Shown here: positions 1-64,000 of the stretch, one piece after another
Numbering within the stretch: the stretch's first letter is position 1
Layout of the letters: each line of letters starts with the position of its first letter
DNA from: Fimbriosthenelais zetlandica
Taxonomy: Eukaryota
NCBI GenBank assembly: GCA_977030845.1
Contig: OZ365110.1
Location: forward strand, 48,422,001-48,486,000
Direction: 5' to 3'
Length of the DNA: 64,000 nt
Made by a program: the position numbers and the translations under genes
Notes under the pieces: model-generated
What the model was told of the DNA's origin: nothing
The model's input: only the letters and a program-made list of their open reading frames with translations
Databases searched by the model: none

Positions 1-1132
1 TCAAATGAAAATCAATAAGTTAACATTAAGGATTATCTGTGAATTTACTGAATGAAACTGTGAGAAATTTAAGTGGATTAAATTCAGTTATACTGGACAG
101 ATGAATTTGTTCCCTCACAGTCATTGCCTTGGGTGTTTTTGATTTATAGCAATTAATTAAATAATAATGTTTTAGGGCAGTAAATTCATGCACTTAGTAT
201 TTAGTAATTGGATCAGGTATTCGGCAATTGTTAATATTACTGCTTGGGTATTACTTCTCAAGATAAATCATTGGGAATCATGCATCCTAAGGAAAACTCC
301 ATTATAGTCCACCTTAAAGCCAGTTCCTAGTCACAAGGAAAGTAGATTTTCTGTTCCCACACCATAAGAATCCTAAAACCAACTTGACAGAGCGCAGAAA
401 CCAACAGATATTTACTATGTAAGAATAAAATATCCTTTTACCACCAAAGGAAAGCCAAAAGGGCCGAGAAAAGTGTCTATAATAGATGTTGATAGATTTT
501 CTTTCAATGAAGACTATTGCAAACGGCCCCAGATTTTGACTGATGACTGAAGTTGGGAGCTACTTCACCATCTGCATGTTGTAATGGCCTACGAGTGCAA
601 TGTTATACCTGTGTAAGGGTCATAAACCAATGCAGCCGTTATATTGACAGACAATTACACTGGTACAACACTGCATTTGTGGACCATAACACTGGTGGAG
701 AACCCGGGCATGACACATGTATTCTTATGAGACCTGCTCTCGATTATGATACACACATACACAGACCTGTACGTACATTTATCAATTATTTCCAGCAGGA
801 AACTGACCAAGTGTAAGAAATGTTACTGCCTATAACTGAAGAATATCCTTAAGAGTAATTAAGCCTAGGGTATAGATGTCAATGCGTCAGACCAAGAGCA
901 CTAATTCATAGGCGGCATAATTAATATGGGAGTCAGATATCATGGATATATGCCTGATAATTATGAGCAAGGGTTAATGGCATAAAGACCACAAATTCCA
1001 GAGCAATGGAGGATGCAGTTACACATATTCTGACATGTCAAAGGAAGGAATGAAAGACTGGTAAAGTTTGTTTTCTGAATACAAGATCTTAAACAATTAT
1101 TTCAAAATTGTTTCAAAGATATATTTATGCCG

Positions 1133-1170
1133 GAAGGGAGATAGAGAGAGACAGAGAGATAGAGAGAAGG
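1133..1170. repeat. Short (GA)n/(GATA)/(GACA) microsatellite
   Basis: gagatagagagagacagagagatagagagaagg. Confidence 0.8.
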
Positions 1171-1215
1171 AAAGTGGGGAAAGTCCTCATCCAGGCAACA
1201 AAACATGAAGATCAC

Positions 1216-1302
1216 CTCAATGGAAAGTCTCCCAACGTTATGGGAAGACCATTGGATGTCCTTGTCTTTGAATCTTTGAATTGCGGTTCCCACTTGTTTG
1301 CC
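1216..1302 (-). CDS. HSPA12: HSPA12 exon (phase 0): GKQVGTAIQRFKDKDIQWSSHNVGRLSIE; 3' boundary uncertain; the gene continues beyond the left window edge
   Basis: Acceptor aatttccag|GGC at 1303/1302. Aligns with the HSPA12 segment G..V..A......V.WSS that follows YKKF. Best donor is GAG|gtgatc at 1216/1215. No further HSPA12 exon was seen in 1-1215. Confidence 0.65.
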
Positions 1303-2251
1303 CTGGAAATTCATTACACAGAAACACTCTTAACATGCACAGAGAAACGAGAGAGGTAGGAGGAAGAAACAAGATCTATCTAACCTTCCGAGGCAAATCA
1401 CGCTTAACAAATGACAAGAACGTTATATATAACGTAATTTTGAGACAGTCTCAGTCGAGACAGCTTCAGATCAGTGCAATGATCCCCTAAAATATGAACT
1501 GAAATTTGTATCCCCTTGGTTTACAATTGTTTCCAGAGTTCTGAAAAAAGCCGAGCACTATTTCCGAATTCCAGGCAGTTTTTGTCAATTGCTCCGACAA
1601 ACATAAATAACAAGGATCACGCAAACCAAACTGTGTTTTAGCTACTATAAAACCTTTTCCTAGTTATAAACAGAAACGCAAAAAGAAAACTTAAAAAGCA
1701 ACAGCAATGATTTAACGATTCCAATTTAGCAATAGTTAAGCAATCATCTGTAAAACAATGGTTAGAGCAGCACCATCTATCTTGAGAATACTGACTGTCG
1801 TCTTGCCATAACAAACATTCATTTATGTGCCTCTGCCCAGAAACAAACATCCCCCTTATAGCCTAGCTGTCCCCAGCCTTACACTTACAGCCTCATATTC
1901 CTCCGCACGTTATTGGGACTTGGTCACTACAAACTCTTAGCTTTGTCTATTTGTACATCCCCTAGGCTATTATTCATGGTGCTGCTCCAGCCAATGCTCA
2001 AGCCCAATACTAGCTTCTGTTAACTTCAAAAATACCAGAGTCAATGTAATATATTGAAATGAAAGGCTTATATTTCTTATGAAACACAATAAATATTGCT
2101 CTCAGTGAACTTAGTGATGTTGCCTCAGAATTTCCCATATTTTTAAGTAACAACGGAATCGGATTGGATATTTATTTATATCTGATAGAGGAGGCACATC
2201 AAAGCGACCTTTAAGGTTGTCGTTCAGATGGGCCACCCCCTATCAGAATGA

Positions 2252-2394
2252 TTCACATTGGTGCGATCTCACAAAATGGAGTTGAAACAAGGGAGTTCTG
2301 CCAAAAATAGGCATCTAACCATGACAGATATTAGGCACTAAAATGCCATTAAAACCTGTATCCCTAAAATTTGATGAAACCACACCAATGTGAA
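2252..2394. mobile_element. MITE-like inverted-repeat element (~143 bp)
   Basis: TTCACATTGGTGCGATCTCACAAAAT (2252-2277) is an imperfect inverted repeat of ATTTGATGAAACCACACCAATGTGAA (2369-2394), with a perfect 12-bp outer part. Confidence 0.5.
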
Positions 2395-2411
2395 AATTGT
2401 ATTAGTGTCAG

Positions 2412-2570
2412 GGGCTCATAACGTCTTCAATACATGTACTTTGATATTAATTTAAATTTAAACGCAAAGAAACAATAAATTGTTTGCAGCTCGGAGCAGA
2501 TTATGCAAACACAATTTTTCTAAATTTGAAAAAAACTAGAAAATTGTGAATATTGATCCGATGTGAGCCC
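2412..2570. mobile_element. MITE-like element with GGGCTCA termini (159 bp)
   Basis: CAG|GGGCTCATAACGTCTTCAATA ... TATTGATCCGATGTGAGCCC|CTG: imperfect ~21-bp TIR with CWG flanks. Confidence 0.45.
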
Positions 2571-3425
2571 CTGTATAACTAGGCACACACTGAGCAATCC
2601 GTGCATTAGATCCATGATCTGACGGCGGTTTGGCTTAGTGTGAACCTAGGATAATAGCATAGAGAAGTAACATACCAAGTATGAGGCGACTACGGTCAGG
2701 AAGGGGCGAACCTACATACTTTCTACAGACTGGAGTCGGTGTAGTCGTACATTACACTACTGACTTAGCCATTCCAAATGACCTTTAGTAAAAACTAAGT
2801 ATAATCAACATGAAACAGCATCCTTCTTTAATTGTTTGCATTAAATGGAAATCAAGAAAAATAATTTAATTTCGGACAAGGTAAATTTGAGTCAATTCAG
2901 GAATCAATTAGGATCCTAATATTATCTCGATTTCAGGATGTTTGGATTTCGATAGCAGATTTACACCATTTAAAAACATGCTGAAATAAGGGTCGAATGA
3001 TAAAAAACGGGGGATATAGGAAAAGCGATTAGTGTCCCGAAAAGGTTTTTTTTTTATAAAAAAAAAATGAACATCTTATATCCTTATCAATAATATTCCA
3101 TAGCTTTGGATATCATGCAACTTGGAAAATGTTATATTAGGTGGTCCATCACCCATCATAATGCCATGACCCATTTTGATGCATTTAATCAGTTATACAA
3201 GATTTCATCGCTATTTCAAGAGTTCTAAATCCACAAGCCCCCTAGTAAATCACAAGGAGGATGGCAGTATATTGGAGATGCAGTATATCATAATGATTAT
3301 TATTATCTTCATCATCTTATAGCAAAATTTCCTAAAACTAAACTTTCTGGGGTTATTATTTTTTTGGTTTGGTATGTTCGCCCCACCTGTTGCCGCCACT
3401 TGCTCATACTCATGGTGGTCATCAC

Positions 3426-3628
3426 CTTGAACTTCTTGTAGAAGTCGATGAAGGAGAAGGGTAGGGATACGTTGAGGGGGTTGTTCTTGAAGGGGCTGGC
3501 TGCACGTTTACGCGACTCAAATGCGATCATGAGGTCGACGTAGCCAGCTGGTCTTTTTGTTCTGAATGTGTCCATGAAGTCTTTCCCGAAGATCTGCTCC
3601 AGGAGCTCCTCAAATGCCATATCAACAC
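3426..3628 (-). CDS. HSPA12: HSPA12 exon (phase 1-0): [68 protein letters not shown]
   Basis: Acceptor ctctcag|GT; donor TTC AAG|gtgatg; 203 nt. [14 protein letters not shown]...PLN..LPFSFID.YKKF is an HSPA12A/B-type signature. Confidence 0.95.
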
Positions 3629-3890
3629 CTGAGAGCAAATAAAAACAGGATATAAGATAAGTTGTACGAGGAGATATCCTAGGGGTCCACAATAAAAAAA
3701 TAAATTTTTTTCCTTCTCGAGTACTTTACAGTATTAGGAAAAAGAATTAAAAAAATTTCTCTACAAAACAGGATATAAGTTCTCTAATTAATCATTCTAA
3801 TCCATCATTCATAATTTTAATAATTAGCCACCTTATATAACGGATAGTTATATGTCAGATAATTATAAAGTGCTTTTAAATTCTACCTAC

Positions 3891-4016
3891 CAATGGAGCC
3901 GAAAGGCCCTCCCGTGGCTTTGTGTAACTCTTTGAGAGTACCAGATTTGGATTCCATTTCATGGACAGTCATGTCCACAGTTCCTCCACCGCAGTCCACC
4001 ACAATGTAACGAGTAC
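3891..4016 (-). CDS. HSPA12: HSPA12 exon (phase 1-1): [42 protein letters not shown]
   Basis: Acceptor ttgtacag|GT; donor ATT G|gtaggt; 126 nt. Contains the phosphate-2 motif [13 protein letters not shown]. Not in the ORF track; read manually. Confidence 0.95.
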
Positions 4017-5633
4017 CTGTACAAGTTACATCAATAATCAATAAAAGTTGACGGCTTCATATATCAACAGCCTTTTCCAGAAATGTTATTCACTTAACCT
4101 AAACAGAGAAAAACTCTATTTCTAAATACAATGTAGTTTATAGTAAAACTTGTATTTCTTGCTACAGGACTTGTGAACTATCACTATAAATAGTAGAATT
4201 GATTACCTAAGTACGTGAATATAATATAAAAATAATCTGACTCATATGAACAAAATGCCTCTTGCTTTATGTTTCAGGTCATGCTTGACATTATTAATAC
4301 AGTTATTACTTAGCGCAAAAGAATAGGGTTACATAGCCTACCACCACATCGACTATGGGAAAACCCCATAGGAAGCCATGGGGGAAAAGACAGATACATA
4401 TCATCAGACTGCATCATTTCCATCTGAATTTTTTTTAGGGCAGATGCACCCGATGTTTATGTATAGCCTATGGAGGCTGCAAGTTGCCACAAGATAAGTG
4501 AAAGTAGGATTGGGAACTCCCCACTTCTGGGACCAACGCATCATAACTGGAGATGGTCAAATATGATATTTTCTAAAGGAGATCGTGTTTTTGAATGATT
4601 GCGAGCAGGCCTAAAAATGCAATAGGATGTCAGTTCTGTTGTATTTAAGGTAAGGTTCTACGAAAGCTTATTGTTGGGTAATAAATATATATGGACCCCA
4701 ACAGTAGAATTTTCCCTTCTCCTTTCACAGCTCCTTTAGGAGCAGCCTTGCAGCAAATTGCAGGTAATGAATATTTATTCACAAAGTCAGTGAGCTGTAT
4801 GGATGAACAGAAAAGATTTAATGTCCCCAAACAAGGTTTGTGTGAGCTTATGTGAGAAAGAATTTGTATATGTGTTCCTACATAAACTATTTGACCCTCT
4901 GAGTTATACCTGTATATTGAAATCATGCATGGAACGGGTACCAATAATTATTGAAAGGCCAAATTCAAAAGTGTACTGCATCTAAACTAGCTTTTTAAAA
5001 AATATTTTCAAGGTTTTTTCATATCGAATATCTAAAATATGGCTGGCAGATGTCTTCCGCATCCGAAATATAGGATTGAACGAATATGTAATTGAAGGCG
5101 AATAAAAGTACATCAATGGCATAAGACAAATACCCCAACCTTGGTGACATGAAAGTAATAACAATTGAAGGAGATTTGGAAAGGGTTAGTGTCTAGTAGT
5201 AAGTACTGCGATGTACTCATGCTTACATGCTGGGAGAACTGCATTTCCATGGAAGAATAGAATAAGGTAACGGTTTAAAGTACAGTGGTAGAAAATGATA
5301 TAAAGGTGGGTGGAATCTCTATATGATTGGAAATAAAGCAATGTCATAACATAGCAAGCTTAACATCTAAACACATCAAACCAAAAAGGTCATGATTCTA
5401 AATATTGATTGTATGCATGCAAATGCATCCCCAGATAACAAAATTTTGGGCATACCCCTTGCCAAAATGAAGGGAAGTAAACCCTAATTTCTTTCCTGGA
5501 AACCTTATTCCCTGGGGTTTCATCATGGGAGTTTGGGTTTGTAAACCATAACTTGGGAATTTTGGGTTACAATGCATTCCAGTCCCTTAGACGGTGGAAA
5601 GGTTATTAAAACATTTCTATGTTGTAAACTGAC

Positions 5634-5831
5634 CTGGTAGGTCTACTTCAGTCCCCACTGTAGAAAGATTGGGTTCGATCGGGAAAATGGCTGTTGTGTC
5701 ATGTTCAGTGGGCGTTCCGGGGGGAATGGGCGTGGAGGAGGCTCGGGCACCTGGGGTATGGAGGGAGTCTGGGGTGGAGGAACGTTGGGAAGGAGGGGTC
5801 GCAGGAATCGGGGACGTGCCAGGCGAAACAC
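5634..5831 (-). CDS. HSPA12: Pro/Ser/Thr-rich symmetric (phase 1-1) exon, probable cassette: GVSPGTSPIPATPPSQRSSTPDSLHTPGARASSTPIPPGTPTEHDTTAIFPIEPNLSTVGTEVDLP
   Basis: Acceptor taatttcag|GT; donor CCA G|gtcagt; 198 nt with an open frame. GC-rich island inside an AT-rich intron; phases match both flanking exons. Confidence 0.75.
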
Positions 5832-6838
5832 CTGAAATTAATTCAAAATAAAACTCATGCAGAAATCTACAAATGAGAGCTGAAAACTAAAATGATAACA
5901 CTAAAAGGAAAACATAAAGTTACTGAAAAAGGCCAAAACCAGTGCTGGTGTTCAGATATGCTAGTGGTTTGAGCATCAAAATTGCCACCAATAATTTAGA
6001 AATTTAAAATTTCATTCAAAGATATGTTAGAGACAAAACAGTCTCGCAATATTTCAACGACAGCACATCTGAACCACGGAGAGACAAACCATTGCAAGTA
6101 GAAGATATATGTGCGCAAGATTGTATCAAATCTATTAAAATTTAAAGTTCAAACAAACTTAGCAATAATAGTGAAAAATACTCAACACAAAAATTAACAC
6201 CAACGCTATATACAAAGAAACATGAAATAATGTTAAAGGAATATGTGATTTTTTACTTTGAGGGCCACACCATGCAGGAGATGAACTTTCATGCGCTGAA
6301 TCCCAATCAATTGGCGTGAGGTGTGTGTGCAAGGCACGTGGCCATTTCACAAGGAAAATGTGCATTATGAAATAATGTGCTGTTGCAAAACGGCCTGGCT
6401 GTAGTTACATTAAAATTGAATGTGGAGTAAAAAAAAAAATAAGATCCACCCCCACGGAAACAGGAAGGAAAGGAATCTCATTATATATGGAGGAGAACAA
6501 AACACCGGGCACTCCCTGTCAATCCACAATGGACATTCTACCATTTTGAGAATCCAAGATCCCCACTAGACCCACTGTCCTCTTTTCAAAGTAAAAAGCC
6601 CAAAAGAGGTCAAGGACATCCGACAGTGTACTGTAGAAACAGGGTAAATGTTACATTTTAATACCAGAAGGTATTAGATTAGCATGGATAATGAATACAG
6701 TAAAAAGCTCCGTTGGGAAAAGGAAAACAAAACCTCTGTTAGAATGCATTAAGGCTGTGAGGAAGGTAATTCCCACCAGTTCCTCTTGTCTATGTTTGGT
6801 GTGTAAGAACCATTAAGGTGCATCTTTCTCTCACTTAC

Positions 6839-7052
6839 CAGCCTTGATTTCGTCCGAAATTCTCTCAGAGCTGAGGGGCTCAGGTGTTTGCGATCTGTAG
6901 AGAGGGGAGGTGGGCGGTGTGAGGGGTGACTTGGGGGGCGGCACCTCTGGAACGAGCTGATGCATTCTCAACTTCCGGCAGAAAATGGACGCAGCTTCCG
7001 GCTCCAGGGCTATTAGCAGCTGATCGGGATATTCCGGCGAGGCTATGCCAGC
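6839..7052 (-). CDS. HSPA12: HSPA12 exon (phase 0-1): [36 protein letters not shown]...DEIKA
   Basis: Acceptor ttctttag|GCT; donor GCT G|gtaagt; 214 nt. Contains the [13 protein letters not shown] connect motif. Read manually; the ORF track shows a different frame here. Confidence 0.93.
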
Positions 7053-7315
7053 CTAAAGAACAATGAAACACAAATCACCAAAAGGTCGATATATATAATA
7101 TATCATCTCAGCCTTGTTGAACATAGGCCTATAGGCGACCAGAACATATCAAAGAAAACTGAAATAATTTATTTACATTATGAATTATATTGTACTTAAT
7201 ATAATAAGAAACTGATAGAAGAACAAATACAAGTCCATCTCCACATCAATCAACAAGTGAACGCATCATGACATTATAGGAACATTGACATTCGATTTTT
7301 TTGGCGACTCTTTAC

Positions 7316-7537
7316 CTGATAGGCTGCAGTTCGCATGAACTGTTTGGCTGGTGCCTTCCATATTGCTGGTACAGTGATGACCCAGCGTACATCCTCATTT
7401 AGGATCCTCGTACCAGATTGGTCGGACAGCTCGCTCAGTGCATGACTCTTGAAGAAGCGCAGGGCGTGGGCGAAGATAGTAAGAGCGGGCATCTCGGTGC
7501 CATTGTGGGATTTTAATTGTGTGTCTGCGTCCAGGTA
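7316..7537 (-). CDS. HSPA12: HSPA12 exon (phase 0-0): [13 protein letters not shown]...[10 protein letters not shown]...[26 protein letters not shown]
   Basis: Acceptor ttatcacttcag|TAC; donor TAT CAG|gtaaag; 222 nt. Contains the HSPA12 signature [11 protein letters not shown]...AKQFMR.AAYQ. Confidence 0.95.
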
Positions 7538-10109
7538 CTGAAGTGATAACGACAAAAAATGAGAAATACAAAATATTTTTTTTTAACAAATCAAGGAGAT
7601 AAGGCAAAGGTTCTTTCCCGGAATCCAATTATACATAACATATTTATGGGCTTCATTGACGATGATGTAGCGAATGGCTCAGCAGGAACCGGCGCATTGA
7701 TCACTGTAAAGAGATAAACTCCATGGAGAAGAACAAAGCAGAATAGATTTAAAAGGGAAAGCTATATTTCAATTGGAAGATCTGGTTTTATTAAAATCCT
7801 GTTCTAATATTCTGGGAATTATGTATCAATATAGCAGGGGTTTTACCGCATTATATTTTACGATGTTGGAACTCTCTGCCAAGCAGTTGGGAAAAAGCTC
7901 TCACTCTCAAAGAGCCCTATCTGATAACTCCTCCGGCAAGAAGGAGAAATCACATGAGTATAAGCGGTACCATAAATGAAATTCACTAAACTTCTTAATC
8001 AAGTACAAAGGATCTCCACTATCCTTTTAGAATTGTAGTGCCAGGTAAAGGTGAAAGAGCAATTTATTATTTAACCTGGGGCCAGACTGGTTACATTGGG
8101 TTGTCCGCTTGGAACCCCTACAGACCAAACTAGGTTGCCAGCCCTATTGTCTATACCGTAAAGGCTCGCCTGGGCTCAAAAGCTTCAACTAAATTCATCA
8201 CTTATATAAAATATAACACTTAACGGGCCTTGTATTATTGTTCTAAGGGTTTCAAAGATACCATAGCCATTCAGTGATTGCCTCAGATAATAAGCTGGAG
8301 GTATGTCATACTAGGCTGCCTATACGCGTCAGTGCGGTATTGTATTGTGTATGCACGCCTACGCTTTGGCCTTCGGCCTCAATATGATGGATTGAAGCCA
8401 ATAGACTAGCACCACTTCTTCAAAATTGGTTCTCAGCTAGTCCCAACAAGGAAATCCCCCTGTATAAACCCGCTGAGAAAATTGCTTCGGGGTAAGAGAA
8501 AACGTCTCAATTCTCCCAGCAATGACCGGACCTACAGAACTCCCTCAATTGTCATTCCAAGTGGTTTAAGGAGTGAAAGGTAGAGAGAGGCTATCAAACC
8601 ATGTACTTGAGTGAGTCATGCCCCTGCTGGATCCCCGCGGCAGATCTATTCTTACACCCATGATATATCAATAATCGATAGCCAGGCAGACAGGAAGGCA
8701 ACACAGAGAAAAAAGCCTAGACAAGCTCAATGAATTTTGTTCAAATGTCCAATAATGAAAACTCCACCCAGGGTGTTCAATGTATGCAGTGAATCAATTG
8801 TACGAAATCCTAAACTTCAAAATAAAATAGATATTCAAAGGATGTGAATGGAAACATTGAGCACAATGAACAGTAATGGCCCGATGACAAGTTGGTCTAA
8901 TAGCCTTTGATATGATGAATACCGTATAATAGGAGGTTTGTTGGTTGTTCACATTCAGAAGGCTAAAAATGTAAGATGATCTTAAATAATAAGATATCCA
9001 TTCATCATATATATAGATCATCTCTACAACTATTAAAACGTAAAGTTCTAGGTACAGAAAGCATGGGTCCATAACATCCAGGATATGAGTAACGTGAAAT
9101 AAGAGACCTCCTTCAGCATTGTCAGCAGAAAAGTTTAATCACCTCCCACATCGTCTGTCCGTTTACTTCATAAACATATCATGTTCAAGGTGTTAAATGA
9201 GCACAGAAACATTATAACCGGGGACCCGGTTAATATAACAAAACTCTGCACCATTAACACACAAGTACCCAGAAGCTATTATACGTATGTAGGGAGGAAA
9301 ACAGAGTACATTTTTAAGGATATGGCCCCGTTGATTGAATACTGAGGATCGAATATTGGACCCCACTGTTCTGAAACCCCAGCATGATGGTCACTCAGAG
9401 GCAAGATAAGCATTTCAGTGAAACTGTCTCAGATGTGAACATCATCATCCAATAAGGGGGAAAGTTGATATGTAATAGGAGGCCATCCTGGCTAAATACC
9501 TGTATAATTTGGTGGTGCCTGAAACAATTAAGGATGTTAGAAATCAGATACACTACACATACCCTGTGCTCAGCATCCCTATACATATACATTACGATGC
9601 TAGTAGCCACTGAATATAGAAGCAACTGGACAGGTGCTTGTTCCCATGTGACAGCAGAAGCACAAACTGTGGTAGCATCTGACAGTAGGCTATGGCGAGT
9701 TCTGTGGATACCCCTCTTTGAACTCTTTGTTCCTTTGCGATATTAATTAATATGTATACAAGTAGATTTCCCACTTATGAATGCAATTATTGTTTTGCCT
9801 AATAAATGTTAATTGGAAGTTGGAGGGAGCTTGAGGGAGGTGCATCAATATTTACAGTCAGTATTAGGGCTTTTCATCTGAGGTGAATGGGCCTGCAGAG
9901 GCAATAGGGACAACTTCCAGACCTGTATACAAGTAGGCAGAGAGTCCATCTCAATACCAGGAAGGACCGCACTTCTATATAGGAAATAACTTATTCCTTT
10001 TACTTTACTTGGATTACAGAAACATTTTTAAAAAATTAATAAATTTCTAATGGCAATGAATATGTTTGAAATAAATGATAAAACTGATGAAATAAAAGAA
10101 GCAACTTAC

Positions 10110-13100
10110 TTGACTATAATGAAGAGCCATTTTGAACTTGTCGAAGTAAAGCCAGTTCCTGGCCTCATTCTGATCAAGATCATGGTAGCTGTCTCGGGCT
10201 GTGAAGCCGAATGAGTGGAAGGTTCCTTCAGGTGTCAAGAGCAGGCAGGTAGGGGTTTTTTGGTTAATTACTCCAGGATCGCCACCTTCCCATTTCCTCA
10301 TCATGTGAATGCTGTCGGGATCACGAGTAAAACTGAAAGCATACCCGCTAAATGTCGTACCAAAGTCAATGGCAACGACAACAAAGTGTGCTGTGGGCCT
10401 CGCAGGGTCTGAGCCTGTGCCAGAGTCTACGGAGCTTCTGTGACTGCGGGCCAGGGCACCATCGAAATGGATGTCACCAGGTCCGACAGCACTTTGGGAA
10501 CCTGGTGATTGCTGCAGGGGACTGCTGCTACTTTGTGTGACGGCAACTTCATTCTTTACAACCATTTGTGGTTGTCCTTCTACTTCTTGTGTGTGTTCTG
10601 TTTGAATTACATGTGATTCGCCATTTTCATCAATTTCTGTCCGTGTAGTACGCACAGTGACAACACGGTGACTAGAAATTTGTGATGTTATTGTCTGAAC
10701 TTCTCTCTGGAGACTGTGTTGTTCACCAGGTACTATATATTCTGTAGTTTCACTATGTGTCACACTTGCTGCAGTATCTAATTGTTCCGGTTGTGAAGTC
10801 GGTGAACCAGCAGTTGTTGGAATGGAAGTTGCGCGGGCAACTTTTTCAGGAGAATCTTCCTCCATAGGTACAAACTCCATGGATGCTGGTCCACCCTTGA
10901 AAGTTAGACTTCCTGAATCTGTTGGGCCTTTTGACCCATAGTCTTTATCCTCAGATTTTCTAGAGTCTATACTTGATGAATCATCACTTTTTCCTGATTC
11001 ACGTTTCTTTTTCTTTTTCTTTTTCTCTAATGTACTTTCCTTCTTTTTGTCTCTGCTAAACAAACCAAAGAATTTACTTCGGCTTGGACTTTTTGGTGGT
11101 TTGCTAGATTGGTCTTGATTTGGATCATCTTGTCCAACACTCACAGTAAGTCCAGGTGCTGATGCTTGAAGACCACTAGCTGATGACACTTTTATCACTT
11201 CTTCTGTTTCAGTCACAGTTACTCCAGGAGTACTCTCTGCACCAATATCGCCCTCCATTTTTAATCCTTTGATAACTAATTGGTCTGAATCTGTCACCTT
11301 TAAAAATTCTTCACTTCTCTCATTGAAAATTTTGTCTATATATTCTATTTGTTCTCGTTTTTCTTGAGTGTCTTCTACCACAGATACTTTTGGAACTGAG
11401 AACGTAGGACCTACTATTTGAACACCAGATGTTTTATCACTGTCACTTTCTGGCAACTCTTCTGTATGTACTTTTCCTGACAGTCCTTCTACTGTAAAGT
11501 CTGACTTTTCACTGTGACCTCCAAAATGCAAGGATGGAACTTCACCCTCCAAATGAAGGTCCTTTACACCCCTAAGTTCGGCCTCTGGTTGAGTATCTAA
11601 TGTTCCAACCTCGCCGGGAGCAAACTCACCCTTTTTGTGTTTGGAGAACTTAGGCAAGGAGATATGGGGCCCTTTGATCTTCCACCGAGAGTCTTTTTCC
11701 CTCTCTGCCCCAGGAAGGTCTACCTCAGCACTAAGATCAGCTTGCTCACTATCTGACTGTGGTAAAGAACTGTCTAAATTAATATCATATGAACCCTTCT
11801 TTCTGTTTTTGAATTTGCCAAAAGTCCTTGAGAAGAAACCAGTGGGTTCTTGCACTACTTCAGTATCACCAACAGCTATTTCGTTCTGTGGTTCAAGTGT
11901 TGATGACCTTACATCTACAGCATGGAGAGAAATATCTGTTTCACCAGAGTTAGTAACCCTCAATTTAGACTCACGACCTTTCACAGAGGTGTCAGTATCA
12001 AATGTAGGTTCTGTGATTTCAGGATCATGTCCAAATGTGATATCACTTGAGGGAAATTCAGCATCGGGAATGTCTGACCTCTTGCCACCCAATCTTCCTT
12101 TTATGCCACCTTCTATTTCTGGAATGTTTTTGACGTCTAGCTTAAAATCACCTTCCTTAATTATATCTGCATCATCAATAACTATTTCTCCCTGTCTATC
12201 ACTAGAAAGTTTGGGCAAAGATATATCAGGACCCCTAACCTTCCATCTGGGGCTTTTACCCTTGACTTTTATATCAGGTTCTTGAAGGTCTACGTCAGGT
12301 TTTCTGGGGGAATCTTTGCTCACTGAAATATCTAGATCTTCTGGGTACGGTTCAGCAGCATATTCATCATCACTAATAGAAACAGTGGGCTTCTTTCTTG
12401 AGAATCTTGGGAGACTGAATGATGGCCCCTTAATTTTCCACTTCCCACCCTTCAACTTTGGGGTTTCACCATCAACGTCAGGTCCTTCAACACTGATGTC
12501 TCCCTCTGGTAGTTCACCTTCAACACTGATGTCAGGCTTTTTGATATCTATGCCAGCTTTGGCACCGTAGGGTTCCTCGACAATGTCCACGTCTCCTACG
12601 CTTATTTCACCTTGGCCTTTACCTCCAAACTTGGGAAGGGAGAAGCTGGGAAGATTGATGCTAGGTCCCTTGAATCTCCACTTACGACCCTGCTTGTCAA
12701 CCTTGATGTCTGGACCTTCGATGTCAGCCTCAACTGGTTCAAATTCTCCCTCAAGTTCAGCGTCTGGGCCTTCAAATTCAGGTTTCTCTATTACAATCTC
12801 ACCCTGAGGCCCCTTACCACCAAACTTGGGAAGGGAGAAGCTGGGAAGATCGATGCTAGGTCCCTTGAATCTCCACTTGCGACCCTGCTTGTCAACTTTG
12901 ATGTCTGGTCCTTCGATGTCAGCCTCAACTGGTTCAAATTCTCCTTCAAGTTCAGCGTCAGGGCCTTCAAATTCTGGTTTCTCTATCACAATCTCACCTT
13001 GAGGTTTCTTGCCACCAAATTTGGGAAGAGAGAAGCTGGGGAGGCCAAAGCTAGGTCCCTTGAATCTCCACTTGCGACCTTTGGTGTCTACCTTTATGTC

Positions 13101-16100
13101 TGGTCCCTCTGCGTCAATATCCACAGGCTCAAACTCTCCTTGAAGTTCAGCGTCTGGACCCTCAAATTCAGGCTTCTCTACTTGAACATCAAATTTACCA
13201 CCATAAGGTTCCTGGACAATGTCAACGTCTCCAACAGAGATCTCTCCTTGAGGCTTCTTAGCACCAAACTTGGGAAGAGAAAAGCTGGGAAGATCAATGC
13301 TAGGCCCCTTGAATCTCCACTTGCGACCCTTCTTGTCAACTTTGATGTCTGGACCTTCAATATCAGCTTCCACTGGTTCAAATTCTCCCTCAAGTTCAGC
13401 GTCTGGACCTTCAAATTCTGGTTTCTCTATCACAATCTCACCTTGTGGTTTCTTGCCACCAAACTTGGGAAGAGAGAAGCTGGGGAGATCAATGCTAGGT
13501 CCCTTAAATCTCCACTTACGACCTTTCTTGTCAACTTTGATGTCTGGTCCTTCGATGTCTGCAGACACTGGTTCGAATTCTCCTTCAAGTCCAGCGTCTG
13601 GACCTTCAAATTCTGGTTTCTCTATGTCAATGTCTAGTTTGGCACCGTATGGCTCATGGACTACATCAACGTCACCTACGGCAATCTCTCCTTTTCCTTT
13701 CCTGCCAAACCTAGGAAGAGAGAAGCTTGGACCCTTGATGTGGGGGCCCTTGAATTTCCACTTTCCACCTTTGCCTTTTACTTTAGGTGCTTCTCCGTCA
13801 ATGTCAACGTCAGGTCCTTCAACACTGATGTCTCCCTCTGGTAGTTCACCTTCAACACTAATATCAGGCTTATTGATATCTATGCCAGCCTTTGCACCGT
13901 AGGGTTCCTTGACAATGTCCACGTCTCCTACGCTTATTTCACCTTGGCCTTTACCTCCAAACTTGGGAAGGGAGAAGCTGGGAAGATCGATGCTCGGTCC
14001 CTTGAACCTCCACTTACGACCCTTCTTGTCAACCTTGATGTCTGGACCTTCAATGTCAGCCTCGACTGGTTCAAATTCTCCCTCAAGTTCAGCGTCAGGA
14101 CCTTCAAATTCTGGTTTCTCTATGACAATCTCGCCTTGAGGTTTCTTGCCACCAAACTTGGGAAGTGAGAAGCTGGGGAGATCAATGCTAGGTCCCTTGA
14201 ATCTCCACTTACGACCTTTCTTGTCAACTTTGATATCTGGTCCTTCGATGTCTGCAGACACTGGTTCAAATTCTCCTTCAAGTTCAGCGTCTGGACCTTC
14301 AAATTCTGGTTTCTCTATGTCAACGTCTAGTTTGGCACCGTATGGCTCATGAACTACATCTACATCACCCACTGTGATCTCTCCTTTTCCTTTTCGACCA
14401 AACCTGGGAAGCGAGAAGCTTGGACCCTTGATGTGGGGGCCCTTGAATTTCCACTTTCCACCTTTGCCTTTTACTTTAGGTGCCTCTCCGTCAATATCAA
14501 CGTCAGGTCCTTCAACACTGATGTCTCCCTCTGGTAGTTCACCTTCAACACTAATGTCAGGCTTTTTGATATCTATGCCAGCTTTTCCACCGTAGGGTTC
14601 CTCGACAATGTCCACGTCTCCTACGCTTATTTCACCTTGGCCTTTACCTCCAAACTTGGGAAGGGAGAAGCTGGGGAGATTGATGCTAGGTCCCTTGAAT
14701 CTCCACTTACGACCGTGTTTGTCAACTTTGATGTCTGGACCTTCAATATCAGCCTCAACTGGTTCAAATTCTCCCTCAAGTTTAGCGTCTGGGCCTTCAA
14801 ATTCTGGTTTCTCTATCACAATCTCACCTTGAGGCTTTTTGCCACCAAACTTGGGAAGAGAGAAGCTGGGGAGGCCAAAGCTAGGTCCCTTGAATCTCCA
14901 CTTGCGACCTTTGGTGTCTACCTTTATATCTGGTCCCTCTGCATCAATATCCACAGGCTCAAACTCTCCTTGGAGTTCAGCGTCAGGACCCTCAAATTCA
15001 GGCTTCTCTACTTGAACATCAAATTTACCACCATAAGGTTCCTGGACAATGTCAACGTCTCCAACGGTGATCTCTCCTTGAGGCTTCTTACCACCAAACT
15101 TGGGAAGGGAGAAGCTAGGAAGGTCAATGCTAGGTCCCTTGAATCTCCACTTACGTCCCTGCTTGTCAACCTTAATGTCTGGACCTTCAATGTCAGCCTC
15201 AACTGGTTCGAATTCTCCCTCAAGTTCAGCGTCAGGGCCTTCGAATTCTGGTTTCTCTATCACAATCTCACCCTGAGGCTTCTTGCCACCAAATTTGGGA
15301 AGAGAAAAGCTGGGAAGATCAAAGCTAGGTCCCTTGAATCTCCACTTGCGACCGTGTTTGTCAACTTTGATATCTGGACCTTCAATGTCAGCCTCAACTG
15401 GTTCAAATTCTCCCTCAAGTTGAGCGTCAGGACCTTCAAATTCTGGTTTCTCTATCACAATTTCACCTTGTGGTTTCTTGCCACCAAACTTGGGAAGAGA
15501 GAAGCTGGGAAGATCAAAGCTAGGTCCCTTAAATCTCCACTTACGACCTTTCTTGTCAACTTTGATGTCTGGTCCTTCGATGTCTGCAGACACTGGTTCA
15601 AATTCTCCTTCAAGCTCAGCGTCTGGACCTTCAAATTCTGGTTTCTCTATGTCAACGTCTAGTTTGGCACCATATGGCTCATGAACTACATCCACATCAC
15701 CCACTGTGATCTCTCCTTTTCCTTTTCGACCAAACCTGGGAAGCGAGAAGCTTGGACCCTTGATGTGGGGGCCCTTGAATTTCCACTTTCCACCTTTGCC
15801 TTTTATTTTAGGTGCTTCTCCATCAATATCAACGTCAGGTCCTTCAACACTGATGTCTCCCTCTGGTAGTTCACCTTCAACACTAATGTCAGGTTTTTTG
15901 ATATCTATGCCAGCTTTGACACCATAGGGTTCCTCGACAATGTCCACGTCTCCTACGCTTACTTCACCTTGGCCTTTACCTCCAAACTTGGGAAGGGAGA
16001 AGCTGGGAAGATTGATGCTAGGTCCCTTGAATCTCCACTTACGACCCTGCTTGTCAACTTTGATGTCTGGACCTTCAATATCAGCCTCAACTGGTTCAAA

Positions 16101-19100
16101 CTCTCCCTCAAGTTCAGCGTCAGGGCCTTCAAATTCTGGTTTCTCTATCACAATCTCCCCTTGAGGTTTCTTGCCACCAAATTTAGGAAGTGAGAAGCTG
16201 GGAAGATTGATGCTAGGTCCCTTGAATCTCCACTTACGACCCTTCTTGTCAACTTTGATGTCTGGTCCTTCGATATCGGCAGACACTGGTTCAAATTCTC
16301 CTTCAAGTTCAGCGTCTGGACCTTCAAATTCTGGTTTCTCTATGTCAACGTCTAGTTTGGCACCGTATGGCTCATGGACTACATCCACATCACCCACTGT
16401 GATCTCTCCTTTTCCTTTCCTGCCAAACCGAGGAAGAGAGAAACTTGGACCCTTGATTTTCCACTTTCCACCTTTGCCTTTTACTTTAGGTGATTTTCCA
16501 TCAATGTCAACGTCAGGTCCTTCAACACTGATGTCTCCCTCTGGTAGTTCACCTTCAACACTAATATCAGGTTTTTTGATATCTAGGTCAGCCTTTGCAC
16601 CATAGGGTTCCTCGACAATGTCCACGTCTCCTACGCTTATTTCACCTTGGCCTTTGCCTCCAAACTTGGGAAGGGAGAAGCTGGGAAGATCGATGCTAGG
16701 TCCCTTGAATCTCCACTTACGACCTTTCTTGTCAACTTTGATGTCGGGCCCTTCGATGTCAGCCTCCACTGGTTCAAATTCTCCCTCAAGTTCAGCGTCT
16801 GGACCTTCAAATTCTGGTTTCTCTATCACAATCTCACCTTGTGGTTTCTTGCCACCAAACTTGGGAAGAGAAAAGCTGGGAAGATCAAAGCTAGGTCCCT
16901 TAAATCTCCACTTGCGACCCTTCTTGTCAACTTTGATGTCGGGCCCTTCAATGTCAGCCTCGACTGGTTCAAATTCTCCTTCAAGCTCAGCGTCTGGACC
17001 TTCAAATTCTGGTTTCTCAATCACAATCTCACCTTGAGGCTTTTTGCCACCAAACTTGGGAAGAGAGAAGCTGGGGAGGCCAAAGCTAGGTCCCTTGAAT
17101 CTCCACTTGCGACCTTTGGTGTCTACCTTTATATCTGGTCCCTCTGCATCAATATCCACAGGCTCAAACTCTCCTTGGAGTTCTGCGTCCGGACCCTCAA
17201 ATTCAGGCTTCTCTACTTGAACATCAAATTTACCACCATAAGGTTCCTGGACAATGTCAACGTCTCCAACAGTGATCTCTCCTTGAGGCTTCTTACCACC
17301 AAACTTGGGAAGAGAAAAGCTGGGAAGATCAAAGCTAGGTCCCTTGAATCTCCACTTACGACCCTTCTTGTCAACTTTGATGTCTGGACCTTCAATATCA
17401 GCCTCAACTGGTTCAAATTCTCCCTCAAGTTCAGCATCAGGGCCTTCAAATTCTGGTTTCTCTATCACAATTTCACCCTGAGGTTTCTTGCCACCAAACT
17501 TGGGAAGTGAGAAGCTGGGAAGATCAAAACTAGGTCCCTTGAATCTCCACTTGCGACCCTTCTTGTCAACTTTGATGTCTGGACCTTCAATATCAGCCTC
17601 AACTGGTTCAAATTCTCCCTCAAGTTCAGCGTCAGGGCCTTCAAATTCTGGTTTCTCTATCACAATTTCACCCTGAGGTTTCTTGCCACCAAACTTGGGA
17701 AGTGAGAAGCTGGGAAGATCAAAACTAGGTCCCTTGAATCTCCACTTGCGACCCTTCTTGTCAACTTTGATGTCTGGTCCTTCGATGTCTGCAGACACTG
17801 GTTCAAATTCTCCTTCAAGTTCAGCGTCAGGGCCTTCAAATTCTGGTTTCTCTATCACAATTTCACCCTGAGGTTTCTTGCCACCAAACTTGGGAAGTGA
17901 GAAGCTGGGAAGATCAAAACTAGGTCCCTTGAATCTCCACTTACGACCTTTCTTGTCAACTTTTATATCTGGTCCTTCGATGTCTGCAGATACTGGTTCA
18001 AATTCTCCTTCAAGCTCGGCGTCTGGACCTTCAAATTCTGGTTTCTCTATGTCAACGTCTAGTTTGGCACCGTATGGCTCATGAACTACATCCACATCAC
18101 CTACTGTGATCTCTCCTTTTCCTTTTCGACCAAACCTGGGAAGCGAGAAACTTGGACCCTTGATGTGGGGGCCCTTGAATTTCCACTTTCCACCTTTGCC
18201 TTTTACTTTAGGTGCTTCTCCGTCGATATCAACGTCAGGTCCTTCAACACTGATGTCTCCCTCTGGTAGTTCACCTTCAACACTAATGTCAGGTTTTTTG
18301 ATATCTATGCCAGCTTTGGCGCCGTAGGGTTCCTCGACAATGTCCACGTCTCCTACGCTTACTTCACCTTGACCTTTACCTCCAAACTTGGGAAGGGAGA
18401 AGCTGGGAAGATTGATGCTAGGTCCCTTGAATCTCCACTTACGACCTTTCTTATCAACTTTGATGTCTGGACCTTCAATATCAGCCTCGACTGGTTCAAA
18501 TTCTCCCTCAAGTTCAGCGTCAGGGCCTTCAAATTCTGGTTTCTCTATCACTATCTCACCTTGAGGTTTCTTGCCACCAAATTTGGGAAGAGAAAAGCTG
18601 GGAAGATCAAAGCTAGGTCCCTTAAATCTCCATTTACGACCTTTCTTGTCAACTTTGATGTCTGGTCCTTCGATGTCTGCAGACACTGGTTCAAATTCTC
18701 CTTCAAGCTCGGCGTCTGGACCTTCAAATTCTGGCTTCTCTATGTCAACGTCTAGTTTGGCACCATATGGCTCATGGACTACATCCACATCACCCACTGT
18801 GATCTCTCCTTTTCCTTTACGGCCAAACCTAGGAAGAGAGAAGCTCGGACCCTTAATTTTCCACTTTCCACCTTTGCCTTTTACTTTAGGTGCTTTTCCA
18901 TCAATATCAACGTCAGGACCTTCAACACTGATGTCTCCCTCTGGTAGTTCACCTTCAACACTAATGTCAGGTTTTTTGATATCTATGCCAGCTTTGGCGC
19001 CGTAGGGTTCCTCAACAATGTCCACGTCTCCTACGCTTATTTCACCTTGACCTTTACCTCCAAACTTGGGAAGGGAGAAGCTGGGAAGGTTGATGCTAGG

Positions 19101-22100
19101 TCCCTTGAATCTCCACTTACGACCCTGCTTGTCAACCTTGATATCTGGACCTTCGATGTCAGCCTCAACTGGTTCAAATTCTCCCTCGAGTTCAGCGTCT
19201 GGACCTTCAAATTCTGGTTTCTCTATCACAATCTCACCCTGAGGTTTCTTGCCACCAAACTTGGGAAGAGAGAAGCTGGGGAGGCCAAAGCTAGGTCCCT
19301 TGAATCTCCACTTACGTCCCTGCTTGTCAACTTTGATGTCTGGACCTTCGATGTCAGCCTCAACTGGTTCAAATTCTCCCTCAAGTTCAGCGTCTGGACC
19401 TTCAAATTCTGGTTTCTCTATCACAATCTCACCTTGAGGCTTCTTGCCCCCAAACTTGGGGAGAGAAAAGCTGGGAAGATCAAAGCTAGGTCCCTTGAAT
19501 CTCCACTTACGTCCCTTCTTGTCAACCTTAATGTCTGGACCTTCGATATCAGCCTCAACTGGTTCAAATTCTCCCTGAAGTTCAGCGTCTGGACCTTCAA
19601 ATTCTGGTTTCTCTATCACAATCTCACCTTGAGGCTTCTTGCCACCAAACTTGGGAAGAGAGAAGCTGGGGAGGCCAAAGCTAGGTCCCTTGAATCTCCA
19701 CTTGCGACCTTTGGCGTCTACCTTTATGTCTGGTCCCTCTGCGTCAATATCCACAGGCTCAAACTCTCCTTGGAGTTCTGCGTCTGGACCCTCAAATTCA
19801 GGCTTCTCTACTTCAACATCAAATTTACCACCATAAGGTTCCTGGACAATGTCAACGTCTCCAACGGTGATTTCTCCTTGAGGCTTCTTGCCACCAAACT
19901 TGGGAAGGGAGAAGCTAGGAAGGTCAATGCTCGGTCCCTTGAATCTCCACTTACGACCCTTCTTGTCAACCTTAATATCTGGACCTTCAATGTCAGCCTC
20001 AACTGGTTCAAATTCTCCCTCAAGTTCAGCGTCAGGGCCTTCAAATTCTGGTTTCTCTATCACAATCTCACCCTGAGGTTTCTTGCCACCAAACTTGGGA
20101 AGAGAAAAGCTGGGAAGATCAAAGCTAGGACCCTTGAATCTCCACTTACGACCCTTCTTGTCGACTTTGATGTCTGGTCCTTCGATGTCAGCCTCAACTG
20201 GTTCAAATTCTCCCTCAAGTTCAGCGTCTGGACCTTCAAATTCTGGTTTCTCTATCACAATCTCACCTTGAGGTTTCTTTCCACCAAACTTGGGAAGAGA
20301 AAAGCTGGGAAGATCAAAGCTAGGACCCTTGAATCTCCACTTACGACCTTTCTTGTCAACTTTTATATCTGGTCCTTCGATGTCTGCAGATACTGGTTCA
20401 AATTCTCCTTCAAGCTCGGCGTCTGGACCTTCAAATTCTGGTTTCTCTATGTCAACGTCTAGTTTGGCTCCGTATGGCTCATGAACTACATCTACATCAC
20501 CTACTGTGATCTCTCCTTTTCCTTTTCGACCAAACCTGGGAAGCGAAAAGCTTGGACCCTTGATGTGGGGGCCCTTGAATTTCCACTTTCCACCTTTGCC
20601 TTTTACTTTAGGTGCCTCTCCGTCGATATCAACGTCAGGTCCTTCAACACTGATGTCTCCCTCTGGTAGTTCACCTTCAACACTAATGTCAGGTTTTTTG
20701 ATATCTATGCCAGCTTTGGCACCGTAGGGTTCCTCAACAATGTCCACGTCTCCTACGCTTATTTCACCTTGACCTTTACCTCCAAACTTGGGAAGGGAGA
20801 AGCTGGGAAGATTGATGCTAGGTCCCTTGAATCTCCACTTACGACCTTTCTTGTCAACTTTGATGTCAGGACCTTCAATATCAGCCTCAACTGGTTCAAA
20901 TTCTCCTTCAAGTTCAGCGTCAGGGCCTTCAAATTCTGGTTTCTCTATCACAATCTCACCTTGAGGTTTCTTGCCACCAAATTTGGGAAGAGAGAAGCTG
21001 GGAAGATCAATGCTAGGTCCCTTGAATCTCCACTTACGACCCTTCTTGTCAACTTTGATGTCTGGTCCTTCGATGTCTGCAGACACTGGTTCGAATTCTC
21101 CTTCAAGCTCAGCGTCTGGACCTTCAAATTCTGGTTTCTCTATGTCAACGTCTAGTTTGGCACCATACGGTTCATGGACTACATCCACATCACCCACTGT
21201 GATCTCTCCTTTTCCTTTACGTCCAAACCTAGGAAGAGAGAAGCTTCCCCCCTTGAAGTTGGGGCCCTTGAATTTCCACTTTCCACCTTTGCCTTTTACT
21301 TTAGGTGATTTTCCATCAATATCAACATCAGGTCCTTCAACACTGATGTCTCCCTCTGGTAGTTCACCTTCAACACTAATGTCAGGCTTTTTGATATCTA
21401 TGCCAGCTTTTCCACCGTAGGGTTCCTCAACAATGTCCACGTCTCCTACGCTTATTTCACCTTGGCCTTTACCTCCAAACTTGGGAAGGGAGAAGCTGGG
21501 AAGATTGATGCTAGGTCCCTTGAATCTCCACTTACGACCCTGCTTGTCTACCTTGATGTCTGGACCTTCAATGTCAGCCTCAACTGGTTCAAATTCTCCC
21601 TCAAGTTCAGCGTCTGGACCTTCAAATTCTGGTTTCTCTATCACAATCTCACCTTGAGGTTTCTTGCCACCAAACTTGGGAAGAGAAAAACTGGGAAGAT
21701 CAAAGCTAGGTCCCTTGAATCTCCACTTGCGACCCTTCTTGTCAACCTTAATGTCTGGACCTTCGATATCAGCCTCAACTGGTTCAAATTCTCCCTCAAG
21801 TTCAGCGTCTGGACCTTCAAATTCTGGTTTCTCTATCACAATCTCACCCTGAGGTTTCTTGCCACCAAACTTGGGAAGAGAAAAGCTGGGAAGACTAAAG
21901 CTAGGTCCCTTGAATCTCCACTTACGACCCTGCTTGTCAACTTTGATGTCTGGACCTTCAATATCAGCCTCAACTGGTTCAAACTCTCCTTCAAGTTCAG
22001 CGTCTGGACCTTCAAATTCTGGTTTCTCTATCACAATCTCACCTTGAGGTTTCTTGCCACCAAATTTGGGAAGAGAGAAGCTGGGGAGGCCAAAGCTAGG

Positions 22101-25100
22101 TCCCTTGAATCTCCACTTGCGACCTTTGGTGTCTACCTTTATGTCTGGTCCCTCTGCATCAATATCCACAGGCTCAAACTCTCCTTGGAGTTCAGCGTCT
22201 GGACCCTCAAATTCAGGCTTCTCTACTTTAACATCAAATTTACCACCATAAGGTTCCTGAACAATGTCAACGTCTCCAACAGTGATCTCTCCTTGATGCT
22301 TCTTGCCACCAAACTTGGGAAGGGAGAAGCTAGGAAGGTCAATGCTTGGTCCCTTGAATCTCCACTTACGCCCCTTCTTGTCAACCTTAATGTCTGGACC
22401 TTCAATGTCAGCCTCAACTGGTTCAAATTCTCCCTCAAGTTCAGCGTCAGGGCCTTCGAATTCTGGTTTCTCTATCACTATCTCACCTTGAGGTTTCTTG
22501 CCACCAAACTTGGGAAGAGAGAAGCTGGGAAGATCAAAGCTAGGTCCCTTGAATCTCCACTTACGACCTTTCTTGTCAACTTTGATGTCTGGTCCTTCAA
22601 TGTCTGCAGATACTGGTTCAAATTCTCCTTCAAGCTCGGCGTCTGGACCTTCAAATTCTGGTTTCTCTATCACAATCTCACCTTGAGGTTTCTTGCCACC
22701 AAACTTGGGAAGAGAAAAGCTGGGAAGATCAAAGCTAGGTCCCTTAAATCTCCACTTACGACCTTTCTTGTCAACTTTGATGTCTGGTCCTTCGATGTCT
22801 GCAGACACTGGTTCAAATTCTCCCTCAAGTTCAGCGTCTGGACCTTCAAATTCTGGTTTCTCTATCACAATCTCACCTTGAGGTTTCTTGCCACCAAACT
22901 TGGGAAGAGAGAAGCTGGGAAGATCAAAGCTAGGACCCTTGAATCTCCACTTACGGCCCTTCTTGTCAACTTTGATATCTGGTCCTTCGATGTCTGCAGA
23001 CACTGGTTCAAATTCTCCTTCAAGCTCAGCGTCTGGACCTTCAAATTCTGGTTTCTCTATGTCAATGTCTAGTTTGGCACCGTATGGCTCATGGACTACA
23101 TCCACATCACCCACTGTGATCTCTCCTTTTCCTTTACGGCCAAACCTAGGAAGTGAGAAACTTGGACCCTTGATGTGGGGGCCCTTGAATTTCCACTTTC
23201 CACCTTTGCCTTTAACTTTAGGTGCTTCTCCGTCGATATCAACGTCAGGTCCTTCAACACTGATGTCTCCCTCTGGTAGTTCACCTTCAACACTAATGTC
23301 AGGTTTTTTGATATCTATGCCAGCTTTGGCACCGTAGGGTTCCTCGACAATGTCCACGTCTCCTACGCTTATTTCACCTTGGCCTTTACCTCCAAACTTG
23401 GGAAGGGAGAAGCTGGGAAGACTGATGCTAGGTCCCTTGAATCTCCACTTACGACCTTTCTTATCAACTTTGATGTCTGGACCTTCGATGTCAGCCTCGA
23501 CTGGTTCAAATTCTCCCTCAAGTTCAGCGTCAGGGCCTTCAAATTCTGGTTTCTCTATCACTATCTCACCTTGAGGTTTCTTGCCACCAAATTTGGGAAG
23601 TGAGAAGCTAGGAAGATCAATGCTAGGTCCCTTGAATCTCCACTTACGACCCTTCTTGTCGACTTTGATATCTGGTCCTTCGATGTCTGCAGACACTGGT
23701 TCAAATTCTCCTTCAAGCTCAGCGTCTGGACCTTCAAATTCTGGTTTCTCTATGTCAACGTCTAGTTTGGCACCATACGGTTCATGGACTACATCCACAT
23801 CACCCACTGTGATCTCTCCTTTTCCTTTCCGGCCAAACCTAGGAAGCGAGAAGCTTCCCCCCTTGAAGTTGGGGCCCTTGAATTTCCACTTTCCACCTTT
23901 GCCTTTTACTTTAGGTGATTTTCCATCAATATCAACGTCAGGTCCTTCAACACTGATGTCTCCCTCTGGTAGTTCACCTTCAACACTAATGTCAGGTTTT
24001 TTGATATCTATGCCAGCTTTGGCACCGTAGGGTTCCTCGACAATGTCCACGTCTCCTACGCTTATTTCACCTTGGCCTTTACCTCCAAACTTGGGAAGGG
24101 AGAAGCTGGGAAGATTGATGCTAGGTCCCTTGAATCTCCACTTACGACCTTTCTTGTCAACTTTGATGTCTGGTCCTTCGATGTCTGCAGATACTGGTTC
24201 AAATTCTCCTTCAAGTTCAGCATCAGGACCTTCAAATTCGGGTTTCTCTATGACAATCTCCCCTTGAGGTTTCTTGCCACCAAATTTAGGAAGAGAGAAG
24301 CTGGGGAGGCCAAAGCTAGGTCCCTTGAATCTCCACTTACGACCCTGCTTGTCAACCTTGATGTCTGGTCCGTCGATGTCAGCCTCAACTGGTTCAAATT
24401 CTCCCTCAAGTTCAGCGTCTGGACCTTCAAATTCTGGTTTCTCTATCACAATCTCACCTTGAGGTTTCTTGCCACCAAATTTGGGAAGAGAGAAGCTGGG
24501 GAGGCCAAAGCTAGGTCCCTTGAATCTCCACTTACGACCCTGCTTGTCAACTTTGATATCTGGTCCGTCGATGTCAGCCTCAACTGGTTCAAATTCTCCC
24601 TCAAGTTCAGCGTCTGGACCTTCAAATTCTGGTTTCTCTATCACAATCTCACCTTGAGGTTTCTTGCCACCAAACTTGGGAAGAGAGAAGCTGGGGAGGC
24701 CAAAGCTTGGTCCCTTGAATCTCCACTTACGACCCTGCTTGTCAACTTTGATGTCTGGACCTTCAATATCAGCCTCAACTGGTTCAAACTCTCCTTCAAG
24801 TTCAGCGTCAGGACCTTCAAATTCGGGTTTCTCTATGACAATTTCGCCCTGGGGTTTCTTGCCACCAAATTTAGGAAGAGAAAAGCTGGGAAGACTAAAG
24901 CTAGGTCCCTTGAATCTCCACTTACGACCCTGCTTGTCAACTTTGATGTCTGGACCTTCAATATCAGCCTCAACTGGTTCAAACTCTCCTTCAAGTTCAG
25001 CGTCTGGACCTTCAAATTCTGGTTTCTCTATCACAATCTCACCCTGGGGTTTCTTGCCACCAAATTTGGGAAGAGAGAAGCTGGGGAGGCCAAAGCTAGG

Positions 25101-28100
25101 TCCCTTGAATCTCCACTTGCGACCTTTGGTGTCTACCTTTATGTCTGGTCCCTCTGCGTCAATATCCACAGGCTCAAACTCACCTTTGAGTTCTGCGTCT
25201 GGACCCTCAAATTCAGGCTTCTCTACCTGAACATCAAATTTACCACCATAAGGTTCCTGAACAATGTCAACGTCTCCAACAGTGATCTCTCCTTGAGGCT
25301 TCTTGCCACCAAACTTAGGAAGGGAGAAGCTAGGAAGGTCAATGCTAGGTCCCTTGAATCTCCACTTGCGTCCCTTCTTGTCAACCTTAATATCAGGACC
25401 TTCGATGTCAGCCTCAACTGGTTCAAATTCTCCCTCAAGTTCAGCGTCTGGACCTTCGAATTCTGGTTTCTCTATCACAATCTCACCCTGAGGCTTCTTG
25501 CCACCAAATTTGGGAAGAGAAAAGCTAGGAAGATCAAAGCTAGGTCCCTTGAATCTCCACTTACGACCCTTCTTGTCAACTTTGATGTCTGGTCCTTCGA
25601 TGTCAGCCTCAACTGGTTCAAATTCTCCCTCAAGTTCAGCGTCTGGACCTTCGAATTCTGGTTTCTCTATCACAATCTCACCCTGAGGCTTCTTGCCACC
25701 AAATTTGGGAAGTGAGAAGCTGGGAAGATCAAAGCTAGGTCCCTTGAATCTCCACTTACGACCTTTCTTGTCAACTTTGATGTCTGGTCCTTCGATGTCT
25801 ACAGACACTGGTTCAAATTCTCCTTCAAGCTCAGCGTCTGGACCTTCAAATTCTGGTTTCTCTATGTCAACGTCTAGTTTGGCACCATACGGTTCATGGA
25901 CTACATCCACATCACCCACTGTGATCTCTCCTTTTCCTTTACGGCCAAACCTGGGAAGCGAGAAGCTTGGACCCTTGATGTGGGGGCCCTTGAATTTCCA
26001 CTTTCCACCTTTGCCTTTTACTTTAGGTGCTTCTCCATCGATATCAATGTCAGGTCCTTCAGCACTGATGTCTCCCTCTGGTAGTTCACCTTCAACACTA
26101 ATGTCAGGTTTTTTGATATCTATGCCAGCTTTGGCACCGTAGGGTTCCTCGACAATGTCCACGTCTCCTACGCTTATTTCACCTTGACCTTTACCTCCAA
26201 ACTTGGGAAGGGAGAAGCTAGGAAGATCAAAGCTAGGTCCCTTGAATCTCCACTTACGACCCTTCTTGTCAACTTTGATGTCTGGTCCTTCGATGTCAGC
26301 CTCAACTGGTTCAAATTCTCCCTCAAGTTCAGCGTCTGGACCTTCGAATTCTGGTTTCTCTATCACAATCTCACCTTGAGGTTTCTTGCCACCAAACTTG
26401 GGAAGAGAGAAGCTGGGAAGATCAAAGCTAGGTCCCTTAAATCTCCACTTACGACCTTTCTTGTCAACTTTGATGTCTGGTCCTTCGATGTCTGCAGACA
26501 CTGGTTCGAATTCTCCTTCAAGCTCAGCGTCTGGACCTTCAAATTCTGGTTTCTCTATGTCAACGTCTAGTTTGGCACCATACGGTTCATGGACTACATC
26601 CACATCACCCACTGTGATCTCTCCTTTTCCTTTACGTCCAAACCTAGGAAGAGAGAAGCTTCCTCCCTTGAAGTGGGGGCCCTTGAATTTCCACTTTCCA
26701 CCTTTGCCTTTTACTTTAGGTGATTTTCCATCAATATCAACGTCAGGTCCTTCAACACTGATGTCTCCCTCTGGTAGTTCACCTTCAACACTAATATCAG
26801 GCTTTTTGATATCTATGCCAGCCTTTGCCCCATAGGGTTCCTCAACAATGTCCACATCTCCAACGCTTATTTCACCTTGGCCTTTACCTCCAAACTTGGG
26901 AAGGGAGAAGCTGGGAAGATTGATGCTAGGTCCCTTGAATCTCCACTTACGACCCTGCTTGTCAACCTTGATGTCTGGACCTTCGATGTCAGCCTCAACT
27001 GGTTCAAATTCTCCTTCAAGTTCAGCGTCTGGACCTTCAAATTCTGGTTTCTCTATCACAATCTCACCTTGGGGCTTCTTTCCACCAAACTTGGGAAGAG
27101 AAAAGCTGGGAAGATCAAAGCTAGGTCCCTTAAATCTCCACTTACGACCCTGCTTGTCAACTTTGATGTCTGGACCTTCGATGTCAGCCTCAACTGGTTC
27201 AAATTCTCCCTCAAGTTCAGCGTCTGGACCTTCAAATACTGGTTTCTCTATCACAATCTCACCTTGGGGCTTCTTTCCACCAAACTTGGGAAGAGAAAAG
27301 CTGGGAAGGCCAAAGCTAGGTCCCTTGAATCTCCACTTACGTCCCTGCTTGTCAACTTTAATATCTGGACCTTCGATATCAGCCTCAACTGGTTCAAATT
27401 CTCCCTCAAGTTCAGCGTCTGGACCTTCAAATTCTGGTTTCTCTATGACAATCTCACCTTGGGGCTTCTTTCCACCAAACTTGGGAAGAGAAAAGCTGGG
27501 AAGGCCAAAGCTAGGTCCCTTGAATCTCCACTTACGTCCCTGCTTGTCAACTTTAATATCTGGACCTTCGATATCAGCCTCAACTGGTTCAAATTCTCCC
27601 TCAAGTTCAGCGTCTGGACCTTCGAATTCTGGTTTCTCTATGACAATCTCACCTTGGGGCTTCTTTCCACCAAACTTGGGAAGAGAAAAGCTGGGAAGAC
27701 CAAAGCTAGGTCCCTTGAATCTCCACTTACGACCCTTCTTGTCAACTTTGATGTCTGGTCCTTCGATGTCAGCCTCAACTGGTTCAAATTCTCCCTCAAG
27801 TTCAGCGTCTGGACCTTCAAATTCTGGTTTCTCTATCACGATCTCACCTTGGGGCTTCTTTCCACCAAACTTGGGAAGAGAGAAGCTGGGGAGATCAAAG
27901 CTAGGTCCCTTGAATCTCCACTTACGACCTTTCTTGTCAACTTTGATGTCTGGTCCTTCGATGTCTGCAGACACTGGTTCAAATTCTCCCTCAAGTTCAG
28001 CGTCTGGACCTTCAAATTCTGGTTTTTCTATGTCAACGTCTAGTTTGGCACCATATGGCTCATGGACTACATCCACATCACCCACTGTGATCTCTCCTTT

Positions 28101-31100
28101 TCCTTTACGACCAAACCTTGGAAGCGAGAAGCTTGGACCCTTGATATGGGGGCCCTTGAATTTCCACTTTCCACCTTTGCCTTTTACTTTAGGTGCTTTT
28201 CCATTGATATCAACGTCAGGTCCTTCAACACTGATGTCTCCCTCTGGTAGTTCACCTTCAACACTAATGTCAGGCTTTTTGATATCTATATCAGCTTTGC
28301 CACCATAGGGTTCCTCAACAATGTCTACGTCTCCTATGCTTACTTCACCTTGGCCTTTACCTCCAAACTTGGGAAGGGAGAAGCTGGGAAGATTGATGCT
28401 AGGTCCCTTGAATCTCCACTTACGACCCTTCTTGTCAACTTTGATATCTGGACCTTCGATGTCTGCTTCAACTGGTTCAAAGTCTCCCTCAAGTCCAGCG
28501 TCTGGACCTTCAAATTCTGGTTTCTCTATCACAATCTCCCCTTGAGGTTTCTTTCCACCAAACTTGGGAAGAGAGAAGCTGGGGAGATCAAAGCTAGGTC
28601 CCTTGAATCTCCACTTGCGACCCTGCTTGTCAACTTTGATGTCTGGTCCTTCGATGTCTGCAGACACTGGTTCAAATTCTCCTTCAAGTTCAGCGTCTGG
28701 ACCTTCAAATTCTGGTTTCTCTATCACAATCTCACCTTGAGGTTTCTTGCCACCAAACTTGGGAAGAGAGAAGCTGGGGAGGCCAAAGCTAGGTCCCTTG
28801 AATCTCCACTTGCGACCTTTGGTGTCTACCTTTATGTCTGGTCCCTCTGCATCAATATCCACAGGCTCAAACTCTCCTTGGAGTTCAGCGTCAGGACCCT
28901 CAAATTCAGGCTTCTCTACTTGAACATCAAATTTACCACCATAAGGTTCCTGGACAATGTCAACGTCTCCAACGGTGATCTCTCCTTGAGGCTTCTTACC
29001 ACCAAACTTGGGAAGGGAGAAGCTAGGAAGGTCAATGCTAGGTCCCTTGAATCTCCACTTACGGCCCTTTTTATCAACTTTGATGTCTGGACCTTCAATG
29101 TCAGCCTCAACTGGTTCAAATTCTCCTTCTAGTTCAGCGTCAGGACCTTCAAATTCTGGCTTCTCAATAACAATTTCACCCTGAGGCTTCTTTCCACCAA
29201 ACTTAGGGAGAGAGAAGCTGGGAAGATCAAAGCTAGGTCCCTTGAATCTCCACTTACGACCTTTCTTGTCAACTTTGATGTCTGGTCCTTCGATGTCGGC
29301 AGACACTGGTTCAAATTCTCCTTCAAGCTCAGCGTCTGGACCTTCAAATTCTGGTTTCTCTATGTCAACGTCTAGTTTGGCACCATATGGCTCATGGACT
29401 ACATCCACATCACCCACTGTGATCTCTCCTTTTCCTTTACGTCCAAACCTAGGAAGCGAGAAGCTTGGACCCTTGATGTGGGGGCCCTTGAATTTCCACT
29501 TTCCACCTTTGCCTTTTACTTTAGGTGCTTTTCCATCAATATCAACGTCAGGTCCTTCAACACTGATGTCTCCCTCTGGTAGTTCACCTTCAACACTAAT
29601 GTCAGGCTTTTTGATATCTATGCCAGCTTTGCCACCATAGGGTTCCTCAACAATGTCTACGTCTCCTACGCTTACTTCACCTTGGCCTTTACCTCCAAAC
29701 TTGGGAAGGGAGAAGCTAGGAAGATTGATGCTAGGTCCCTTGAATCTCCACTTACGACCCTCCTTGTCAACCTTGATGTCTGGACCTTCAATGTCAGCCT
29801 CAACTGGTTCAAATTCTCCTTGAAGCTCAGCGTCTGGACCTTCAAATTCTGGTTTCTCTATCACAATCTCACCTTGAGGTTTCTTGCCACCAAATTTAGG
29901 AAGAGAGAAACTGGGGAGGCCAAAGCTAGGTCCCTTGAATCTCCACTTACGACCCTGCTTGTCAACTTTGATGTCTGGTCCTTCAATGTCAGCCTCAACT
30001 GGTTCAAATTCTCCTTCAAGCTCAGCGTCTGGACCTTCAAATTCTGGTTTCTCTATCACAATCTCACCTTGAGGTTTCTTGCCACCAAATTTGGGAAGAG
30101 AGAAGCTGGGGAGGCCAAAGCTAGGTCCCTTGAATCTCCACTTGCGACCTGTGGTGTCTACCTTTATGTCTGGTCCCTCTGCATCAATATCCACAGGCTC
30201 AAACTCTCCTTGGAGTTCAGCGTCAGGACCCTCAAATTCAGGCTTCTCTACTTTAACATCAAATTTACCACCATAAGGTTCCTGGACAATGTCAACGTCT
30301 CCAACAGTGATCTCTCCTTGATGCTTCTTGCCACCAAACTTAGGAAGGGAGAAGCTAGGAAGGTCAATGCTAGGTCCCTTGAATCTCCACTTACGGCCCT
30401 TCTTGTCAACTTTGATGTCTGGACCTTCAATGTCAGCCTCAACTGGTTCAAATTCTCCTTCAAGTTCAGCGTCAGGACCTTCAAATTCTGGCTTCTCAAT
30501 AACAATTTCACCCTGAGGCTTCTTTCCACCAAACTTAGGGAGAGAGAAGCTGGGAAGATCAAAGCTAGGACCCTTGAATCTCCACTTACGACCTTTCTTG
30601 TCAACTTTGATGTCTGGTCCTTCGATGTCGGCAGACACTGGTTCAAATTCTCCTTCAAGCTCAGCGTCTGGACCTTCAAATTCTGGTTTCTCTATGTCAA
30701 CGTCTAGTTTGGCACCGTATGGCTCATGAACTACATCTACATCACCCACTGTGATCTCTCCTTTTCCTTTTCGACCAAACCTGGGAAGCGAGAAGCTTGG
30801 ACCCTTGATGTGGGGCCCCTTGAATTTCCACTTTCCACCTTTGCCTTTTACTTTAGGTGCTTTTCCATCAATATCAACGTCAGGTCCTTCAACACTGATG
30901 TCTCCCTCTGGTAGTTCACCTTCAACACTAATGTCAGGTTTTTTGATATCTATGCCAGCTTTGGCGCCGTAGGGTTCCTCAACAATGTCCACATCTCCTA
31001 CACTTACTTCACCTTGGCCTTTACCTCCAAACTTGGGAAGGGAGAAGCTGGGAAGATTGATGTTAGGTCCCTTGAATCTCCACTTACGACCCTTCTTGTC

Positions 31101-34100
31101 AACTTTGATATCTGGACCTTCGATGTCTGCCTCAACTGGTTCAAATTCTCCCTCAAGTTCAGCGTCTGGACCTTCAAATTCTGGTTTCTCTATCACAATC
31201 TCACCCTGAGGTTTCTTGCCACCAAACTTGGGAAGAGAGAAGCTGGGGAGGCCAAAGCTAGGTCCCTTGAATCTCCACTTGCGACCCTGCTTGTCAACTT
31301 TGATGTCGGGCCCTTCAATGTCAGCCTCGACTGGTTCAAATTCTCCTTCAAGCTCAGCATCTGGACCTTCAAATTCTGGTTTCTCTATCACAATCTCACC
31401 TTGAGGTTTCTTGCCACCAAACTTGGGAAGAGAGAAGCTGGGGAGGCCAAAGCTAGGTCCCTTGAATCTCCACTTGCGACCTTTGGTGTCTACCTTTATA
31501 TCTGGTCCCTCTGCGTCAATATCCACAGGCTCAAACTCACCTTTGAGTTCTGCGTCAGGACCCTCAAATTCAGGCTTCTCTACTTTAACATCAAATTTAC
31601 CACCATAAGGTTCCTGGACAATGTCAACGTCTCCAACAGTGATCTCTCCTTGATGCTTCTTGCCACCAAACTTAGGAAGGGAGAAGCTAGGAAGGTCAAT
31701 GCTAGGTCCCTTGAATCTCCACTTACGGCCCTTTTTATCAACTTTGATGTCTGGACCTTCAATGTCAGCCTCAACTGGTTCAAATTCTCCTTCTAGTTCA
31801 GCGTCAGGACCTTCAAATTCTGGCTTCTCAATAACAATTTCACCCTGAGGCTTCTTTCCACCAAACTTAGGGAGAGAGAAGCTGGGAAGATCAAAGCTAG
31901 GTCCCTTGAATCTCCACTTACGACCCTTCTTGTCAACTTTGATATCTGGTCCTTCGATGTCTGCAGACACTGGTTCAAATTCTCCTTCAAGCTCAGCGTC
32001 AGGGCCTTCAAATTCTGGTTTCTCTATGTCAACGTCTAGTTTGGCACCATATGGCTCATGGACTACATCCACATCACCCACTGTGATCTCTCCTTTTCCT
32101 TTACGGCCAAACCTGGGAAGCGAGAAGCTTGGACCCTTGATGTGGGGGCCCTTGAATTTCCACTTTCCACCTTTGCCTTTTACTTTAGGTGCTTTTCCAT
32201 CAATATCAACGTCAGGTCCTTCAACACTGATGTCTCCCTCTGGTAGTTCACCTTCAACACTAATGTCAGGCTTTTTGATATCTATGCCAGCTTTTCCACC
32301 GTAGGGTTCCTCGACAATGTCTACGTCTCCTACGCTAACTTCACCTTGGCCTTTACCTCCAAACTTGGGAAGGGAGAAGCTGGGAAGATTGATGCTAGGT
32401 CCCTTGAATCTCCACTTACGACCCTTCTTGTCAACTTTGATGTCTGGACCTTCGATGTCTGCAGACACTGGTTCAAACTCTCCTTCAAGTTCAGCGTCTG
32501 GGCCTTCAAATTCAGGTTTCTCTATCACAATCTCACCCTGAGGTTTCTTGCCACCAAATTTAGGAAGAGAAAAGCTGGGAAGATTGATGCTAGGTCCCTT
32601 GAATCTCCACTTTCGACCCTGCTTGTCAACTTTGATGTCAGGCCCTTCAATGTCAGCCTCAACTGGTTCAAATTCTCCCTCAAGCTCAGCGTCTGGACCT
32701 TCAAATTCTGGTTTCTCTATCACAATCTCACCTTGAGGCTTCTTGCCACCAAACTTGGGAAGAGAGAAGCTGGGGAGGCCAAAGCTAGGTCCCTTGAATC
32801 TCCACTTGCGACCTTTGGTGTCTACCTTTATGTCTGGTCCCTCTGCATCAATATCCACAGGCTCAAACTCTCCTTGGAGTTCTGCGTCCGGACCCTCAAA
32901 TTCAGGCTTCTCTACTTTAACATCAAATTTACCACCATAAGGTTCCTGGACAATGTCAACGTCTCCAACAGTGATCTCTCCTTGATGCTTCTTGCCACCA
33001 AACTTAGGAAGGGAGAAGCTAGGAAGATCAAAGCTAGGTCCCTTGAATCTCCACTTACGGCCCTTCTTGTCAACTTTGATGTCTGGACCTTCGATGTCAG
33101 CCTCAACTGGTTCAAATTCTCCCTCAAGTTCAGCGTCTGGACCTTCAAATTCTGGTTTCTCTATCACAATCTCACCCTGAGGTTTCTTGCCACCAAACTT
33201 GGGAAGGGAGAAGCTAGGAAGGTTAATGCTAGGTCCCTTGAATCTCCACTTACGACCTTTCTTGTCAACTTTGATATCAGGACCTTCAATATCTGCAGAC
33301 ACTGGTTCAAATTCTCCTTCAAGATCAGCGTCTGGACCTTCAAATTCAGGCTTTTCCACTGTAACATCTACTTTCGCCCCATATGGCTCATGTACTACAT
33401 CAACATCCCCTACTGTAATCTCTCCCTTTCTTTTCCGTCCGAAACTTGGCAGAGAAAAAGTTGGAGCTTTCCAATGGGGACCTTTAATTCGCCACTTACG
33501 TCCTGAGGAATCGACTTTTATGTCTGATCCTTCTGCTTCTGGATGTACTTCTTCTAATTCTCCTGAATCGCTTCCTTCTGCATGTATTTCAGCTGTGCCC
33601 TCAACCTTTCTCTTTCGCACATGTGGAAGTGAAAAACTTGGCCCTTTTACTTTCAAATTTGGCTCATCAGCATCCACTGAAAGCTCAGCGTCTGAAGGTG
33701 TTCCTGAACTTCCTTTCTTGGCTTTACCTTTTCCAAACGCCCTTGAGATAAATCCAGTTGATTCTTCAACAATTTGTGTATCACCTATAATAAACTCTCC
33801 TTGTTTCCCTCTTGGAATTTTTGCTTTCGGTCCAGTGATATCATCTTCATCATCAGAGATGTTTATATCCACTTCACCTTCTAAACTAGGTAATTCTTCA
33901 CCGTGAAGTTTTATGTCACTCTTTTGCCGTTCAGCTTTTGCAGCTTTTATCTTGGGTTCTGCAGCAATGTCAGGGGATTCTTCTCGATCCAAGTGGATAT
34001 TACCTGAAGTATCTGTTGATGCTGAACTTTTCCTCTTCTTTTCCTTCTTCTTTTTCTTCTTGAAAAGGGAGAACTTTCCACCAGAGGCTTTTCCTTCAGT

Positions 34101-35401
34101 CGATGATGCAGTATCAAAATCTAATGACCTGTCTGGTGTTTCAACTTCAAGTGACGTGTCAGGATTCACGCTAGGACTCCTTGATCTGATGGTAACAACC
34201 TTCTCGTAACTAATGGTAGCTTCGCCTTCTGCTGTTTGTTCAGTGACTACACTTATAACCTTTCTATAAGTTTTTGCAACAATTAAATCTTCTTGAACTT
34301 CTGTCGATTCATATGATGCATCTAAATCAGCCGACGCCAACCTACTAGAACGGTCCGTAGAATCTGATTCTGAACGTCTTTTTCTTCTCCTTTCAAGGGT
34401 CCTTGACAATGTCCCTGTCCTTTCCTGAACAACTGATGTATCTCCTAGAACTACTTCTCCCTTGTTTGTAGAAATGGGTAGTTCAAATCCTCTGGAGAGA
34501 CGGTCAGGAGATGTAATGACAATCTTTGGTTTGTCTCCAGCTGATAAACTTCTTCTTTTTCGATCACTACTGCTGCTTCTACTTCGATTGCTACTACTGG
34601 AAGAACTAGATCTGCTTCTTCCTTTGTTTGTCTCCTTTCTTTTCTTATGCTTTTTATCATGTGTATCAACAGATATCTGAGAACTTATGGCCGGATCTTC
34701 TGATTGTGCACCAAACGCAGCTGATACCCCAGGAGATTTTACCTCAAAAGCTGCTGCCCCATGTTCGTCATCTATGTTTGCCGGAGTTTCAATTCTTTCT
34801 TTTGTTACAAAATGTTCGGTAATGTCTCCTGTTGGTATGCCCTCATCAACACGTAAAATTTCTGTTTGTTCTTCTGTTGTTGTCTTCCCGTCCTTTTCTA
34901 ATGTATGTTTTTCTTTTATTACAGAAACAGTGGAGCTTTCCTCTGCTGTACCATCTGGGCCCACTCCAAACTGTGTTAGATCAAGGTCTCCTAGCCCACC
35001 TGAAACCTCAACAACTCTTTTGTGAGATACGTGATGAGTTGTTTCTGTTTTTGAGGTTTCCTCAACGGTCCTGCCAGAAGCTCCAAAAGAGAATCCAGGA
35101 AGGCTTACTTCTCCTTCACCAAAGTGTATGTCGCTGCTGAGGCCAGATGCTTCCCCAGACCCAGTTACTTGTTTTCTCTCAGTGACGATGACGCTCTGCT
35201 CTGATTGACTTGTTATCTCACTTCTTTCTGATTCAGTTTCATATGCTGTGCTACTGCTTGTTATGTGAGAATCAGAGACAGTGTCTGTAGTTGCTCCAAA
35301 TTTGAGCTCCAAGTCATCTGGGTTTACTGAAACACCGAAGGATTCATCTGGAACGGTTACCTTCGAATCAGCTTCGGATGTTTCTTTGAAAGACTCTCCA
35401 C
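10110..35401 (-). CDS. HSPA12: Giant coding exon (25,292 bp, phase 1 to phase 0): acidic/Ser-rich N-region, ~7,000-aa AHNAK/periaxin-like repeat array, linker, and N-terminal part of an HSPA12 (atypical Hsp70) nucleotide-binding domain
   Basis: Uninterrupted ORF (track 10047..35450). Acceptor tattttccag|GT GGA GAG at 35402/35401; donor AGT CAA|gtaagt at 10110/10109. Length is 2+3x8430. The C-terminal end [90 protein letters not shown] matches the HSPA12 N-lobe, including the Hsp70 phosphate-1 motif. Confidence 0.92.
12393..33431 (-). repeat. Coding tandem repeat array: 96 modules (52 A of 195 bp, 17 B of 252/237 bp, 17 C of 246 bp, 10 D of 249 bp), AHNAK/periaxin-like
   Basis: Manual parse of the translation. 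Module lengths reproduce the spacings of landmark sites (195, 1332, 2805, 2610, 2400, 2400, 2025 bp). The shared core [49 protein letters not shown] resembles AHNAK/PRX repeats (EGPDV.I, K.K.P.FS.P motifs). Confidence 0.95.
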
Positions 35402-35611
35402 CTGGAAAATATAAAGAGTATTCTTGGTAAGAAGTTAGAACAATTGGCAATGTTTCCTGGTATATCTAACAAAATATATACATAGCATAGAACATTAATA
35501 ATATTAAGGGAGATTAGCTTAACTGAAACAATGAGAACAAAAGGTTGCGTTCAAATCTCTTTTCCATAGTGTTAAATCATATAAATAAATATATTTTACT
35601 TTCTCCCTTTC

Positions 35612-36627
35612 TCGATTAGGGGCTATCTCCCTCCACTACCTGTTATAATTGATCTAAGTTAATGGATATATTACATTCACACTTGGTCGATTAGGGGCTA
35701 TCTCCCTCCACTACCTGTTAAAACTGATCTAAGTTAATGGATATATTACATTCTCACTTGGTCGATTAGGGGCTATCTCCCTCCACTACCTGTTATAATT
35801 GATCTAAGTTAATGGATTATTATATTACATTCTCACTTGGTCGATTAGGGGCTATCTCCCTCCACTACCTGTTATAATTGATCTAAGTTAATGGATATAT
35901 TACATTCTCACTTGGTCGATTAGGGGCTATCTCCCTCCACTACCTGTTATAATTGATCTAAGTTAATGGATATATTACATTCTCACTTGGTCGATTAGGG
36001 GCTATCTCCCTCCACTACCTGTTATAATTGATCTAAGTTAATGGATTATTATATTACATTCTCACTTGGTCGATTAGGGGCTATCTCCCTCCACTACCTG
36101 TTATAATTGATCTAAGTTAATGGATATATTACATTCTCACTTGGTCGATTAGGGGCTATTTCCCTCCACTACCTGTTAAAACTGATCTAAGTTAATGGAT
36201 ATATTACATTCTCACTTGGTCGATTAGGGGCTATCTCCCTCCACTACCTGTTATAATTGATCTAAGTTAATGGATATATTACACTCTCACTTGGTCGATT
36301 AGGGCTATCTCCCTCCACTACCTGTTATAATTGATCTAAGTTAATGGATTATTATATTACATTCTCACTTGGTCGATTAGGGGCTATCTCCCTCCACTAC
36401 CTGTTATAATTGATCTAATTTAATGGATATATTACATTCTCACTTGGTCGATTAGGGGCTATCTCCCTCCACTACCTGTTATAACTTATCTAAGTTAATG
36501 GATATATTACATTCGCACTTGGTCGATTAGGGGCTATCTCCCTCCACTACCTGTTATAACTTATCTAAGTTAATGGATATATTACATTCTCACTTGGTCG
36601 ATTAGGAGCTAATCCCTCCACTACCTT
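35612..36627. repeat. 75-bp minisatellite, 13 full units plus 1 partial (three units of 78-79 bp)
   Basis: Unit TCGATTAGGGGCTATCTCCCTCCACTACCTGTTATAATTGATCTAAGTTAATGGATATATTACATTCTCACTTGG. Unit starts at 35612, 35687, 35762, 35841, 35916, 35991, 36070, 36145, 36220, 36295, 36373, 36448, 36523 and 36598. Confidence 0.97.
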
Positions 36628-38967
36628 ATTAGACAAGGAGTCAATATAGCACAAGATGTCTTCAGAATGAACACTTGATAATTATATTTCAAGTTATATT
36701 ATTCATTTTTGCTCTGATTTTCTGTTTGGGGCTCTCACGACAATTCATTCAATACTATGTATCATTCCTAGCTGTGAATGTTATATCATACATAAGCACC
36801 AAAACTCGAGGGAGGCGGTTTAAAACTATGTCCAACTTGGGGACTTATTGCTCTAACAAAGTGACTATATTCGACTCGAAAGCCTACGAATATATAATAG
36901 CCTATATAGTTACAGGAACACTTCATGATTCATGACATTCAGAAATTGGAAACCCAATGCTTCCACAGAATTGAAATTCAGCACTCAGTATTCAAAAGTC
37001 AGTTTTATGTATACAACCCATTTATTGATCAACAGTGTTAGAAGTTGTCAAAATTCTATTTTGATGCCTCTATGTATAAATACATGTAGTCGTTAATTAA
37101 GGTAATTCATTAGACTCTTTTTAGCATTCCCTATAATCATTTAAGCTATTCATGAGGTATGCGGTCAGCTCAAGTCAAGTAGTGATGAATAAAGGCAAGC
37201 TGTATATTTCATGAGAAAGGGACAATGTACACAGGACCCGACCTTAGTATACTGTAGATGTGCACAAGAGCTTGATTTGTCTTTTTTTATTTGGAAAAGA
37301 AATATCCTATGTACAACGCACGAGTCATGTCATGATCCTGCTAGAGAAATAATGGACTGGGGAGGATGAGCACTATTGCAGTGAAAGTGATGAAAAGTCT
37401 GGACGCCCTGACTGGACAGTATCAAAGTCAGTTGTTTGTGAGCTACGTCAGTGTGGTTGGTATGTGGGGCTAGGAGGTCGTCTAGGGATCCACCCCGGCC
37501 TTATTGTACAATATACATCATTATCTGCTTCGCCATGAAGATGGCAGCGATGCCCACTAGCAGTCGCTCGGTCGCAAGAGACGCCTTTTCTGACAATTTT
37601 TGGCCACTTTGAAAACCAAACGACCAAATTTTTGCAGGCCACCTATTTCCTGGCGCATTTTCCCAATCCCAGTCTACATCACTGAGATGGCCTCAGTTGC
37701 TATCAATTGGACATGAGATAAAATCATGATTTAGAATGCACAGCAACACCCACCCTCTCTGACATCCCATAGATTCAGTTACGCCCCTTCAGCATGGTTT
37801 CAGGGGAGGGGACGGAGATCAGCCTTATGAAAAGGGATGGGTCCAGCCTATTTTCATCTAAATATCTAAATGAATAGAACCCCAGATCGGACAATAAGCC
37901 CGATATACTAGGCTATCTACAACTGTTATCATTCTGACCATCCCATTATCTACAAGTATATTGAACAGTAAATACCCCACTTGAAGCCCAATTTGTGCCA
38001 TGATTTGTATAATATTTATAATCTAGCAAACCCGCAGAGATCACACACCAAATTCCAATGTATCAAATGCATATTAATTTCTATTTTTATTCTGTAGCAT
38101 GGAACTCATCGTCAGTTTCTCATAGAGTCTAAGCTGAGATTTTAATAGCATATTAAATTCTACGGTACTTGGAATGCTGAGTATCATCCTGAGTGTCTTA
38201 TTATTTTGAGTGTTTGTCTATGGTGATGAATGAAGCTTTATCATTGGTTATCAATGACACTTCTGTCTGTCAATCATTTTTATCAAGGGTTCAACGAGAA
38301 ATGAATCTTACCCTAAGGTTAAACCTATCATTTACGAGTGCTTCTGTTATTGAACCTAGTATGATTAGGAGACTATTAAACATAAATGTAAAGGCAAATG
38401 GAACATTATGCATTCTGCATTATGTTCAGTTACTTGCTGAAACGAGTATAGAATCAGAAGAGTGCAACGTGTGTTAAATCATTTTCTTTAACCATATTTC
38501 TTCCACCAGAAAGATTATTACGCAAATTATGTCAATATATCACCATCAAGAACTCCTATTTATTTTTCCTGTGGTCTGCTTCATAATCCATTGTTAGTTA
38601 ATAGATTATGAGACAGGCCCCTGATGGAATGCCGACCAGAATAAAATTCAGAATCAACATTTACTCTGGGGATGGAGTTTGGGTTGTAACTTAGAAGCAA
38701 GACTCTCTCTACATCCATGAGAAAATGGTGGCAGCGTATAGAGAACACATGCTCAGAACAAACAACCAAATGTGTCGCTTTCTACAGTGAGGGGTGTTGA
38801 GGGGTTTCCACCCCTGGGGCCCATTTCAAATGGAACAATTCAACATTCGTCGTACTATCACAGGGCCTAACCTAATATCTACATCCAGGGCTCTGTGTCA
38901 CAAGATTCTGATAGATTTGATATTTTAGATACATTTTGTAGGTATTCATGACAAATTAGATATATAT

Positions 38968-39215
38968 GGTAATATGGGGTATGGACACAGCATTGACCAA
39001 ATTATAGCTTAAGGATAATATCGCAACGCAAAGTTTTAGTTTGCGGAATGTACATATATGGTAACATGGGAATAGGCTATGGACATGACATTGACCAAAT
39101 TATAGCTTAATGGTAGTTAACATGGGAATGGGGTATGGGCGCGGCATTGACCAAATTATACAGCTTAGCCTTAGAGGTAATATCGCAACACAAAGTTTTA
39201 GTATGCGGAATGTAC
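38968..39215. repeat. Degenerate local duplication (X-Y-X-X-Y pattern)
   Basis: CATTGACCAAATTATA occurs three times; TAATATCGCAAC.CAAAGTTTTAGT.TGCGGAATGTAC occurs twice. Confidence 0.8.
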
Positions 39216-41151
39216 TCAGTTTCGCGGTATTGTTCTAAATGATTATATTTGGGAAATACGTACCCGAATAACATGTTAATAAAATATTATTAACATATAT
39301 TTTTAAAAACATATATAGAATCTCTGACTAATGAACAAATTTGGAAAAGTCCGAGACAACTTGAGGACATTTTACAGGGAACATGAAAGCTACACAACTG
39401 AGTGAACATTATACCCTAGTAAACAAATGTTGGCCTACCTTCGATAGATTAAAGGTCGAAGACCGTAAACCAGAACTTTGTTGGTGTTCCCATATATGTA
39501 TGTCTATTATATTATGTAACCCTCAGTGATGATGTTCGAATTAAGCCATTTTAATCAAAGGCTTTCAAAAATGATTCCACTATGATTCAGATGGCCACCG
39601 GAGTAACTGTTTTGTTCCAAACCACGCTCTCCTGAAACTGATTGGTAACGTCTGCGTGAACCACCAGATTGGAGCGGGTAGGGTGGGAGGGACCTGGAGG
39701 GGGGCGGGGAAGGGGCCAGGGGGCCAGATACCAGCGGGCGTTTATTCCAAACCCACCCGCCACCCATGCTCCCGGCAACACCGCTATATGACCAGCCACT
39801 CCCCCATCTGACGCCACCAAACCCCCCTCCCCCCTCCATAGCTGGACCTCATTCCAGCTGTAGACTAGCCTCCCCAGGGGAACTGTCCCCTTTTCCCTTT
39901 CTATATTCTTCCTATGATTACAAAAATTAACAAAATGTTACTTTTCACTATGCAAATATGTTATTTTTTAAAATCATACTTAAACTAATTTGATTGGAAT
40001 TAGAGTTGTCAATGATAACCTAATTTGAAGTTATGTTAGGACTGACATACCAGACAATTAGTCAAGTTTTGGAATATGCTGCATAATGCACAGGTGCTCC
40101 CCCTATCCTCCCACCCCCCCCCCTCCCACCCCCCAAAATCACATTAACTCCACAAGTGGCGAAAGCATTGAGTATAGACAGTTCCAACGACCACTGGTCT
40201 GGAGCTGTCATCGTCCTCACCCATAAATAAATAGGGATTAAACACATGACTTTGGTTGCATGGATTTCGTCATGAAAAACACCCCTCAGAGCAGGGTCCT
40301 TCAAAATCAAATAAGTAAAGGGCCTTCAATCCTATTTCTATGTGTATGATCCATAATGTTAATAACACAAATATTATGGAATAACTTTGCGTCCGAAAAA
40401 AAGTGTCTGAAGAAAAACCAGAGACATGAAATAATTATCTTTCATGAATATATACATTTGACATCTGGCCAAGATTAGATCATACAGTTATGTGGCTGAT
40501 ATCATTTATGAATATTACATGGATGCCATAGGCAAATAATCTCTCGCATAGATCTCATCTGTATAGCAAAAGAGCCGTTAACAGAGCTGTTCTACTTATT
40601 CGACAAATAAGATTTTTGCCACATACTATAAGCTTTATATGTGGTATGTTATCTTTCTAGGTCATGATATGGAGCCCTGTATCTAACAACCTCAACACTT
40701 CTCCAGCATGTGCCCCAACAGAGACCTTATCACAACTTGATATAGGGTCCCTGGCCCCAACCCCCAACTGCCCTGACCTCTCTCGAGCCCCATCTCAACT
40801 AGACGCGTCTCGGACTTCTATAAATCAGAAATTCCTAATTTATACATAATGTAATTCAATATCGCGTCGGGAGAATTTCCATTTTATTATTTGATCTAGA
40901 AATAAATATATGGGAATAAAGACGATTTTTTCCAACACATAATATAAAAAAAAAAAAAAAGATATAGGAGATGCCCTCTGTTTTCTATTACCAACACATT
41001 CCATTGGGTGATGGAGGTCTTTTTGAGTCCCTCATCCCCCGCCCCCAAACCAACCCCAATACCCCCACAACACAGTCTTTCAAAGCCAGGCGTCACTCAC
41101 GATGCCCGAACCAGAAATCTAATGCCGCCGAAACAATGCAAGCTATGATTG

Positions 41152-41165
41152 GTTTCCATGGCAAC
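41152..41165. promoter_or_regulatory. RFX X-box (GTTTCCATGGCAAC) overlapping a CCAAT box
   Basis: Exact match to the GTTNCCATRGNAAC consensus. AACCAATC lies immediately downstream on the minus strand, and a GTGAGT donor at 41100-41095. Confidence 0.55.
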
Positions 41166-42688
41166 CCAGCTACACATAGGTTGTCACACTAGGACTGACC
41201 TTAGAGTAAAAATTGCTCTAAGACTGAGTTAATGACTGGATTTAAAATGTTTGAAAAAGAAATCAAGAAAACGAGGAAGATATAGAGGTAATCGAGTGAT
41301 ACTCTAACATAGGCAGTTATGGGAGGATACTGACATACTAGTTACCAATGATTAATCAAATGTCAAAAATATATAAAATCGAATAAAATGTAACTTTTAT
41401 AATCAACAGAATTTAATCTCGTTTATTTGCGGGGCGTATTTTGGGAGTGATTGGAGGGAACATTGAAGCTGTGGTGCATCCCTTCCTCTTCCCTATATCC
41501 GCCCCTATCTCCTCCCCCTTCCCTTCCATCTTCCATTCCCATTCCATTCTCTGACACACGTCACAAACCTTCCCACCCTCAGCATCCAGCATTCAGCCTG
41601 CCATTGTGATGGGTCAAAACACCAGAAGACCTTTAAACCCTCCAGAACCTTAGCTTGTTGTTTCTCCATGAGAAGTAGACTTGCCTAAAACTTTTATTCA
41701 ATTGCCCTCATTCATAGATGAGATTCCCAAAACAGGGATTATGCATTAGGCCTACTACATGGAATGTCTTGTTATCTGAGTTAATTGACTTAATGTGACC
41801 TGCCAAATTAGAATCTAATTTACTTTTCTCCTGGGCGGGGTTGAGGGAGGAAGGTGACGGTTTTCCATAGATTTGTGCAAGTCTTAGATTCGTGCTTTTT
41901 AGGGGAAAACTACTATTTAAAAGTAGAATCATGTACTTGTCCGGAATAAAGAATTGAATTGAAAAGAATTGAATTGAATTTGGTCACCTCACTGAAGGAA
42001 TTGGCCAGGGGTGGGGTAAGGAAGGATAGGTGGTAGGGAAAGAGGTAAATCTATTGGTGGTCATTGCACAGCCAGGGGCTAATGTATTGATGTGCAATGA
42101 CCCCTCGGCGAGTCAAGGGACCATAGGGCCAATCTATAGTTGAAGGGTTGAGAGGTGTCAATCTCAGAGGACGACTGATAAAACCTGTAACGTTGGCTTC
42201 TGCTGCACCGACTGCTGATGGAAACCAGATGTGGAGGGCGCCATCATTAACTTTCCCCTGGACTTGCCTCAGTCCAAATAATTTTATTATTTTAAATGTA
42301 TGCATTCCAATATATGCAAAAATGATTTTAAAAAATCTTCAATCCTGAAACTGTATAGCATATCTAAGTTACAGTCAGAAATGCAAACCGTATACATTTT
42401 CTTAATACATTGTTTACAATATGAAACCAAATGCCCCAAAATAAGAAAAGAAATCTAAAATTCATGAGTGGGAAGGTTGGATCATCAACATTATATACCC
42501 TTTCCCAAACATCCCACGCCCCCACCCCCCGCCACCACCACCACCTACACCATATCTCACCTCACCCCCTCCATCTTAGCCCCCCCCCCCGCCTGCCCCC
42601 GCCCCCTCCGCCACCTTACCCTCGAGAGGTCGCTGCTGGCAAACCTCCAGGTAAGCATGAACCTCATTTGCTCTGGGAAAACCAAGCG

Positions 42689-42702
42689 GTTTCCATAGCA
42701 AC
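42689..42702. promoter_or_regulatory. RFX X-box (GTTTCCATAGCAAC)
   Basis: Match to the X-box consensus within the extended palindrome CGGTT...AACCG. A minus-strand donor GAGG|gtaagg lies at 42620/42619, followed by a GC-rich tract. Confidence 0.55.
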
Positions 42703-43758
42703 CGCGACATTGGGTTAATAACCTATTTCTAGGCCTATGTTCCGAGGTTGGAGGGATATATATACTGAAAGCAGTATCCACAAGTCAATGGAGAAGCTTT
42801 TTGTTCCTCGGTCAGAGTTCTAAACCGGGAGTGATTCTAGCTCTATAGGAAATTTAAGATCTGTGAGTACTCCAGTAGGGTGCTTTTATACTGCGACAAG
42901 GTCTAAAGGCTAATTAAATTGAGTTTACAAGACCCCCTGAGATCTCTGAAATCAACAATTTCCCACTACGATTCTGCATGTGGAAGATCATTCTTTTGAC
43001 ATGGCCAGTGGAAAATATTTTATTTTCTCACCCTTAACATTGAAGAGTGCCAAGACTCGAGAGGGTAGCTTTTCATTAAAGTGTATGTCAATATCATTCA
43101 CGTGATATACTATTACAAGATCACACAATGACCAAAAGGATGAAAAATGTAGATGCCGACAGAGCTATTATATGGTTGAGTTATAGCGGCGTTTTCCTAA
43201 AAACGAACAAGGCGATTGATCAATAACATGCTTCGAACTATAATGAGATTTGTCCCTTAATGATACTTTTAATTACGACTGGGTAGTCACTTAATAGTCA
43301 CTGGGTAGGCCGAAATAATAATCAGTGTTGACAAATAAAAGTGTCTACTATTATTATTAATGAACACCTCATTGTCTATCATTTTTTCATATTTGGACAC
43401 AAAAAGAGTTACCAAAAAGTGTTTATTTTTGTGTAATAATCTTAACACTTGTTTTGAGAGTGTAAGTGCTCTTTAGTTCAAGTTGGCATATATCCCTTCA
43501 TGTTTGTGTATTGAAAGGAGCCATCAAAAAGTGTATAGACCCAATTCTGTCAGTCTCGTCTACAGTCTCGCGGCTGATATATAAGTGTACACTGAGAAAA
43601 AAACACGGAATAAAACTTAAAAGGGGATGATAGCGTTACTAGAAGGATATGATATACAGAAGTACATCTTTCCAGTGAAAAAAGAGCGTGGATAAAACAT
43701 TGGCCAAGACACCATATTGTACGGTAGTGAGTTTTTTGCCGGACAAACATATGTCCCG

Positions 43759-43842
43759 GGGCAAGTTTCATAGAAAAAAACACAACATAAGCTATTGGTA
43801 GGTCTATGATCAAAGGCATGGCATCATTTTTGGAACAGGCCT
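43759..43842 (+). mobile_element. 84-bp mini-MITE (PIF/Harbinger-like ends)
   Basis: Ends GGGCAAGTTTCA...TGGAACAGGCCT, flanked by CCG/CAG. Internal ACATAAGCTATTGGT is shared with the other copies. Confidence 0.5.
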
Positions 43843-43859
43843 CAGATCAGCATGTCCTG

Positions 43860-43943
43860 GGGCCTGTTTCATACAAGGTTGCATTACATAAGCTAGTGCT
43901 AAATCTGTAGGATGAATTAACTTATCCTTTTTGAAACAAACCC
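43860..43943 (+). mobile_element. 84-bp mini-MITE (PIF/Harbinger-like ends)
   Basis: TIRs GGGCCTGTTTCA / TGAAACAAACCC (10/12 complementary) with CTG on both sides. Confidence 0.6.
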
Positions 43944-45499
43944 CTGACAAGTTAAGTCTGGTGTCCTGTATCTTTAAATAGATGAGCTAGCCCAAACCAA
44001 GGAGCTTGTCTGACTCTGGGGGATGGGCATAGTAAGAATATATTCTAATACTGCATGGGGGACATAGCAACATAGCCAGGGTGAAAGAGAGATACTTTCC
44101 CTGTTGTTCACTATATTATGATCCTTCTCAAAATCCACAGGTATTATTTTTTTCGGAATTAAATCTTGGAGTTTAGAGACAGGCCACCACCCAACTCCCT
44201 TTATGAACTATTTTATAGTGGGTATTGAAATACCAATATTTTAAACAAATAAAATGATAAAACTGTAGGGAATATTCCCTAGAATTTTTTTGAATTGTAA
44301 CACAGGCGAACGTCTTAGGTTAGGTCTTAGAAGGGAGAAGGGATGGTTGACTCAAATACATTGTTAAGCATTTAGCAGTATTAATTTTTGATAATTAGAC
44401 AATTATTGTAAGTATTGGTTCTCAACAATGCAACTTTACTGAATGACAAATTCATGGTGAAAAGAGAGAGGGCGCCACAGTGATAGACATACCCAGTCCT
44501 ACAATCACATCTAATGAATCTTAGTTCAAGCCACTGCCACCTATGGCGCTTCTGTATTGCTACATTTTTCTGTTTCATCTGGGATTTTCTTCTACTAAAT
44601 ATTTATAAAACAATGTTATATCCCACTTTAACAATGTGATACCCCCACACACTTGTATTTACCACAAAACCAAATTTATTGTTGATAAATTCCAGTTACT
44701 GGAAGTGAAACTTTCTGGAAGAGAAAAGAGAATTTCCTGTGGCTAAACTGAAAATACGGGTGCTGCTTATAGAAAAGATCTTTAAAGAATATTAAGAAAA
44801 AGTAACAATGAATGGCATTCTCCCAGCAGAGACTAGTTGTAGGCATTACATGTAGTTTGCTGTAAAGTTTTTTGAAAGGGTCGATGAATTAACTGTCAAG
44901 TTTAGTCTACGGACATACATACAACATGTAGTCTTCTGTTTGGCCCAAAATTTATGTATGAGGGGGAGAAATAGTCACATATAGAGTGAGACAAAAAGAG
45001 AACGGTACAGTAAGAGATGAGGGACATGTGGGCAGAGAAAGAAAGAAGGAGGTAAAATTAGTAATTATTAATGTTAAAATAGGACCAAAAAGAGGTGACA
45101 AGAGAAGTATATTTATTGGGGGAAATACACCTTTTTTGTATTGCACACATCCTAGCTGTCAAATAATTTCTTGAAAAAGTTACACTTTTCACAGCAAGGG
45201 CTTGTATATATATGAATAAAAATAATGCATCATATATACTAGTAACATCCGGCCCCTGTGTATAGGGCCGATTCTTGAGAACAAGCCCGCCAGTGTTAAC
45301 ACCTATAGGCGTTCTGGCATCCCTGGAGGGTGTGTGTGAGTGAGTGTGTGTGCACTATTAATGCAGCATTCCAGCTCCCACATCTCCTTGCTAATGGTGG
45401 CCTATACACTAGCCCCCATCCCCAGATACACAGCCTACAGAGTATTAAGTCCAACGCTAAAGCTCCGACGTATCTGAGCGAAATATTTTATTTCACCAG

Positions 45500-45585
45500 G
45501 GCTCCATTTCAGGAGAAAGAGATGCATGTATAGACTCACCATTGGCTTATATATAGGGTAGGTAAGTATCTTTTGAAATGAGCCC
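45500..45585 (-). mobile_element. ~86-bp copy of the same mini-MITE family, inverted
   Basis: Ends GGCTCCATTTCA / TGAAATGAGCCC. The reverse-complement interior ATAAGCCAATGGTGAGTCTAT matches ATAAGCTATTGGTAGGTCTAT of the 43759 copy. Confidence 0.5.
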
Positions 45586-48500
45586 CAAAGGATGTGATCA
45601 TCCTTGGGGCACAAGATATAGTTGGGCTATAGTTATTCTCCCTGGGGTAAAACTTGTGTAACTTTGGCATGGACATATTGGGATGTAGTGAATATTTCTC
45701 TCTAATTTGGCACCTTACTTTTAGACCAAACAGGTTAAATTAAAAGGATAAACTTAAAATAGAGACCTTTTCAGAATATAGATTTTCTTCATTTATTATC
45801 ATACCACATTAATTGTTACTTTTATGAATCAGGTCCTTGAATTTATAGAAACTGGGTGCATTATTATCTTTAATTATTTTTATCCTAACTTTTAACCCAA
45901 AGATACCGAGAAACCAATTATAGATACAATACCTAGAGTCGATCCATGTTGAGAAGAATCCGTAGACTTCATGTTTCACTATGACAGGTTAATTAGCGCC
46001 ATCTCCCAATTAAGTAGGCCTAGCATAAACAAACACGCTCTTCCTCTTATTGACCTATTTTTTCCTTATCAAGACATGGCCAACTACCCTAAATATATAC
46101 CCAGGGTTTTAGGTGTTTAGCTATAGGAGCTTGGCACGATAATGTGACAAAATGTCCCAGTATTAAATGGCTTTTTTTCACGGGGCTAACATCAAAGGGA
46201 ACAGTAAAATACCTGGACATTTTGGCTCCTTTTGAGTTTCCTCTCAACTTCTCTTTTGGAATGCAGACAGCATCTCCTCTGCTCTAGATATTTCTGTACT
46301 GACATACTTTTTTGTATTCATTGATTCATAATTGATATAATTATCATTCTGCCCCGTGACTGAACCCATTTACTCCTAATCGCCTTATAAATAGCAGGAG
46401 TAAAAAAGAAAAGAAAAATCACACCATCATGTCCTTTCCTCTTATTATACATTTTAAATTAATGACCTGTTGTTTCCAAAATGTTCAGGTTATGACTGAC
46501 AATAATTATATTTGTTTTGAGACCAACTCCAGCTGTTACCTCGGCATTCATATACTTCAAAACTATTTGATTAAATATTACACAGAAGTTGGATCATGTA
46601 TACAATGGAAGTAAGCAAAAAGTTCATGTAGCCATGATTCAGAGAAGCCTCATTCGTCCTTTGTTTCGTTCAGAAATTAATTGAAAATTTGTGATTCGCC
46701 CATGGGCATTAAACTTAGCATCAAGATCCAAGAAGTTATATTATTGCTGCATGTGAAAGCTAAACATTAGAAGTTTAGATATGCATTGAATTTCCAAGGT
46801 AAGTATTAATTCTATATCGAATCCTGAATTGTTCCTAGATCTGAGGTTACTATATTTTCTTAGAGAATAATATCTCTCTCTCTATACATTATATGGGAAA
46901 ACCCTCCCAAAACAGTTGTCAGTCGCCCCACATTCTATCTCTTCACATGTATATATTACTAATGATACACAGACTAACATGTATGTCTGACACATTGTGT
47001 ATGAGGAAAACAGGTTTGTACCCAGTAACCGCCCTAAATATTACCCAATGTCAGTCTGAATGTCAGTCTGGGAAGATGCTTCTACATTCAAACCAAAAAC
47101 TATTCAGACATCTTTTTTTAAACAAGCATTTTACATCTCCAGAACTATACATTAAGTCTTGATTAAATTTTATCTCTTTTTTGGCAATAAATAGTTTTAC
47201 AAAACCACGTACAGATTGCTCATATTTTGTTTCGAATAAACGGCCCGAAAATATTTCCAGAAATATTTGCAACAATGTAATTGTCTAAATCTTTTTTGGT
47301 GTGACTGTATTACATAATGTTTACGCATGAGTTTTCTGTATACACAACTGATCATAAACACATGTTTTCAAGATCGGTCATAACATATTAATCCAAACAC
47401 GTTAAATACATCTTCTACTTTAAATTCTGTTGACCCATTCTATTGGGCTAGCCAGCTCACTAACTTGATATCTCAATTTCTTTGATTTTCAGCTGGGGCT
47501 CTTCCTAAGTGCATTTATATATCTTGCCTTCTCTGTATGAGATAAGTCTGTGGGAGCAGGTGCTCTAAAAGATAAATACGACACACCCAACACCCTGAGC
47601 AGGAAGCAGTGAAAAGGGCTCGAGCAGCCCAAGGTCTGGGACATTGAACTGCCAATAGATAATCCCTGTAAAGATGGGCCATTGGAATAATTATTGGGAA
47701 TAAATGATATAATACACCCACGACAATTTAATTATTATACTATGCTTCCCTGACAATTAGCTCTAATAATGATCCAGTAATTAATTGGGTCATAATCATC
47801 AGTCAGTGTTCCAAAATCATCAATGCATTGAGACAAATACCATCCGTTAGAGGTATATGCATAACTTTTCTGAAACCTCTAACGTCACTGTAAAGAATGC
47901 ATATACTCAAAGGAGTAATTGCCATTGATTATGAAAGAATGTTTTTCCGGGGGAAATATATCATATGTCTATAGGCTTAGATTTGGCAAATAGCACCTTA
48001 GAGGATTTTTTCTTTCTTTGGGTTCTGCATTGTTTTAAGGACACAGGATTGTTTAAAGGTAATTAATTTAGAATCCCACCCCCGGCCCCACCCCTATTAA
48101 TCCGTATCTGACTGGGTGAAATCAAAATATGGAGTCAAATAAACCAAGGGGACTTGGAGGTAAAATTATTTCACACAAATAACAGGAGTTGTAGCCCTAT
48201 TAGTTATAACCCAGTGACACGAAAGTGCACGCCAGACACCAAGATTAAATAGAAATGGTCTCAGAATTAGCCTGAGAAACCAAATGCATGTCTGAACTGG
48301 CTGGAATACACCATGTAATATCACGGCTCTATCAGAATTCTTATGAATTATCTAATGCTATTCGCCACCCTCACTAACAATAAAATACTAATACACTCTG
48401 TATATATGTAATATATAACTCAACTGAACCAAAGCCGAGCCACTGTCAACACAAATGTTAAAGTGCAGCAGCACAGAGGACGTCTCCATACATGTATTCC

Positions 48501-51500
48501 ACATGCGAGATTCAAGTACATGTACTATGTGAGAACATCACATAACATGTCAAAAACTTCTGCTGGCAAATGATGTAATGACATATTAAGTCAAAAATAA
48601 AATGGAATGGTTCGTATGTCGATGCTTTCTCTCGAGTATAATTTGTATTTGTAGATGATCTGATTTTATATTAGTTTGCTTAATAATACACCAGAATAAT
48701 GTTGACAGAGGGATGAATAAGACTAGAGGGCCTCCTAGCCTGAGGACTTTTTCATATGACCTCATTCAGGGCTAGAAATGTGTCTACCAAACCGATATAA
48801 TGTCCAGAAGGGCCAATCTGTCCTAGGACTGGTTTGCCAGATTTGAAAGAATTCATCGCCCACATGCCTTTGTCCCAGCAATAAAAAAATAAACAACTTC
48901 TGGCTAATTTGACACAAATATTCCAAAAGTTTATAAATAACAAGGTAAAGTAAAAGCCCTTATATAATAACATGGTGACCAGCCTATGATATTTACCAAA
49001 GGAAAACAAGAAGGAGGAGGAGGAGGAGGCAGCTCCTCTGTATACAACAAGTATGCAGCAGGGCTATTGTTTGTCAGTATATGACCTTTTGTATTATACA
49101 CGACAGAATGTGAACATGCTATGATCATACAAATGCTTGCTTTGATCTTGAGGATATAGCTGCAAGATAGGTCATTAAAATATGATGGCCCACATAGTTG
49201 GAGGCCCGAGCCTGGACACCATACTAGTGACTACTGTCTAGGCACAGATGTCTGCAGGCACATGTCACATGCAGGGATGACAACACGGTACGGTGGCTGG
49301 TTCAAAACAAAAACTAAGTCATAGGCAGTCATGATGTTATTTAGGCCAGGATATAAAAAGCACGCATATATTCTCTCAATCTCTGCCAATTTGTGCAACA
49401 AGTGAGATTATTATTTGGTATACTATTATACTTTTGGTCCCGAAGGAATCCTGCTCTGATTCGATTTAAAGCTTAATTTTAACTGACTTTCATCTTGAGA
49501 CTCTTTCTAAGTATGTTCCTTCTGTGTAAGAGATCTTTATCAGGAGCAGGTGCTCTAGAACATGTATGGAACATACCCATCACCCTCTGGAGGGACAGAG
49601 TGAAAATGCCTTGGACAGCTGAGGGATGGAAGCATGTCCACCAACCCTTTGATCATTGGTCTCCCTCGAATGAGCTGAAGCTGAAACCAACTGAACCGAG
49701 CCCCCTCCCTGAGCATCAGCTATGATATGTTAATTTGGGGACTCAAATAAAATGTATAACCCTCGTACTTCAGCTCAGTGATGCAGGACTGAGGGGGAAT
49801 TTTAAAATGACTGCAACATCCTTAAGATATATTAGTACACTGATAAGGTAGATTTCGTTGTCTATTGCTTGAAATTCTAGTTGATTATGTGATCATAATC
49901 CACCGGAATGAAATCATACTTCCCAGAAGTTTACTAAAGTGGATACAGCCCTCAGGCGTTAAGCCTACGAGGTGCTTATAAATGCCGGTAATAAGTTCTA
50001 GGCTTACCAGCAGAAGATTCGCAACATTAATGTACAGTGTATGGAGGCTGAGCCTCCACTATAATATATTATATACATACAATCACAATAATGAGTGTAT
50101 GGACCAATATATAATCTGTAAACTGGACTACATACATATTATATACCAGTACACAATACCCACTTATCCTTGCATAATTGTTATAGACCTAATGATCCTA
50201 GATGGGGACAGATATTTATCAGCAGGGAGGGGTCATATCAGGCGAGAGGGTGAGGGGACATGTGATGGGGGGAGGATGATGGTCGGGACATGTCATCCCG
50301 ACCACAACTATATACTGTCAAGGTTAACCACAGTTTTAACTGCAATGTTAAATAAGCGTATAATAAATAGAAATCTGTTTGGGAAGATGTATACGCTTGG
50401 GTAAAAATACGTATTTATGAACTTTTAAAAGTTCTTTTAATTAACGTAAAGTATAAATGAATGAACTTTTAAATGAACTTTTAAATGTTTACTTGACATT
50501 AACATTTATGAACTTTAAAAGTTTACTTTTAATTAACGTAAAGCACATAATTTTACATACATTTAATATTAAAATATGTACTCAATTGTACAGGCCTGTT
50601 GACTGGAAGAACACATGTTGTTATTTCGGTATGTTTTTACCATTGCCCCTCCCATCTCCTTTCCTAAGCAAATGAGGTTATATAGCTCTCATTAAATGCA
50701 AATTGCTGTACAGTTTAGTGACATACAATTGGATCAGCGAGCAGAAATAACTGCTTCCTAATATGCATGTAAATGCATACATACATATATACCAAGTTAT
50801 AGTACACAGGTACCTCTGATTTACATGACCTGCTATGACATCAATAGACAAACACGAATAATCTACAGAATTAAAGGTTTAATTCCTGTTACAGCATCCT
50901 GTGAAATACATATGGCATGTCTCACACCGGCTTACCATAGCAACCCAAACAATACCTTTTACCATGGCAATGTTTTCCAAGACAGCCACCCACGTAAGCG
51001 CTAACACCCTTGCCCAAAGCCACACCACCCCCACCTGCCTCACCCATTCCCTGAGATGTGCCATCACTTTCTGCTATATACCTTCACGTCCCACAACTAT
51101 TTTATCCATCCCCACAAGTCTCTTCCCCCATGCTATCATTACCAAAACCACCACCACCACCACCTCCTCCTCCTCCTACACCGCCTCCACCACCAAATCT
51201 ATACCACCACACTTAATACGTGTCAACGCCCAGTTTTTCATTCCCTTACTATTTGTCTGATCTAGATTTTAGATCCTGCATCCTTTTACTTCAGACTTTT
51301 TTCCTATAGCAAACTACTTTTGTACGCATAAATAATGTATGAATAACTTTTAATGGTAGGCCTATTATATCATTGGAGGTGTGCCACATATGATTTAAAA
51401 ACTTCATTTAAAGTGTGAGATGTTCAGGCATTATCCCAGGATAACTGTCTAAATTAGAGGTAAGAGTGCACCATAAGAAAATAAGTGCATAAATTAAATA

Positions 51501-53251
51501 GACTTAAGAAATAGCAGATCCCTGGTATAGCAGATAGACTGAGACTTGGATCTGACCTCTGAACCCACCCCCTGCCATCCCACTCGGGGCATCCAGACTG
51601 ATACTTTTGATGCCATTCCAAGCTTCAGCCTTTAGACATGAAACAGGTGCACATTTGGTAGAGAACTTACGGTATGTGATTTTTTAGTCTATTTTTTAGT
51701 GCCTGATTATTGGTGACAGAAAGCTATTTTGGTCACACGTTGCGCTTTCTTTTACCTCTGTCATCACTTTTATATTAGAGACTGTACCAAAATAAAATGT
51801 TTTGCTCTCGTTTAATTTTCATGGGAAGAAAAAAGTAATTAAAAGGGGGTTTATGGGAAAAATAAATTTCCATTTTTATCGCTTTCTAAAAGTCAAAAGT
51901 CTTATATAGGGAAGGAGGAAATATCAAGCAGTAAACAAGCACCTCCATGCCGGCTCTGTGATAGTTCCCACTTCTGTAGTGAAGGATCCCGTGCCAAGAA
52001 TGGCATGTTTGTAACATATCAGCTTGGCAGGGATATCGGTTCTGCCTCCCTGCTCTGCCCACCCTATATCTCTCCCCAGTTCTCTCAGTGCAAGTGCATT
52101 AAAGCTGGGGGTCTGTTTCATCATAAACCGATAAAGCACTGTGGACTCGATCAACTGTGACCAGCCTTAAACCCTAAAAATAGTCCAGGTGTGGTTGAAG
52201 AGCAGTAATCACTAGGTTTGGTAGATGTATCATTAAGGACACCTCTGAATAGTAAACACGCCATTTGTCATTTTTTTCAATTTCTATCTATGAAGAGTAC
52301 ATCTACCTGTTCGTTCCTGCCTGGTGCTTTGAAGGTGGAAAAATATCTTGGCTAGCACCCAAACTATTTTTTAAATGACATCATTCTGTTAAACCGATAT
52401 TTTTGGATTGGTAACACGGCCAGAAAAAAACATAATACACGATACACAAAATGTCCTGATCCTCTAAGCTAACTGTGTAATATCGGCTAGTGTGAACTGG
52501 GTATACAAGAAACCCATCGTCTGATAAGTAATGGTTTCAAATGTCTTATAGTTAACTATATTTAAAATTTATTCATGAAAGACTAAAGACAGTTAAATGT
52601 TATAAAGTTATTTTGTGTGGGGTTAGGGTCACATTAGAGGTCTATGGTTTATCATCATTTATCAATGGAAATAATGGGTTTAAAGTCTGGCGCACGTGGC
52701 GACTGACATGACCTTGATGAGGGGTGAGCAGTGAACAATCAGATCATGATGTATATCTCACCATTCACCTCATTATCTCCATTCACTGGGCTATAGTTTC
52801 AAGCCAATGATAGCCTGCCCATAAATAATGACACCTTTTGAGCCTTATTTGACAAAATTCAAAAGAGCTCAGATGCTCGACACGGCTCAATATATTGCTA
52901 TTATAAAGCGTGTATAAATAAACATCACAGGTTCTTCTGACGCAGGGGGGGAATAGACTTGCATAGGTCTTGGATGCAATTGGTTTTCTAAAAGATGACC
53001 TGTCGAATTTGAGTCACTTTGAGAGGGGGAAGGTGTTGGGGTGTGGAGCGTCCACTGTCATTGGGAGGATGGGGAGGAGGAGGAGGGCTAGTCTATAGTG
53101 GAGCACAGGGATGCTGTTAACATGGTCTCTATGGTAGGCTAGTTACACCAGACCATACCGGAGCCATATGTATACCGGTCTGAAGTCAAACTGACGGTAT
53201 ATATGTATACCTTTATGTACCTGAAGATTAAAATTAATATTTTCAACTTAC

Positions 53252-53261
53252 TTGGATCCAT
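53252..53261 (-). CDS. Candidate first coding exon (ATG GAT CCA A|gtaagt), giving MDPSGESFKE... when spliced to the giant exon
   Basis: Strong start context (ccaaaATGG), consensus GTAAGT donor at 53251-53246, and phase 1 matching the giant exon's acceptor. It lies at the end of a GC/purine-rich 5'UTR-like region (53270-54800). Inferred without transcript data. Confidence 0.4.

Positions 53262-64000: not shown

Follow-up and report, generated by a model that had tools for sequence, protein, structure and literature searches.

Extended HSPA12 proteins in animals

HSPA12 is known from the literature as a protein of ~74 kDa, and a 2008 survey reportedly recorded it in vertebrates only. The vertebrate proteins HSPA12A and HSPA12B are ~680 aa in length and have an N-terminus of ~50-60 aa, without a repeat tail. 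They are defined by a divergent Hsp70-type ATPase (Hsp70-12), in which the DxGTT, EPxAA and GGGT motifs are recognized (PMC12692333), and the vertebrate gene comprises 12 coding exons (PMC2266713). The gene described here shares the same type of ATPase and the same motifs, with 56-65% identity to the vertebrate proteins over the part that lies in the window (the whole stretch of 64,000 nucleotides that was analyzed).

Among NCBI-annotated sequences, HSPA12 proteins with disordered N-terminal extensions of ~300-2,500 aa that run into the ATPase were found in many invertebrate phyla, from cnidarians to hemichordates, all of them as automatic annotations only. Examples include Owenia fusiformis (1,017 aa), Lingula anatina (1,053 aa), Ptychodera flava (1,628 aa), Haliotis (1,575-1,595 aa, annotated as "serine-rich adhesin for platelets-like"), Patiria miniata (2,806 aa) and Anneissia japonica (3,099 aa). 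A 591-aa abalone sequence, P0193, was considered as a natural short isoform and rejected, being a truncated record whose start is an internal methionine after the phosphate-1 motif. A long disordered HSPA12 tail is present in most animal phyla; none of the papers searched discusses the invertebrate extensions or joins HSPA12 with an AHNAK-type architecture.

The present gene resembles these proteins in its orthologous ATPase (59-68% identity) and in the large low-complexity 5' coding exon that passes without a break into the phosphate-1 motif. In many of them, as here, the ATPase is adjoined by a DSGxxS-type motif, and the gene has its linker in common with annelids. The extension in this gene, however, is 3 to 25 times longer and is composed of ~99 near-identical modules. 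The preliminary description of the locus had regarded the architecture as undescribed, which holds for the array and its size, whereas the extended-HSPA12 architecture as such is already annotated in many invertebrate phyla. The gene is real and conserved, an extreme variant of a catalogued but unstudied architecture, in which nothing is new except the AHNAK-like array and how large it is. If made, a product of ~9,000 aa or more would far exceed the longest named HSPA12-type protein in the searches, that of A. japonica.

Organization of the giant exon

The window contains no ambiguous bases (N count of 0). Its ORF listing includes a single minus-strand ORF, at 10047..35450, of 8,467 codons without a stop, a run that cannot have arisen by chance. 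Within this ORF lies the giant coding exon, in which a unique N-terminal region is followed by ~99 modules, a linker and the HSPA12 phosphate-1 motif (Table 1), such that ~8,400 residues precede the ATPase domain inside one 25-kb exon. At its 5' boundary the exon has an AG acceptor in phase 1 (...TTTTCCAG/G, the slash marking the junction), and at its 3' boundary a phase 0 donor, CAA/GTAAGT. The exon limits of the preliminary description were thereby reproduced to the exact base at both ends, and the in-frame link between array and ATPase within one stop-free exon, which it had also reported, is confirmed by the ORF and the splice sites. The coding sequence in the window amounts to at least 8,714 aa.

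Table 1. Features of the extended HSPA12 gene in the window
Feature	Position	Strand	Remarks
Giant coding exon	10110..35401	minus	Stop-free, 25,292 nt, ~8,431 aa
Unique N-terminal region	33498..35401	minus	~634 aa, with many Ser/Thr and charged residues and without Cys or Met
Repeat array	12248..33497	minus	~97 regular modules of 65-84 aa
Unique linker	10389..12247	minus	~620 aa, from array to ATPase domain
First HSPA12 nucleotide-binding segment	10110..10388	minus	AIDFGTT phosphate-1 motif; in giant exon
HSPA12 exon 2	7316..7537	minus	Phase 0 at both ends; 74% identity to P0205 residues 680-751
HSPA12 exon 3	6839..7052	minus	EPEAA motif (LEPEAAS); 3' end in phase 1
Candidate cassette exon	5634..5879	minus	246 nt, 82 aa, in frame, AG/GT sites
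HSPA12 exon 4	3891..4016	minus	Phosphate-2 motif; DCGGGTVD
HSPA12 exon 5	3426..3628	minus	76% identity to P0205 residues 861-928
HSPA12 exon 6	1216..1302	minus	GT-AG, compatible phase

The first ~700 aa of the giant exon lack a methionine, and at least one upstream start exon, which has to end in phase 1, is therefore needed. No credible candidate was found among the open frames of at least 60 aa listed across 35.3-64 kb, nor by a search for the N-terminal motif ..GK[FY]R[PK]L (conserved in molluscs, brachiopods and deuterostomes) or by tblastn with the N-termini of 12 relatives. An Rfam scan of the whole window gave no match, and Pfam scans of the N-region, the repeats, the linker and each of the ATPase exons returned nothing significant. 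The linker includes a conserved basic/hydrophobic patch (~10974-11111) and the motif DSGTGS (10410-10427), which adjoins the ATPase domain; a DSGxx[ST] motif was detected in 54 of 174 homologues.

The repeat array

The modules of the array share the anchor [RK]W[RK][FIV][KR]GP, which occurs 99 times, at spacings of 65 aa (53 copies), 84 (16), 82 (15) and 83 (10), together with 77, 80 and 187. The array of AHNAK-like modules reported previously is thus borne out, although by the anchor its count is 99 and not 96. The last modules are degenerate, and an additional degenerate anchor is located near 11687. The higher-order unit of the array is 444 aa, and Tandem Repeats Finder gave periods of 195 and 444 nt. 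In each module a basic/aromatic block precedes an acidic block, and the charge of the array alternates blockwise.

Differences between copies fall at third codon positions in 66-79% of cases, with a synonymous to nonsynonymous ratio of ~3.5:1. This bias indicates that the array is coding, and the array is under protein-level constraint; a non-coding satellite artefact was ruled out by the codon-position test. In a single-sequence AF2 run, one 444-aa higher-order repeat yielded a mean pLDDT of 32 and no fold to search. The repeats are accordingly predicted to have no stable fold, in line with the disorder part of the scaffold idea put forward earlier, although low single-sequence confidence is weak evidence of disorder.

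HSPA12 exons

All five exons downstream of the giant exon have GT-AG sites and compatible phases and, when spliced to its end, give 403 aa without a stop. The DxGTT motif (as AIDFGTT), EPxAA and GGxT appear in that order. The remaining ~230 aa of HSPA12, the C-terminal third in which the adenosine motif and the client-binding domain would be expected, fall past window position 1, where the gene leaves the left edge. Six further exons had been proposed, of which five are borne out; the sixth, probably the one at 5879-5634, is a candidate cassette only. This segment is rich in Pro, Ser and Thr and in phase 1 at both ends, and no counterpart was found in relatives, including P0205. The Pfam HSP70 model PF00012 matched neither the ATPase exons nor the full-length relatives P0205 and P0212, and is therefore blind to this subfamily. 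No solved relative came up when the sequence of a full-length relative was compared with the PDB.

Orthology and conservation in other assemblies

The 403-aa ATPase part shows 64-68% identity to P0205 and to proteins of a brachiopod, an annelid and a nemertean (Lingula, Owenia and Lineus), which are annotated as HSPA12 or as uncharacterised HSPA12-type proteins. Lingula HSPA12A is identical at 67% of positions and Ixodes HSPA12A at 62%; the values for HSPA12B of fish and birds are 56-65% (63% over 287 aa for the bird protein). The tree puts the gene within the spiralian clade of HSPA12 (support 94/96), and its topology broadly follows the species tree. By sequence comparison, it is a single-copy-type HSPA12 orthologue of a spiralian, probably an annelid. 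The vertebrate framing of the preliminary description is not upheld, given this placement, the higher spiralian identity and a linker that matches those of annelids, and a vertebrate origin of the gene is ruled out by the identity ranking and the tree.

The same order of N-region, repeats, linker and ATPase was found in two independent unannotated assemblies: in P0001, a 4,785-aa ORF on a 316-kb contig (L001), and in P0002 together with an upstream ORF on a 3.6-Mb contig (L002), whose array is interrupted by frameshifts (9238-10001). The samples behind L001 and L002 are ERZ26222911 and ERZ25767047. The N-region is 46% identical to the upstream ORF of L002 across ~700 aa and 32% identical to the N-terminus of P0001. 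Identity to P0001 rises to 49% in the linker (across 360 aa) and to 83% in the first nucleotide-binding segment. Related linkers also occur in P0002, in P0046 and P0211 of the annelid Paralvinella, and in P0205, a 1,187-aa ORF on a 3.9-kb Logan contig that is already spliced and carries a 580-aa extension and a complete HSPA12. In L001 and L002, the 10 kb of available downstream sequence yielded neither exon 2 nor those that follow, and the introns there must be longer; the full gene model is thus confirmed only in the present window.

Alternative readings of the locus

The junction between array and ATPase could in principle be an assembly misjoin, or the array a non-coding satellite that is open by chance. 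Repeat arrays are prone to errors in assemblies, and the L002 array contains frameshifts. Nevertheless, the link recurs in both L001 and L002, which answers the question of a misjoin raised in the preliminary description: the same order in two independent assemblies indicates that the junction is no such artefact. Junction and flanking residues are identical in three independent assemblies, and the junction lies in unique sequence, ~2 kb from the array. Together with the third-position bias and the length of the stop-free run, these observations make either artefact extremely improbable. It is also conceivable that the locus makes separate products, with an AHNAK-like protein formed by read-through into intron 1, an HSPA12 of ~700-1,300 aa from an internal or alternative promoter, and the fused giant rare or absent. 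The ORF does extend beyond the donor and meets a stop only 21 codons later (10047-10049), an NCBI-predicted abalone isoform (P0192) has an alternative start within its extension, and the N-termini of vertebrate HSPA12A and HSPA12B are short. Against this stand the perfect GTAAGT donor, the conservation of the linker as protein, the lack of an in-frame stop between array and ATPase domain in all three species, and the transcript P0205 from a relative, which carries extension and ATPase on one mRNA. We consider separate products unlikely.

The relationship of the repeats to AHNAK, AHNAK2 and periaxin concerns their origin. Those proteins likewise have a giant exon between small exons (for the anatomy of AHNAK, see PMC10682155) and thousands of residues in tandem modules, in which basic/hydrophobic segments alternate with acidic ones rich in Pro/Gly; the similarity at profile level has a period of ~65 aa. 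The units of AHNAK and AHNAK2 are 128 and 165 aa long, respectively, as opposed to 65-84 aa for the modules here. True homology, acquired by gene fission or exon capture and not by convergence, would account for the summed scores of 195-206 bits that the repeat profile obtained on frog and shark AHNAK, compared with 0-6 bits on shuffled sequences, and for matches that recur every ~64-66 aa and span almost the whole profile. Yet no single module exceeded ~20 bits, the bias corrections were very large, and the orthologous array of P0001 scored 48 bits, below AHNAK, which points to fast turnover of the array and makes convergence possible. Apart from the vertebrate AHNAKs, the profile matched P0002 and, weakly, P0001, and none of the named invertebrate HSPA12 proteins. 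The N-region and linker (phmmer was used for the latter) are without similarity to frog and shark AHNAK, and in place of the ~1,000-aa C-terminal domain of AHNAK the protein ends in HSPA12. Neither was the AHNAK-type PDZ domain seen, in agreement with the earlier observation: Pfam detected none among the first 700 aa that the exon encodes, ahead of which at least one start exon is expected. The AHNAK label is therefore better read as a likeness of repeat pattern than as homology, which we regard as quite improbable.

Proposed product and function

The explanation that we favor, and hold to be probable, is that of a spiralian HSPA12 orthologue, the exon of which has grown by module amplification, and which yields one polypeptide of at least ~9,000 aa with a multivalent tether tail. 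An uninterrupted 5' coding exon that leads into the ATPase is evidently general in invertebrates, and in this gene it has evidently been expanded to 25 kb by tandem amplification of a 65-84-aa module. The main product would be one polypeptide of ~9,000 aa or more that opens with the residues of one or more short 5' exons and a unique 634-aa region, continues through ~99 modules and a linker of 620 aa, and closes with the HSPA12 ATPase and C-terminal domain.

The tail of such a protein would be an unfolded polyampholyte of blocky charge, with one basic/aromatic and one acidic patch to a module. Basic/aromatic patches are the type of segment through which AHNAK and MARCKS-type proteins touch the cell cortex or acidic membranes, the latter by electrostatic binding. 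As in the effector segments of the MARCKS type, clusters of Lys and Arg are interleaved with Phe and Trp, in the linker patch as well as in the modules. The sequences are unrelated to those segments, however, and the basic block is present here in ~99 copies, every one of them paired with an acidic block. This pairing suggests a very long multivalent tether as the likeliest function, by which a nucleotide-regulated HSPA12 module would be held at membranes or the cortex, or within a network that associates with itself. The tether is the most likely model on the basis of composition and analogy.

Human HSPA12A binds acidic clusters in the tail of a client in a way that depends on ADP/ATP (PMC6345817), which makes the ~99 acidic blocks possible ligands of the protein's own C-terminal domain. 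That domain might, speculatively, bind them intra- or intermolecularly. A more far-reaching proposal would have the AHNAK-type pattern predate the vertebrates as an HSPA12 tether that shares ancestry with AHNAK and periaxin, and the tail act as an ATP-switchable, self-associating cortical scaffold of ~1 MDa, with the HSPA12 C-terminal domain engaging its own acidic blocks; we judge this very unlikely. Whatever its ancestry, an AHNAK-like repeat pattern outside the vertebrates offers a point of comparison for how AHNAK and periaxin arose.

The biochemical role of HSPA12 is poorly understood, and a tether-like tail represents a testable idea of where its ATPase acts. Against the favored explanation, short HSPA12 isoforms could arise from an internal promoter or from a splice acceptor that lies within the giant exon. 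A gene of this organization is likely to be split or shortened by gene callers.

Organization of the giant exon

A conserved coding exon under selection joins an enormous tail directly to the HSPA12 ATPase domain. The window contains no N and no masked bases, and its ORF listing includes an open frame of 8,467 codons on the minus strand. In the minus-strand reading, a polypyrimidine tract and an AG directly precede position 35401 and a donor (CAA/GTAAGT) directly follows 10110, so that the exon measures 25,292 nt (entry phase 1, exit phase 0); these boundaries coincide exactly with those proposed in the preliminary description. Since methionine is absent from the first ~700 residues of the product, the start codon must come from at least one upstream exon. 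The N-termini of long HSPA12 proteins from echinoderm, mollusc, brachiopod and hemichordate (P0089, P0077, P0237, P0215, P0262 and P0267) share a short motif (..Y[ED]V[NS].. followed by (T)PGK[FY]R[PK]L), which suggests a conserved first exon; a search of the window for this motif found no match. A candidate promoter or 5' exon region might lie further upstream, at a local increase in G+C. The intron preceding the giant exon also carries a tandem satellite, ~190 nt upstream of the acceptor.

The G+C content is ~0.46 across 12-34 kb versus ~0.38-0.41 in the flanks, with a strong strand skew. All of the remaining ORFs of at least 150 aa are on the plus strand, within the repeats of the giant exon, and those opposite the array are most simply explained as by-products of a biased, repeated coding strand rather than as genes.

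Features of the HSPA12 locus in the window
Feature	Position	Strand	Details
Open frame	10047-35450	-	8,467 codons
Giant exon	35401-10110	-	25,292 nt, phases 1/0
HSPA12 exon	7537-7316	-	AG/GT sites, phases 0/0
HSPA12 exon	7052-6839	-	AG/GT sites, phases 0/1
Candidate cassette exon	5879-5634	-	Open, 246 nt, AG/GT sites, phase 1 kept, Pro/Ser/Thr-rich
HSPA12 exon	4016-3891	-	AG/GT sites, phases 1/1
HSPA12 exon	3628-3426	-	AG/GT sites, phases 1/0
HSPA12 exon	1302-1216	-	AG/GT sites, phases 0/0
DSGTGS motif	10410-10427	-	14 residues ahead of ATPase domain
Basic/hydrophobic patch	~10974-11111	-	In linker
ORFs opposite array	11635-33906	+	16 ORFs of 188-547 aa, periodicity mirroring the repeats
Tandem satellite	35591-36626		75-nt unit, ~14 copies, 94% identity; alternative periods 154 and 229 nt
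Candidate promoter or 5' exon region	~52000-55000		G+C ~0.41-0.43; minus-strand open frames with poly-Pro and poly-Thr runs

The exon product begins with a unique, Ser/Thr- and charge-rich N-region of ~634 aa, followed by an array in which the anchor [RK]W[RK][FIV][KR]GP occurs 99 times. The anchor spacings are predominantly 65 aa (53 cases), 84 aa (16), 82 aa (15) and 83 aa (10), together with 77 aa (twice) and single spacings of 80 and 187 aa. At its start the array keeps strictly to a higher-order pattern, 82-65-83-65-65-84, that totals 444 aa, and Tandem Repeats Finder detects periodicities of 195 nt and 444 nt. Within each module a basic/aromatic block precedes an acidic Pro/Gly-rich block, and the net charge swings from ~+5 to -7 (15-residue sliding window). 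The whole exon product contains 36% charged residues, has a net charge of ~-460, and includes no cysteine and almost no methionine. A unique linker of ~620 aa follows, after which the frame enters the start of the HSPA12-type ATPase domain; the in-frame link within a single exon, as initially described, is thus borne out.

Downstream exons and relationship of the ATPase region

Five further exons were located by tblastn with the spliced Logan transcript of a relative (P0205), and their ends were read from the window sequence. Spliced to the terminal part of the giant exon, these yield 1,209 nt encoding 403 stop-free residues, including the EPEAA and DCGGGTVD motifs. Six such exons had originally been claimed: five are upheld by splice sites, phases and alignment to P0205, and the sixth is probably the segment between exons 3 and 4, where relatives have a variable loop. 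This segment is plausible as a cassette exon, and no counterpart was found in any relative compared, including P0205. The P0205 alignment ends at residue 957 of 1,187; thus the last ~230 aa lie to the left of the window, which itself holds at least 8,714 aa of coding sequence.

The 403-aa product is 68% identical to P0205, 67% to the Lingula "heat shock 70 kDa protein 12A", 65% to the annelid Owenia, 63% to the nemertean Lineus, 62% to Ixodes HSPA12A and 56-65% to HSPA12B of fish and birds. A maximum-likelihood tree of 20 sequences recovered cnidarian, ambulacrarian and mollusc groups, and placed the window sequence within a spiralian clade of bryozoan, brachiopod, annelid, nemertean and mollusc proteins (support 94/96; placement inside the clade unresolved). 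For the linker, including the stretch just ahead of the ATPase domain, the closest resemblance is to the annelids Owenia and Paralvinella. Judged from these comparisons, the gene is a spiralian-type, probably annelid-type, HSPA12 and not a vertebrate one. The Pfam HSP70 model matched neither the window's exons nor the full-length relatives, for which no solved structure was detectable by sequence.

Authenticity of the array and of the fusion

The possibility that the array is a satellite open by accident is contradicted by the pattern of differences between its copies. Comparison of the 53 modules of 65 aa shows that third codon positions account for 76% of the nucleotide differences, and codon differences are synonymous in 17,271 cases versus 4,950 nonsynonymous; the remaining module classes behave alike (third-position share, 66-79%). 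Both excesses indicate that the protein sequence encoded in this frame is under selection. A misjoin between array and ATPase domain, which the preliminary description had named as a possible refutation, is excluded by other assemblies. A search restricted to very long proteins, scored on the linker and ATPase start, recovered P0001, a 4,785-aa product called on a 316-kb ENA contig. Its N-region is 32% identical to that of the window, it has its own AHNAK-like array, and the two linkers match at 49% identity across 360 aa; the linker/ATPase junction is identical, with a GT donor placed at the corresponding codon, and the exon likewise starts at an AG acceptor. An exhaustive search of representative proteins recovered P0002 (3,596 aa, on a 3.6-Mb contig), whose modules closely resemble those of the window. 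Upstream in the same locus (L002, from the closest relative), a 2,755-aa ORF starts with an N-region 46% identical to that of the window and continues into the array. Between the two ORFs lie ~760 nt of repeat with repeated frame shifts (L002 9238-10001), probably a consensus error of the assembly, real decay being the alternative. The order of N-region, array, linker and ATPase domain is therefore common to three independent assemblies. Exon 2 was not found in the 10 kb downstream of the giant exon in either relative (L001, the locus of P0001, 24359-34358; L002 20792-30791); intron 1 of the window is just 2.6 kb.

The main rival to a single fused protein is that the locus yields mostly separate products, a short HSPA12 and the tail, which we consider unlikely. 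Transcript-level support for an extension joined to HSPA12 is available in one relative: P0205 is a 1,187-aa ORF on an already spliced 3.9-kb Logan contig, comprising a 580-aa extension, a related linker and a complete HSPA12.

Resemblance to AHNAK

A profile built from the 59 distinct modules of the window gave summed scores of 1,836 bits on P0002, 193-206 bits on shark and frog AHNAK isoforms, 119 bits on a 4,565-aa protein (P0148) and 48 bits on P0001, versus <7 bits for twenty shuffles of each target. That P0001, a true orthologue, scores below AHNAK indicates that the arrays change fast. On AHNAK the matches recur at intervals of 64-66 residues and span almost all of the profile, aligning a K.K.KGP...P.F.LPK block and then a ..GPD.. 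block, although each module scores at most ~20 bits, with very large bias corrections. The unique N-region and linker showed no similarity to AHNAK, and a Pfam scan found no PDZ domain, as already noted from the sequence. Moreover, AHNAK has its own C-terminal domain, whereas here HSPA12 takes its place. By the defining features of that family (PMC10682155), the gene product is not a member. The AHNAK-like character initially proposed therefore holds for repeat pattern and gene layout, to which the likeness is confined; homology of the modules themselves is considered unlikely.

Extended HSPA12 proteins in animals

Among 1,644 matches in the representative search, many have an ATPase domain that starts far from the N-terminus. 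These N-extended proteins occur in Hydra (943 aa), Clytia (1,060 aa), Owenia (1,017 aa), Lineus (913 aa), Lingula (1,053 aa), Watersipora (919 aa), Haliotis (1,575-1,595 aa), Pinctada (1,608 aa), ticks (~1,100 aa), spiders (1,300-1,700 aa), decapods (1,450-1,820 aa), Ptychodera (1,628 aa), Patiria (2,806 aa) and crinoids (2,982-3,099 aa), and in each the low-complexity extension is continuous with the phosphate-1 motif. Many such entries bear misleading names ("apomucin", "serine-rich adhesin for platelets-like", "mucin-2-like", "titin-like"). Together with the P0205 transcript, this distribution implies that the general architecture is an ancestral animal trait that databases already contain, the short-tailed HSPA12 being the vertebrate exception. 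A 2008 survey placed HSPA12 in vertebrates only (PMC2266713), a 2025 metazoan analysis took Hsp70-12 as ~74 kDa (PMC12692333), and no paper in the literature searched links HSPA12 structurally to AHNAK. The feature is thus real, conserved and unusually large, as first observed, while its interpretation as a novel architecture stands in part only: it is an extreme variant of one that is widespread in invertebrate annotations and undescribed in the papers searched.

Possible mode of action and linker motifs

The tail is Pro/Gly-rich, with its charge in blocks. A single-sequence AF2 model of one higher-order unit gave a mean pLDDT of 32 and no confident fold, in line with disorder. Electrostatic contacts with membrane or cortex are typically made by Lys/Arg clusters that include Phe/Trp. 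By analogy, ~99 serial basic/aromatic blocks would provide very high avidity and, if extended, micrometre reach; AHNAK is itself a membrane and cortex scaffold (PMC10682155). In human HSPA12A, the C-terminal part recognizes acidic clusters in the SorLA tail, binding being stronger in the presence of ADP than of ATP (PMC6345817), and so the protein's own C-terminal domain could take the acidic blocks as clients. Such binding, intra- or intermolecular, might speculatively produce a nucleotide-switchable assembly.

Ahead of the ATPase domain, the linker carries a motif of the form DSGxx[ST], presumably a match to the phosphodegron consensus. It lies 15-20 residues upstream of the domain in 54 of the 174 homologues fetched, from Hydra and Clytia to spiders, brachiopods, annelids and the window, and the fish and bird sequences inspected lack it at this position. 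The conserved basic/hydrophobic patch of the linker recurs in P0001 and P0002, and variant, sometimes repeated forms are seen in Paralvinella (KKKYHFFTFKKSE, repeated) and other relatives.
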